From: Eledone cirrhosa
Taxonomy: Eukaryota
Assembly (NCBI GenBank): GCA_964016885.1
Contig: OZ024744.1
Span: 53,940,001-54,004,000, forward strand
Direction of reading: 5' to 3'
DNA length: 64,000 nucleotides
In this document: piece by piece, positions 1 through 64,000 of the stretch
Layout of the letters: every line of letters begins with the position of its first letter
How positions within the stretch are numbered: position 1 is the first letter of the stretch
Translations under genes and position numbers: made by a program
Notes under the pieces: model-generated
Told to the model about the DNA's origin: nothing
The model's input: the letters and a program-made list of their open reading frames with translations, nothing else
Databases searched by the model: none

Positions 1-1116
1 CCGAAAATTCTTAACCATGCACAGAATGCATCACCCTAAGGCAGACATAGATAGAATATATCTCCCTAGGAAAGAAGGAGGACGTGGGTTAATCCAGTTA
101 GACATTGCGTTGAAAACTGCAACAATTGGATTATCCACATATCTAAGGGAATCACATGATTGGATGATCAAACTCGTTTTGAAACACGAAAGCACCAAAA
201 GATCATATTCCATTACAAAAGATGCACAAAGATACAGTAATGGACTACAAATTTCAGAAGTCCCATTTACTGCTGAAATGGAAAACACAGAAAAAGCAAA
301 GCAGGTAAAAGTAACTGCAAAGAAAGAACTGCTACAGAAACTGGCTAAGAAATGGCAAGAAAAGCCTCTGTATGGAAAATACCCAGAGCGAGCTAACAAT
401 CCTGATGTTGACAAAACTTTAACCCATCAGTGGTTGGCATCCTCTGGACTGAAATCGGAGACTGAAGGACTGATTATATCCGCACAAGATCAGTGTCTGC
501 CAACAAAAAATTACCAAGCCAACATAATAAAAAAATGGGTGCAGCCCATTATGCCGTGTATGCAAAAAACAACCAGAGACCATTGACCATATAATTTCAA
601 TGTGCAGTCCTATAGCTCCAACCGAATACCTAAACAGGCATGACAGAGCTGCACAATACATACATTGGATAATGTGTAAGCATTTTGACCTGCCCCATCA
701 AAAGAATTGGTGGGAGCATCAACCACCTCCCATACTTGAAAAAGATCACATCTCAATCTTGTGGAACTTTAGCATCCAAACAGACCGAAAAATAGATGCA
801 AATAGACCTGATATAATATTGAAGGACTTTCAAAGGAGGGTATGCCTGCTAATTGATGTATGTTCCAATAGACAAGAATGTATCTATAAAAACATTTGAA
901 AAATTGAGCAAGTATAAGGACCTGGAGATAGAAATTGGAAAAATGTGGAAATTGAGAACTAAAACAATACCAGTGGTTGTAGGCGCTCTGGGAATGATAC
1001 CTAAGGGGTCTAACGACTACTTATCGCAAATCCCAGGAAACCCGCGTATAGGAGAAATACAAAAGATAGTACTAATGGGAACTGCCCATATACTAAGGAA
1101 GATCCTGTCAATATAA
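1..1116 (+). pseudogene. C-terminal RT thumb, CCHC knuckle and RLE endonuclease of the Dong ORF; two frameshifts (~530, ~858)
   Basis: ORFs 17-586, 600-899 and 853-1116 are consecutive pieces of the single frame seen at 59695-60702. Confidence 0.88.
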
Positions 1117-1256
1117 GTACATCACAAGTCTAAACACTAAGGATGCATGTGTGAATATGTGTGTTCTTTCTTGAACATGGCGGACCTTGTTGTCTCTTGA
1201 GGTCACTGGTTGTGACTTGGTGATAACTCGTATAAACATAAAGCAAGATAAATGCA
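1..1256 (+). mobile_element. R4/Dong-clade non-LTR retrotransposon, family D1, 3' part (cut by window edge)
   Basis: Pieces encode LPRKEGGRGL, RHD, RPDII and K..KY restriction-like endonuclease motifs. Near-identical to 59586-60845. 3' UTR ends in (TAA)n at 1257. Confidence 0.9.
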
Positions 1257-1533
1257 AATAATAATAATAATCATAATAATAATGCTTTTTTTATTAACCA
1301 CAAGGGTTTACATAAAGTAGACATTAAGGACAGTACAGGACAATACAGGAGAGTACAAATGGGCATTTCTGCATGTAAAAACTAAACAAAAACAGGATGT
1401 AACAAAAAATAACAATGAAAGATTCCCCAATAGGGGGAGACTTCCGAGGGACATTTGTGGAGAAAGGCCATTAAAAGACCACAGTGACCCTGACCACCAG
1501 GACAAGTGCCTCTCCCAGTTTTCCACCTTTAAT

Positions 1534-4500
1534 TTACAGGCACATACTCAGAGTAGACCCATTCACTCGAGGCATACTTGCTTCTCTGACCCATCTTTCA
1601 ACAAAATGCTGGGAAGAGAGCACTTCCCTCTCTACCCTGATTTTCCTTTTCAAATGAAATTTCAAAAAGTTAATCAGGGCATCACCGAAGAGATAAGTGC
1701 TCGTCTTCAGCCCTTTCAAACGTGTCCACCACACTATCTCTTTCGCCATGGCCACCAGGCAGATAAAAACTGCCTGCCCTTCCTGGCTAAAGGAAGAGGG
1801 CGTGGCAATCCTCACGATGGACTCAGCTGATAGCTGGATCCGTCCTACACGTGACAGCAGGTGTTCGACATAAACCCACAAGTCAGCAATACTCGGACAC
1901 TGGACGAGTGCATGCAGGACGGTTTCGTGGCCCTGCGCGCATCTCGGACACGCCCGGCTGACAGCACCTCCATGCCTGTAGAGTTTATCCCGAACTGGCA
2001 AAGCTCCTCGGTAGCACTGCCAGGCCAGGGATTTCTGGAAGTTGTCCATAGGCCCCGGCCCGAAAGTCCTCCCGAAGAGATTGGCTGGTTGATTTTCGTC
2101 GACGCCTAGATTTTATCCAAGTACGTCGTCGCTCTTCCCCTCCACTAATCCTCTATAGAACGCCAAGGTGGAGTTTCCACCGATCACATTGCCCGATTGG
2201 TCGAGGGCTGTGAGCGCCTGAAGACATTCCAATCTCCAAGTGCTACCTCTCGGTCTTCGCTTGACCCAGGACTGCAGCTCCGTCAAGGAGACGAGCTGGG
2301 GAAAGACGTGTCTAGCAAACGGCGACCACACCTGATCACCGTCGAGGAAGAGGTGGAGATGTCGTAGCCTGAGCGCGTGTCTGCGCATCATCAGCCACGG
2401 CATGCCCAGCCCTCCACGTAGCGGGTGTTGTCAGCAGATGGACCGCCTGACCATCGGAGCGCGTCCCTTCCACAAAAAGCGAAAGAGCAAACGCTCCAGC
2501 GCAGTCAGGCGGGGCTTAGGACAAGGTACGACGGTCAGGCGGTAGTAGACTAAGGACGCGATGTACGCGTTAGCGACCTCCGATCGACCTTTCAGGGATA
2601 GCTTTCCTCTCCGCCCATTTCTGGGTGAGAGAAGCCACCCTGTTCGTCACCTCGTCCCAGTTTTTGTCCGTCTGGAGGTCCGGACCGAACCAGACCCCTA
2701 GCAATTTAAACGGTCCGTCCGTCCAGCGCCCGACGACGCTGTTGGACGGCATGGACCTGCCTCTCCAGGTCACGAGCTGCAGGCCCACTGACTTTTACTG
2801 GTTGATCATTGCTCCTGTCACCGATTCGTATTCTCTTAGTGTAGTGCCGGTCGCATCGATGTGTTTGGCGTTCGACACCACTACGGTGACATCGTCCGCA
2901 TATGCTGACACGGACCTTCCGTATTCTAGTTCGCGTGGGACCACACTCAACGTCTCCAGTTTGTGTAGTAATGGCTCGAGAGTCAATACGTACAAGAGGG
3001 ACGAGAGGGGACATCCTTGGCGGACCGAGCGCATGATGTTGAACGGTTCCGAAAGGTGACCGTTCACTCTCACCACAGAGCAGATGTCGCTGTGCATGGC
3101 AGCGATCCAGCCTCAGAAGACGGGCCTAAAGCCAGCCGCCTTCAGGACTGTGGCTAGGTAACGACCCTATCGAAAGCTTTCGACTGATTTAAATTGATCA
3201 AGGACCCACCCGTGCCAGGTTCCCTAGCTACCCTCACTACGATGTATCGCATGAGGTGGAGGTTGTCGGGGATGGATCTGTCGGGAATGGCGCATGTCTG
3301 CGCCTCTCCCACCAGACCACCAACGACAAGCGCCAACCTCTTTGCTAGCACCTTGGCCAAAATCTTGAACCCTGTGTTTAGCAGAGTTATGGGCCTGAAA
3401 TTATCTATGTTATCCCCCTTGTTCGGATCCTTTCTCAGCAGTGCCACCGCTCCTCGGCTCACAGAGCTAGGAATTCTCCCGTTCTGTTGCCAGTTGCAGT
3501 AGACGTCCGCCAAGAGGCCTCCGAACAAGTCTGGCATCTGTACTTAACGTTCATATGGTAGACCATCCAAACCAGGCGATTTACCCCTTGTGCAGCCAGT
3601 CATTGCCTCCCGTACTTCAGCGGCTGTTATCGGCTTTTCGCAATACTCCGCCTCAGTGGCCGAGAGCGGCGGCAGTCCCTCGAGGTAGACACTAAAGTCC
3701 ATCCCTCGAGCTGGCTCGCCGCTGCCCCCGAACAGCTGTGCGAAGTGTCGCTGAAAAGCTTCACACATTTGCCCGGGATCGTGTAGCATGCGCCCGTCGT
3801 GGTCCACCAAAGACCGGATCGTGACTTTGTTGCCACGACGCGCCTCTGCCACTCGAGCCCATTGAACGGCTTTCGTCCCCTCGTGTCTGAGAGCACGCAC
3901 CCTAGCTCTGACAACGTAGCCTTCGTGCTTTGCATTGAAGAATTGGTCAAGGGCCAATTTCGACGCAAATACGTCGGTCGCTATGCCTTTGCTAAGCGCC
4001 TCTTCTAATTTTCTAACTAGTTCTCCATTTGCTCTATTTTTCTCTATTGCTAAAGTCTTACTAAACCTAATGGACTCTATTCTATTCGCTCTTTTCAGAA
4101 CAAACCACCACTTGTTGTTGACGATGGCCTCCGTCAACGCCCGCTTAACTAGTTCGCTAATCCGGTCTCTGTAGGCCTTGCGCGCTGGTAAGGACGCGTT
4201 TAGCTTCCAGTAGCCGGGTCCTCGTCTATGAAGCCTATCTAACTCAAGCACACAGATCACGAATTTGTGGTCCGTGTAGTTGAATATCTTGAATTGTGGA
4301 CAGCCTATGCTAGACCTATCTATTTCCCTACAAAATACTCTATCTAGATATGATCTGGATGACCCTATGCGGTTTGTCCAATCCACATTGGCACATTCGG
4401 GAAATCCAATCGGTACCTGTCAGACATTTCAAAACGCCTGAGCAGGTTGGTGAGGCTCTTGCACCCTACTCCCCTATCCGCTGATCCCTCACAGTCCCAG

Positions 4501-4927
4501 CGTGCATCTAAGATCCCGTTCCAGTCACCCACTAACACTAAAGAGCGGGACGTTCCAAGAAAGGTCTCCAGACGCCGGAAGAAATCAGGATGCCCTGCTC
4601 CTGTCGGGGCATAGACGGCCACTAGCTTGAAAACTTGCCCGTCTCCACTGGTCACGTCTAGCACCACCAACTTACCTTCTGGGTCCAGGAAGATGACCTG
4701 TATCGCGAGATCCAAACCTCTCCTCCCCCCGATCCAGGACCGCAAGGAGATGCGTACACATCGTAGCCGCCGAAAGCCGGTGCGAAGGCCCGTGCTTCGG
4801 AGATTCTGGTCTCGCTGATGGCCACTACATCTATGTTTAGTGACCTGAGGTTGTTGAGCAGGTAGCCCAGCTTCCATGACGACCCCAAGCCACGCGCATT
4901 TATGCTGCCTATTCTGAGTGATGTCAT
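1534..4927 (-). pseudogene. E1 ORF2: APE endonuclease, reverse transcriptase, C-terminal CCHC (frameshifted)
   Basis: SINARGL, AISET, VYAP, GDWN, YLDRVF, TDHK; NFRPITLLN, QSKAFDRV, VRQGCPLS, YADD; CPRC..ETVLHALVQC. Confidence 0.9.
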
Positions 4928-4961
4928 GTTGAAATGGAGTGGAAAAGATGGGAAAGATCCC

Positions 4962-6959
4962 TTACCTTACTTCTCGTAGAGGGAGGGTGGTTTGTCGATC
5001 CTTTTCACTGCTTGTGGCCTCCTCCGGAAGGATGTCCTTATAAATCCTCCTGGAGAGTGCTTGTCGGAAGTCTCCGATATCTTTGGGGAATTTTTGTTTT
5101 AGTGTCGTGTACGTTTTCTGTGTGATGAGAGTGATTTGTATGTGTGGAGGTGGTGTGAACTTTTGTGTTGTGTAGTCTTTTTCTGTGATGCTGGTGTTGT
5201 GTTGGATGTAGTGTAATAATTTGTTGTTGTTCAAATTTAATTGTTTCTACTTTTTGGCACAAGGCCAGCAATTATCCCAGTGTATTACTGGTACTTTATT
5301 TTATCGACCCCGTATTCAAATTTAATGCTGTGTAGTGTGTATCGTTTTCGTTGTTTTGTTTTGTTTGCGTTTGTCGTGGGTTTGTTTCTGTTTCGCTTTT
5401 TGGTGACTTTTGTGGTGTTGGTGGTGGTGGTATTGGGGTTAATGATGGTGATGGTGTTGGTGTTTGTGGTGATGGGGTTGGTGAGGCTGGTGTGGATGGT
5501 GGCATATCTGTCCTAACTTTTTTATTTGATAGTTTATTTGTTTCCCTCAGTATTTTGTTTTCCTGGGGGAGGGAAGAGAATTTTTTTCTTTTTTGGTTTC
5601 TTTTTTCTTTTTTCCAGATACCGTATCCCACTCCTCGTCGTCACAATCTGTCTCCAGTTGTGATAGGCTGGGGAGTGGAAAATCTTCTACAGGCGTTGGT
5701 TTTGGTTGTGGCGTGGTGGATGGTGTAGGCGCTGGTGCTAGTTCTGGCGCGTTGGGTGGTGGTGGTGTTGGTTTTGCTACTGTTGCTGGGGTTGTTGCTG
5801 TTACAGTTGCTTCTGTTGTTGCTGCTAAAGTTGTTGCTACCATCTCTGCTGCTGGTGGTGTTGATGGTTGAATCACTGGGGTGGGTAATAGAGGTGGCCT
5901 CAACCTTTTAGCCTGAGGGCAGAAAGCCCTTAGGTGGATTCCTTCACCACAATCGACACACCTAGGCCTTCTGCCCTCGACAATTACGGTGGGGTGGCTG
6001 CCGTCAGTGAGGTCTATTACCTCTGGGATCTCCTCAATGCTTTTATGGTCCGCTTGGATCATGAGCTCCATCCCAGATGCGAACCAGTTCTCCTGCTTTT
6101 CTGTCGCTATTTCAATTATCTTGGTGTTGGCCTCGATGCCGGCGAGAACGGCAGCCATTAGCCAGGGAATCTTGATGGTCGGTGGAACATGGATCACCCT
6201 GATCTTTACAAGTCTCTGGCCACAATAGCTTGGAACGAGTGTGAAGTCGTCACTTCTTAATTGGGCCATGGAGTGTTCTCTAGCGTCCTGTGGTGTTTCA
6301 AAGAACACATCCACGGTTCCATATTTCTGCCCATGTCTGATGTGGGTTTTTTTTGCCTACACAGCATTTTGGATTTGGGACTCGGATGCCCGTTCCACTC
6401 GGCGGGATTTTATGTTAACCGTCCGATAAGACACGGTGCATAGGCGCCGATGCTCCATTTTATTAGGTGGGGGGGGGGGGCGGACCCTGTACCCATCTTT
6501 CTTTACTATCTTTTTGGCTTCTTCTAATTCCTCCCGAGTTACCTGGAATGCTTCGCACTGTTTTGCTACTCTGGCAAAATTCAGGGTGGTTTTTTTAATT
6601 TCATTGTTGCTGTTGTTGTTATGGTTAATTTTAGTTTCAGTTGTGGTATTGGTGACGTCAGTGGTGTTCGGTGTAGAAGAGTTCATTTTGGTTGAATTGA
6701 TTTCGATATCACGAGTTAATTTATTTTTTTCTTTTGTTTCTGTTGTCGCTGTGGTGGTGGTGGGTGTGGCGGCTTTAACACCTGCAGTCATTGGTAATGG
6801 CGGGAAATGAATGTCTGTCTGAGACAAATTTAAAATATTGCTACTGCTTATATTTTTAGTGTTGGCAAACGTAGTAATATTTACAATGGTGGTGTCGGTG
6901 TGAGGTGTTAGTTTGTGAGGAAGGCTCTCAGCTATTGGGTTCAGCTGTGAGTCGGCCAT
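4962..6959 (-). pseudogene. E1 ORF1: gag-like protein with CCHC knuckle and Pro/Thr/Asn-rich linkers (frameshifted, SINE-interrupted)
   Basis: ORFs 6357-6959, 5547-6314 (CVDCGEGIHLRAFC), 5296-5631 and 4962-5234. Confidence 0.8.
5242..5314 (-). mobile_element. 5'-truncated SINE inserted in E1 ORF1 with a 12-bp TSD
   Basis: Matches the 3' part of the SINE at 27697-27872. TTCAAATTTAAT at 5230-5241 and 5315-5326; single copy of this 12-mer in sibling E8 (54029-54040). Confidence 0.88.
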
Positions 6960-7175
6960 GATTTTTCAAAGAAATTTTTGTTTGTTTGATAATTATAAAA
7001 AGTTTAAATATTGGGCTCAAGGCCCAATCTTTTTGAGTGTCCTTTTCAGAAATCAATGTATGTGCACTTATATACAGTTAACAATAAAAATTTTCCATAA
7101 ATAGCAATTTTAAACAACTGAAAATAACAAACCTTTGCGGAGCTCACGATAATACGATTTACTACGTAGGTCGCC

Positions 7176-7249
<74 letters not shown>
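7176..7249. repeat. (AAT)n microsatellite at element junction
   Basis: Directly visible. Confidence 0.98.
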
Positions 7250-7457
7250 GGAAAGGGACCATAACCAACTGGACGAAAGAATTGAATAGAACTGTTATGC
7301 AATGTTACCTTAAGAGTAACCCCAAGGAAAAAGGCTATAGGAAACGGATGCATAACATCTGGAACGAGATTGGTCTATTTAAATAAGATGAACAAAAATA
7401 GGCCGGGCAGGCTCGGGTAATAAGAAATAATGAGTGGATAAACGAGCTGGAACTGGA
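7250..7457 (+). mobile_element. ~210-bp decayed fragment of the N-terminal region of Dong family D2
   Basis: Aligns by eye with 62386-62592 (NWTKELNRTVMQCYL...ELEL), with stop codons. Confidence 0.8.
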
Positions 7458-7738
7458 CAAGTCCCCCACCCCCACATTTTCAAACGTCTATGTTTTATTT
7501 TCCTGTTTATTTGATATAATAAATTCTTTTTAAGCTTATTTTTTTTATATCTGAACTTGATTTGAATATATAAAATTTAATTATCGTAAAACTGTACTTA
7601 TGTGATAGGGTCCGGGAAAGGCACTATAAGCAATGTATGCTCCTTTAAGAATCAACAAATGTTGGTTTGTCCCCCTCACATTTTTAAGGCAAACGAGGCC
7701 CCTATTATTAAGTATTTGTATTAAAGACTTACCCCAGA

Positions 7739-7740
<2 letters not shown>

Positions 7741-7826
<86 letters not shown>

Positions 7827-7827
7827 A
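7741..7827. repeat. (TA)n(GT)n compound microsatellite
   Basis: Directly visible. Confidence 0.97.
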
Positions 7828-8464
7828 TTTTATTTCATTTCAGGAAAAAAAGATTCCTAATTTCTCATGTAAATGGATTATCCTGTAATGAATCAGTCGG
7901 CTGGTTAATGATTGACACCGATAGAGAAACCTGTTCTTTCAATACACGTGGTAGCGACCCAAACATATTTTACTCTAACTTGTCAACACGGACACAATGG
8001 ATTAACGGTAAGTAGTCAACATTAAAGATCATTTGTAAAGATAGCAAATATTTCAACTGAATTTATTAGCAATATTAAACTTTGGAGTACCACATTGAAA
8101 ACATAGCTCATGATATTAAAATAATTTTGATAATAATCAATTTATAGGAGGAATGTAATAATACAATTAACTATTTCATTATTAAGATGATGTTTGGAGT
8201 ATAACTTAATAAAGGTTCTTGTATATGGCGCAATGTTTATTGCATTAATTGCAATCAGAGTAGCATACAATACATACATACATGAAGATCGTCTGCTACA
8301 TAAAAAGTTTGATAATTTATTGCACTTTATATCTGTTTCTTCCTGGCATGAGATCTCAAATGGCTTTTGAGTCCTGAAAGCCTGTGAAATACCTGTCTTC
8401 AAATAATACAATATTTCATTTCGTTCTTGTTTCCACTTTGTGTTTACTTATTGTGTATGTTCAG

Positions 8465-9175
8465 ATGTCACTTCAATCCACCACTTGAGCTGCAAATTTT
8501 CTGACAAACATAACACTGGAACTGATTCTTTGCAATGGAGTTTGAATAGTCAACTTGGACTTTACCATCGTGTGCTCCTTGGTGTGACTTCAAGCCAGCA
8601 CTCAAAAGACATACCTTAAGGTGCAGAGAGTATTTAACAACCAATACTGGATAAGATCTATCATTATTTCTGTTGATCTCATTCTTCCACACTTTTCTTT
8701 TCAGTTCTACATGTTTTGCCCTCTCCATTTCAAATGTTTTAACTCGACTCCAAATGACATCTCTCCACCAGGCCTCTCTATCTACTACATATGATTCAAG
8801 ATTTTTCTAGGATATGTTGAAGCATTTTAAGTTCACTTTTAGAGAGTCTCTGTATCTCTTCCTTGGCTTACTATTTATCCTTTTGCCCAGTTTGAGTTCG
8901 CCATAAAATATTTTCTTGTGGATACGTCCATCACCCATACGAATCATGTGATCTGTCTATCTTAACTGATTCCTAATAAGCATAGATTTAGTAGATGTAA
9001 CTATTGTCCAAGCAAGAATCTCAGCGAATATGTTCCAGCTTATTCTGAATATATGCTGAAGGCATTTTTGGTGAAACTGCTCCAACATTTTAACATGCTG
9101 TGTGTGCGACGTCTATGTTTTGGATGAATAATCTAGTACCGAGAATACAAGTGAGACGTATACAGCAATATTAGT
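8465..9175 (-). mobile_element. Old degenerate RTE-clade 3' fragment
   Basis: Minus-strand remnants KKIFYGELKLGKR, KPRKRYRDSLK, SAGLKSH and CYVCQKICSSSGGLK resemble the C-terminus of the 10212-13757 ORF. Confidence 0.72.
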
Positions 9176-9239
9176 CTCCAATCCAAATACATGCACACAT
9201 ACACACATACATACATGCATACATACATAATACATACAT

Positions 9240-9847
9240 GGCGGCTGCCAACTCGTTTTCGAGTACGGCCACCACTTTATATCCATGTAGGAGAACCCCT
9301 ACCAATGCGCTGAACGAATGTGACTTTTTAGTCCAGCCAGCGACTTGAAAACTCTGGTACAAACACTACACTTGTGACAATTATTGACACATAGTGCTGG
9401 GCCCATGGTACCATGTGACGACAAGTGCATAGAGATCTCCAGATATAAAGCAATGCCTGTGCTGTGAAGCTTTTATAGTGAGCAAAGGCACTGCACAAAG
9501 CCAGTCCCACTCTCTTAACCAAGATGATATTTACCAAAAAGAAGAACAAGTCAACATCATTGGATACCATCAGGGTTGCAGGTGTTATATCAGAGTTTTC
9601 CTTCTCCTAGAATTCTGCCTTGACAAAGGCTAAGGGGTCATCTCTCCCTGTGATTTTGGATGGCTATTGACTCTTAAGAGCCCCTTTGCCTTTTGACAGG
9701 TTTTGTTTTTAGTCCTGCAGGATGTCCAAAGCCACCCTCCTCACCAAGAAACCTTGGTGGGGTTGCCAGTTTAGTCGCCAACAACCCGACCATGAGACAG
9801 GTTGTAATGGGATACATGTTACCAGTAGCACCAACTGGTGACCTGAC
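9240..9847 (-). mobile_element. Non-autonomous RTE-derived element (copy 1) flanked by (TACA)n
   Basis: Contains an RTE-type 5'-UTR motif (TAGCCTT..AGGCA..TCTAGGAGAAGGAAAACTCTGA), ends in a CTCG-AAAA-CGAG stem plus (ATGT)n tail, and has no coding capacity. Second copy at 15308-15914. Confidence 0.7.
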
Positions 9848-9929
9848 ATACATACATACATACATACATACATACATACATACATACATAATGGCTGCCC
9901 CCTCGTTATCGAGTATGGCCATTGCACGA

Positions 9930-9997
9930 GAATAAAAAAATAATAATAATAATTATAAATAAATAAAAATAAAATAAAAAATAAAATAAAAAAAGAA

Positions 9998-10049
<52 letters not shown>

Positions 10050-10200
10050 ACACACTCACACACACACACACTCACACACACATACATTAATAACAATAAT
10101 AATAACAACAATAATAATAACGACAACAACAATAATAATATACATATACATATATATATACACACACACGCACACAGATAAGCATATCTACACACACACA
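9930..10200. repeat. Compound microsatellite (AAT/AAAAT/TA/CA/AAC)
   Basis: Directly visible. Confidence 0.95.
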
Positions 10201-10211
10201 CACGATAGCAA

Positions 10212-13200
10212 CTAACAGCGCTGCGATCGAATGTAGCTTTTTAGCCCAGCCAATGATCTAAAATGTCTTGCACAGAGACGGCAACCAAAACATTCACTGG
10301 GAATAGTCGGCTGTGGTTGGAGTTCGTCTACTTTTGCATGTCGCTTGAGCCCTCCTGCTGATTTACCTTCTCTACCACATGTTTGGCAAACATGATGAGT
10401 AGCATCTCCAACAGCAGCCTGGTAGTCAACCACTGGTCTTACTTTATGACTGCGAAGATGACTTTCGAGTCCAGCTTTGCTTAGGCAGAGTCTCGCACAT
10501 ACGCTGCATGTCAGCACCATAGGAGGACCCTCGCCGTCTGGAAGTGCAACAGCAATGCCCTTCCTCACATCCCGCTTTACTTTCTCGTATGCGATCCGAG
10601 ATGCCTCAAAGGCAACTTTTCCCTCATATACAGTCTTTCTCCATTTATTACGATCAGCAGCAACATTCTCCCATGTATCAGCAGAGATGTTAGTGTCTTT
10701 CAGAGAGGCTTTCAAGGAATCCTTATACCTCTTTTTTGGTTTATGTGGCGGTCGTTTTCCTTTAACCAACTCTCCATAAAAGAGTTGTTTTGGTATTCTA
10801 GAATCCTTCATCCTGGCAAGGTGACCACTCCAACGGAGTCGTTGCTTAAGCACAAGAGCTTCTATACTGTCACACATAGAGCTTTCCAAAATCTCGACAT
10901 CACTGATGTGGTCCCTCCAGTGAATGCCATGGATCCGTCTGAGACACATCTGATGGAAACGCTCCAATTGCTTAAGGTGGTGTCGATATGTGACCCAGGT
11001 TTCGCAGGCATAAAGAAGACAAGAGAGCACACATGCCCTGTACACCTTTACCTTTGTCCTCCTGCATATGTCTCGCCGACCCCAGAGTCGCCTTTCTAGC
11101 TTTCCGAAAGCATCACTTGCTTTCCTAATCCTAAGTGAGATTTCACTGTCAAGGTTGCTGTATCGATTGACAGTGCTTCCCAGGTAGACAAACTGATCAA
11201 CCACTCCAAGTCGTTTGCCATACACATAGATGTTTGGTTCAGTGTACTGCTTACCAGGGGCAGGTTGGTACATGACGACGGTTTTCTTGAGACTGACAGT
11301 CAGACCTAGGGCAGTGCAAGCATCAGCAAATGCATTCAAAATGTGCTGCATTTCACTCTCTGTGTGCGCTACAAGATCGCAATTATCTGCATACAAGAGG
11401 TCTCTTATGATTGATGTAAATACTTTTGTCTTCGCAGCAAAGCGCCTGATGTTAAATATGCTGCCTGAGGTTCGGTATCGGATGTAAACACCATGCTCGC
11501 AATTCCTGAATGCCATACAGAAAACCATTGCAAAGTACATGGCAAACAGGGTCGGTGCTGGAATATCCCCCTGTTTCACTCCATTTTTTACTGAGATAGG
11601 CTCCGACATGTTACCCCCGACATTAACCCAAGCCTTCATGTCGTCATGGAAAGACCTAACTAAAGCAAGGAATTTATCAGGGCAACCAAGTTTCTGGAGA
11701 ACCTTCCATAATGCATCTCTGTTAACAGTATCGAAAGCTTTTGTCAGATCGACAAAAACCTGATACAGATCCAAGCTTTGTTCCATGCACTTCTCCTGGA
11801 GCTGTCTAGCTGAGAAGATTATATCAGTAGTGCCGCGTCCAGCAGGAAAACCAGATTGACTTTCAGGAAGAACACAATCTGCAATGTGTGTCAGCAGACG
11901 GTCCAGAAGCACCCTACATAAAACTTTCCCTACGACAGAAAGCAATGATATACCTCTGTAGTTCCCACAATCATTCCTGTTACCCTTTCCCTTGTACAAG
12001 ACCACCATTACTGCATCTCTCCAGTCCTCAGGTACGGATTCACTAGCCCATATCCTTCCAAACAAAGAGTGCAGATGTTGCAGGAGTCTCTCACCACCAT
12101 ATTGTAGGAGCTCAGCATGTATGCCATCCATACCTGGAGATCTTCCACTGTTCAGCTTCGAAATAGCCACTGCAACCTCCACAAGCGTCGGAGGTTCTAC
12201 GAGAGCTACTTTCACAGGACTTTCTGGAATGAGATTGAGGAAATCTTCACTGACGACAGACGGCTGATTCAAAAGATCATCAAAGTGCTCTCGCCACCTT
12301 CGTAGAATTCCCTGTGAGTCACGAAGAAGTTCTTTGCCATCCTTGCTGCGAAGCGGTGTCACCAGAGAAGAAGACGGTCCATAAACCTCACGCAAGAGAC
12401 TGTACAACAGCTTTGTGTTATTGGAATCAGACGCAGTTTGTATCTCACCAGCCTTCTCACTCGACCACTGATCCTTCATCTGAGAAAGACTCCGCCTAAC
12501 ACGTGATTTTACAACCCTGAGTTCCTCATGCAACGTATTCCTCTCCTGTGGATTTGCCGTCAAGTAGCGTGACAGAGCACGCCTCTTATCAGCCAACAAG
12601 TCTTCTATATGTACATCATTCTCATCAAACCAGTCCTGATGTTTCCTCTGCACCAATCCCAGAACACGCCTGCCTACATCATAAACCGTCTTTTTAAGGG
12701 TCGGCCAATCCTCACCAAGATCTGCAGCCTGCATCTCTTCTTCCAATGTCCTCTTCACATTTTTATCCTTAAGACGAGCAGCATTCAATCTTTTGGGCAG
12801 GGCAACACCAGGAGCCCGGATTTTACGTTTAGTGATTAGTTTCACTTTTGCGCGTACCAGGCGGTGGTCCATCCAGCACTCAGCTCCACGAAGAACACGA
12901 ACACACTGCACATCCTGTCTGTCACGAATCCTGACTAGGACGTAGTTCAAAAGATGCCATTCCTTAGATGCAGGATGCATCCATGTGGTCTTGAATTTGT
13001 TCTTTTGTTGGAACATGGTGTTGGTAACACACAGATCCAGCTCCTCACACATCTGCAGCAGGAGCATACCATTGCTGTTACACTTTCCCACCCCATGCCT
13101 TCCGATTACATTCCATGTGTTAAAATCCCTACCCACTTTAGCATTAAAGTCACCAAGCACGATGACTTTGTCTGCCTGAGGGATATTTCTTAAAACACCT

Positions 13201-13757
13201 TTCAAAGCATGGTAAAAGGACACCTTTTCCTCATCGACAGAACTCATAGTTGGAGCATACACACTCACCAGGGTAGCATATCTTCCCTTGTCCAGCGGAA
13301 CTCTCATGGACATAAGACGCTCACTAATCCCTACTGGGAATTCTTCTAATTTGTTCACAAGCACAGTCTTAACAGCAAATCCTACCCCAGCCTCTCTTCT
13401 GGTTCCTTCATCTCTTCCTTTCCAGAAGAATGTATATTCTCCACAAAATTCCGTAAGATGACCATCTCCAGCTAGCCTCGTCTCAGATAAAGCCACGATG
13501 TAAAGATCGTAACGTCGAAGCTCCTTTGCAACAAGAGCGGTCCTTCGTTCAGGACGCCCCAAGGAATCCCTGTCAAGCAGCGTCCGTACGTTTCCGCAGC
13601 CAAGACTAAATGCCTTGTTTGGCTCTATTACAATGGCACGATGACGAGCGGGCCCAGGCTGTGATAACCTGGGGCCCCTGCCCTTATTGCCAATGATCTT
13701 TTTTGTTTCAGAACCTAAATTGCTTATTATCTCTTTTATATTGTTCTGGAACATCAT
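10212..13757 (-). CDS. RTE-clade polyprotein: APE endonuclease, RT and three C2H2-like fingers; uninterrupted frame but YADD reads YADN
   Basis: NVRTLLD, ALSETR, VYAPT, GDFNA, DHRLV; NYRGISLLS, FVDLTKAFDTV, GVKQG, YADN, YLGS, YACETW, LRWSGH. The true start is probably not the first ATG. Confidence 0.88.
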   Translation of the reverse strand: MMFQNNIKEIISNLGSETKKIIGNKGRGPRLSQPGPARHRAIVIEPNKAFSLGCGNVRTLLDRDSLGRPERRTALVAKELRRYDLYIVALSETRLAGDGHLTEFCGEYTFFWKGRDEGTRREAGVGFAVKTVLVNKLEEFPVGISERLMSMRVPLDKGRYATLVSVYAPTMSSVDEEKVSFYHALKGVLRNIPQADKVIVLGDFNAKVGRDFNTWNVIGRHGVGKCNSNGMLLLQMCEELDLCVTNTMFQQKNKFKTTWMHPASKEWHLLNYVLVRIRDRQDVQCVRVLRGAECWMDHRLVRAKVKLITKRKIRAPGVALPKRLNAARLKDKNVKRTLEEEMQAADLGEDWPTLKKTVYDVGRRVLGLVQRKHQDWFDENDVHIEDLLADKRRALSRYLTANPQERNTLHEELRVVKSRVRRSLSQMKDQWSSEKAGEIQTASDSNNTKLLYSLLREVYGPSSSLVTPLRSKDGKELLRDSQGILRRWREHFDDLLNQPSVVSEDFLNLIPESPVKVALVEPPTLVEVAVAISKLNSGRSPGMDGIHAELLQYGGERLLQHLHSLFGRIWASESVPEDWRDAVMVVLYKGKGNRNDCGNYRGISLLSVVGKVLCRVLLDRLLTHIADCVLPESQSGFPAGRGTTDIIFSARQLQEKCMEQSLDLYQVFVDLTKAFDTVNRDALWKVLQKLGCPDKFLALVRSFHDDMKAWVNVGGNMSEPISVKNGVKQGDIPAPTLFAMYFAMVFCMAFRNCEHGVYIRYRTSGSIFNIRRFAAKTKVFTSIIRDLLYADNCDLVAHTESEMQHILNAFADACTALGLTVSLKKTVVMYQPAPGKQYTEPNIYVYGKRLGVVDQFVYLGSTVNRYSNLDSEISLRIRKASDAFGKLERRLWGRRDICRRTKVKVYRACVLSCLLYACETWVTYRHHLKQLERFHQMCLRRIHGIHWRDHISDVEILESSMCDSIEALVLKQRLRWSGHLARMKDSRIPKQLFYGELVKGKRPPHKPKKRYKDSLKASLKDTNISADTWENVAADRNKWRKTVYEGKVAFEASRIAYEKVKRDVRKGIAVALPDGEGPPMVLTCSVCARLCLSKAGLESHLRSHKVRPVVDYQAAVGDATHHVCQTCGREGKSAGGLKRHAKVDELQPQPTIPSECFGCRLCARHFRSLAGLKSYIRSQRC

Positions 13758-14384
13758 TGAATTGGAAAAAAAAAAAAAAAAAAAAGTAATAATAATAGTA
13801 ATAATAATAATAATAATAATAATAGTACACTATTAATAATTATTAATGCACTCGTGCAATGCCTGTGCGTGACGAATATTTATAAAGTGAGGAAAGACTG
13901 TGCACTGAACCAATCCCACTCTCTGAGCGACAGTAGCTATAACCCGAAAAGAAGAAAAGATCAACATCATCGGTAACTACTGAGCCGCAGGTTTTATATC
14001 GGAGTTAACCCAGTTTCCTGAGATGCCTTCTCCTAGAAGAATGCCCTGACAAGGGCTAGGGGTTCTTCACTCTCAGTGGTTTAACTGCGCGATCGGGCAT
14101 CCAGCCCGATTATTTCTATGTCCCCGCGCAAAAAAAAAAATCACTTATCGACACTTATACGTATGACATACACACACGCACATACATATGCGCGCACACA
14201 GCAACACTCATACATACAAACAAACACACACACGTTACTCTACTCACTTACACACACACATATATATTACTGTCATTACTGATACAAGATTACAAGATTA
14301 TGTCAACTGTTGACTTTCAACAGTTTGTATCGTTGAAGCCGATCGTACTACAGTCCAGTATTATTATAATTGCTTTACAGCATA

Positions 14385-14525
14385 GAGTCACGGCCCTCCA
14401 CGCTCTAAGCTCAAATCCTGCCGAGGTCAACCTTGCCCTTCATCCCCACGGAGTCAACAAAAGAGAGTACCAGTGATGCGCTGGGCCAGTCGCTGGATCC
14501 GTGCCAAAAGCAGAAAAATTATTAA
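14385..14525 (+). mobile_element. Diverged tRNA-derived SINE copy
   Basis: B-box-like GCTCAAATCC, core GCCCTTCATCC..GTCAACAAAAGAGAGTACCAG and tail GTGCCAAAAGCAGAAAAATTATT, similar to 27697-27872. Confidence 0.7.
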
Positions 14526-15307
14526 AGTTGTTTTCTTAAGGCCCGGTCGCTGGTGATGGTGATGGCGCCGGCGGTAGTGGTGGTGGTGGCAGTTGATGTT
14601 GTTGTTGTGTTGTGTGCGTGTGTGTGTGTGTGTTTTGTTATTTTGAGGGGGGGGGGCGGTTCCTTCTTTTTTTTTTTTTTAATCTTTTGATGCCGCTGTT
14701 GTTGTTGTTGTAAATGTTCATTTCAGTTCATTCTGAAGCTGTTGTTGCTGTAAACATTAGTGCCGGTGTTGTTGTTGTAGATGTTGGGGTTGAAATCTGG
14801 TCGTTTGACTGAGTGATGTATATACACACATATACTTACATATATATATATATACACATTCAACAGAGAGTAGAGAGTTTGACAACAGGTCGATGACGTT
14901 AGTCTAGATAGGGTAATGACATGTGATGGTGGGGAGAGAGTGTAGAAGTGTTTGTGGTGGCGGGGACAGTGCGATGTATCTAGTTCATTTGACCGTTTTC
15001 TTCTCTTTGCAAAATTTGAATTCTAGCCATGTTATATTGAGATGTAAGTAAATGTAAAATGTAAAATATAAATAAGGATTGCTCTGCTAAAATATACTAA
15101 AATATTTGTGGAACTTCCACAAACTTCTGTCGTGACATTCCCGAGTCCAGTGACCAACAAATTGTTGTATTTTTATGTTTCAGAATACAAAAATTAATTA
15201 AAAACTTACCCCACGAAAAGACAGCGTGTGTTGTCCTATCTATAAGCTCCCTCATACATACATACATACATACATACATACATACATACATACATACATA
15301 CATACAT

Positions 15308-15914
15308 GGTGAGCGCCAACTCGTTTTCGAGTACGGCCACTACTTTATATCCATGTAGGAGAACCCCTACCGATGCGCAGAACGAGTGTGACTTTTTAGT
15401 CCAGCCACGACTTGAAAACTCTGGTACTAACACTACACCTGTGACAATTATTGACACATAGTGCTAGGCCCATGGCACCATGTGATGACAAGTGCAGAGA
15501 GATCTCCAGATATAAAGGAATGCTTGTGCCGTGAAGCTTTTATAGTGAGCAAAGGCACTGCACAAAGCCAGTCCCACTCTCTTAACCAAGATGATATTTA
15601 CCAAAAAGAAGAACAAGTCAACATCATTGGATACCATCAGAGTTGCAGGTGTTATATCAGAGTTTTCCTTCTCCTAGAATTCTGCCTTGACAAAGGCAAA
15701 GGGGTCATCTCTCCCAGTGATTTTGGATGGCCATTGACTCTTAAGAGCTCCTTTGTCCTTTGACAGGTTTTGTTTTTAGTCCTGCAGGATGTCCAAAGTC
15801 ACCCTCCTCACCAAGAAACCTTGGTGGGGTTGCCAGTTTAGTCGCCAACGAGCCGACCATGAGACAGGTTGTACTGGGATACATGTTACCAGTAGCACCA
15901 ACTGGTGACCTGAC
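15308..15914 (-). mobile_element. Non-autonomous RTE-derived element (copy 2) flanked by (TACA)n
   Basis: Highly similar to 9240-9847. (TACA)n at 15253-15307 and 15915-15980. Confidence 0.72.
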
Positions 15915-15951
15915 ATACATACATACATACATACATACATACATACATACA

Positions 15952-15984
<33 letters not shown>

Positions 15985-16187
15985 TATGGCTGCTCTCTCG
16001 TTATCGAGTATGGATATTGCACGAAAAAAACATAATAGCAACAATAACTACAATAATAATAATAATAATAAAAATGATTTCTTTATTGGCCACAAGGGCT
16101 GAGATAAAGAAAAACATCACAGACGGCACAGGACAGTACAGGACGGTACGAGGTGGGTTTTGTGCGTGTGAAGACTTTTATTATTTA

Positions 16188-18688
16188 CTAGCAGATGTAC
16201 CCGGCGTTGACCGGATGTAAGTCGATCTTTGGTCTGTTAGAATGTGTAAAAGTTACTTCCCGCGCATCACAGGTTCAAAACTTCGAACTTCAATGAAAAA
16301 AAATAGGTTAGTAGACACAGGTGTGTAATTTATTAATTGTAGTTACACAGTGTATCGTTGGAATTTGTTCTCTGCACGACTGACGGAAGTCAAAATCGCT
16401 TGATATTGAATGTTCAGTTAATTTAAAGCAGGGTGAAAATGTCGATTACTTTCAGGGTTCTTTTTTTTTTACAACTTTTGCGCTCACATGTGCAGAAGAA
16501 GAATTAAAAGGGCCTAATGGCAAGTCTTTTGTGACAGTTTTCAAGAATATAGGACGTTCCTGTAAAAAGTTTTCCCATGTGTAACTTTGCCTTGTTTTTT
16601 TGCGCAAAGTCGAGCCCCGCTTCAGTTTTATTGATTTTTTACATCAATGCGTGATCTCTGAAGTAGATTTGAGTAGCTAAAAACCTGTCCCGGTAAATTT
16701 GCTATAGGTGAAAAAAAGTTGATCAAAATTGTATCTAGGGTTATTGCCCTTTGCCACAGCCTCAAGCCTCGTCTGACGGGATGTTGGAGATTTCTCCGTC
16801 AGCGCTTGTTGGCGACGAAGGCGAACATCAGCAAGCCTTGTCGTACGTGATGTTGATGACTCAACCATCCGGGAAAGACGTCTATCAGCGAGTCGAGATT
16901 CGCGCTCAGCAGGTGTTTCCTAGAGAAAATTAATTAATTCTACTGGTTAGCTAAGCCAATGGCAGTGTCAATAGTAAATGAGAAAAGTCTAACATGAACA
17001 AAAGGGAATCAAGGTAAGACAATGAATGTAATATAACTACGATTAGAATGTTGTAGTTGCTTAAAAGTGGTGACAGTTAGGATAAACGCAGTACTTGCTA
17101 ACATTAAGGGAGAATATTGCATAAAGGATTAAACAATTGTGAATGAACTCATACATGAGAACGCCTAATTCGTTGTCTCAAAGCAGTAGCTGTACCTTTT
17201 TTGGAGGTAAGTCTTGAACGTTTCCGTGTGGGCATAACGACGTGTAACGAGCTGTTAGGTTAGAGAGAGGTGATTACATACAGAGAGAGATGACACCAGA
17301 TTCGTTAGCATGGTTACTGGTGAATGGGAAGGTTTGGAAATATGATTACAATAACTTACCGAATTTTCCGGTCTATAAATTGTACTTAAAATAATTAAAT
17401 TTAATAAAAAAACAGCTCTGCGCTTTATACTCCGGTGAGCCTTATGTATAAATAATACAATGGTAATCATTCACGGCTCTAACAGAAGTAATAGATCTAG
17501 ACTAAAAGTAAAGGAGATAGCATTTTCCTGGTTGGCCTTACACGCCGTTGCGCGGACCTGATTTTAAATGATACGCCTTATATCCTGGTGAGCCTTATAG
17601 AGCGGAAAATATCTATTGGAAAAGAATACGAATTCATGACCAAGGTGTGACAAAATAGGCGTCTATACAGCGCCTGAAACAAACTTGTCCCAAACCCTAG
17701 GATTTTTCTCGTTAAGTATCCACCCAAAAGGAACCGTTTTTTAGTTACAAAAAATAACCAAAGTGTATAGTAGCTATATTTCTGACATATCATGCCAAAA
17801 AGAACAATATATTCAAAAAATGTTCTAAAGTACATTCAATCTCTCTTTTTGACCGACATCTTAATAAGCAAGTTATCGATTTTTTATTGGCTGTCAGTGT
17901 CTATCTGCATGCAGGTGTGCACGTGTGCGCAATTAATTGCAAATACGCTCATAACATTTAGTCGTAAGCAGAACAAAAAATGCCATTAGAGGTGGGCTAA
18001 TAATTAAGACACAAACCCTGGTGAACTTACGTTTAAACACCCGAAAAGTTACTCACTTCCTGTGCAAAAGACTGTATTATAAATTAAGTAATTATTTAGA
18101 ATCTTTTGTTTAAAAAAGGAAAAGATTAGTACGACGTAACATTTTTTACAACTTTGTATGTGTACAATACAACTTGGTCAACGTATTATTTAGTAATTTT
18201 TTTTTCAAAAAGCCTGATTATTTAAGACTGTTTCAAAATTTACTCACAGCTTTTAGCATCACAAAAGATACCATTAAATTTGGTTCCCTTTTCAGATAGG
18301 GATAATACTGTATTTCCACTTGAATAAGGTGGAATATGAAAAGATAAACTCTTTAATGGTCGGTCGTTTACTGAGACAGCTGGGAAGACATGCAGCTGGC
18401 CGTCCAATCAATAACGCACGTCCTTATATGGGCATATGAAATTTATTTTTATTGCGCCAGATGTAAACAAGGAGTTCTTTTGTTCGAAGTCACATAAAAT
18501 TTCATTGGAATCGAAAAACATTCTGCCATAGGGCCCGATTATCGATTTTTCGAAAGTTTCAAGTATCCTATTCCACTCTACGCGTTGAGTTTTATATATG
18601 TGTGAGGTTTCATGAAAATTAGATGAACGGTGTAGCATGCAAGTTCCGAACACCAAACAATGTCGAATCTTCCCTTTATATATATAGA
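16188..18688 (-). mobile_element. Non-autonomous Helitron (2501 bp)
   Basis: Minus strand starts TCTATATATATAAAG and ends CCGGtcaacgCCGG-gtacatctg-CTAG. Inserted between host A and T with no TSD; the empty site TTATTTA|TATAAG is present in E6 (~38425-38437). Confidence 0.9.
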
Positions 18689-18888
18689 TATAAGAAAAGA
18701 AAAAAAGACATAGAAACATATATATATATATAAACATTAAAAATAAAATTGTAAACAATGAAAAATTCCCCAATAGAGGGGGGGGGGGCCCTCCGAGGGC
18801 TACACGTGACGAAAACCACACAAAAGACCACGGCCACCCAGACCACCAGGGCAAGCGCCTTCTCTCAATTCATTTCCCATTCCCCAAA

Positions 18889-21800
18889 CTACAGACATAT
18901 TTAGAGCGGTCCCGTTCACTCGGACCATTCTCGCTACATTCACCCACCTTTCAACAAACTTGCTAGAAGGCAGCACTTGTCTCTCCACCCTGATTTTCCT
19001 CTTCAAGTGAAACTTGAAAAAGTTAATTAGGGATTCGCCGAAGAGGAAAGTGTCTGCCTTTAACCCTTTTAACCTTGTCCACCACACAATCTATTTCGCC
19101 ATGGCTACCAGGCAGATGAAAACCGCCTGACCTTCCTCCTCGAAGAAACACCGCGAGACCATCTGCACAATGGACTCAGTCGATAACAGGATCGGTCCTA
19201 CACGGGACAGCAACTGTTCGACATAGCTCCACAAGTCAGCAATGCTCGGGCACTGAATGAGTGCGTGCACGACGGTTTCGTCGATCCGCGTGCATGTCGG
19301 ACAGGCTCGGCTGCGGCACTTCCGTGCCTCTAGAGCTTATCTCGAACCGGCAGCGCTCCCCGGTAGCACTGCCAGGCCGGGGATTTTTGGAAGTTATCCA
19401 TAGGGCCCGGGCTGAAAGTTCTCCGGAAGAGAGCAAACAGCTGATCTTCTTCGACGCCCAGGATCTCTCCGAGAATGTCGTCGCACATCCCCTCCACTAG
19501 TCCTCTATAGAACGCCGAGGTGGATGTTCCACCGATACTGGTTCCCAGCTGGCACACGGCAGTGAGCGCCTGGAGACATTCCAGTTTCCAAGCGCTATCC
19601 CTCGGTCGTTTTCTGATCCAGGACTGCAGCTCGGTCAAGGAGACAAGCTGTGGGAAAACGTGCCTGGCGAACGGCGACCACACCTGTTCACCATCAAGGA
19701 AGCAGCAGAGATGTCGCAGCCTCAGCGCATGTTTGCGCATTATCAGCTGATCGTCTGACCATGGGAGCGCGTCCCTTCCACAAAAAGCGGAAGAGGAGGC
19801 GCTCCATTTTGGTGAGAGTTGGGCTGGATCAAGGGACGACGGTGAGGCGGTAGCAGATGACTGATGCGATGTACGCTTGGCCACCTCCGCCCGGCCTTTC
19901 AGGGACAGCTTCCTCTCGGCCCATTTCTGGGTGAGGCATGCCACCCTGCTCGTCACCTCGTTCCAGTTTTTCTCCATCTGGAGGTCCGGTCCGAGCCAGA
20001 CCCCGAGCAATTTAACCGGTCCGTCCGTCCAACGCCCCACGATGCTGTCGGACGGCATGGACTTGCCTCTCCAGGTGCCAAGCTCCAAGCCTACCGACTT
20101 TTCCTGGTTTATCTTTGCTCCTGTCACCGTTTCATCTTCCTTGAGAGCGGTGTCGAGCATCTGGACGTGTCTGGTGCTCGACGCCACTACGGTGACGGCG
20201 TCAGCGTAAGCAGATTCGGATTTCCCACATCCTAATTGGCGTGGGACGCCCCTCGTCGCCCCCAGTTTGTGCAGTAACGGCTCGAGAGCCAATACGTACA
20301 AGAGGGACGAGAGGGGACAACCCTGGCATACTGAGCGCATGATGCTGAACGGCTGCGACAGGTGAACGTTCACCCTCACAACTGAGCAGATGTCGCTGTA
20401 CATTGCTACGATCCAACCCCTGAAAACGGGCCCGAAACCGGCTGCCTCGAGGACCGCCGCCAGGTACCGATGGTCGACCCTATCGAATGCTTTGGATTGA
20501 TCCAAGTTGATCAGGGCCCCACCCTTGCCAGGTTCCTTAACCACCCTCTCTATGATGTATCACATGATGTGGAGGTTGTCGTGTATGGATCTGTCCGGAA
20601 TGGCGCATGTCTGCGCCTCTCGCACCAGACCCTTGACGACAAGCGCCAACTTCGTTGCTAACACCTTGGCCAAAATTTTGAACTATGAGTTAAGCAGGGT
20701 TATGGGCCTGAAATTATCAATAACATCCCCTTTGTTCGGGTCTTTTCTCAGTAGCGCCACTGCTCCCCTGCTCACAAAACTAGGAATATTCCCATTCTGC
20801 TGCCAGTTGCAGTAGACGTCTGCCAAGAGGTCACCGAATAAGTCTGGCATAAATGCATAAAGCTCGTAGGGCAGACCATCCAAACCTGGCGATTTACCCC
20901 TTGTGCAGTTAGCCATCGCTTCCCGTATTACACCGGCTGTTATTGGCTTTTCGCAACACTCTGCTGCGGTTGTCGAGAGCCGAGGCAGTCCGTCGAGGTA
21001 TGCACTGAAGTCCATGCCCCGATCCGGGCCGCCGCCTCTCCCGAACGTTTCAGCAAAGTGCTGCTGAAAAGCTTCACACATCCGCTCGAGTTCGAGCATC
21101 ACGCACCCGTTTTGGTCAGACAAAGACCGAATTGTGGCTTTGTTGCCACATCGTCCTCTGCCACCCGGGCCCATTGGACGGCTTTTGTCCCCTCGTGTTT
21201 CAGAGCACGCACTCTAGCTCTGAAAACGCAGCCTTCGTGTTTTGCGTTGAAGAATTGCTAGAGTGCCAATCTCGCCGCAAGCACGTCGGTTGCGATGCCT
21301 GTCCTAAACGCCTCTTCTAACTTTCTGTCTAACTCTCCCTCTACTCTATTTTCCTCTATCACTACTCCTTTGCTAAACTTAATCGACTCCACTTTAATTG
21401 CCCTTTTCAGGGCGAACCACCACCTGTTGTTGACGACCGCTCCCCTCAGCGCCCGCTTAACTAATACGCTAATCCGGTCTCTGGAGGCATTGCGCGCCGG
21501 GAAAGACGCGTTCAGCTTCCAGTAACCAGGCCCTTGTCTATGAAGTCTGTCTATGTCGATCTCACAGATCACAAATTTGTGGTCTCTGTAGTCGACTATT
21601 TTAAATTGTGGACAACTTATACTAGCCTTATCTAGTTCTCTGCATAATGCCCTATCGCGATACGATCTGGATGACCCGATACGGTTTGTCCATGTCCACA
21701 TTGGCACATTCGGGTGATCCAGTCGATACCTGTCAGTCAGTTCAAGACGTCTGATCAGGTTGGTGAGGCTCTTGCACCCTCCTCCCCGATCCACTAGCCC

Positions 21801-22207
21801 CACACAATCCCAGCGTGCATTCAAGATACCGTTCCAGTCGCCCACTAACACTAAAGAGCGGGACGTTCCAAGAAAGGTCTCTAGACGTCTGAAAAAATCT
21901 GGCCGTCCTGCCCCTGTTGGGGCGTAGACGGCTACTAGCCTGAAAGCATTGCCTTCGCTGCCGGTCACGTCCAGCACCACCGACTTACCTTCTGGGTCAA
22001 GGAAGATGGCCCGCATCGCGGGACGGCAACCCCTCCCCCCGATCCTGGACGGCTGGGAGATGCGTATACATCGTAGCCGCCGAAGATCGGTGCGAAGGCT
22101 TCTGCTTCGGAGATTCTGGTTTCACTGATGGCCACCACATCTATGTTTAGTGACCAAGATGACCCCAGGCCACGTGCATTTATAGTGCCTATTCTAAGTA
22201 AGGCCAT
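18889..22207 (-). pseudogene. E2 ORF2 (APE and RT), degenerate
   Basis: TINARGL, VYAPTG, GDWN, LDQSKAFDRVDH, QGCPLS, YADA; several frameshifts. Confidence 0.88.
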
Positions 22208-22239
22208 GTGGGATGAGAAACGGGGCAAGTGAGAAAGGG

Positions 22240-23887
22240 TCACTTACCTTGATCGTGTGGTGAAGGGACAGTAGAACCGTCCCTTTGGCTGGTCATGGGT
22301 GTTTCCAAGAGGATGTCAGTGTATATCATCTTGGTAACCGACACTCTGAAGTCACCAACTGCGTTGGGGAATTTTTGTTTTAAAGGTTTGTACTGTTCTA
22401 TTGAGATTTCAATGATGTTTATGTTTGTCGGGAGAGTTCTTGGTGTTGGTGGGGTGTAGTAGTGTTTTTCTGTGATGTCTGTGTGCTGCTTTATATATTG
22501 TATGAGTTCTTTTTTTGCCATATTTATGGTTGTGTACTTTTTGGGGGAGGGGTGATTTTGTTGCTGTTTTCTTCTTGTTGCTGTTTGGTGTGTGTGTCTT
22601 GTGTTTGCGTTGTTGGTGTTTTTGGTGATGCTGGTGGTGGTGTGGTTGTTGTTGTCAGTGGTGCTTGTGGTGGTGACGGTGGTGGTGTTGCTGCAAGTTT
22701 CCTTGCTGCCTTTACCCCTCTTTGTATGCCTTCGTTTTGGAGGGTGAATCTAAGGGGGTTTTTTTTTTTGATTTTTCGTGGCAGACCGTTTGCCACTTCA
22801 CACCCGCCTCAAACTCCATGTCGGATTCTGTGGCGTCTGGGAGGGCTATGTGCTCCACGGCTGTTGGTGGTGGTAGTGGAGCCCTCTTCGGCAAATTTTG
22901 TTGCTGGTGTAACTACTTCAAATGTAGCTATTGGTGTTGCCGCCACTGATGATGCTGCTTTAGTTGTCTGTGGCCTTGGTACGGGTGCTATTGGCGTTCC
23001 CCTCCTACTCACCGTGGAAGGGGCTTCTTCGTTTGTTGCCTGCCCTGCTCTTGGTAGCAGCGGACCAGGTATTGGAAGGAGAGGGGCCTTCTTCGCTACC
23101 TTTTGCGTGCAAAAGGCCCTAAGTGACCCTTCGACCCACAGAGATAACATTTTGGCTGTCTTCCTTCTACACATATAGGCAGTTGGACTCCTTCCTCGAT
23201 GTCTATGATATCGGGGATAGCGTCGATACATTCCTGGTCAGTTTGTATAAGCATTTGCATGCCTATACCTGACCAGTTCTCTCTCCCTATTATTTCTGCT
23301 TGCAGCATGGTCGTCCTATTCTCGATTCCAGCAAGGACAGACGCGGCCAGCACTTCGGGTGGGATCTGGGTCACTTTCTGCCCGCAGTAGGAAGGCACCA
23401 AGACTATCTCCTCACTCTTTAGGGCTTCCTGGGAGGTGGCGAAAAGTAGTCTACTGTGGCGTACTTTCTGCCTCGGGTGATGTGGGTTTTGAGCGCCCAG
23501 ACGCACCCCAAGGCCTTTTGGATTTGAGCTTCCGTGGCTCTCTCCATTCGATGTGAAATTTTGCTTACGGTGCGGTAAGTCACCGTCCGTAGCTCCTGGT
23601 CCTTAAAAAAATGGGGTGGAGGTTTCAGGGAGACTCTATTGGCGCTTCCTGTCACGATGGCTCTTGCGACTGCCATCTCCTCCTCTGTGACTAACACTGT
23701 CTCGATATTTCGGGCGACACCTGCAAAAGAAATGGTCCATTTTTCTGCAGCACCACTATTGCTGCCGCTACTGGTCTTACTGGTGGTGTTGAGATCGCTA
23801 TTACAGGTATCGCTGTCATTGTTGTTGTTTTCGTTGGTACAGATGTTGGTGTTGTTGTTGTTGTTTTCGTTGATACTGTTGCTGTCG
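22240..23887 (-). pseudogene. E2 ORF1, N-terminus missing
   Basis: VTEEEMAVARA, CYLCGSKGH knuckle and C-terminal ..STVPSPHDQGK*. Confidence 0.75.
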
Positions 23888-23906
23888 TAATAATAATAAT
23901 AATAAT

Positions 23907-26900
23907 GCTTTCTTTATTAACCACAAGGGTTTACATAAAGTAGACATTAAGGACAGTACAGGACAATACAGTAGGGTACAAGTGGGCATTTCTGCGTGTA
24001 AAAAACAAAAACAGAGGATGTAACAAAAAAATAACAATGAAAAATTCCCCAATAGGGGGGAGACTTCGGAGGGATATTTGTGGAGAAAGCCCAGTAAAAG
24101 GCCACAGAGACCCTGACCACCAGGGCAAGTGCCCTCTCCCAGTTTTCCACCTTTAATTTACAGACACATACTCAGAGTAGGCACATTCACTCGGGCTATC
24201 CTGCCTCTCTCACCCATCTTTCAACAAAATGCTGGGAAGAGAGCACTTCCCTCTCTACCCTGATTTTCATTTTCAAATGAAATTTGAAAATGTTAATCAG
24301 TGCATCACCGAAGAGATAAATGCTCGTCTTCAGCCCTTTCAAATTGTCCACCATACTATCTCTTTCGCCATGGCCACCAGACAGATAAAAACTACCTGCC
24401 CTTCCCGGCTAAAGGAAGGGGTGGGGCAATCCTCACGACGGACTCAGCTGATAGTCGGATCCGTCATACAAGCGACAGCAGGTGTTCGACATAAACCCAC
24501 AAGTCAGCAATGCTCGGACACTGGACGAGTACATGAAGGACGGTTTCGTCGCCCTGCGCGCATCTCGGACATGCCCGGCTGAGGGCACCCCATGCCTGGA
24601 GAGTTTATGCCGAACTAACACTGCTAGGCCAGAGATTTTTGGCAGTTGTCCATAGGCCCCGGCCCGAAAGTCCTTCCGAATAGATTGGCTAGTTGATTTT
24701 CGTCGACGCCTAGATTTTCCCCAAGTGCGTCGTCACTCTTCCCATCCACTAATCCTCTATAGAACGCCAAGGTGGAGTTTCCACCGATCACATTGCCCGA
24801 TTGGTTGAGGGCTGTGAGCGCCTGAAGACATTCCAGTCTCCAAGCGCTCCCTCTCGGTCTTCGCTTGACCCAGGAGTGCAGCTCCGTCAAGGAGACGAGC
24901 TGGGGAAAGACGCGTCTAGCAAACGGCGACCACACCTGATCACCGTCGAGGAAAACGTGGAGATGTCGTAGCCTGAGCGCGTGTCTGCGCATCATCAGCC
25001 ACGGCATACCCAGCCCTCCACGTAGCGGGCGTTGACAGCAGATGGACCGCCTGACCATCGGAGCGCGTCCCTTCCACAAAAAGCGAAAGAGCAAACGCTC
25101 CAGCGCAGTCAGGCGGGGCTTAGGACAAGGTACGACGGTCAGGCGGTAGTAGATTACAGACGCGATGTACGCGTTAGCCACCTCCGCTCGACCTTTCAGG
25201 GATAGCTTCCTCTCAGCCCATCTCTGGGTTAGAGAAGCCACCCTGCTCGTCACCCCGTCCCAGTTATGGTCCGTCTGGAGGTCCGGACCGAACCAGACCC
25301 CTAGCAATTTAACCGGTCCGTCCTTCCGACGACGCTGTTGGACGGTATGGACCTGCCTCTCCAGGTGCCGAGCTGCAGGCCCACTGACTTTTCCTGGTTG
25401 ATCATTGCTCCTGTCACCGCTTCATACTCTCTTAGTGTAGTGCCAATCGCCTCGATGTGTTTGGCGTTCGACACCACTACGGTGACATCGTCCGCAGATG
25501 CTGACACGGATTTTGCGCATCCTAGTTCGCACAGGACACGCCTCAACGTCTCCAGTTTGTGCAGTAATGACTCGAGTGTCAATAGGTACAAGAATGACGA
25601 GAGGGGACATCCTTGTAGGACCGAGCGCATGATGTTGAACGATTCCGAAAGGTGACCATTCACTCTCACCACAGAGCAGATGTCGCTGTGCATGGCAGCG
25701 ATCCAGCCTCTGAATACGGGCCCAAAGCCAGCCGCCCTCAGAACTGCTGCGAGGTAACGATGGTCGACCCTATCGAAAGCTTTCGACTGATCTAAATTGA
25801 TCAAGGACACATCCGTGCCAGGTTCCCTAGCTACCCTCTCTACGATGTATCACATGATGTGGAGGATGTCGTAGATGGTGATGGTCTTGGTGTTTGTGGT
25901 GATGGAGCTGCTGATACTGGTGTGTGGTGGCATAGCTGTCTTAACTTTATTTGTTTGCTTCCCCCTGCATTTTGTTTTTGGAGGGGGAAGGAAGCGGATT
26001 TTTTCTTTTTGGTGGTTCTTTTTTGTTCTTTTTTCGAGATACAGTTTCCCACTCCTCCTAGTCGTCACAGTCTGTCTCCAGTTGTGAGAGGTTGGGGAGT
26101 GGAAAATCCTCCACAGGCGTTGGTTTTGGTTGTGGCGAGGTGGATGATGGAGGCGCTGCTTCTAATTCTCGCGCGGTGGGTGGTGGTGGTGTTGGTTTTG
26201 CTACTGTTGCTGTTACAGTTGCTGGGCTTGTTACTGCTACAGTTGCTTCTGTTGTTGTTGTTACAGTTGTTGCTGTCATTTCTGCTGCTGGTTTTGATCG
26301 TTGAGTCACTGGGGTGGGTAGGAGAAGTGGCCTCAACTGTTAGCCTGAGGGCAGAAAGCCTTTAAGTGGGTTCCTTCGCCACAAACAACACACCTAGGCC
26401 TTCTACCCTCGACGATTACGGTGAAGTGGCTGCCGTCATTGAGGTCTATCACTTCTGAAATTTCCTCTATGTTTTTGTGTTCCGCTTGGATCAGGAGCTC
26501 CATCCCAGATCCCGACCAGTTCTCCCGCTTTTCTTTTGTTACCTCAATTATTTTAGTGTTGGCCTCGATGTCGGCGAGGACGGCAAAATTTAGTCAGGGA
26601 ATTTCGATGGCCGGCGGAACGTGGGTCACCCTGATCTTCACCAGTTTCTGACCACAATAGCTTGGGACGAGTGTGAACTCGTCACTTCTTAATGGGGCCA
26701 TGGAGTGCTCTGTGGCTTCCTGTGGTGTTCCAAAGAACACGTCCACGGTTCCATATTTCTACCCACGTCTGATGTGGGGGTTTTTCGCCCATACATGTCC
26801 CAAAGCTTTTTGTATCTGGGACTCGGATGCCCGTTCCACTCGGTGTGATTTTGTGATAATCGTCCGATATGACACGGTGCATAGGCGTCGATGCTCGATT

Positions 26901-27664
26901 TTATTAGATGGGGGGGGGGGGGCTAGACTGACCCTGTACCCATCTTTTTTTACCATTCGCTTGGCTTCATTCAATTCATCCTGGCTTACCTCGATTATTT
27001 CGCTTTTCTTGGCTGCTTTCGCAAACGACACATTTTGTTTTGCACTGGTGTTGATGTTGTTGTTGTTATTCTCATTGTTGTTGCTGTTGCTGTTGTTGTT
27101 ATTGTTATTTTTAGTTTCAGTTGTGGTGGGGGGGGGGTGTCAGTGGTGTTCGGCGTGGAAGAGTCGATTCTGGGTGAATCCATTTCGATGTCACGAGATA
27201 ATAATTTATTTTTTGTTTCTGTTGTCGCAGTGGTGGTGGTGGTGGTCGTCGTATTTTTTAACATTGTGAACGTGGGGATGGTAGTTGTTGGTAATGGCGG
27301 GAAATCCATGTCTGTATGCAGCAAATCTAAATAATTGAGACTGCTATTAATTATATTTTCAGTGTTGGCAACCGTGGCAAGGTTTACAATGGTGGTGGTG
27401 GTGGTGGTGGATGTTAGTCTGTTAGAAACAGGAGATTTGTCGTCCATGTTTTATTTTTTCAAAGAAATATTTTGTTTGATAAATAAAAAGTTTAAATTTT
27501 GGGCTCAAGGCCCCAATATTATTGAGTGTCCTTTTCAGAAAGCAATATATGTGAACTTCTAAATACATAACAACAAAAAGTTTCCATAACTGGCAATTTG
27601 AAACAACTGAAAACAACAAACCTTTGTGGAGCTTACGATAATACAATTTCCTACGTAGGTCGCC
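23907..27664 (-). mobile_element. Tx1-like copy E3, family A, with ~2.2-kb internal deletion (end of ORF1, APE and start of RT)
   Basis: Both termini match E1. RT sequence joins ORF1 sequence at ~25874. Confidence 0.88.
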
Positions 27665-27696
27665 AATAATAATAATTATAATAATAATAATAATAA

Positions 27697-27872
27697 TTGT
27701 TTCTACTTTTGGCACAAGGCCAGCAATTACCCAGTACATTACTGGTGCTTTATTTTATCGACCCCGTAAGGATGAAAGGCAAAGTTAACCTCCGCGGGAT
27801 TTGAACTCAGATCGTAAAGGGACGTAGCTACGCTGGAAAGCATGTATGACCCTCTACCAATGCTGCCAATTC
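27697..27872 (-). mobile_element. Near full-length tRNA-derived SINE with (ATT)n tail
   Basis: A-box-like TGGCAGCATTGG and B-box GAGTTCAAATCCC. Core GCCTTTCATCCTTACGGGGTCGATAAAATAAAGCACCAG resembles Meta/MESC-type SINE cores (from memory). Five related copies in the window. Confidence 0.82.
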
Positions 27873-28129
27873 TTCTTTATTGGCCACAGGGGCTAACATG
27901 AAGAAAAACATTACAGACGGCACAGAACGGTATAGGACGATAGAAAGTGGGTTCTGGTCGTAAAAAAAACGTTTATAATAAGATAGAAATATCAAAAAAA
28001 TTCAAGCAACAAAAATTCCTCAATAGGGGGGAAACTTCCGAGGGTCACACGTGGCGAAAACCACTCAAAAGAGCACGGCCACCCTGACCACCAGGGCAGA
28101 TGCCCTCTCTCAGATTTCCACTTCTCAGT

Positions 28130-31100
28130 CTACAGGCGCATACTCAGAGCGATCACGTTCACTCCGATCAGACTCGCCACATTCACCCACCTTTCAACAA
28201 ACTTACTAGAAGACAGACTTGTCTCTCCACCCCTTATTTTCCTCTTCAAGTGAATTTTGAAAAAGTTAATTAGGGATTCACCGAAGAGGAAAGTGTCTGT
28301 CTTTAACCCTTTCAACCTTGTCCACCACACAATATCTTTCGCCATGGCCACCAGTCAGATGAAAACTGCCTGCCCTTCCTCCTCCTTAAAGGAGGACGGC
28401 GGGGCTATCTGCACAATGCACTCAGTCGAAAACCAGATCTGTCCTACACGTGACAGCAAATTTTTAGACATAGCTCCACAGGTCAGCAATGCTCCGACAT
28501 TGAACGAGTGCGTGCACAATGGTTTCGTCGCTCTGTGCGCATCTGGGACAGGTTCAGCTGATGGCACTTCCGTGTCTGTAGAGCTTATCTCGACCTGGCA
28601 ACGCTCTCCGGTAGCACTCCCAGGCCAGAGATTTCTGGAAGTTGTTCATAGGACCCGGGCTGAAAGTTCTCTTGAAGAGAGCGAACAGCTGATCGTCTTC
28701 GACGCCCAGGGTCTCAGCGAGAAGGTCGTCACTCTTCCCCTTCATTAGTCCTCTATAGAACGCCGAGGTGGATGTTCTACCGATACTAGTGCCCAGCCGG
28801 TAGATGGTGGTTAGCGCTTGAGACATTCCAGCTTCCAAGCACTAACCCTCGCTCTTTTCCTGATCTAGGAGTACAGCTCCGTTAATGAGACCAGCTGGGG
28901 AAAAATACGTCTGGCAAACGGTGACCACACCTGTTCACCGTCAAGGAAGCAGCAGAGATGTCGCAGCCACAGCGCATGTTTGCGCATCATCAGCCACGGC
29001 ATGCCCTGTCCTCCACGCAACAGGTCTTGACAGCAGATAGATCGTCTGACTATGGGAGCAAGTCCCTTCCATAAAAAGCTGAAGAGGAGGCGCTCCATTT
29101 TTGTCAGAGTTGGACCGGAGCAAGTCACAACGGTTAGGCGGTAGCAGATGACGAATGCGATGAACGCATTCACCACCTCTGCCCGATCTTTCAGGGACAG
29201 CTTCCTCTCGGCCCATTTCTGGGAGAGAGAGGCCACCCTGTTCGTCACCTCGCTCCAGTTCTTCTCCATCTGGAGGTCCGGACCGAACCAGACCTCGAGC
29301 AATTTAACTGGTCCTTCCGTCCAGCGCCCCACGACGCTGTCGGGCGGCATGGACTTACCTCTACAGGTGCCGAGCTGCACGCCCACCGACTTGTCCTGGT
29401 TTAACTTTGCTCCTGTCACTGCTTCATATTCCTTGAAACTGTGCCGAGCATCTGGACATGTCCGGCGCTTGACACCACCACGTAAGCCGATACGGATCTC
29501 CCACATCCCAGTTCGCGTGGGACGTCTCTCATCGCCGCCAATTTGTGCAGTAACGGCTCTAGGGCCAATACGTACAATAGGGACGAGAGGGGAACAACTC
29601 TGACGGACCGAGCGCATGATGCTGAACGGCTGAGACAGGTGACCGTTCACCCTCACAACTGAACAGATGTCACTGTACATCGCAGTGATCCAACCCCAGA
29701 AAACGGGTCCGAAACCGGCTGCCTTGAGGACCGCCGCCAGGTCTACACTATCAAATGCCTTAGATTGATCTAAGTTGATGAGAGCCCCACCCATGCCAGG
29801 TTCCTTAACCACCCTCTCTATGATGTGTCGCATGAGGTGTAGGTTGTCGTGTATGAATCTGTCTGGAATGGCGCATATCTGCTACCAGATTACCGACGAC
29901 AAGCGCCAATCTCGTTGCTAACACCTTGGACAAAATCTTAAATCTGTGTTTAACAGAGTTATGGGCCTGAAGTTAATTATAACTTCCCCTTTGTTCGGGT
30001 TTTTTCTCAAAAGTGTTCACAAAAGTGGGAATACCCCCGTTCTGCTGCCAGTTGCAGTAGACGTCTGCCAAGAGGTCGCCGAACAAGTCTGGCATGTACG
30101 CATAAAGCTCGTAGGATAGACCATCCAAACCTTCTCGTATTTCACCTGCTGTTATCGACTTTTCGCAATACTGCACTGCGGTCGTAGAGAGCTGCGGCAG
30201 TCTCTCGAGTTATGCACTGAAGTTCATACTCCGATCCGGCCCGCCGCCGCTCCCAAACTGTTCAGCAAAGTGCTGCTGAAAAGCCTCACACATCTGCTCG
30301 GGTTCGAGTAACATGTGCCCGTTTTGGTCAGGCAAGGATTGAATTATGGACTTGTTGCCACGTCGCGCCTCCACCACCCGGGCCCATTGCACAGCTTTTG
30401 TCCCCCTCTCGTCTCAGAGCACGCGCTCTAGATCTGACAACGCAGCCTTGATCGTTGCATTGAAGAGTTGATCGTGCGCCAATCTTACCGCAAGCACGTC
30501 GGTTGCGATGCCTGTCCTAAACGCCTCTTCTAGCTTTCTAACTAGCTCTCCTTCTACTCTGGTTTCCTCTATCTTTACTCCTTTGCTAAACCTTATTGAT
30601 TCTACTCTAATTGCCCTCTTTAGGGTAAACCACCACCTGTTGTTGAGGATCACACCCGTCAACGCACGCTCAACTATTTCGCATATCCTATCTATGTAAG
30701 CTTTAGGTGCCGGGAAAGACGCGTTCAGCTTCCAGTAACCGGGTCCTTGCCTATGAAGTCTATCTAAGTCGACTTCACAGATCACAAATGTGTGGTCCGA
30801 GTAGCCGACTACTTTAAAGTGTGAACAACCTACGCTAGCCTTATCTGTTTCCCTACACAATACCCTATCTAGATACGATCTGGATAACCCGATGCGGATA
30901 ATCCAGTCGATACCTGTCAGACAGTTGAAAACGTCTGAGCAGGTTGGTGAGGCTCTTTCAGCCTCCTCCCGTATCCACTAGCCCCACATAATCCCAGCGT
31001 GCATCTAAGATACCGTTTCAATCACCCACTAACACTAAAGAGCGGGACGTTCCAAGAAAAGTCTCTAGACATCTGAAGAAATCTGGCCTCCCTGCTCCTG

Positions 31101-31443
31101 TTGGGGCGTAGACGGCTACTAGCCTGAAAACATTGCCTTCGCTGCTTGTAACGTCCAGTACTACCGTCTTACTTTCTGGGTCCAGGAAGATGGCCCGTAT
31201 GGCGAGATCCAAACATCTCCGAAAAAGCACAGCAACTCCGCTCCCCGCTCCTGGACGGCTGGCAGATGCGTATACAACGTAGCCGTCGAGGATCGGTGTG
31301 AAGTTTCGTGCTTCGGAAATTCTGGTCTCGCTGATGGCCACCTCATCAATGTTTAGTGACCTGAGATCGTTAAGCAGGTGGCCCTGCTTCCAAGATGACA
31401 CCAGGCCACGTACATTTATACTCCCTATTCTAAGTAAGGCTAT
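28130..31443 (-). pseudogene. E4 ORF2 (APE and RT), degenerate
   Basis: SINVRGL, AISET, VYAPTG, PGYWKLN, LDQSKAFD. Confidence 0.85.
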
Positions 31444-31475
31444 TTTGGGTAAGGAATGGTGTAAGTGAGAAAGGA

Positions 31476-32997
31476 TCACCTACCCTGATCGTGTGGGAAA
31501 GGGTCAGTTGAACCCTCCCTTTGGCTGGTCATAGGTGTCTCCAAGTAGATGTCGGTGTATATCCCTCTGGTAACTGACTCTCCGAAGTCTCCAACTGCGT
31601 TGGGGAATTTTTCTTTTAAAAGTTTATAATGTTCTATTTTAATTTCAATAATGTTTATATTTTGGGGGAGAGTTCTTGGTGTTGGTGGAGTGTAGTAATT
31701 TTTGTCCGTAATGTCTGTGTGCTGCTTTATATGTTGTAAGAGTTATTTATTTGCCATATTTATTGCTGTGTCATTTTTTTTCTGTGAGGGTGGGGGGTGG
31801 GGTGGGGTGTGTGCTGTTTTCTTGTTGCTAGTGTTGGGTATTTTTGTCTTGTTGTGTTTGCGATGTTGATGTCTGTGGTGATGCTGGTGGTGGTGGCGGT
31901 GTGGTGGTTGTTGATAGTGATGGTAGTGGCGTTGCTGCGAGTCGCCTTGCAGCCTTTACCGCCCTTTTTTTGCCTTCGCTTTGTTGGGTGAAGCTAAGAG
32001 GTTTTTTTTCTTTTTTCTATTTTGTGGCAGACCGTTTGCCACTTCACTCGCGCCTCAGTCACTGGGTCACTTTGACCCTCACAATTTTCTGCCCGCAGTA
32101 GGAGGGCACCAATACTATCTCCTCACTCTTTAGGGTTTCCAAAGAGTGAGACTTTACCTCTTGGGGTGTAGCAAAACGTACGTCTACTGTGGCATACTTT
32201 CTGCCTCTGGTGATGTGGGTTTTGTGCGCCCAGACGCACCCCAAAGTCTTTTGGATTTGAGCCTCCGTGGCTCTCTCCACCCGATGTGACATTTTGCTTA
32301 CGGTGCGGTAAGTCACCGTCCGTAGCTGCTGGTCCTTGAAAAAATCGGGTGGAGGTTTCAGGGAAACTCTATTGGCGCTTCTTGTCACCATGGCCCTTGC
32401 GACTGCCATCTCCTCCTCTGTGACTAACACTGTCTCGAAATTTCGGGCGACACCTGCAAAATAAGTGGCCCCTTTTTCAGCAGCACCACTATTGCTGCCG
32501 CTACTGCTGCTACTGGTCTTGCTGGTGGTGCTGAGATCGTTGTTACTGGTATTGATGTCATTGTTGTTGTTTTCTTTGATACTGTTGTTGCTGTTGTTGT
32601 TGTTGTTTTCGTTGATACTGTTGCTGTTGTTACTGTTATTGTGGCTGTTGTTATTATTGTTGTTTTTGTTGATACTGTTCCCACTATTATTGTTGTTGTG
32701 GCTGTTGTTATTGTAATTGTTATTGTCGTTCTGGACCTTACCGCTGTTGTTTTTGTTGTTGCTATTGTTAGTGATGCTGTTGTTGTTAGTGTTATTGTTG
32801 GTGTTGTTTGTGTTAGAAATATTTGGTAATTTTAAATCTGTAACGATATCATTGAAAATGATATTGTTCCTCTTTTCCTTCGTAATATTTTCTTTTATAT
32901 TTACCTTCGCTAGAACACTGTCTTGTTGATATGTTGACAAAGTCTCCCTCTCCCTGTGTTGTCTGACAGCGCTCTCTCTCTTTCTTGTGTTATCCAT
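31476..32997 (-). pseudogene. E4 ORF1 with internal deletion
   Basis: 312-aa ORF 32059-32997 is homologous to the E2 and E6 ORF1 core; knuckle region missing. Confidence 0.75.
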
Positions 32998-33220
32998 TTT
33001 GAAAGAATTTTTTTTTTAAATAATTTTTTACATAATACGACACTCCATAAAGGGGTGCCGTATTATTTACGAGTGAACCCATGTATAAGGTGGGTCACTT
33101 CTTCTAAACTTTTATCAAGTTTAAAACTTGAATTGGTTAAGAACAGTTGAAAACGAGGTATACTGTTGAAAAAAACTGGAGCCGATAAGAAGCGTGGCTT
33201 CACCTTCAATAATAATAATA

Positions 33221-36200
33221 GTTCCATTTATTGACCAAAAGGGCCAACATATAGGGTAAATACAAAAGACAGAGACAGTGGGTGTTTACTTATACAACGT
33301 GTAAACAATATAAATAAGAATAAAAAAATAACAATAAAAATATAAGGAAAATTCCCCAATAGGTTGGATGACCACCCAGGGTTAGCTCAGGTACCCCACC
33401 AATCCTGAACGACCCGACGCTTCGAGAGTACCCGGGAAGGTCACCCCTCTCCTCCTCATATCACCAACCTACAGGCGCATGATCAGAGTAGGCCCACTCA
33501 CATGGGCCATTCTCGCCACATTCGCCCACCTTTCAGCAAATGTACTGCGGGGCAGCACTTCGCTCTCCACCCTCACCTTCCTTTCCAAGTGAAACTTGAA
33601 AAAGTTGATGAGGGATTGGCCGAAGAGAAAAGAGTCTGTCTTCAGTCCTTTCAACCTGGTCCACCATACAACCTCTTTCGCTACTGCCACTAGACAGAGG
33701 AAAATTACCTGCCCTTCCTGGCTAAAAGAAGGCGGCGGGTCGATCTTCGCTATGGACTCGGCCGATAACCGGATCCGTTCTACACACGCGACAACAGCTG
33801 TTCAACATAACTCCACAAGTCAGTAATTTCCAGACACTGGACAAGAGCGTGCAGAGTGGTATCGTCGCTCTGTGCGCATCTCGGGAGGTCCATCTGACAG
33901 CACTTCCGTGCCTGTAGAGTTTATCCCGAACTGGCAGTGTCCCCCGGTAGCACTGCCAAACGAGGGATTTTTGGAAATTATCCATCGTCCCCGGCTAGAA
34001 AGTCCTCCGGAACAGACTAGTTAGTTCTAATTCGTCGATGCCCAGAGCCTCTCCGAGTGCGTCGTCGCAATTGCCCACCACTAATCCTCTATAGAACTCG
34101 AGAGTGGAAGTTCCACTGACCGCATTACCCGCCTGGTAGAGAGCAGTGAGTGTCTGGCAACATTCCAGATGCCCGTCACCCAGTCTAGGTCTCTTCTTGA
34201 CCCAGGACTGCAGCTCAGTCAAAGAGACGAGCTGCGGAAAGGCCCGTCTTAAAAAAGGCGACCACACCTGTTCACCGTTTAGGCAGAATATCTAGAGATG
34301 CCGCAGCCTCAGTGCATGTCTGCACATCATTAGCCACGGCATGCCCACCCCTCTACGTAGAGGGTGCTGGCAGCAGATGGACCGCCTCACATACGGAACC
34401 TGTCCTCTCCACAAGAATTTGAAGAGGAACTGTTCCAAGTTGGCGACGCGTGAACGGGGCAACAGACGACTTTCAGTGATAGCTTCCTCGCAGCCCATTT
34501 CTGGGTGATACTGGCTGCCCTGCACGTCACCTCGTCACAATTCTCATCCACATGAAGGTCTGGCCCGAACCAAGCAACTTTTCCGGTCCGCCCGTCCAGC
34601 GCCCAACGACGTTGTTGGACGGCATGGACTTGCCTCTCCAGGTGCCGAGTTGCAAGCCCACCGACTTTACGGGTTAAGTTTTGCTCCCGTCAACCTTTCA
34701 TATTCCTCCACTAAGTTGCCGACCACTTCGATTTCCGAGGTGTCCGACACGATCACGGTGATGTCGTCCGCATAAGCCGACACAGCCTTTTCGCGTCCTG
34801 GTTCGAGCGGGATGCCCTGCAACAGCTCCAGCTTCCGCAGTAAAGGCTCGAGAGTCAATACGTACAGAAGGGAGGAGAGAGCGCACTCTTGACGGACCTA
34901 TCGGAAGATCTGAAACGGTTCCGAGAAGTGGCCATTAATTTTGACCACAGAGCAGGTGGCGCTGTGCATCGTAACGATCCTGCTTCTGAAGACGGGGCCG
35001 AAGCCAACTGCCTTGAGGACAGCCTCCATGTACCGATGGTCGACCCTATCGAATGCTTTCGATTGATCTACATTGACCAGAGCCCCACCGAAGCCAGGTT
35101 TACACCCTACCCACTCTATGATGGTGGAGGTGTCGAGTATGTACCTGGTCCGAATTGCGCAAGTTTACGCCTCCCCAACCAAATCCTCGATGACAATTGC
35201 CAACCTCTTCGCTAACACCTTGTTGAGCAGAGTTATGGGCCTGAAATTGTCTAATGTGTCTTGTACTCGACTTTTCTTATCAGCGTCATTACGCCCCGGC
35301 ACACAGAACTTGGAAAACTCCCATTCTGCTGCCAGTTGCAGTAGAGCGCTTCGAGGAGATTGGAGAACAAGTCTGACATATTTACGTCAAGCTCGTAGGG
35401 CAGACCATCCAAACCGGGTGACTTGCGCCTCATGCAGCCGATAAGGCGTCCTGAATCTCGGCTGAAGTAATCGGCCTTTCGCAGCGCTCAGCGCCGGCCG
35501 TCGAGAGTTGCAGCCAACCATCGAGGTAGGGACTGAAGTCCGCCACAGTCTCTGACCCGCCACTTCCCCCGAACAACCGAGAAAAATGTTGGCGAAAGGC
35601 CTCACACATCTGCTTGGAATCGTTCATCTGGTGTCTGTCTCGGTCCGTCAAAGACTGAATCCTGGTTTCATTACCACGCTGCGCCTCTGCTAAGCGGGCC
35701 CATCGAACAGTTTTGGTTCCCTCGTTTCTCAGAACACACACCTTAGCTCTGACAACGCAACCTTCGTGTTTCTCATTGAAGAAATGATCTAATGCCATTC
35801 TCGCCGCTAGCACGTTAGTTGCAATTCCACTACAAATACCCTCGTCTAACTTATCTACTAGCTCCCCCTCGTTCCAATTTTTCTCTAACGCTAGTTCTTT
35901 GCTGAAATCTATCGAAATTACTCTAATCTCTCTTTTGAAAGCTCCCACCATCTATTTTTGACGACTCCCCCTGTCAACTTTTGCTTAACTAAATTGTTGA
36001 CCCGGTCCCTGTAAGCCTTACGAGCCGGAAACAACATGTTCAGCTTCCATTAACCAGGTCCTAAACTACGCGTCTTATCTAGGTCGACTATACAGATCTC
36101 AAACTTGTGATCTGAATAGGCGACCGTATGTAATTGTGGACACCCTATATTATCTTTATCCACTAATCTCATTAGAAACCTATCTAAGTACGATCTAGAT

Positions 36201-38308
36201 GTTTATAAACGATTTGTCCAGGTCCACACTGGCGCATTAGGGAAATCTAGTCGGTACCTGTCAGACAGTTGGAACTGGCTGATCAGGTACTTGAGGTTTT
36301 GCACCGCCTGCTCCTATCGAATACTCCCACACAGTCCCAACGTGCGTTTCAGTTCCCCGCTAACAGTAAAGGGCGAGACGTACCCAGAAACGTTTCCAGG
36401 CGTCTAAAGAAATCCGGCCGTCCTGCCCCGGAAGAATGACCATACCTCGAGATCCAGGCCTTTCCTAAACAGCACTGCCACCCCACCTCCCATTCCCAAA
36501 GATATGATAGTCGTCGAAAATAGGGGCTAGTGCACGCGTGTCAGAAATCCGGGTCTCGCTGACGGCAATTACACCCATTTCTAGAGAGTTGAGGTCGTTG
36601 AGCAGGTGACCCTGCTTCCAGGACGATCCCAGACCTCGAACATTTAAACATCCTACTCTTAATATGGCCATGTTGGCAGGCTAAAAGAGAGAGGAAAAGT
36701 TTACTTACCTCCAGGGCTCTTGTGAAGGTCGGGTCGTTTGACCTCCATAGTTGGTGGGGTTTCTTTTGGGAACCCCTTTAAAAGCCTACTTTAAGCTTTT
36801 ACACTGGGTGTTCCCACGTCGTTGGGGAAGCTTTCCCTAATTGTTTTATAATTGCTTAATTCCATTCGCAGCAGCAAGAGTGTTTGTGGCACCTTGAAGG
36901 TGCAGGTGTTAAACGCCTCCCTCTCTTTCTTTTCTTATTTCGTGTTATGAGGTTCAGTAGTTTTGTGTTCGATTTCCTCACTAACACGAAGTTAGGTGTT
37001 GTTGTAATTGTAAGTTGTTGGTGTGTGTGTTTTCTTTTAATTGTTTGTGTTAGTGGTAGTGTTGTTGGTGGAGATGGTGGTTGTCTTGACGGTTGTGTTT
37101 TTGCGGGGGGGGGGGTTGTAGTATATGTCTGTGTTTGGTGCGAATGTGTCTTTTTTGTGTGCTATTTGTGTTGGTGGGTGAGATTTCTTCTTGTGTTTTC
37201 TTTTTCGTCTTTTTGGCTTTTGGTGTTCCTCCTCTTCGCTTAGTGAGGAAGGGGTTTCTGTGTTTGTGTCAGATGTAAGTGGCAGTGCGTGTATGGATGT
37301 GTGTGTGTGTTCGAGAGGGAGGGAGCGTAGAGCTTCTTTGGAGTGGCCCCTGGGTGGTCTTGGTGGTCTTTGCAGTTGTTGGTTATGCTGGTGTTGCTGC
37401 TGCAGATTTTGTTGTTGGTGTTGTTCTTTCGCGACGAGGCCCCGGCGTCGGCAGCAGCGGTGACTTTTGACCCCTTGCATTTTTCAACAGCTGAGGGTAG
37501 AAGGCTCGCAAGTGTGTTTTTTTCGCCGCAACCGAAACAGTGCTGCCTTTTACCTCAGCCATCACTTGTAGAGTCTTGGATCGTCTCTGCCATGACCGTT
37601 AAGTTGGCCCAGGTTTGCTCCTGTTTGTTGAGCAAAACTTTGTCTCCTTGTCTGTCAAGTCCATGTTGAAGCATGGCCTTTTCTTGGCTGCTGCCGCAGC
37701 GAAAGTGTTCTTGTTGTTGTTGTTGGTTTTGTTGCTGTTATCACTGTTGCAGTTGGTTATATCTTTGGTGCCGCCGTTGTTGTTGGTGCTGTCGCTGTTT
37801 ATGTTCTTGTTAGTGGTGTTAATTTCCTTGTTTTTGATGTTATCATTTCTGTTGTCTGTCTTTTGGTTGTCGCTGTTACTGCTGTGGCTGGTATTATCGT
37901 GGGGGGGTATTAAAGGTTATTGTTCTCGCTATTGGTGTTGCTGCTGCAACTATGCTGTTTGTGGTGATGTTGCTAAATGTATTTGTAGTATAAATCAATG
38001 TGTTTGCCGCTTCCCTCCTCTCAATATTTAAGTCGCTGTCACACAACAGACTTAAATGGGGAGGGGGAGGGGGGGGCTCAGCCATGATTTTTTTTATTTT
38101 GTTTTTTTTCGAGAATTTTTTTAAATGCAAAAGAGTTCAAATATTTGGGCCAAAATTCCCAAATATTACACAGTCACCCCTTTAGAGGGCAAAGACGGAA
38201 GTCTTACGAACCCTTTCAAAGAATACAACAATTATTATAAATGAAAATAAACAGAAAATTTCCTACTTTTGCAGAGCTCCAAAATTACGTCGTTACTGAC
38301 TTACAGCC
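33221..38308 (-). mobile_element. Tx1-like copy E5, divergent family C, degenerate
   Basis: ORF2 remnants 33469-36671 (CLNVRGL, SPGLDGLPYE, VSAYADDIT) and ORF1 remnants ~36705-38085. (AAT)n at both ends. Confidence 0.85.
33469..36671 (-). pseudogene. E5 ORF2 (APE and RT), heavily degenerate
   Basis: Motif fragments in ORFs 36465-36671, 35430-35951, 34667-34858 and 33469-33690. Confidence 0.82.
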
Positions 38309-38629
38309 AATAATAATAATAATATTAATGATTTCTTTATTGGCCACAAGGGCTGACATCAAGAAAAACATTCCGGACGGTACAGGACGTTACGATGTGG
38401 GTTTTGTGCGTGTAAATATTTTTATTATTTATATAAGAAACGAAAAAGAATAAAAAGACATAGAAACATATATATATATAAACAATAAAAATGAAAATTG
38501 AAACAATGAAAAATTCGCCAATAGGGGGAAACCTCCGAGGGTTACTCGTGGCGAAAACCACACAAAACACCACGGCCACCCTGACCACCAGGACAAGCGC
38601 CCTCTCTCAATTTTTTACCATTCCTTAAA

Positions 38630-41523
38630 CTACAACCGTATATTCAGAGCGGGCCCGTTCACTCGGACCATTCTCGCTACATTCACCCACCGTTCAACAA
38701 ACTTGCTATAAGACAGCACTTGCCTCTCCACCCTGATTTTTCCCGGTAGCACTGCCAGGCCAGAGATTTCTGGAAGTTATCCATATGACCTGGGCTGAAA
38801 GTTCTCCGGAAGAGAGCAAACAACTGATCTTCTTCGACGCCCAGGATCTCTCCGAGAACGTCGTCGTTCATCCCCTCTACTAGTCCTCTATAGAACGCCG
38901 AGGTGGATGTTCAACCGATACTAGTTTCCCAGCTGGTAGAGGGCGGTAAGCGCTTGGAGACATTCCAGTTTCCAAGCGCTATATCCCGGTCTTTTCCTGA
39001 TCCAGTATTGCAGTTCCGTCAAGGAGACGAGCTGGGGGAAAGCACCTCTGGCAAACGGCGACCTCACCTGTTCACCGTCAAGGAAGCACCAGAGATGTCA
39101 CAGCCTCAGCGCATGTTTGCGCATCATCAGCCACGGCATGCCTAGTCCACCACGCAACGGTTGTTTGCAGCAGATGAATCGTCTGACCAGCTGGACAGGG
39201 GCAAGGTACGACGGTCAGCCGGTAGCAGATGACGGACGCTATGTACGCATTCGCCACCTCCGCCCGACCTTTAAGAGACAGCTTCCTCTCGGCCCATTTC
39301 TAGGTGAGTGAGGCCACCCTGCTCGTAATCTCACTCCAGTTTTTCTACATCTGGAGGTCCGGACCGAACCAGATCCCGAGCAATTTAACCGGTCCTTCCG
39401 TCCAGCGCCCTACGACGCTGGCGGACGACATGGAATTGCCTCTCCAGGTGCCTAGTTGCAAGCCCACCGACTTTTCCTGGTTTATCTTTTCTCCTGTCCC
39501 CGCTTCGTATTCCTTGAGAGCGGTGCCGAACATCTGAACGTGTTTGGTGCTCGACACCACCACGGTGACGTCGTCGACGTAAGCTGACACGGGTGCCCCG
39601 CATCCCAGTTCGCGTGGGACGCCCCTGATCGTCTCCAATTTGTGCAGTAACGGCTCGAGGGCCAGTACGTACAACGGGGACGAGAGTGTGCAACCCTGGC
39701 GGACAGAGCGCGTGATGCTGAAAGGCTGCGACAGATGACCGTTCACCCTCACAATCGAGAAGATGTCGCTGTGCATCGGAGCGATCCAACCACTAAAAGC
39801 GGGCCCAAAATAGCGCAGCCAGGTACCGATAGTCGACCCTATCAAATTCTTTAGATTGATCCAAGTTGATCAGGGCCCCATCCGTGCCAGGTTCCTTAAC
39901 CACGCTCTCTATGATGTATATCATGAGATGGAGGTTGTCGTTGATGGATCTGTCCGGAATGGCTCATATCTGTGCCTCTCCCACCACATCACTGACGTCA
40001 AGCGACAATCTCTTTGCTAACACCTTGGCGAAAATCTTAAACTCTGCTCAACGCAGAGTTATGGGCCTGAAGTTGTCTATAACGTCCCCCTTGTTCGTAT
40101 CTTTTCTCAAAAGCGCCACCGCTCCCCGTCTCACAAAACTAGGAATGCTCCCGTTCTGCTGCCAGGTCGCCGAACAAGTCTGGCATATACGCATAAAGCT
40201 CGTAGGGCAGACCATCCAAACCTGGCAATTTAGTCCTTGTCCAGTCAGACATCGCTTCCCGTATTTCACCTGCTGTTATCGGCTTTTCGCAGCACTGCGC
40301 TGTGACGTCGATAGCTGCGGCAGTCCATCGAGGTATGCACCGAAGTCCATACTCCAATCCGGCCCGCCGCCGCTCCCGAACAGTTTCAGCAAAGTGCTGT
40401 TGAAAAGCCGCCCACATCTGCTCGGGTTCGAGTAACATGCGCCCGTTTCGATCAGGCAAAGACGAATTGTGGGCTTGTTGCCACGTCGCGCCTCAACCAC
40501 CCGGGCCCATTGAACGGCTTTTGTCCCCTCGTGTCTTAGAGCACGCGCTCTAGCTCTGACAACGCAGCCTTCATGCTTTGCGTTGAAAAATTGGTCGAGA
40601 GCCAATCTCGCCTCAAGCACGTCGGTTGCGATGCTTGTCCTAAACGCTTCTTCTAGCTTTCTAACTAACTCTCGCTCTACTCTATTTTCCTCTATCACTA
40701 CTCCTTTGCTAAACCTTATCGATTTTACTCTAATCGCCCTTTTCAGGTTAAACCAACACCTGTTGTTGACGATCGCACCCGTCAACGCACGCTTAACTAA
40801 TTCGCTAATCTGGTCTCTGTAATCTTTGAGCGCCGGGAACGACGCGTTCAGCTTCCAGTAGCCGGGCCCTTGCCTATGGAGTCTATCTAAGTCAACTTCA
40901 CAGGTCACAAATGTGTGTTCCGGGTAGTCGACTACCTTATCTAAATACGATATGGATGACCCGATGCGGTTTGCCCATGTTCACATTGGCACATTCGGAT
41001 AAACCAGTCTATACCTGTCAGACAGTTCAAGACGTCTGAGTAGGTTGTTGATGCTTTTACATTCTCCTGCCCTGTCTACTAGCCCCACATAATACCAGCG
41101 TGCACCCAAGATACCGTTCCAGTCGCCCACTAACACTAAAGAGCGGGACGTTCCAAGAAAGGTCTCTAGACGTCTGAATAAATCTGGCCGTCCTGCCCCT
41201 GTTGGGGAGTAGAAGGCTACTAGTCTGAAAGCATTGCCTTCGCTGCCGGTCACGTCCAGCACCACCGACTTACCTTCTTGGTCCAGGAAGATGGCCCTCC
41301 AAAAAAGCACAGCAACCGCTCCCCCCGATCCTGGACGGCTGGGTGATGCGTATACATCGTAGCCGCTGAAGATCGGTGCGAAGGCTCGTTCTTCGGAGAT
41401 TCTGGTCTCGCTGATGGCCACCACATCTATGTTTAGTGACCTGAGGTCGTTGAGCAGGTAACCCTGCTTCCAAGATGACCCCAGGCCACGTACATTTATA
41501 GTGCCTATTCTAAGTAAGGCCAT
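38630..41523 (-). pseudogene. E6 ORF2 (APE and RT), degenerate with deletions
   Basis: TINVRGL, GDWN, NFRPITL, VRQGCTLS, YVDD. Confidence 0.85.
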
Positions 41524-41555
41524 GTGGGATGAGAAATGGGGCAAGTGAGAAAGGA

Positions 41556-44047
41556 TCACTTACCTTGATCGTGTGGTGAAGGGACAGTAGAACCGTCCCT
41601 TTCGCTGGTCATGGGTGTTTCCAAGAGGATGTCAGTGTATATCATCTTGGTAACCGACACTCTGAAGTCTCCAACTGCGTTGGGGAATTTTTGTTTTAAA
41701 AGTTTGTACTGTTCTATTGAGATTTCAATGATGTTTATGTTTGTCGGGAGAGTTCTTGGTGTTGGTGGGGTGTAGTAGTTGTTTTCTGTGATGTCTGTGT
41801 GCTATTTATATGTTGTAAGAGTTCTTTATTTGCCATTTTTATGGCTGTGTACTTTTTGGGGAGACGGGTGATTTTGTTGCTGTTTTCTTGTTGCTGTTGG
41901 GTGTGTGTGTGTTTTGTTGTGTTTGCGATGTTGGTGTTTTTGGTGATGCTGGTCGTAGTGTGGTTGTTGTTGGTGGTGATGCTTGTGTGTGGTGGAGATT
42001 TGCAGCAACACCACCACCATCACACATTTACAATTCTTTGTCTACCTTCGCTTTCTGAGGGTGAAGTTAAGGTTTCTTTTCTTTTTTTCTTTTTTGTGGC
42101 AGATCGTTTGCCACTTCCCTCCCGCCTCACACTTCATATCGGACGCTGCGGCTTCTGGGAGGGGTATGAGCTCCACTGCTGTTGGTGTTAGTAGTGGAGC
42201 CCGTTCTGGCGATTTTACCGCTGGTGTAGCTACTGCCACTGTTGGTGTTGCTGCCACTGCTGCCGCTGCTTTAGTTGTCCGTGGCCTTGGTATGGGTGCC
42301 ACGGACGTTGCCCTCCTACTCACCATGGGAGGGTCTTCTGCCTCTGTTGCCTGTCCTGCTCTTGGTTCCAGCAGGATCAGGCGTCGGAAGGAGGGGGGGG
42401 CCTCTTCTTGCCTCTCTTCTGCGGGGAGAAGGTCCTGAGGTGCTTGTGGTGGTGATGGTGATGGTGATGGTGGTGGTGTTGCTGCAAGTCCCCTTGCAGC
42501 CTTTGCCCTTCTTTGTTTGTCCTCGCCTTTGGAGGGCGAAGCTAAGTGGTTTTTTCGTTTTGGGTTTTTGTGGCAGACCTCTTGCCACTTCACTCCCGCC
42601 TCATACTCCATGTCAGATTCCGTGGCGTCTGGGAGGGGTATGAGCTCCACAGTTGTTGGTGGTGGTAGTAGAGCCCGCTCCGGCGATTTTGCCGCCGGTG
42701 TAGCTACTGCGACTGTTGGTGTTGCCACCACTGCTGCCACTGTTTTAGTTGTCCGTGACCTTGGTATGGGTGCCACGGACGTTGCCCTCCTACTCATCAT
42801 GGAAGGGTCTTCTGACTATGTTGCCTGCCCTGCTCTTGGTAGCAGCGGATCAAGCGTCGGAAGGAGGGGCCTCTTCTTGACTGTCTTCTGCGGGCAGAAG
42901 TCCCTGAGGTGACCCTTCTGCCCACACAGTTAGAACTTTGGGCGCCTTCCTTCCACGCTTATAGGGAGTTGGAGCCCTTCTTCGAGGTCTATGATGTATC
43001 TGATGGTCTCGATGCACTCCTGGTCAGTCTGTATTAGCATTTGCATGCCTATTCCTGACCAGTTCTCTCTTCCCATTCTCTGTATTTGCAGTATGGTGGT
43101 CTTCTCGATTCCAGCAAATACAGACGCGGCCAGCCAAGGTATGGGCACGTCGTGCGGGATCTGGGCCTTTTTGACCCTCACAATTTTCTGCACGCAATAG
43201 GAGGGCACCAAGACTATCTCCTCACTCTTTGGGGTTTCCAAAGACTGACACTTCGCCTCTTGGTGGGTGGCGAAAAGTACGTCTACTGTGGCGTAATTTT
43301 TGCCTCGGGTGATGTGGGTTTTTCCCCCTCCTTGACGCACCCCAAGTTCTTTTGGATTTGAACCTCCGTGGCTCTCTCCATCCGATGTGACATTTTACTT
43401 ACGGTGCGGTAAGTCACCGTGCGCAGCTGCTGGTCTTTGAAGAAATCGGGTGGAGGTTTCAAGGAAACTCTATTGTCGTTTCTCGACACCATGGCTCTTG
43501 CGACTACCATCTCCTCCTCCGTGACTAGCACTGTCTCTCTAATTCAGGCCATACCTGCGAAAGAAGTGGCCCCTTTTTCAGCGGCACCATTATTGCTGCC
43601 GCTACTGCTGCTACTGCTGCCACTGCTGCTACTACTGCTACTACTGGTCTTGTTGTTGGTGCTGTTGCTACTGCTACAAACGGTGTTGTTGGTGTTGTTG
43701 CTGTTATCACTGTTGTAGTTGGTTGTGATTTTGGTGCCACCGTTGTTGTTGTTTTCGTCGCAATTTGTATTGTTGCTGTTGGTGTTGTCGTTGATTATTT
43801 TCTTGTTATTGGTGTTAATATCGTTGTTGCATTTGTTGTCATTTTTTTCTGTTGTCTGTATTTTGATTGACGCTGTTATTGTTGTAGGTGTGGTAATGTT
43901 TTTAAAATTAGTGTTGTCAGTGTTGTTGTCTTTGTTCACGTTGTTTGTGGTGGTGTTTGTTGTATGAATTTCTGTAACCCTCCTCTCAACTTTTACGCCG
44001 TTGTCATACGACAGGAAACATATTGCTGGAGGGCGTGGCTCAGCCAT
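41556..44047 (-). pseudogene. E6 ORF1
   Basis: ORFs 43544-44047, 43283-43531, 42930-43340 and 42042-42800. Confidence 0.75.
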
Positions 44048-44254
44048 TTATTTTTAAATAATTTTTTTTTTTTTAAACGTAACATGTTCAAATATTTAGG
44101 CCAAAAGGCCCAAATATTATACTTTGCCCTTCACAGGCCAAAGTCTAAGGGTTTATATCCCTTACACAACAGAAAAATATTTAACAACAAATAATTTTAA
44201 CAGGCAAATTTAGTGACTTACTGAGAGCGAGCAAAAAGGACGTCCGAACAGATC

Positions 44255-44285
<31 letters not shown>

Positions 44286-44534
44286 CTTTCTTTATTAACC
44301 ACAATGGTTTACATAAAGTAGACATTAAGGACAGTGCAGGAAAGTACAGTACGGTACAAGTGGGCATTTCTGTGTGTAAAAAACAAAAACAGAGGATGTA
44401 ACAAAAAAATAACAATGAAAAATTCCCAATAGGGGGGAGACTTCGGAGGGATATTTGTGGAGAAAGCCCAGTAAAAGGACACAGTGACCCTGACCACCAA
44501 GGCAAGTGCCCTCTCCCAGTTTTCCACCTTTAAT

Positions 44535-47500
44535 TTACAGATATATATTAAGCGTAGGCCCATTCACTCGGGCCATTCTTGCTTCTCTCACCCATCTTTC
44601 AACAAAATGCTGGGAAGAGAGCACTTCCCTCTCTACTCTGATTTTCCTTTTCAAATGAAATTTCAAAAAGTCAATCAGGGCATCACCGAAGAGGTAAGTG
44701 CTCGTCTTCAGCCCTTTCAAACGTGTCCACCATACTATCTCTTTCGCCATGGCCACCGGACAGATGAAAACTGCCTGCCCTTCCCGGCTAAAGGAGGAGG
44801 GCGGGGAAATCCTCACGATGGGCTCAGATGATAGCCGGATCCATCCTAAATGCGACAGCAGGTGTTCGACATAAACCCACAAGTCAGCAATTTACGGACA
44901 CTGGACGAGTGCGTGCAGGACGGTTTCGTCGCCCTGCGCGCATCTCGGACATGCCCGGCTGACGGCACCTCCATGCCTGTAGAGTTTATCCCGAACTGGC
45001 AAGTTTCCTCGGTAGCACTGCCAGGCCAGAGATTTCTGGAAGTTGTCCATAGGCCCTGGCCCGAAAGTTCTTCCGAAGAGATTGGCTAGTTGATTTTCGT
45101 CGACGCCTAGAGTTTCCCCAAGTACGTCGTCGCTCTTCCCCTCCACTAATCCTCTATAGAACGCCGAGGTGGAGTTTCCACCGATCACATTGCCCGATTG
45201 GTCGAGGGCTGTGAGCGCCTGAAGACATTCCAGTCTCCAGGTGCTCCCTCTCGGTCTTCGCTTGACTCAGGACTGCAGCTCCGTCAAGGAAACGAGCTGG
45301 GGAAATACGTGTCTAGCAAACGACGACAACACCTGATCACCGTCAAGGAAGAGGTGGTAGCCTGAGCGCGTGCCTGCGCATCATCAGCCACGGCATATCC
45401 AGCCCTCCACCTAGCGGGTGTTGACAACAGATGGACCGCCTGACCATCGGAGCGCGTCCCTTCCACAAAAAGCGAAAGAGCAAACGCTCCAGCGCAGTCA
45501 GGCGGGGCTTAGGACAAGGTACGACGGTCAGGCGGTAGCAGATGACAGACGCGATGTACGCGTTAGCCACCTCCGCTCGACCTTTCAGGGATAGCTTCCT
45601 CTCCGCCCATTTCTGGGTTAGAGAAGCCACCCTACTCGTCACCTCGTCCAGGTTTTTGTCCGTCTGCAGGTCCGGACCGAACCAGAACCCTAGCAATTTA
45701 ACCGGTCCGTCCTTCCAGCGTCCGACGACGCTGTTGGACGGCATGGACCTGCCTCTCCAGGTGCCGAGCTGCAGGCCCACTGACCTTTCCTGGTTGATCA
45801 TTGCTCCTGTCACCTCTTCGTATTCTCTTAGTGTAGTGACGATCGCCTCGATGTGTTTGGCGTTCGACACCACTACGGTGACATCGTCCGCAGATTCTGA
45901 CACGGATCTTCCGCATCCTAGTTCGCGCGGGGCGCCCCTCCACGTCTCCAGTTTGTGCAGTAATGGCTCGAGAGTCAATACGTACAAGAGGGACGAGAGG
46001 GGACATCCTTGGCGGACCGAGCGCATGATGTTGAACGGTTCCGAAAGGTGACCGTTCACTCTCACTACAGAGCAGATGTCGCTGTGCATGGCAGCGATCC
46101 AACCTCTGAAGACGGGCCGAAAACCAGCCGCCCTCAGGACTGCCGCTAGGTAACGATGGTCGACCCTATCGAAAGCTTTCAACTGATCTAAATTGATCAA
46201 TGACCCACCCGTGCCAGGTTCCCTAGCTACCCTCTCTACGATGTATCGCATGAGGTGGAGGTTGTCGAGGATGGATCTGTCGGGAATGGCGCACGTCTGC
46301 GCCTCTCCCACCAGACAACTAACGACAAGCGCCAACCTCTTTGCTAGCAACTTGGCCAAAATCTTGAACTCTGTGTTTAGTAGAGTTATGGGCCGGAAAT
46401 TATCTATGTTATCCCCCTTGTTCGGATCCTTTCTCAGCAGTGCCACCGCTCCTCGGCTAACAGAACTGGGAATTCTCCCGTTCTGTTGCCAGTTGCAGTA
46501 GACGTCCGCCAAGAGGCCTCCGAACAAGTCTGGCATCTGTACGTAAAGTTCATAAGGCAGACCATCCAAACCAGGCGATTTACCCCTTGTGCAGCCAGTC
46601 ATTGCCTCCCTTTCTTCAGCGGCTGTTATCGGCTTTTCGCAACACTCCGCCTCAGTGGCCGAGCGCCGCGGCAGTCCGTCGAGGTAGACACTAAAGTCCA
46701 TCCCTCGACCTAAGCCCACCGCTGCCCCCGAACAGCTGAGCGAAGTGTCGCTGAAAAGCTTCACACATTTTCCCGGGATCGAGTAGCATGCGCCCGTCGT
46801 GGTCCACCAAAGACCGGATCGTGGCTTTGTTGCCACGACGTGCCTCCGCCACTCGGGCCCATTGAACCCAGCCTTCGTGCTTTGCATTGAAGAATTGGTC
46901 AAGGGCCAATTCCGCCGCAAGCCCGTCGGTCGCAATGCCTTTGCTAAGCTCCTCGTCTAATTTTCTAACTAGTTCTCTCTCTGTTCTATTTTTCTCTGTT
47001 GCTATAGCCTTACTAAACCTAATCGATTCTATTCTAATCGCTCTTTTCAGAGCAAACCACCACTTGCTGTTGACGATGGCCCCCGTCAACGCCCGCTTAG
47101 CTAGTTCGCTAATGCGGTCTCTGTAGGCCTTGCGCGCTGGTAAGGACGCGTTTAGCTTCCAGTAGCCGGGTCCTCGTCTATGAAGCCGATCTAAGTCAAG
47201 CACACAGATCACGAATTTGTGGTCCGTGTAGATGACTATCTTGAATTGTGGACAGCCTATGCTAGACCTATCTATTTCCCTACAAAATACTCTATCTAGA
47301 TATGATATAAGTCCACATTGGCACATTCGGGAAATCCAATCGGTACCTGTCAGACAGTTCAAAACGCCTGAGCAGGTTGGTGAGGCTCTTGCACCCTCCA
47401 CCCCTATCCGCTAATCCCACACAGTCCCAGCGTGCATCTAAGATCCTATTCCAGTCGCCCACTAACACTAAAGAGCGGAACGTTCCAAGAAAGGTCTCCA

Positions 47501-47876
47501 GACGCCGGAAGAAATCAGGCCGCCCTGCTCCTGTCGGGGCATATACGGCCACTAGCCTGAAAGCTTGCCCGTCTCCGCTGGTCACGTCCAGCACCACCAA
47601 CTTACCCTCTGGGTCCAGGAAGATGGCCCGTATGTCGAAATCCAAACCTCTCCGAAAAAGCACAGCAAATCCTCCCCCCGATCCGGGACGGCTGGGAGAT
47701 GCGTACACATCGTAGCCGCCGAAGATCGGTGCGAAGGCCCGTGCTTCGGAGTTTCTGGTCTCGCTGATGGCCACTACATCTATGTTTAGTGACCTGAGGT
47801 CGTTGAGCAGGTGACCCTGCTTCCTTGACGACCCCAAGCCACGCGCATTTATGCTGCCTATTCTGAGTGAGGTCAT
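44535..47876 (-). pseudogene. E7 ORF2 (APE, RT, CCHC), frameshifted
   Basis: 530-aa RT segment 45343-46935 with SADD in place of YADD; APE in 47292-47876. Confidence 0.88.
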
Positions 47877-47911
47877 GTTTAAAATAGAGTAGAAAAGATG
47901 GGAAAGACCAC

Positions 47912-50022
47912 TTACCGTACTTTTCGTAGAGGAGGGATGGTTTTTACATCCCTTTTCACTTGATCGTCTGTTGAAGGGACGGTTGAACCGTCCCTTCGGC
48001 TGGTCGTCGACTCTTCTATGAGTATGTCCGAATATACTCTTCGATTGAGAGTCCCTCCTAGGTCTCTGAAATCACCACTGCGTTGGGGAATTTCGTTTTA
48101 ATGTTTGTGTATTGTTTCTGTGCTATTTTTAGCAGTCATATGTTAGTTGGCGTTTTGATTGGTGCTGGTATTATGTAGTCGTGTTGTGAAATGTCTGTGT
48201 GTTCAATTATGTAAGTCATTAGTTTCTTGTTGTGTGTATTTATTGCCGTGCATTTGTTTTTCTGGGGGTGGGGTGTGGTTCTGCTATTTTCTTGTCGTTG
48301 TTGCTGGGTGTGTGAGTTTTGTTGTTGTGTTTGCGATGTTGGTGCTTGTGGTGGTGGTGTTGAAGGTGCTGTTGTTGTTGGCGGTGGGGTTGTCGCCGGT
48401 GGTGATGGTGGTGCTAGTGTGGGTGGTGATGGTGTTGGTGGTGTTGCTGCTGTTAGTCTATTCGCTGTAGCCTTTACCCTTTTTTCATTTCTTTCCTCAC
48501 TTTTCGAAGGCGACGATGCGCTGCTTCTGTGTTTGTGCTTTCTTACGACCTTTTGCCATCTCTCTCCCACCTCACACTCCATATCTGATTCTGTGAGGTC
48601 GGTGAGGGGTACCAGCTCCACTCTTTCACTTGTTGTTGTTGGTGATGTTTGCACTGGAGTCTCTGTTGCAGCTGCATTTGGTATTGCTGTTGTTGTTGTT
48701 AATACTTCCACTGCTGCTGCTGTTTTTGATTTCCGTGGCGTGGGTATGGGTGCCACGGACCTATCGTTCCTGGTTGCCGCTTGTCCTGTTGCTGGTAGCC
48801 GTGGAGCCGGTTTCGGAAGGAGGGGGGTTTTCTCCTTTCTCAGGGTCTTCTCGTTGCAGAAGGCCCTGAGGTGGGTCTTCGATCCACAGCGAAAGCATTT
48901 CGGGCGTTTGCCCTCAACACTTATGGGCAGTTGAGTGCCGTTATCAAAGTCTATCACATCCGGGATAGCTTCGATGCACTCCTGGTTGGTTTGGATTAAC
49001 ATCTCAATGGAGGTGCCGACCCAATCTTCTCTTACTTTTTTCTGTACTTGCAGTACAGTTGTTTTGTCCTCGATTCCGACGAGGACAGACGCGGCCAGCC
49101 AAGAAGGGGCCATCCCGGGGGGGGGGGGACATGGGTCAGTTTGACCCTCACAATTTTTGCCCGCAGTAGGAGTGCACCAACACCATTTCCTCGCTCCTTA
49201 GGGTCACTAAGGATTGAGCCTTTGCCTCCTGGGGTTTGGCATAAAGTACGTCTACGGTGGCATATTTCTTGCCTCGGGTGATGTGCGTTTTCCGCTGCCA
49301 CACAGACCCCAAAGCTTTTTGTATTTGAGCCTCTGTAGCTCTTTCAACCCTACGGGATTTTGTACTTACTGTACGGTACGTGACCGTACAGTGCTGTTGG
49401 GTTTCGAAAAAATTTTCCGCTGCCTTGCAGATTGCTCGGTGTCCGGTTTTGTCACCATCTTCTTCGCTTCCTCTAATTCCTCATTTGTTATGTGGATGGT
49501 TTCCAGGTTCTTCGCGATACCTGCAAACGAGATTGGTTTTTCTTTGCTGCTGTTGTTGTTGTTGTCGTCAGAGCTGCTGTTACTTTTGTTGTTGCTGCAG
49601 GTACTACGACTACTGCCGCCGCCGCTGTTGCTGTGGTTGTTGTTGTTGTTGCTGCTGCTAATGCTGTTGTTGTTTATGCTGCTGCTGATGCTGTTGCGGC
49701 TGCTACTGTTGTTTTCATTGTCACTGTTGCTGTTCTTATTACGGCTGCTACTGCTATTATTCCTGACGTCAGACGAATGAAATGGGTTTTCGTATTTCCC
49801 GCACACCTGTTTCGTCGTTGTCGTCGTCGTCGTGGAGAAATCTTGCACGCTTTGCACGAGATTTTTCTTTTCTGTCGTCGCTTGCGATAGAGAAGGGAGG
49901 GAGAGAGACACATTTAGAGAAGGGGGGGAGAGAGACAATCTTCTCTCTGCTGTAGTGACGATTGAGGAAGGAGAAGATGGAATGAGTGGGAGTGACCTAT
50001 GAAAATTCTTTTTCGTAGCCAT
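47912..50022 (-). pseudogene. E7 ORF1 with CCHC knuckle
   Basis: CFRCGSKTHLRAFC in ORF 48136-49113; N-terminal ORF 49366-50022. Confidence 0.78.
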
Positions 50023-50275
50023 GTTGTTTTTTTATTTAAAATAAATATTGGGCACAAAACCCCAATAGGCAGTTATTTAACCCCGAAGGGCCAAATAACG
50101 GGCAGAAAGACCCCTCTCACGGGGAGGAGGCTGTTTTGTCTACAAGTTGGTTAAAGTATTAAACAATTTACAATTGTTATAGCGGTCAACATTTACAATA
50201 CCTTACAGAGCCGAGCCTCCGTAAACCATGGCATTCAATAATAATAACAATAATAATAATAATAATAATAATAAT

Positions 50276-50345
50276 TGTTTCTACTTTTGGCACAATGCCA
50301 GCAATTACCTAATGCATTACTGGTATTTTATTCTATCGACCCCGG
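50276..50345 (-). mobile_element. 5'-truncated SINE in the (AAT)n spacer between E7 and E8
   Basis: Matches the 3' ~70 bp of the SINE at 27697-27872. Confidence 0.82.
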
Positions 50346-50597
50346 AATAATAAGAATACTTTCTTTATTAACTACAAGGGTTTACATAAAGTAGACATTA
50401 AGGACAATAAAGGACGGTACAAATGGGCATTTCTGCGTGTAAAAAACAAAAACAGTAACAACAATTATCAATAAAAAATGAAAAGTTTCCCAATACGTGG
50501 GAGACTTCCGAGGACCATCGTGGAGAAAGCCCATTAAAAAGCCACGGTGACCCTAACCATCAGGGCAATTGTCCTCTCCCAGTTTTCCACCTTCAAT

Positions 50598-53500
50598 TTA
50601 CAGGCATATACTCAGAGTATGTCCACTCACTCGGCCCATTCTTGACTCTCTCACCCATCTTTCAAGAAAAAGCTGGGAAGAGAGCACTTCCCTCTCTACC
50701 CTAATTTTCCTTTTCAAATGAAATTGGAATAATTTAATCAGGGCATCACCGAAAAGGTAAGTGCTCGTCTTCAGCCCTTTCAGACGTGTTCACCATACTA
50801 TCTCTTTCGCCATGTCCACCAGACAGATAAAAACTGCCTGCCCTTCCCGGCTAAAGGAAGCGGGCGCGGAAGTCCTCACGACGGACTCAGCTGATAGTCG
50901 GATCCGTTCCACACACGACAGCAGGTGTTCGACAAAAAACCACAAGTCAGCAATGCTCGGACACTGGACGAGTACGTGCAGGACGGTTTCATCGCCCTGC
51001 GCGCATCTCGGACATGCCTGGTTGACGGCACCTCCATGCCTGTAGAGTGTATCCCGAACTGGCAAAGCTCCTCGGTAGCACTCCCAGGCCAGGGATTTCT
51101 GGAAGTTGTCCATAGGCCCCGGCCCGAAAGTGCTTCCAAAGAGATTGGCTAGTTGAGTTTCGATACACCTAGAGTTTCCCCAAGTACGTCGTCGCTCTTC
51201 CCCTCCACTAATCCTCTATAGAAAGCCAAGGTGGAGTTTCCACCCATCACATTGCCTGATTGGTCGAGGGCTGTGAGCGCCTGAAGACATTCCAGTCTCC
51301 AAGCGCTCCCTCTCGGTCTTCGCTTGACCCAGGACTGCAGCTCCGTCAACGAGATGAGCTGGGTAAAGACGCGTCTAGCAAACGGCGACCACACCTGATC
51401 ACCGTCGAGGATATGTGATGATATCGTAGCCTGAGAGGGTACTGCGCATCATTAGTCATGGCATGTCCAGCCCTCCAAATAGCGGGTGTTGACAGCAGAT
51501 GGACCGCCTGACCATTGGAGCGCGTCCCTTCCACAAAAAGCGAAAGAGCAAACGCTCCAGTGCAATCAGGCGAGGCTTAGGACAAGACACGACGGTCAGG
51601 CGGTAGTAGATGACGGACGCGATGTACGCGTTAGCTACCTCTGCTCCACCTTTCAGGGATAGCTTCCTCTCCGCCCATTTCTGGGTGAGAGAAGCCACCC
51701 TGCTCGTCACCTCGTCCCAGTTTTTGTCCGTCTGAAGGTCCGGACCGGACCAGACCCCTAACAATTTAACCGGTCCGTCCATCCAGCGCCCGACGACGCT
51801 GTTGGACGGCATGGACCTGCCTCTCTAGGTGCCGTGCTGAAGGCACACCAACTTTTCCTGGTTGATCATTGCTCCTGTCACCGCTTCGTATTCTCTTAGT
51901 GTAGTGCCGATCGCCTCGATGTGTTTGGCGTTCGACACCACTACGGTGATATCGTCCGCATATGCTGACACGGATCTTCCGCATCCTAGTTCGCGCGGGA
52001 CTCCCCTCAACGTCTCCAGTTTGTGCAGTAACGGCTCGAGAGTCAATACGTGCAAGAGGGACGAGAGGGGACATCCTTGGCGGACCGAGCGCATGATGTT
52101 GAACGGTTCCGACAGGTGACACAGAGGAGATGTCGCTGTGGACGGCAGGAATCCAGCTTCTGAAGACAGGCCCAAAGCCAGCCTCCCTCAGGACTGCCGC
52201 TAGGTAACGATGGTCGACCCTATCGAAAGCTTTCGACTGATCTAAATTGATCAAGGATCCACTCGTGCCAGGTTCCCTAGCTACCCTCTCTACGATGTAT
52301 CGCATGAGGTGGAAGTTGTCGTGGATGGATCTGTCGGGAATGGCGGATGTCTGCGCCGCTCCCGCCATACCACCAACGACAAGCGCCAATCTCTTTGCTA
52401 GCACCTTGGCCAAAATCTTGAACTCTGTGTTTAATAGAGTTATGGGCCTGAAATTATCTATGTTATCCCCCTTGTTCGGATCCTTTCTCAGCAGCGCCAC
52501 AGCTCCTCGGCTCACAGAGCTGGGAATTCTCCCGTTCTGTTGCCAGTTGCAGTAGACGTCCGCCAAGAGGCCTTCGAACAAGTCTGGCATCTGTACGTAA
52601 AATTCATAGGGCAGACCATCCAAACCAGGCGATTTACCCCTTGTGCAGCCAGTCATTTCCCCCCGTACTTCAGCGGCTGTTATCGGCTTTCCGCAACACT
52701 CAGCCTCAGTGGCTGAGAGCCGCGGCAGTCCGTCGAGGTAGACACTAAAGTCCATCCCTCGATCCGGCCCGCCGCTGCCCCCGAACAGCTGTCGAAGTGT
52801 CGCGGAAAGGCTTCGCACATTTTCCCGGGATCGAGTAGCATGCGCCCGTCGTGGTCCACCAAAGACCGGATCGTGGCTTTGTTGCCACGACGCGCCTCCG
52901 CCACTCGGGCCCATTGAACGGCTTTCGTCCCTCGCGTCTGAGAGCACGCACCCTAGCTATGACAACGCAGCTTTCGTGCTTTGCATTGAAGAATTGGTCA
53001 AGGGCCAATACGTCGGTCGCGATGCCTTTGCTAAGAGCCTCGTCTAATTTTCTAACTAATTCTCCCTCTGCTCTATTTTTCTCTATTGCTAAAGCCTTAC
53101 TAAACCTAATGGACTCTATCCTAATTGCTCTTCTCAGAGCAAACCACCACTTGTTGTTGACGATGGCCCCCGTCAATGCCCGCTTAACTAGTTCGCTAAT
53201 CCGGTCTCTGTAGTCCTTACGCGCTAGTAAGGAGGCGTTTAGCTTCCAGTAGCCGGGTCCTCGTCTATGAAGCCTATCTAAATCAAGCACACAGATCACG
53301 AATTCGTGGTCTGTGTAGCTGACTATCTTGAATTATGGACAGCCTATGCTAGACCTATCTATTTCCCTACAAAATACTCTATCTAGATATGATCTGGATG
53401 ACCCTATGTGATTTGTCCAAGTCCACATTGGCACATTCGGGAAATCCAATCAGTACCTCTCAGACACTTCAAAACACCTGAGCAGGTTGGTGAGGCTCTT

Positions 53501-53723
53501 GCACCCTCCTCCCCTATCCCCTAATTCCACACAGTCCCAGCGTGCATCTAAGATCCCGTTCCAACCGCAAACTAACAATAAAGAGCGGGACGTTCCAAGA
53601 AAGGTCTCCAGACGCCGGAAGAAATCAGGCCGCCCTGCTCCTGTCGGGTAATAAACGGCTACTAGCCTGAAGCTTGCCCGTCTCCGCTGGTCACGTCGAG
53701 CATCACCAACTTAGTGAGGTCAT
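50598..53723 (-). pseudogene. E8 ORF2, degenerate
   Basis: LDQSKAFDRVDH, VRQGCPLS, YADD, CPRC..ETVLH..VQC. Confidence 0.87.
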
Positions 53724-53757
53724 GTTGAAATGGAGTGGAAAAGATGGGAAAGACCAC

Positions 53758-55665
53758 TTACCTTACTTCTCGTAGAGGAAGGATGGTTTGTCCATCCTTT
53801 TCACTGCTTGTGGCCTCCTCCGGAAGGATGTCCTTATAAATCCTCCTGGAGAGTGCTTGTCGGAAGTCTCCGATATCTTTGGGGAATTTTTGTTTTAGTG
53901 TCGTGTACGTTTTCTGTGTGATGTGAGTGATTTGTATGTGTGGAGGTGGTGTGAACTTTTGAGTTGTTGTGTAGTCTTTTTCAGTGATGCTGGTGTTGTG
54001 TATGATGTAGTGTAACAATTGGTTGTTGTTCAAATTTAATGCTCTGTAGTGTGAATCGTTTCGGTCGTTTTGTTTTGTTTGCGTTTGTTGTGGGTTTGTT
54101 TCTGTTTCGCTTTTTGGTGACTTTTGTGGTGTTGGTGATGGTGGTGTTGGGGTTAATGATGGTGATGGGGTTGGTAATGCTGGTGTGGATGGTGGCATAT
54201 CTCTCCTAACTTTTTTGTTTGATAGTTTATTTGTTTCCCTCTGTATTTTGTTTTTGGAGGGAGAAGGAAGAAAATTTTGTCTTTTTTGGTTCTTTTTTTC
54301 TTTTTTCCTGATACCGTTTCCCACTCCTCGTCGTCACAATCTGTCTCCAGTTGTGATAGGCCGGGGAGTGAAAATCCTCCACAGGCGTTAGTTTTGGTTG
54401 TGGCGTGGTGGATGGTATAGGCGCTGGTGCTAGTTCTGGCGCGTTGGGTGCTGGTGGTGTTGGTTTTGCTACTGTTGCTGGGTTTGTTGCTGCTACAATT
54501 GTTGCTGCCATCTCTGCTGCTGGAGGTGTTGATGGTTGAGTCACTGGGATGGGTAAGATAGGTGGCCTCATCCTCTTAGCCTGAGGGCAGAAAGCCCTTA
54601 GGTGGGTTCCTTCACCACAAACGACACACCTAGGCCTTCTGCTTTCGACGATTACGGTGAAGTGCCTGCCGTCAGTGAGGTCTATTGCCTCTGGGATCTC
54701 CTCAATGCTTTTATGGTCCGCTTGGATCATGAGCTCCATCCCAGATCCGGACCAGTTCTCCTGCTTTTCTGTCGCTATTTCGATTATCTTGGTGTTGGCC
54801 TCGATGCCGGCGAGAACGGCAGCTATTCGCCAGGGAATTTCGATGGCCGGTGGAACGTGGGTCTCCCTGATCTTTACGAGTCTTTGGCCACAATAGCTTG
54901 GGACGAGTGTGAAGTCGTCACTTCTTAATGGGGCCATGGAGTGTTCTCTAGCGTCCTGTGGTGTTTCAAAGAACACATCGGTTCCATATTTCTGCCTACG
55001 TCTGGTGTGGTTTTTTTTTTGCCCACACATGTCCCAAATCCTTTTAGATTTGTGACTCGGATGCCCGTTCCACTCGGCGCGATTTTATGTTAATTGTTCT
55101 ATAAGACACGGTGCATAGGCGCCGGTGCTCCATTTTATTAGGTGGGGGGGGGGCTGAACCTGTACCCATCTTTCTTTACTATTTTTTTTGGCTTCTAATT
55201 CCTCCTGAGTTACCTGAAATGCTTCGCGCTGTTTTGCTACTCTGGCAAAACTCAGGGTGGATTTATTAATTTCATTGTTGTTGTTATCGTTATTTTTGTT
55301 ATTGTTAATTTTAGTTTCAGTTGTGGTGCTGGCGTCAGTGGTGTTCGGTGTGGAAGAGTTCATTTTGGTTGAATTCACTTCGATAACACGAGTTAATTTA
55401 TTTTTTCTTTTGTTTCTGTTGTCGCGGTGGTGGTGGCGGTGGTGGTTGTCGCGGTGGTGGTGGTAGTGGTGGTGGCGGCTTTAACACATGCAGTCATTGG
55501 TAATGGCGGGAAATGAATGTCTGCCTGAGACAAATTTAAAATATTGCTACTGCTTATATTTTTAGTGTTAGCAAACTAACACCTCACACCCACACCACCA
55601 TTTACAATAGTGGTGTAGTTGTGAGGTGTTAGTTTGTGAGGAAGTAGTGACTCTGAGTCATCCAT
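53758..55665 (-). pseudogene. E8 ORF1, frameshifted
   Basis: CVVCGEGTHLRAFC; ends LPLREVR* as in E1. Confidence 0.78.
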
Positions 55666-55878
55666 GATTTTTTAAAGAAAAATTCTTGTTTGATATTTAT
55701 AAAAGTTTAAATTTTGGGCTCAAGGCCCCAATCTATTTGTGTGTCCTTTTCAGATAACAATGTATGTGCACTTATATATAGTTAACAATAAAAAATTTCC
55801 ATAAATGGCAATTTTAAACAACTGAAAATAACAAACATTTGCGGAGCTCACGATGATACGCTTTACTACGTAGGTCGA

Positions 55879-55879
<1 letters not shown>

Positions 55880-55926
<47 letters not shown>
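55880..55926. repeat. (AAT)n microsatellite ending the minus-strand array
   Basis: Directly visible. Confidence 0.98.
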
Positions 55927-55964
55927 GGGAAGAAGACGCACGAGGTGACGGAAGGTCATGAAAT

Positions 55965-56470
55965 CGCTCCCGTAAGTTTTGAATTTTTAACATATTTAAA
56001 TCATTTGTGAAATAACAACTCTTAGTACAAATGCTACGTAAAGCATCCGGCTTGAGCCCCAAAAGATTCGGACCCAAAATATATTGTTATAAGGCTCAAA
56101 TATTCAAATATTCAACTTTGTATTGTACATTGTATATTCAAAAAAGAAAATGGCTATAAATGGAAGAAGAACCCCCCCCCCCCTCCTCTGTCTACGCTAT
56201 ATAGAACAGCCAAACAACACCAGAAACTAGATACAACACCTACCCCATCACCTCTCTGTGTACACTAAACACAACAGCCAGATAACGGCAATTTCACCAC
56301 CACCACTCACTACTGCCATCATTACCACCACTATCCCATCACCGCCGCCACCACTCCTTCATTGCTACCACCGCTACAACACCATCACTATAGTAATACG
56401 ATCACGTCACCACCACCACTGCCTCGGTATCGACATCACCACCACCACTGTCTCAGTATCGATACCGCCG
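55965..56470 (+). repeat. Repeat X copy 1, probable 5' UTR and ORF1 start of a further Tx1-like family
   Basis: Near-identical to 60894-61740. A-run followed by ATG GCT, poly-Pro and Thr-rich coding, like the E5 and E6 5' ends. Confidence 0.55.
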
Positions 56471-56765
56471 CTACTGTCTCCCACATCTCCTCGCCGCCAC
56501 CACTCCTTCAATGCTACCACCACTATTCCCCTGTTAACTTGAGAGAGAAAGGGGATGGTGGCGGTATCACTAGACAAGGGAAGGGCTAGCAAAAGATATA
56601 AATAGATTGACTTAGTGACCTGGCCAAGGCCAAACGACAATATCAACATATATGGGACTGCTGGCTCACCCCTTCCTCACCAACAATATAAAAAGCCCCG
56701 GCACCACCACCGACATAGCCAACAACAATAACAGCCAACTACAACAAAAAGTATATTATATTATT

Positions 56766-56818
56766 GTAATGCACTGGGTGATTGCTGGCCTTGTGCCTGG
56801 AGTGGAGACAATTATTAA
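56766..56818 (+). mobile_element. Short 3' SINE fragment
   Basis: TAATGCACTGGGTGATTGCTGGCCTTGTGCC..AGACAATTATT matches the SINE tail. Confidence 0.65.
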
Positions 56819-56900
56819 TAATTTCATTCTTAAGCCACGCAATGCTCACATTAAGGAACCACTCATGATAATAACAATTTAAAAGAAAAAAAAAAAAAAA

Positions 56901-59900
56901 ACCCCGTGACCAAGAAATACCGGGATGGCGGCCGGCGGGGAATAGCCGTGTCTCTAGGGGAGAACGTCTTGGTTGACACTCGTTCTAGAAGTGGTAACAC
57001 GAAATGATTACCCCTTGGCGGATAAGGATAAAACGCGACAAAATAAAGTAAATGTCTAATGATAAAATCTCATACCGGATCGGCCATCATCCGGGTAAAA
57101 AAGGGCCGCGTCGCTCAGAGAGGAACCAGACTGGGGTCGAAAAATCAGCTAATGGTTCAAACCTTCCCATCACTTCGGAGCTGGAGACCTCCCATAACCG
57201 GAATACTCCTACTGTTGGCCCTCCATGCTCACCACCAAGAAATCCAAAGAAAAAGAGAGAAAAATTGTCAAGGGAAGATAATAAAGAAGTCCTTGAGGCT
57301 TTCTACACTGCCATGTACTACCCATCAAATACATCGAATACAGAACAGACATATATCAACTGGAAAAAGAAACATCCCGAAAACAGAGGCTATATTGACA
57401 GTAACAAACTAGCCAATATACGAAGAAATATTGTAAGAAAAAAGTTACTAACTGATATAGAAATTGATCAGATAAAGCTATTAGCACAAAGTCAGCGAAG
57501 GGAAAATGAAACATGTGTCAGTGAAAACGAGGTAAACTGTAACACTTCGAATCCCAGGGTTGGGGCGGAATCACTGGCAACAGAACAAATTAAAGAAAGG
57601 ATCGAAAAAGTGGAGGGAGTGCATGCTCAGGATGAAACTCCAAATGAAAATAATGAGATCGTAAATGATAAGGAAATGAATGAGAATGAACTTGCCAACT
57701 TGAAGGATGAAATTATGATCGAATGGATGAAAATGAAAGAATCTGACATGGGGCAACGAGACACCCTCCCTAAGATCCAGAACTCCAAACAGAACCAAAA
57801 GATAATACACAAGACTAACATAATTCTCAAAAACATTATCATCACAAACAAACTAAACATTACTGATTTAAATCATCTCTATTATGCATCGGCTAAAGTC
57901 ACCACTCACTTATGTGGAGTGAAGATGAAAAAACAAAGGAATTCCCACAAGAAATCTACTTGGCAAGAGAACATCAATCGCCAAATAAACCTTCTCCGAT
58001 CTGACATAGAAATTTTAACAAACTATAAAGTAGGTGAACATGTTAAATAAACTAAACTTAGAAAATTGAAAAAAAAGTACAGTATAAAATCAACATGTGA
58101 CATAGACATGCTGATAGAAATAATCAAGCAAAAAGTGTCGGCCAAAGCTGCTCGTATAAGGCGCTTTGAAAAACGATCTAGATTCTATAAGGACAATAAT
58201 ATGTTCAAAAACAACCAAAGAAACTTCTACAGAAAAATTGGTAAGTCAACAATAACTGCTAAATCAATACCTCCCAAGGAGGAAGTGCAAGAATTCTGGG
58301 AAAAGATCTGGGCCGAAGAAAAAGTTCATAACATACATGCCCCATGGATAGACAGACAAATGAAAGATACAGCTCACCTTGAGGAACAAATATGGGAAAA
58401 TATAACAGTTGAACAGTTGCGCTTGACTCTAAGAAAAACCATCAAATGGAAATCCCCAGGAAAAGACAAAATACAAAACTTTTGGATAAATGCCTTCACA
58501 GAGTCTCATGAGCTGTTAGCCCAACTTTACAATGAAGTAGTTAAGGAGCCAGAAATGATACCTTCATGGCTAGTTAACGGCATTACATTCCTGCTTCCGA
58601 AGAATGATGAGACAAACAATCCCAAAAATTACAGACCGATAACTTGCTTGACCACAATGTATAAAATTTTAACATCAGTCCTAACTGAATACACATATGA
58701 CCACCTGATAACAAATGACCTATTTCCCATTGAGCAGAAAGGGTGTAAACGAGGCTCATATGGCTGTAAGGATCAGCTTCTGGTTAATAAAATGATACTG
58801 GAAGATTGTCATAATAGAAACAAAAATCTATCGATTGCTTGGATAGATTATAAAAATGCATTTGATAGTTTGCCACACAGTTGGATTGAAAAATGTTTAG
58901 AGATTTTCAAAGTATCCCCCGTTGTCAGGAGGTTTTTGTCATTCAGTATGAAGACATGGAAAACGACACTCCTTTTGAATAGTGAAACAAAATCACTGGA
59001 AGCTGGAGAAGTTAATATTAATTGTGGAATTTTTCAGGGTGACTCTTTATCACCGCTTTTATTCTGCATCGCACTTATACCATTAAGTAAAATGCTCAAT
59101 GAAACAAAACATGGATATAGAGTCTATGACAAAACCATTAATCACCTGTTCTACATGGATGATCTGAAACTATTTGCAAAAAATGATGAACAATTGCAAG
59201 GGCTATTATCCACTGTGAAGCAGTTCAGTGATGACATTAAAATGGAGTTTTGACTAGATGAATGCGCCAAAGCAACGTTCACCAGAGGAAAGCTGCTGAA
59301 GAGTTCAGACATTAATCTTGATCGGGGGAACGTGATAAGAGAACTTGATCAAGAAAAAACTTACAAATATCTAGGTGTTTGTGAAGGAGACGGAATCAAG
59401 CACTCGACAATGAGGGAAAGGATAAGGAAGGAATGTTACCGCAGAGTAAGAGCAATCTTAAGAACGGAATTGAATGCAAGGAATAGGATCGATGCCATAA
59501 ACACGCTTGCCATACCAGTAGTAAGCTACAGTTACAATGTCATCAACTGGTCAAGCACAGAGATCCGTAGGCTCGATACAAAAATTCGAAAATTCTTAAC
59601 CATGCACAGAATGCATCACCCTAAGGCAGATATAGATAGAATATAGCTCCCTAGGAAAGAAGGAGGACGTGGGTTAATCCAGTTAGACATTGCGTTGAAA
59701 ACTGCAACAATTGGATTATCTACATATCTAAGGGAATCACATGATTGGATGATCAAACTCGTTTTGAAACACGAAAGCATCAAAAGATCATATTCCATTA
59801 CAAAAGATGCACAAAGATACAGTAATGGACTACAAATTTCAGAAGTCCTATTTACTGCTGAAATGGAAAACACAGAAAAAGCAAAGCAGGTAAAAGTAAC

Positions 59901-60845
59901 TGCAAAGAAAGAACTGCTACAGAAACTGGCTAAGAAATGGCAAGAAAAGCCTCTGTATGGAAAATACCCAGAGCGAGCTAACAATCCTGATGTTGACAAA
60001 ACTTTAACCCATCAGTGGTTGGCATCCTCTGAACTGAAATCGGAGACTGAAGGACTGATTATATCGGCACAAGATCAGTGTCTGCCAACAAAAAATTACC
60101 AAGCCAACATAATAAAAAATGGGTGCAGCCCATTATGCCGTGTATGCAAAAAACAACCAGAGACCATTGACCATATAATTTCAATGTGCAGTCCTATAGC
60201 TCCAACCGAATACCTAAACAGGCATGACAGAGCTGCACAATACATACATTGGATAATGTGTAAGCATTTTGACCTGCCCCATCAAAAGAATTGGTGGGAG
60301 CATCAACCACCTCCCATACTTGAAAAAGATCACATCTCAATCTTGTGGAACTTTAGCATCCAAACAGACCGAAAAATAAATGCAAACAGACCTGATATAA
60401 TATTGAAAGACTTTCAAAAGAGGGTATGCCTGCTAATTGATATGTCTGTTCCAATAGACAAGAATGTATCTATAAAATCATTTGAAAAATTGAGCAAGTA
60501 TAAGGACCTGGAGATAGAAATTGGAAAAATGTGGAAATTGAGAACTAAAACAATACCAGTGGTTGTAGGCGCTCTGGGAATGATACCTAAGGGGTCTAAT
60601 GATTACATATCGCAAATCCCAGGAAACCCGCGTATAGGAGAAATACAAAAGATAGTATTAATGGGAACTGCCCATATACTAAGGAAGATTCTGTCAATAT
60701 AAGTACATCACAAGTCTAAACACTAAAGATGCATGTGTGAATATGTATGTTCTTTCTTGAACATGGCGGACCTTGTTGTCTCTTGAGGTCACTGGTTGTG
60801 ACTTGGTGATAACTCGTATGAACATAAAGCAAGATAAATGCAACT
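56901..60845 (+). mobile_element. R4/Dong-clade element, family D1, full length
   Basis: Single long frame with RT, CCHC and RLE; 3' UTR near-identical to 1117-1256; (TAA)n tail at 60854-60890. Confidence 0.9.
57052..60702 (+). pseudogene. Dong ORF (~1216 codons; RT, CCHC and RLE endonuclease) with three in-frame stops
   Basis: ORFs starting 57052, 58066, 59332 and 59695 share one frame. WKSPGKD, NYRPITCL, QGDSLSP, YMDD, YKYLG, CRVC..ETIDHIISMC, RHD, RPD, KLSKY. Confidence 0.9.
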
Positions 60846-60851
60846 GTAATT

Positions 60852-60892
<41 letters not shown>

Positions 60893-60893
60893 G

Positions 60894-61740
60894 CGCTCCC
60901 GTAAGTTTTGAATTTTTAACATATTTAAATCATTTGTGAAATAACAACTCTTAGTACAAATGCTACGTAAAGCACCCGGCTTGAGCCCCCAAAAATTCGG
61001 ACCCAAAATATATTGTTATAAGGCTCAAATATTCAAATATTCAACTTTGTATTGTACACTGTATATCCCAAAAAAAAAAAAAAAAATGGCTATAAATGGA
61101 AGAAGAAGAACCCCCCCCCCTCCTCTCCTCTGGCTACACTATATAGGACAGCTAAACTCACCAACACCAGAAACTAGATACACCACCCACCCCATCATCT
61201 GTGTACACTAAACACAACAGCATTTTCACCTTCACCGCCACCGCTCACTACGGCCATCATTACCACCACTATCCCATCACCGCCGCCACCACCCCTTGAC
61301 TCCTTCACTGCTGCTGCCACCGCTACAGCACCATCACTACAGTAATACGGCTGAAATATTCAAATATTCAACTTTGTATTGTACACTGTATATCCAAAAA
61401 AAATAAAATGGCTATAAATGGAAGAAGAAGAACCCCCCCCCTCCTCTCCTCTGGCTACACTATATAGGACAGCTAAACTCACCAACACCAGAAACTAGAT
61501 ACACCACCCACCCCATCATCTGTGTACACTAAACACAACAGCATTTTCACCTTCACCGCCACCGCTCACTACGGCCATCATTACCACCACTATCCCATCA
61601 CCGCCGCCACCACCCCTTGACTCCTTCACTGCTGCTGCCACCGCTACAGCACCATCACTACAGTAATACGGTCGCATCACCGCCACCACTGCCTCGGTAT
61701 CGACATCACCACCACCACTGTCTCAGTATCGCCAACGCCG
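60894..61740 (+). repeat. Repeat X copy 2 with an internal ~325-bp tandem duplication
   Basis: 61027-61350 is repeated at 61354-61671. Confidence 0.7.
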
Positions 61741-61869
61741 CCAGTCTCTGCTGGCTGCCACTTCCACATTATAGAATTCCTACTACTAACAAAGAGGAAG
61801 GCATCAAAATATATAGATAGACTCAAAAGAAAAAAGAAAAAACAAACAACAAAACCAAAGCAGCACAGC

Positions 61870-61916
<47 letters not shown>

Positions 61917-62272
61917 CAAATAGAGAAAAACAAAAACAAAAAAAGAAACCCCAAAAACGTAAAGAAAATAAGAATGAAGAGAGAAGCAGGCGGACGGACA
62001 GAGAAGAGGGGGGAAAAAGTAAAACTTAAAAAACAAAAACTAAGTCAGACATTCGAATACTACATTACAATGAAACTTATGCTTATTCATTTTTGGGGCC
62101 CTTTCTGCCCGTGTGTTTGTTTGTTTATGTGTGTCCGTATACAGCGTGGTGATAATGCCACACAAGGGCCAAGTGGGATGGCGGATCCACAGATGGCTAT
62201 GTAAACATACGTTCGCCAATCCTCGATAAGAGTGTTTAAATATCGAACATAAACAGTTCGAATAACGGTGAA

Positions 62273-64000
62273 ATGGAGACTAGAACGTCATGTGACAGAC
62301 TCTCACCCAACAGGTGCCCCCTGGCTCAGCAGCAGGAACCTGACTATCAACCAAATACTGCTGATGTTGGAGGAAGAAGAAGAAGGAAAGGGGTCAGAAC
62401 CAACTGGACGAAAGAATTGAATAGAACTGTTATGCAATGCTACCTGAAAAGTAACCCCAAGGAGAGGGGGTACAGGAGACGGATGCATAACATCTGGAAC
62501 GAGATTGGTTTATTTAAATTAGATGAACAAAAATTGGCCGGGCAGGCTCGGGTAATAAGAACTAATGGGTGGATAAGCGAGCTGGAACTGGAGGAACTGA
62601 GCAGAGAGAATGGCTTGGAGATGGCGGGTGTAGTATGCCAGACAAGCGAGCCGGCGGGAAATGAAGGTGAGGAGGTCCTGAGAACGGAGGAACCACCCGA
62701 AGCAGACAATGATCTGAATACTGAGATAAATAATACCTGGAACAGAGATACGGCCACTGAGGAGATGAATGCTGACGGGCTAGGACAAGATTCGGTTGAC
62801 ATCCTAAATTTAGTGGTAGATGAGTTGAACAATGATAGTGGGAGACCTATGAACCTAAGATTTGTAGACAGGAAAAAGTTAAAAGAAACAACAGCTAAGG
62901 TAAACAAAGTCATCCCATACCTTGAGGCGAGGAGTCTTCACCAGTGCAACAATATCCTCAAAGCAACAGCAAATACGGTGAGGAAACTACTTGGTATAAA
63001 AGCGAGAGGAAACAACAGACAAGAAAGAGCAGAGCCGTGGTGGAAGAAGCGACTGAGTGGGCAAATCGGGGAAATGAGAAATGACATAGGAAAGCTTGAG
63101 TCACTGCTGAATGGGACACTAAAAAACATAGGCACTAAAAATAGACTGGAAATAAAATACAAAACTAGGAGTAAAAAGCTAAATATTATCATAGAGGAAT
63201 TGAAGCAACGCATTGTAGCAAAGAGTGCCAAAATCAGGCGATACGAGAACAGAGTCAGTCAGTATAAACAGAACCGCATGTTCGACAACAACCAGAAGAT
63301 GCTGTTTGGACAGCTTGAGGGGAAAGAAAGAGGCAACGACTTGATCCCTGGGGCGGAACAAGCTAAAACATTCTGGAGAGGAATATGGGAGCAGGATGTT
63401 AGACACAATGCCCAGGCAGGGTGGATTGAGACAGTACAGAGGGAGATCGGTGAGCAGGCACAACAACAGACTGATTTGAGTATCACAGTTGAAACTCTTA
63501 AGGGGCAAGCCAAAAAACTAACCAACTGGAAATCACCAGGCCCAGATGGTGTGCAGGGGTATTGGATTAAACATCTAACATCCCTCCACCCGAAGCTGAC
63601 GGCCATGTTCAATGACTGCTTGGTGTCGGGTGAGGTGCCAGAGTGGTTGACAAAAGGTACCACAGTTCTGATAATGAAAGACCGAAGCAAGGGTAATGAT
63701 GTTACCAACTATAGACCTATCACATGTCTGCCCGTAATGTGGAAACTGTTGACGAGCATTGTGTCTGAGGAAATCTACCATCACCTCCACACAAACAACT
63801 TGTTACCGGACGAACAGAAAGGATGCCGAAAGAAGTCACGTGGTACAAAGGACCAGTTGCTTATTGATAAGATGGTAATGGGGAATTGCAGGAGGAGACA
63901 CACTGATCTTGCCATGGGATGGATAGACTACAGAAAGGCATTTGACATGGTGCCTCATTCCTGGATCACCAAAAGCCTGGAGATCTTCAGGGTGGCAGAT
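62273..64000 (+). CDS. R4/Dong-clade element family D2, N-terminal domain and RT; frame apparently open to the window end
   Basis: ATG 62273 (METRTSCD..) is in frame with NWTKELN..CYL and NWKSPGPDG; NYRPITCL, EQKGC, KDQLLID and WIDYRKAFD follow. It is absent from the ORF track, consistent with no stop inside the window. Confidence 0.85.
   Translation, partial: METRTSCDRLSPNRCPLAQQQEPDYQPNTADVGGRRRRKGVRTNWTKELNRTVMQCYLKSNPKERGYRRRMHNIWNEIGLFKLDEQKLAGQARVIRTNGWISELELEELSRENGLEMAGVVCQTSEPAGNEGEEVLRTEEPPEADNDLNTEINNTWNRDTATEEMNADGLGQDSVDILNLVVDELNNDSGRPMNLRFVDRKKLKETTAKVNKVIPYLEARSLHQCNNILKATANTVRKLLGIKARGNNRQERAEPWWKKRLSGQIGEMRNDIGKLESLLNGTLKNIGTKNRLEIKYKTRSKKLNIIIEELKQRIVAKSAKIRRYENRVSQYKQNRMFDNNQKMLFGQLEGKERGNDLIPGAEQAKTFWRGIWEQDVRHNAQAGWIETVQREIGEQAQQQTDLSITVETLKGQAKKLTNWKSPGPDGVQGYWIKHLTSLHPKLTAMFNDCLVSGEVPEWLTKGTTVLIMKDRSKGNDVTNYRPITCLPVMWKLLTSIVSEEIYHHLHTNNLLPDEQKGCRKKSRGTKDQLLIDKMVMGNCRRRHTDLAMGWIDYRKAFDMVPHSWITKSLEIFRVAD

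Follow-up and report, generated by a model that had tools for sequence, protein, structure and literature searches.

Among the systems closest to the one described here, EVD, a Ty1/Copia element of Arabidopsis, is of the LTR type and has a single ORF; its acceptor is conserved, its intron measures ~300 nt, its spliced RNA has been demonstrated, and its U1 site blocks premature termination of the unspliced RNA (available sections of PMC5580714). According to the same sections, the intron of Drosophila copia spans the whole polymerase region, which is the layout that an initial, sequence-only reading of the present locus had proposed, and barley BARE1 carries a short intron just past Gag. In foamy viruses, U1 bound at the donor suppresses the poly(A) site of the 5' LTR, leading to full-length RNA; this donor is retroviral, lies in the LTR and is also the major splice donor (excerpts of PMC3694450). 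Regarding LINEs, the SpIREs (PMC5860796) and SpORF2 (PMC2896524) of human L1 illustrate, in the sections available, conserved splice sites that remain unused for the most part, as appears to be the case in the present LINE, and spliced RNAs that leave genomic retrocopies. The L1 donor lies in the 5' UTR, where splicing removes the 5' UTR or ORF1 and not ORF2, and its conservation was attributed to an overlapping RUNX3 site rather than to splicing or U1 (PMC5860796, same sections). The literature covered, which scarcely extended to subscription papers and Repbase reports, yielded no report of Tx1 or octopus LINEs with a donor where ORF1 stops.

The window analyzed here is a stretch of 64,000 nucleotides from Eledone cirrhosa (contig OZ024744.1, positions 53,940,001 to 54,004,000), whose features are listed in Table 1. 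A natural open ORF2 of 1,121 amino acids matched PF03372, PF00078 and PF13966 in Pfam (APE endonuclease, RT and C-terminal zinc-binding region). For ORF1, Pfam gave nothing above cut-off, a CCHC knuckle (C-x2-C-x4-H-x4-C) was read from the translations, and the look-alikes in the Atlas were of CCHC/ZCCHC3 type (0.90-0.93, a lead only). ATT repeats adjoined 19 of the 20 3' ends of the first 3'-end alignment, and ATCT repeats 3 of 3 copies aligned for lineage F. Two ORFs, an endonuclease-RT ORF2 and a microsatellite preference are shared with Kibi, specific for (TC)n, and Koshi, specific for (TTC)n, of the Tx1 clade, whereas the present targets are (ATT)n and, in lineage F, (ATCT)n; a partner SINE with the same target, as here, is described for Tx1-Mar with SINEU (available part of PMC4494074, in which donors at the end of ORF1 are not mentioned). 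By its ORF2 domains, ORF1 knuckle and target preference, the group would belong to the Tx1-like LINEs. Its closest protein matches are unnamed or "hypothetical", with proteins of relatives at 38-80% identity, and the metagenome scan returned distant elements only (best segments 24-41% identical). Thirteen recently active L1-Tx1 families are described in Octopus vulgaris, and the corresponding repeat library may include the present elements (excerpts of PMC13282606). Rfam gave no match within the window, and a lone tRNA call at 42148, inside a low-complexity ORF1, was disregarded.

Table 1. Coordinates of the elements and motifs in the window (position 1 is the first letter of the window).
Feature	Motif	Position	Strand	Remarks
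Tx1-like LINE cluster, eight decayed copies		1257..55930	-	mostly head to tail, ATT repeats between
E1, approximate span		1257-7180	-	
E2, approximate span		18720-23887	-	
E3, approximate span		23888-27670	-	
E4, approximate span		27870-33200	-	
E5, approximate span		33225-38200	-	
E6, approximate span		38310-44250	-	
E7, approximate span		44285-50230	-	
E8, approximate span		50340-55880	-	
E1 (family A), donor-like site	AAG|GTAAGG	4960..4968	-	ORF1 stop TAA at +2..+4 (phase 2); ORF2 ATG 4927
E2 (lineage B2), donor-like site	AAG|GTAAGT	22242..22250	-	ORF1 stop TGA at +6..+8 (phase 1); ORF2 ATG 22207
E4 (lineage B), donor-like site	AGG|GTAGGT	31478..31486	-	ORF1 stop TGA at +6..+8 (phase 1); ORF2 start codon at 31443 now ATA through decay
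E5 (lineage C1), donor-like site	GAG|GTAAGT	36703..36711	-	ORF1 stop TAA at +6..+8 (phase 1); ORF2 ATG 36671; TAG 28 nt downstream of donor
E6 (lineage B2), donor-like site	AAG|GTAAGT	41558..41566	-	ORF1 stop at +6..+8 (phase 1); ORF2 ATG 41523
E7 (lineage A2), donor-like site	ACG|GTAAGT	47910..47918	-	ORF1 stop TAA at +2..+4 (phase 2); ORF2 ATG 47876; ORF1 B-like, ORF2 A-like
E8 (family A), donor-like site	AAG|GTAAGT	53756..53764	-	ORF1 stop at +2..+4 (phase 2); ORF2 ATG 53723, then internal deletion
E1 inter-ORF spacer		4928..4959	-	pyrimidine-rich, ends CAAC before ORF2 ATG
E1 3' UTR CAG after U-rich tract	CAG	1369..1371	-	typical of family A only; also 23992, 44370, 50433
E4 3' UTR CAG	CAG	27954..27956	-	private substitution; family has CAA
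E1 3' terminal hairpin plus AATAAA	loop CTTGT	1290..1309	-	4-bp stem
Hairpin equivalents in other copies		23913-23932, 33227-33245, 38336-38355, 44291-44309, 50364-50383	-	
SINE 3' end	loop CTTGT in TGGC/GCCA stem	27703..27722	-	then ATT repeats; another at 50281-50300

The seven donor-like sites at the end of ORF1 that the sequence-only reading had reported (4965, 22247, 31483, 36708, 41563, 47915 and 53761, reverse strand) were all found exactly there and with the letters claimed, although the G at +6 of E1 is private to that copy, 28 of 30 family-A copies having T. Genome-wide, a G|GTRRKT motif occupies the end of ORF1 in 13 lineages of this microsatellite-targeting LINE. The majority site is AAG|GTAAGT in lineages A, G, B2 and C2, GAG|GTAAGT in H, C1 and C3, ACG|GTAAGT in A2, AAG|GTAGGT in D, CAG|GTAATT in E, AGG|GTAGGT in B, AGG|GTGAGT in F and GGG|GTAAGT in F2, the thirteenth lineage (3 copies). 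These counts exclude 15 of 204 ORF2 starts, truncated, deleted or degraded, that matched no lineage signature. Positions -1G, +1G, +2T and +6T are invariant in all 13 lineages; lineage E has lost +5G, yet its exon side is a perfect CAG. The motif is kept while its flanks change freely, a divergence that the sequence-only reading had already noticed in the window: none of the 35 columns upstream of the motif is invariant in the lineage alignment and the inter-ORF spacer aligns poorly, hence the conserved island coincides with the U1 pairing register. The claim that all Tx1 families carry the donor holds within this related group, but a comparable site was found at the ORF1 stop in only 1 of 17 distant Tx1/L1-type elements (background 1.9% per interval). 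The latter were non-redundant, with an upstream ORF of at least 300 codons ending at most 200 nt from ORF2, and came from the 50 of 80 metagenome loci that reach near the ORF2 start and were examined.

Besides, the ORF1 stop overlaps the motif not only in families A and B, as had been noticed, but also in E5 of family C. It lies at +2..+4 in A, A2, D, E, G, H and F2 and at +6..+8 in B, B2, C1-3 and F, and the motif survives both shifts of the stop frame, one between A-type and B/C-type lineages and the other between the sister lineages F and F2. The triplet at +2..+4 is TAA, TAG or TGA in all 13 lineages. In the lineages where +5 and +6 are non-coding, T persists at +6 in 7 of 7 and G at +5 in 6 of 7; where +2 is a Gly wobble position, its T persists in 6 of 6. 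Identity at four-fold sites is 0.73 between A and B2, 0.53 between A and C1, 0.56 between B2 and C1 and 0.53-0.60 between F and the others, F sharing 63-70% amino-acid identity with them over the first ~600 ORF2 codons. The ORF2 start CAACATG is as well conserved as the motif in the lineage alignment. In A and B, ORF2 itself contains a second GGTAAGT, 310 nt from its start and made by the codons E-G-K, so coding alone can produce such motifs. Neutral drift was simulated on a tree of nine lineages (D, G, H and F2 left out), with stops kept and an ancestor assumed to carry the motif. At the four-fold rate, the probability of G|GT in all lineages was 0.018 and that of a summed U1 match at least equal to the observed one was 0.007; at half this rate, P was 0.11-0.16. 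Conservation of the donor-like motif moderately exceeds chance. Lineages D, E, G and H branch close to A/B and add little independent length.

Counting retrocopies offers a way to test splicing claims from the genome alone. No spliced retrocopy was found in the genome, as compared with 1,261 unspliced boundaries in A, 669 in B, 218 in F and 25 in C, nor among 6,770 family-A 3' ends, and exact ORF1-3' UTR junctions numbered zero genome-wide (for A2, the search concerned its 3' UTR junction). In five copies the A exon end is followed by different letters, in each case through a local indel or substitution. Likewise, 30 3' ends differ in the letters upstream of them owing to point variation, truncation or deletion, without being linked to ORF1 in any case, and none of the 3 variant matches in lineage E was spliced. 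Four contig-form runs of unrecorded kind were compared with a family-A copy that has its donor at 3906 and its proposed last exon from 284, in the coordinates of the copy; none of 15 among 1,862 joints was a donor-acceptor skip; such joints can show presence, not absence, and were left out of the evidence count.

On the acceptor side, a YAG follows the U-rich tract in 17 of 17 aligned A-type 3' ends, and the CAG flank of family A has 6,740 exact copies in the genome. The CAGs reported at 1369, 23992, 44370, 50433 and 27954 are all present, but the last one, in E4, is a private change: this AG is absent from 13 of 13 other aligned B-type 3' ends and from the first 100 of 296 family-B genome matches listed, hence the E4 peptide and the argument of homologous frames have no family basis. 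No AG was found at the position in family C (0 of 12) or lineage F (0 of 3). A conserved acceptor downstream of the polymerase region is therefore restricted to A/A2, with none in B, B2, C or F. Copia- or BARE1-like layouts need a conserved acceptor: of a copia-type Gag-only splice, the group has the donor, conserved in 13 lineages where the first gene ends, but no acceptor conserved beyond A/A2. In contrast to EVD, the present element is a LINE with two ORFs, its acceptor is not conserved, and its retrocopies show no spliced form. A SINE with the LINE-type 3' hairpin has 45,616 exact tail copies, and the hairpin, common to LINE and SINE, shows compensatory changes, which would explain the conservation of the last 80 nt better than an acceptor or a junction; the LINE tail appears usable in trans by the SINE. 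A peptide encoded by these 80 nt was also considered and rejected, the AG being missing in B, C and F and the stretch measuring 90 nt in A and 79 in C.

Several explanations of the motif were weighed. Splicing from the donor to a 3' UTR acceptor, with loss of the whole of ORF2 as in Drosophila copia, could apply at most to A and A2 and is very improbable. The family-A YAG fits it, and strict cis preference or expression solely outside the germline could conceal the product from the retrocopy test. However, the acceptor is missing elsewhere, exact junctions are nil, every variant exon or 3' end is explained without splicing, a junction 80 nt from the tail would be retained in almost any insertion, and the tail appears trans-usable; human SpIREs, though mostly moving in cis, amount to ~2% of full-length L1 (sections of PMC5860796). 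The earlier proposal of an ORF1-only mRNA with a new short C-terminus, which placed ORF2 inside an intron, fails on both counts, conserved acceptor and junction-bearing retrocopy. It is also quite unlikely that the donor opens a mini-intron of 28-59 nt within the spacer, giving an ORF1-only RNA or an ORF1-ORF2 fusion, possibly by splicing linked with early polyadenylation on the model of EVD or BARE1. A pyrimidine tract lies immediately 3' of the donor in all lineages, an AG occurs 28-59 nt past it, and a YAG directly precedes the ORF2 ATG in F (34 nt, with a branch-like TTAAC), F2 (39 nt), C1 (28), C3 (30-32) and E (49-50). Splicing would join both ORFs in frame in A (52 nt) and F2, CATAAA/TATAAA lies ~60 nt past the donor in A, A2, B and B2, and a tail-less product would leave no retrocopy. 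Yet AG positions and frames differ, the first AG being out of frame in B, C1, E, F and G, no AG precedes the ORF2 ATG in A, A2, B, B2, C2, D, G and H, and the hexamers coincide with conserved S/T-I-N codons. Most animal introns are longer than 28-34 nt, and a spliced, tail-bearing RNA coding for ORF2 should retrotranspose in cis, of which no case was seen beside the A, B, F and C boundaries. Fusion as a general rule was rejected since frames disagree among lineages, as was the spacer as acceptor for an ORF2-only RNA, with an AG before the ATG in just 5 of 13 lineages (search on the spacer side only).

A plausible explanation, ranking close behind the one preferred below, is that the motif descends from one ancestor and is kept by stop context, tandem stops, a reinitiation signal for ORF2 or drift, its likeness to a donor being incidental. 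All lineages share a common ancestor, a stop triplet always stands at +2..+4, CAACATG is equally kept, P is 0.11-0.16 at half the four-fold rate and no spliced retrocopy was found. TAA-G is a strong stop context. The spacer layout (pyrimidine-rich, CAAC then ATG), the same in every lineage, is common in distant, donor-less Tx1/L1 elements too, and termination-reinitiation makes ORF2 in L1 and SART1 (available part of PMC5972666). Against this stand the P values of 0.007-0.018 at the four-fold rate, the retention of +2T, +5G and +6T, the freely varying flanks, and the A-type +6..+8 triplet, TGG or TTT, which means that a second stop is not generally retained. The motif kept in 13 lineages and the lack of spliced retrocopies rather point to a mostly unspliced U1-binding site, likely guarding the bicistronic RNA against early polyadenylation, to which we give a probability of about 40%. 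U1 snRNP would bind the end of ORF1, mostly without splicing, and keep the full-length RNA with its two genes from being cleaved and polyadenylated too early; selection would maintain the motif, the benefit being suppressed early 3' end formation. Since only full-length RNA yields full-length daughters, a site that increases the amount of this RNA would be favored by selection in all master lineages, irrespective of the frame of ORF1. The U1 protection already envisaged in the sequence-only reading would fit this deeper conservation of the motif. In A, A2 and B, the A-rich tail of ORF1 contains AATAAA/ATTAAA 160-500 nt upstream of the donor. Several observations count against this reading: no common AATAAA/ATTAAA lies within 1,200 nt upstream in B2 (17 copies), AATAAA was absent inside family-A ORF2 in 4 of 4 copies scanned, the simulation presumes an ancestral motif and gives P of 0.11-0.16 at half rate, the constant stop triplet would partly agree with a translation signal, coding alone produced GGTAAGT in ORF2, the conserved donor of human L1 is explained by a RUNX3 site, and distant relatives carry the motif in a single case.

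A LINE with two genes needs much ORF1 protein, little ORF2 and enough full-length RNA, for which the main explanation, in L1 and SART1, is reinitiation of translation. The striking version, a LINE with ORF2 within an intron, is not supported. It is conceivable, though unlikely, that the U1 site is an RNA-processing switch convergent with that of plant Ty1/Copia elements, in which unspliced, U1-bound transcripts would give full-length RNA, and rare mini-intron splicing with early polyadenylation would give a tail-less ORF1-only mRNA, setting the ORF1:ORF2 ratio without leaving retrocopies. In the portions of the literature covered, U1-type control of RNA processing is reported for LTR elements. 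If true, a U1 site kept through changes of the ORF1 frame would mean control by RNA processing in a LINE.

The window spans positions 53940001-54004000 of G000:C28. Its eight decayed LINE copies (E1 to E8) lie on the minus strand, mostly head to tail with ATT repeats between them, and their nearest named ORF2 relatives are in Argonauta hians and Octopus sinensis. A domain search found endonuclease, RT and zf-RVT domains in a natural open ORF2 of the same family, ORF1 carries a CCHC knuckle, and the 3' ends run into microsatellites. These features fit the Tx1 clade as described in PMC4494074, to which the LINE group with the donor-like site very likely belongs. Lineage A2 joins a B-like ORF1 to an A-like ORF2, with the switch ~15 codons before the ORF1 stop, and in lineage E an A-like ORF2 follows a boundary that has diverged; ORF1 swapping among lineages seems recurrent. 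Lineage F, with ~68% ORF2 protein identity to A and B, runs into (ATCT)n and not (ATT)n in 3/3 copies, and a target switch between close relatives is likely. Besides, a ninth 3' end, of B type (hairpin and AATAAA), had escaped the sequence-only reading. Copies 90-95% identical to E4, with a C-type neighbour, suggest older duplicates of part of the cluster on the same chromosome. E1 is inserted antisense at the tail of another, (TAA)n-tailed LINE, whose tail appears to supply a target for the Tx1-like LINE.

Donor-like site at the ORF1 stop in each lineage (site majority; + positions count from the first base after the slash) and coordinates of related features (in the window unless a contig or locus is named)
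Feature	Sequence or description	Copies	ORF1 stop	Position	Strand
A	AAG/GTAAGT	56	+2..+4		
A2	ACG/GTAAGT	19	+2..+4	44285-50230 (E7)	-
H	GAG/GTAAGT	2	+2..+4		
G	AAG/GTAAGT	9	+2..+4		
D	AAG/GTAGGT	14	+2..+4		
E	CAG/GTAATT	23	+2..+4		
F2	GGG/GTAAGT	3	+2..+4	L393-L395	
B	AGG/GTAGGT	25	+6..+8		
B2	AAG/GTAAGT	20	+6..+8		
C1	GAG/GTAAGT	17	+6..+8		
C3	GAG/GTAAGT	4	+6..+8		
C2	AAG/GTAAGT	6	+6..+8		
F	AGG/GTGAGT	14	+6..+8		
E1, E7, E8	donor-like sites		+2..+4	4965, 47915, 53761	-
E2, E4, E5, E6	donor-like sites		+6..+8	22247, 31483, 36708, 41563	-
Acceptor-like sites	CAG			1369, 23992, 44370, 50433, 27954 (E4)	-
LINE 3' hairpin	loop CTTGT			1290-1309 and equivalents	-
Ninth 3' end	B type			16082-16101	-
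SINE, ~170 nt	TGGC-CTTGT-GCCA end, then ATT repeats			27703-27870, 50281-50340, about 5242-5314	-
(TAA)n-tailed LINE	RT-encoding			2-1283, 57047-60891	+
Different LINE type	1,204-codon open endonuclease-RT frame, C-terminal C2H2-like fingers			10212-13829	-
E4-like copies				G000:C28:43.60 Mb (L051), 44.79 Mb (L052)	
Lineage F 3' ends	(ATCT)n	3		G000:C2:4133300, C2:370618005, C1:379177950 (L373-L375)	
Distant metagenome element	GAC/GTAAGT			L211:2920-2940	

All seven donor-like sites and all five acceptor-like CAGs described from the sequence were found at the positions given. The donor-like sites are real, while two details proved private to single copies, namely the +6 G of E1 (T in 28/30 family-A copies) and the E4 acceptor. 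Searches of the 3.0-Gb assembly extended the donor conservation to more lineages than occur in the window. The ORF1 stop frame shifted twice, A-type versus B/C-type and F versus F2, and the motif was retained. Across lineages the motif stands out from its flanks: every column upstream varies, and little of the spacer can be aligned other than CAACATG at the beginning of ORF2. Within a family, motif and flanks decay alike, which is what dead copies would be expected to show. Identity at four-fold sites was 0.73 between A and B2 and 0.48-0.60 among deep lineages. When an ancestral sequence of 11 letters was evolved neutrally on the tree of nine well-sampled lineages, each stop being kept, G/GT persisted in all nine with P 0.018 (0.13 at half rate) and the summed U1 match was reached with P 0.007 (0.11 at half rate). 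This argues moderately for retention beyond neutral drift, if the ancestor already had the motif. The donor is not a Tx1-wide trait: of 17 distant Tx1/L1-type elements taken from metagenome contigs, 1 carries a comparably strong site at its ORF1 stop, against 1.9% of background windows, and pyrimidine-rich spacers are common in such elements without donors. The single case, compatible with chance, has its site directly 5' of the stop TAA, in the layout of family C.

Joining the donor at the end of ORF1 to a 3' UTR acceptor would place ORF2 inside an intron, as the sequence-only reading proposed. The 3' UTR AG is restricted to A-type ends (17/17 aligned), being absent from family C (12/12 aligned ends) and lineage F (3/3 ends). 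The family of E4 reads AA at its acceptor, with no AG in 13/13 other aligned B-type ends or in the first 100 of 296 genome matches listed. Hence, of the two homologous spliced-frame peptides announced for E1 and E4, only one remains. Since LINEs insert copies of their own RNA in the genome, spliced RNAs should leave junction-bearing copies; in human, spliced L1 retrocopies amount to ~2% of full-length L1 (PMC5860796). Genome-wide, probes for the exact donor-to-3' UTR junction of A and A2 gave 0 matches. Family A has 1,261 exact copies of the unspliced boundary and 5 in which other letters follow the exon end, all local indels or substitutions. A-type 3' ends number 6,740 with the CAG flank and 30 with other upstream letters, none of the latter joined to ORF1. 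No spliced copy was found in lineages B (7 one-base deletions beside 669 unspliced boundaries), F (8 local variants beside 218) or E (3 variant matches, all local), and family C gave 0 variant exon ends beside 25 unspliced boundaries. The exon-end patterns cover every candidate acceptor named and ~9 in 16 arbitrary acceptors. The spliced fraction of family A is bounded at ~0.24% of boundary-bearing insertions (95% upper bound), for germline RNA retaining the 3' tail, the only RNA that this test detects; a retrocopy of ORF1-only RNA also requires ORF2 protein in trans.

The LINE 3' end forms a hairpin just before AATAAA, whose stems change in compensatory fashion across lineages (AACC/GGTT in 51 fetched ends, GGCC/GGCC in 6); another 17 ends read AGCC/GGCC, and lineage F has GCC-CCTGT-GGC. 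Other 3' UTR blocks, CCCCTATTGGGG and TTTACACG, are conserved in A, B, C and F. The abundant SINE has the same CTTGT loop, on a stem with compensating changes, and its insertions lie at ATT sites; its 33-nt tail has 45,616 exact genome copies, and a 3' fragment of it interrupts ORF1 of E1. Because hairpin and target are common to both, the SINE is likely a partner mobilised by the LINE. The LINE tail thus looks efficiently used in trans, and spliced RNA that keeps the entire tail ought to be copied as well. The donor-to-3' UTR junction would fall only 80 nt from the element end; the hairpin also accounts for the apparent conservation of these last 80 nt with no peptide encoded.

What is observed is a donor-like island with no shared acceptor and no spliced retrocopy in the lineages tested, which leaves the proposed ORF2-containing intron unsupported. 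Such a long intron would be possible only in A and A2 and is very improbable. Our leading reading, with a probability of about 0.4, is a putative U1 site acting mainly without splicing and guarding full-length RNA from early polyadenylation. U1 would bind the donor-like site, mostly unspliced. AATAAA or ATTAAA occurs in the A-rich ORF1 tail of A, A2 and B, 160-500 nt upstream of the donor (none is common to B2 copies), and polyadenylation there would truncate the RNA ahead of the ORF1 stop, so that ORF2 would be lost entirely. The Gag-only splice of Drosophila copia requires a conserved acceptor, which in the LINE group is confined to A and A2. The site may resemble in function the U1 component of the system of EVD, an Arabidopsis Ty1/Copia element in which a U1 site curbs premature termination of the unspliced RNA (PMC5580714).

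Close behind this U1 reading comes the possibility that the motif was inherited and kept by its translation context. Indeed, +2..+4 is a stop triplet in 13/13 lineages, a second GGTAAGT inside ORF2 of A and B comes from E-G-K codons, termination-reinitiation makes ORF2 in L1 and SART1 (PMC5972666), and the conservation of a human L1 donor is attributed to a RUNX3 site (PMC5860796). A mini-intron in the inter-ORF spacer is unlikely: F and F2 have a branch-like TTAAC, and AGs lie 28-59 nt downstream of the donor, but the acceptors differ in place and frame from lineage to lineage, and the retrocopy test would miss the product only if it had no tail. In lineage F2, removal of a 39-nt GT..AG spacer with a branch-like TTTAAC would join ORF1 to ORF2 in one reading frame; the 8 matches of the lineage F exon-end search included no spliced copy.

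LINE splice sites are already known, and so, separately, is U1 protection of retroelements; our search of the literature, whose coverage is incomplete, found no paper describing a donor conserved where ORF1 of a LINE stops. The donor-like site at the ORF1 stop is real and conserved, and the proposed removal of ORF2 by splicing is not supported.

Follow-up and report, generated by a model that had tools for sequence, protein, structure and literature searches.

A recombinant LINE family of Eledone cirrhosa that joins the ORF1 and ORF2 of two identifiable parents at a splice donor-like motif

Results

The window, by which we mean the whole stretch of DNA that was analysed, is 64,000 nucleotides of Eledone cirrhosa contig OZ024744.1 (positions 53,940,001 to 54,004,000) and belongs to a genome of 3.0 Gb. 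Its minus strand carries a run of LINEs of ~6 kb each, E1 to E8. One of these, E7, had been described in a sequence-only reading as a chimera of family A and B-related sequence whose junction falls on a splice donor, and which might therefore have been born by splicing. The features of E7, and the corresponding sites in neighbouring elements, are as follows, with a slash marking the junction or the donor-like cut here and below.

44255..50236, minus strand: E7, a full-length but decayed copy of the chimeric LINE family C, late subfamily, as judged from the 5' end at 50236, the ORF limits, the tail and late-type alleles
50237..50275, minus strand: (ATT)n target repeat, the insertion site of E7, as (ATT)n precedes 67/67 full-length 5' ends
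47959..50236, minus strand: P-derived part of E7, comprising the 5' UTR and ORF1 up to GATCAAG (89-93% to P loci, CCHC, diagnostic sites)
50022, minus strand: ATG of E7 ORF1
near 48897, minus strand: the one CCHC knuckle of E7 ORF1
47959..47960, minus strand: AG common to both parents at the junction, a 2-nt microhomology that is also the exon side of the P donor-like site
47912..47958, minus strand: A-derived end of E7 ORF1 (KRDVKTIPPLRKVR and stop), a second copy of the terminal module already supplied upstream by P sequence
47950..47952, minus strand: G run with one extra base relative to family A, restoring the A reading frame
47910..47915, minus strand: A-type donor-like motif, GTAAGT, sharing bases with the stop codon of ORF1
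44535..47876, minus strand: A-type ORF2 with endonuclease, reverse transcriptase and zf-RVT domains, disrupted in E7; its diagnostic sites against A number 26
44255..44300, minus strand: AATAAA signal and (ATT)n tail of E7
22242..22254, minus strand: GATCAAG/GTAAGT in E2, which has a B-type ORF1 and is itself an in-register chimera of B and P
41558..41570, minus strand: GATCAAG/GTAAGT in E6 (family B)
53796..53811, minus strand: ACAAGCAG/TGAAAAGG, the family A site in E8; likewise at 5000-5015 in E1

All of the junction motifs quoted in the sequence-only reading for E7, E2, E6, E1 and E8 were found in their places, and on the minus strand of E7 GATCAAG occupies 47965-47959 and is followed by TGAAAAGG at 47958-47951. 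The window also contains an unrelated open frame of 1,205 codons on the minus strand (10212-13829) and, on the plus strand, an element with a 321-bp tandem duplication (55888-61700), of which 59587-60871 is 97.7% identical to window positions 2-1283.

An intact relative of E7, L162, has an ORF1 of 720 amino acids (L162:2897-5059) and an ORF2 of 1,139 amino acids, the latter with an N-terminal AP-like endonuclease (PF03372), a reverse transcriptase (PF00078) and a C-terminal zinc-binding domain (PF13966, zf-RVT). The separate ORF1 carries a nucleic acid-binding motif, the CCHC knuckle; it matched nothing in Pfam, a homologue search at E ≤ 0.001 came back empty, and its C-terminal KFP...GDFR block is common to families A, B, P and C. 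Among homologues of ORF2, 45 of 46 bear no element name. Judged by ORF layout and predicted domain content, the elements would be LINEs of the L1/Tx1 type. One report names L1-Tx1 as a recently active class (PMC13282606).

A genome search for further copies with the same junction, as the sequence-only reading had suggested, showed that the junction is a trait of an amplified hybrid LINE family, family C, with 2,314 exact matches to a 24-nt junction pattern compared to 1,971 exact matches for the own site of family A. All 40 scored matches span the full 301 nt of the junction query at 96-100% identity, which together with the number of exact matches shows that the chimera is not due to chance, and the junction was present in 30/30 loci read. 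The ORF2 of E7 is of family A type, as had been stated, matching A far better than B. Its ORF1 had been called B-related, and a patchy likeness to B is indeed apparent; however, the true donor is a third family, P. This family emerged from a search for ORF1 ends of the E7 type without the following T, which gave 53 matches, and the 30 that were read comprise 20 copies of P and 10 point variants of C. Given that the ORF1 side of P is 89-93% identical to E7, whereas the ORF1 of B is ~63-70% alike, we assign the ORF1 of family C to P. The ORF1 of P ends GATCAAG/GTAAGT (20/30 loci read), spelled CCAGACGATCAAG/GTAAGTGATCC. On its ORF2 side P is B-like, with 74-78% identity to E7 and 84-92% to E2 in 19 untruncated loci, and P is therefore the parental element, with an E7-type ORF1 and an ORF2 of its own, that had been proposed for a search. 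Both parents of C are still in the genome, P having given the 5' UTR and ORF1, and an old A the ORF1 tail and ORF2. From the 53 matches, two thirds of which are P, and a decay of ~3%, we estimate the copy number of P at ~100. In five P-junction copies (L136, L349, L350, L134 and L301) the alleles towards the 5' end of ORF1 are of the C type, which suggests either back-flow from C into P or a younger subfamily of P.

Family C can be resolved into age layers that approach both parents progressively with age. Diagnostic sites at which C differs from P number 67 in 2.3 kb of ORF1, and those at which it differs from A number 26 in the 3.8 kb on the ORF2 side. An early subfamily, with 206 matches, is the same as the old-A majority along 1,450 nt, bar one extra base and one polymorphic site. 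The oldest layer has 4 differences from P in 900 nt and is identical to old A bar one extra base. In addition, the last 60 nt of ORF1 are homologous between P and A, and C holds both versions in tandem. Such a duplicated terminal module, staggered by one module, marks C as a derived recombinant, and with the closeness of the oldest C to P and old A it supports the earlier view that the E7 arrangement is recombinant and not ancestral. In trees of ORF1 and ORF2, C stands apart from P and from A, but truncated and mosaic rows distort these trees, and we therefore relied on the diagnostic sites. Family C is thus an ORF1/ORF2 recombinant LINE family, derived, with both of its parents identifiable.

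As claimed, the break on the P side lies exactly at AG/GTAAGT, with a 2-nt ambiguity due to the shared AG. The donor-like cut of P is in phase 1 (CAA G/GT AAG TGA, ending DQGK and stop), whereas the AG of A is in phase 2 (AGC AG/T GAA AAG GAT, ending LREVR and stop); therefore, a clean join of P to A is out of frame and an open frame needs an extra base. That base is present: after the join A reads AG/TGAAAAGGAT and C reads AG/TGAAAAGGGAT, one base longer, which restores the A frame. The fused frame that had been reported for E7, RDGSTVPSTDDQVKRDVKTIPPLRKVR and stop, is correctly translated and open, but only by virtue of this one base after the join. The extra base is found in 99 of the 100 early C copies listed. 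Only 6 C copies are without it, five of them ranging from oldest to late and one with too little ORF1 to date, and their frequency is the rate of sporadic slippage. Among the oldest C copies sampled, the majority form is TGGAAAGGG, which is two edits from A within 7 nt, and a minority read TGAAAAGGG; with a biased sampling of these oldest copies, either form may be the earlier one. The 8-nt match of E7 to A may therefore be partly secondary, as the oldest C is mostly TGGAAAGGG and not TGAAAAGGG. We looked for a subfamily of A spelled in the manner of C, and there was none: 9 sites read TGAAAGGG, 5 read TGAAAAGGG and 0 read TGGAAAGGG, compared to 1,971 plain A sites.

The position of the break invites comparison with splicing. 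It is the only AG/GTRAG in the ~6 kb of P, within the consensus donor GATCAAG/GTAAGT, and on the A side it is preceded by a CAG, and the 7 nt next to the join contain one or two edits. The pyrimidine tract of this would-be acceptor had been judged poor, and it is, with 50% pyrimidines and rank 60 of 178 YAG sites by pyrimidine content. A nearly whole ORF1 and an ORF2 with its own spacer would confine viable breaks to ~100 nt around the donor-like motif, and if viable joins do lie within ~100 nt of the ORF1 end, we estimate that a break would coincide with the donor by chance in ~1-3% of cases. In A, C, P and B, as in four more distant lineages, a G/GTA(A/G) motif shares bases with the ORF1 stop, and where the frame is readable the motif occurs in two reading frames (R and stop, or GK and stop).

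Window 47877-47915 and 36672-36708, L131:157-211, L139:8453-8491, L308 and L344: G/GTA(A/G) motif at the ORF1 stop

Since it is kept across lineages in two frames, the motif looks constrained as nucleotides, which suggests that it does something. Downstream of it lies a pyrimidine tract, usually followed by CAACATG. In E5-type and L131-type elements an AG before the ATG results in GT-AG-like stretches of 28 to 48 nt, and in A and C there is a 52-nt GT...CTCAG stretch whose loss would fuse ORF1 to ORF2 in frame. No copy without this 52-nt GTAAGT...CTCAG mini-intron was found in the donor screens described below, which would have caught its loss.

Insertion of these elements is strictly into (ATT)n, a single simple-repeat target: of the 67 full-length 5' ends, all of which follow (ATT)n, 27 lie directly behind the tail of another element, and 114/118 3' ends carry (ATT)n themselves. 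Given a strict (ATT)n target and an (ATT)n tail, we consider it most likely that the arrays are self-built, with elements inserting into each other's tails. Mixed-family head-to-tail arrays with a spacing of ~5.9-6.1 kb occur genome-wide (L165, L172, L176, L180 and L289). The tandem order on which the splicing proposal depends, P directly upstream of A, was confirmed: of the 37 P loci fetched at 10 kb, 5 have a 5' end of A directly behind P. In L180-L182 the A copies at 11345 and 17240 have nearly identical ORF2 sequences with the same premature stop, suggesting tandem duplication by unequal crossover besides new insertions. The target is often supplied by a short interspersed repeat ending AGTAGAAACA before (ATT)n (window 50280-50345, 5240-5315 and 27740-27860), which we presume to be akin to a cephalopod SINE; the same repeat occurs inside the ORF1 of E1.

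Among these arrays, L124 and L125 (G000:C2:46713000-46730000, minus strand) have the order C→P→A, and the A copy, just downstream of a full P copy, has old-A alleles and is one of 5 A copies with the rare extra G. Were the P/A pair of L124 spliced, the product would be in frame and would have the TGA form of early C. As a candidate source of C, L124 gained no confirmation from allele sharing: every allele that it has in common with C is polymorphic in P or old A, and its P is without alleles common to nearly all of the oldest C. None of 47 distinct P copies has both of the junction-proximal C alleles, and no source locus was found.

We screened 3,147 intact A/C donor anchors with three patterns that jointly catch ~81% of random joins and miss ~19%, the donor screens being restricted to copies with intact anchors. 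All 18 distinct matches were read, and no GT-AG join was among them. Most are small indels, and there are one inversion and two long deletions. In the inversion (L373, near 1500), inverted upstream A sequence begins two bases past the donor cut, resembling a twin-priming inversion. At P and B donors there were 43 matches, 31 of which were read and are C variants, while the other 12 begin TG as C does; again there was no GT-AG join. No product in which an A or C donor is joined to the same acceptor was found in A/A or C/A tandems, though such tandems are frequent. Repeated, independent use of the ORF1-end donor was therefore not encountered in the genomic copies, and donor-joined copies are bounded below about 1 in 1,000. 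Four sequence runs of unknown kind, as contigs, were also compared with the C copy L158: one contig each in X7 and X5 runs without a break through junction and donor, and among the 15 joints listed of 479 none lies at the donor. Given the unknown kind of the runs and the shortened list, we count this comparison on neither side.

One of the 18 matches, and the only one starting at the cut, is L244, in which a deletion runs from the donor cut of C and lands after ACG rather than AG, with a 3-nt ACG microhomology. It bears on a model in which the donor is used without an acceptor, a free 5' exon of P with its 3' end at GATCAAG being ligated or trans-spliced to A, or jumped onto by the reverse transcriptase copying A, with the extra base added at the jump. 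Such a model would account for the exact donor end together with the one or two edits that lie no more than 7 nt from the join, and human L1 chimeras with 5' exons that end at donors, sometimes acceptorless, are described (10.1101/2025.02.02.635956). However, L244 has microhomology of its own, and in vivo cleavage of the donor is an assumption of the model, which we regard as improbable.

In another scheme, a crossover at the 5-nt AGTGA common to P (GTA-AGTGA, including the stop codon) and A (GC-AGTGA) was followed by a 5-nt slip between AAG repeats that only mimics a splice. The same 5-nt GTAAG slip was seen at A donors in 2 of 5 matches. Against this, a genome pattern search for the intermediates gave 0 matches for each, the extra base is still needed, and the TGG of the oldest majority form breaks the AGTGA match, making the two-step scheme very improbable.

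The sequence-only reading had asked for the breakpoints of all chimeras to be tabulated relative to the donor, and had named scatter as an outcome that speaks against splicing. Scatter is what we observed: of 57 large joins, 0 lie within 10 nt of a donor and 1 is GT-AG compatible. The commonest class of these joins has 2-nt microhomology (11), and filler or mismatched bases are present in 28. A looser count gives 2/63 as GT-AG compatible, but it counts family-level indels repeatedly, and the count of 57 is the stricter. Hybrids between elements arise elsewhere: L289 is an independent staggered P-to-A hybrid in which P at donor+542 is joined to A at donor+14 with 2-nt microhomology, and L307, L132, L346 and L157 are further independent staggered hybrids. 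Overall, 6/68 copies are mosaics or hybrids with a family switch inside ORF1 or ORF2; L128 and the second copy in L172 had appeared to be A mosaics and were excluded from this count, as their later columns are unrelated DNA. E2 (window 18676-23890) is an in-register chimera, in which the ORF1 and 5' endonuclease of B (E6-like) give way to a P-type ORF2 between +336 and +427 after the donor, inside ORF2. A few per cent of copies are staggered hybrids, and these rarely hit both the viable window and the donor.

Discussion

E7 is a copy of an amplified hybrid family, and its join was probably made by microhomology-mediated joining at the AG that the parents share. A would have inserted into the (ATT)n tail of P, after which, or in the course of which, the ORF2 of P and the ORF1 of A would have been lost by end-joining. 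A jump of reverse transcriptase from A RNA to P RNA is an alternative route to the same product. One extra base near the join would have restored the A frame, and selection would have kept a join in which ORF1 is almost complete and ORF2 retains its own spacer. Template switching at a 2-nt AG microhomology had been offered earlier as the alternative to splicing. The microhomology join is the part of that suggestion that we favour over a splice, while a jump of reverse transcriptase and end-joining lead to one product. Microhomology of at least 2 nt marks 5'-truncated L1 junctions (PMC11702581). By a rough comparison of rates, splicing and microhomology would come out near even before the detail of the junction is considered. 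The extra base and the adjoining edits are expected of reverse transcriptase jumps or end-joining (PMC8857657, PMC11702581), and they tip the balance to the microhomology join. What weighs against it is the placement of the break on the only AG/GTRAG of P, the CAG on the A side, the conservation of G/GTA(A/G) and the L124 pair, in which an A with the extra G follows a full P. In the search for a source, no locus emerged that would demonstrate a deletion of DNA.

Those same observations, the exact donor placement and the CAG, are what cis-splicing explains best: a read-through P→A transcript would be spliced from the P donor to the CAG of A and then retrotransposed, the extra base coming from the source A or arising right afterwards. 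The five P loci directly followed by A provide the arrangement, L124 provides it with an A bearing the rare extra G, and there is precedent in spliced retrocopies of L1 (PMC5860796). However, a clean splice is out of frame, the acceptor is weak and distant, GT-AG joins were not found behind the 3,147 A/C donors or at the P/B donors, the P of L124 is without alleles that nearly all of the oldest C share, and none of the 47 P copies has both junction-proximal ones. Much of the original proposal of a splice-born chimera has stood, in that E7 is recombinant, amplified and derived, breaks at a donor and has P→A arrays to draw upon; the GT-AG retrocopies and the intact frame of a clean splice have not. 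Splicing is still partly supported, as a single rare event leaves no trail of GT-AG retrocopies, but we consider it unlikely, at well under the probability of the microhomology join. The wider proposal is equally doubtful. Under it, (ATT)n targeting would have put A behind P in an array built by the elements themselves, and splicing across that array would have given rise to C as an autonomous LINE family. If it were true, the conserved donor at the ORF1 stop of P would be a built-in point of exchange between ORF1 and ORF2.

Shuffling of ORF1 between LINE lineages has been described, with DNA-level or RNA-level recombination being suggested (Metcalfe and Casane 2014, PMC4120745). As in family C, the ORF1 of one lineage is joined to the ORF2 of another. 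However, those swaps are inferred from deep phylogeny, whereas a single genome supplies the two parents of family C, its exact junction and a stepwise series of ages. The model given there, of a truncated element inserting between the ORFs of another, fits C poorly because C inserts into (ATT)n. SpIREs resemble C in that the retrocopy junction coincides with a splice donor (Larson 2018, PMC5860796), but they are intra-element and are called dead ends, whereas C is inter-element and has copies with intact ORFs and 2,314 exact matches. In addition, the donor screens found no donor-joined copies beside C. In mRNA/L1 chimeras the 5' partner likewise ends at a donor and the acceptor may be weak or absent (Law and Burns 2025, 10.1101/2025.02.02.635956); there, that partner is a host gene exon and the chimeras are single insertions, whereas in C it is the ORF1 of another LINE and the product is a dominant family. 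No description of family C or of a splice-born autonomous LINE family was found in the titles and abstract openings of the open-access literature searched.

Some LINEs of the Tx1 type, such as Kibi, Koshi and the like, target microsatellites, with simple repeats as their insertion sites. The elements described here share with them two ORFs, the combination of endonuclease, reverse transcriptase and zf-RVT, a CCHC motif in ORF1 and a strict simple-repeat target. They differ in that the (ATT)n target is also their own tail, so that copies stack into mixed-family arrays. Exchange of ORF1 among LINEs is already known (PMC4120745), and what is new is an unusually well-preserved swap in a self-stacking, (ATT)n-targeting group.

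Swaps of ORF1 and ORF2 between LINEs are usually inferred from old, conflicting trees, and here both parents, a junction resolved to the base and an age series are at hand. The hybrid has become as abundant as its ORF2 parent (2,314 compared to 1,971 exact matches), and the ORF1 parent P has stayed rare, outgrown some twenty-fold. If splicing made the junction, it would represent a route by which the spliceosome can create a successful transposon family, and not dead ends. The arrays indicate that the choice of target can feed recombination, as elements that insert into their own tail repeat stack different families in a head-to-tail order, and hybrids of neighbouring elements can be seen.
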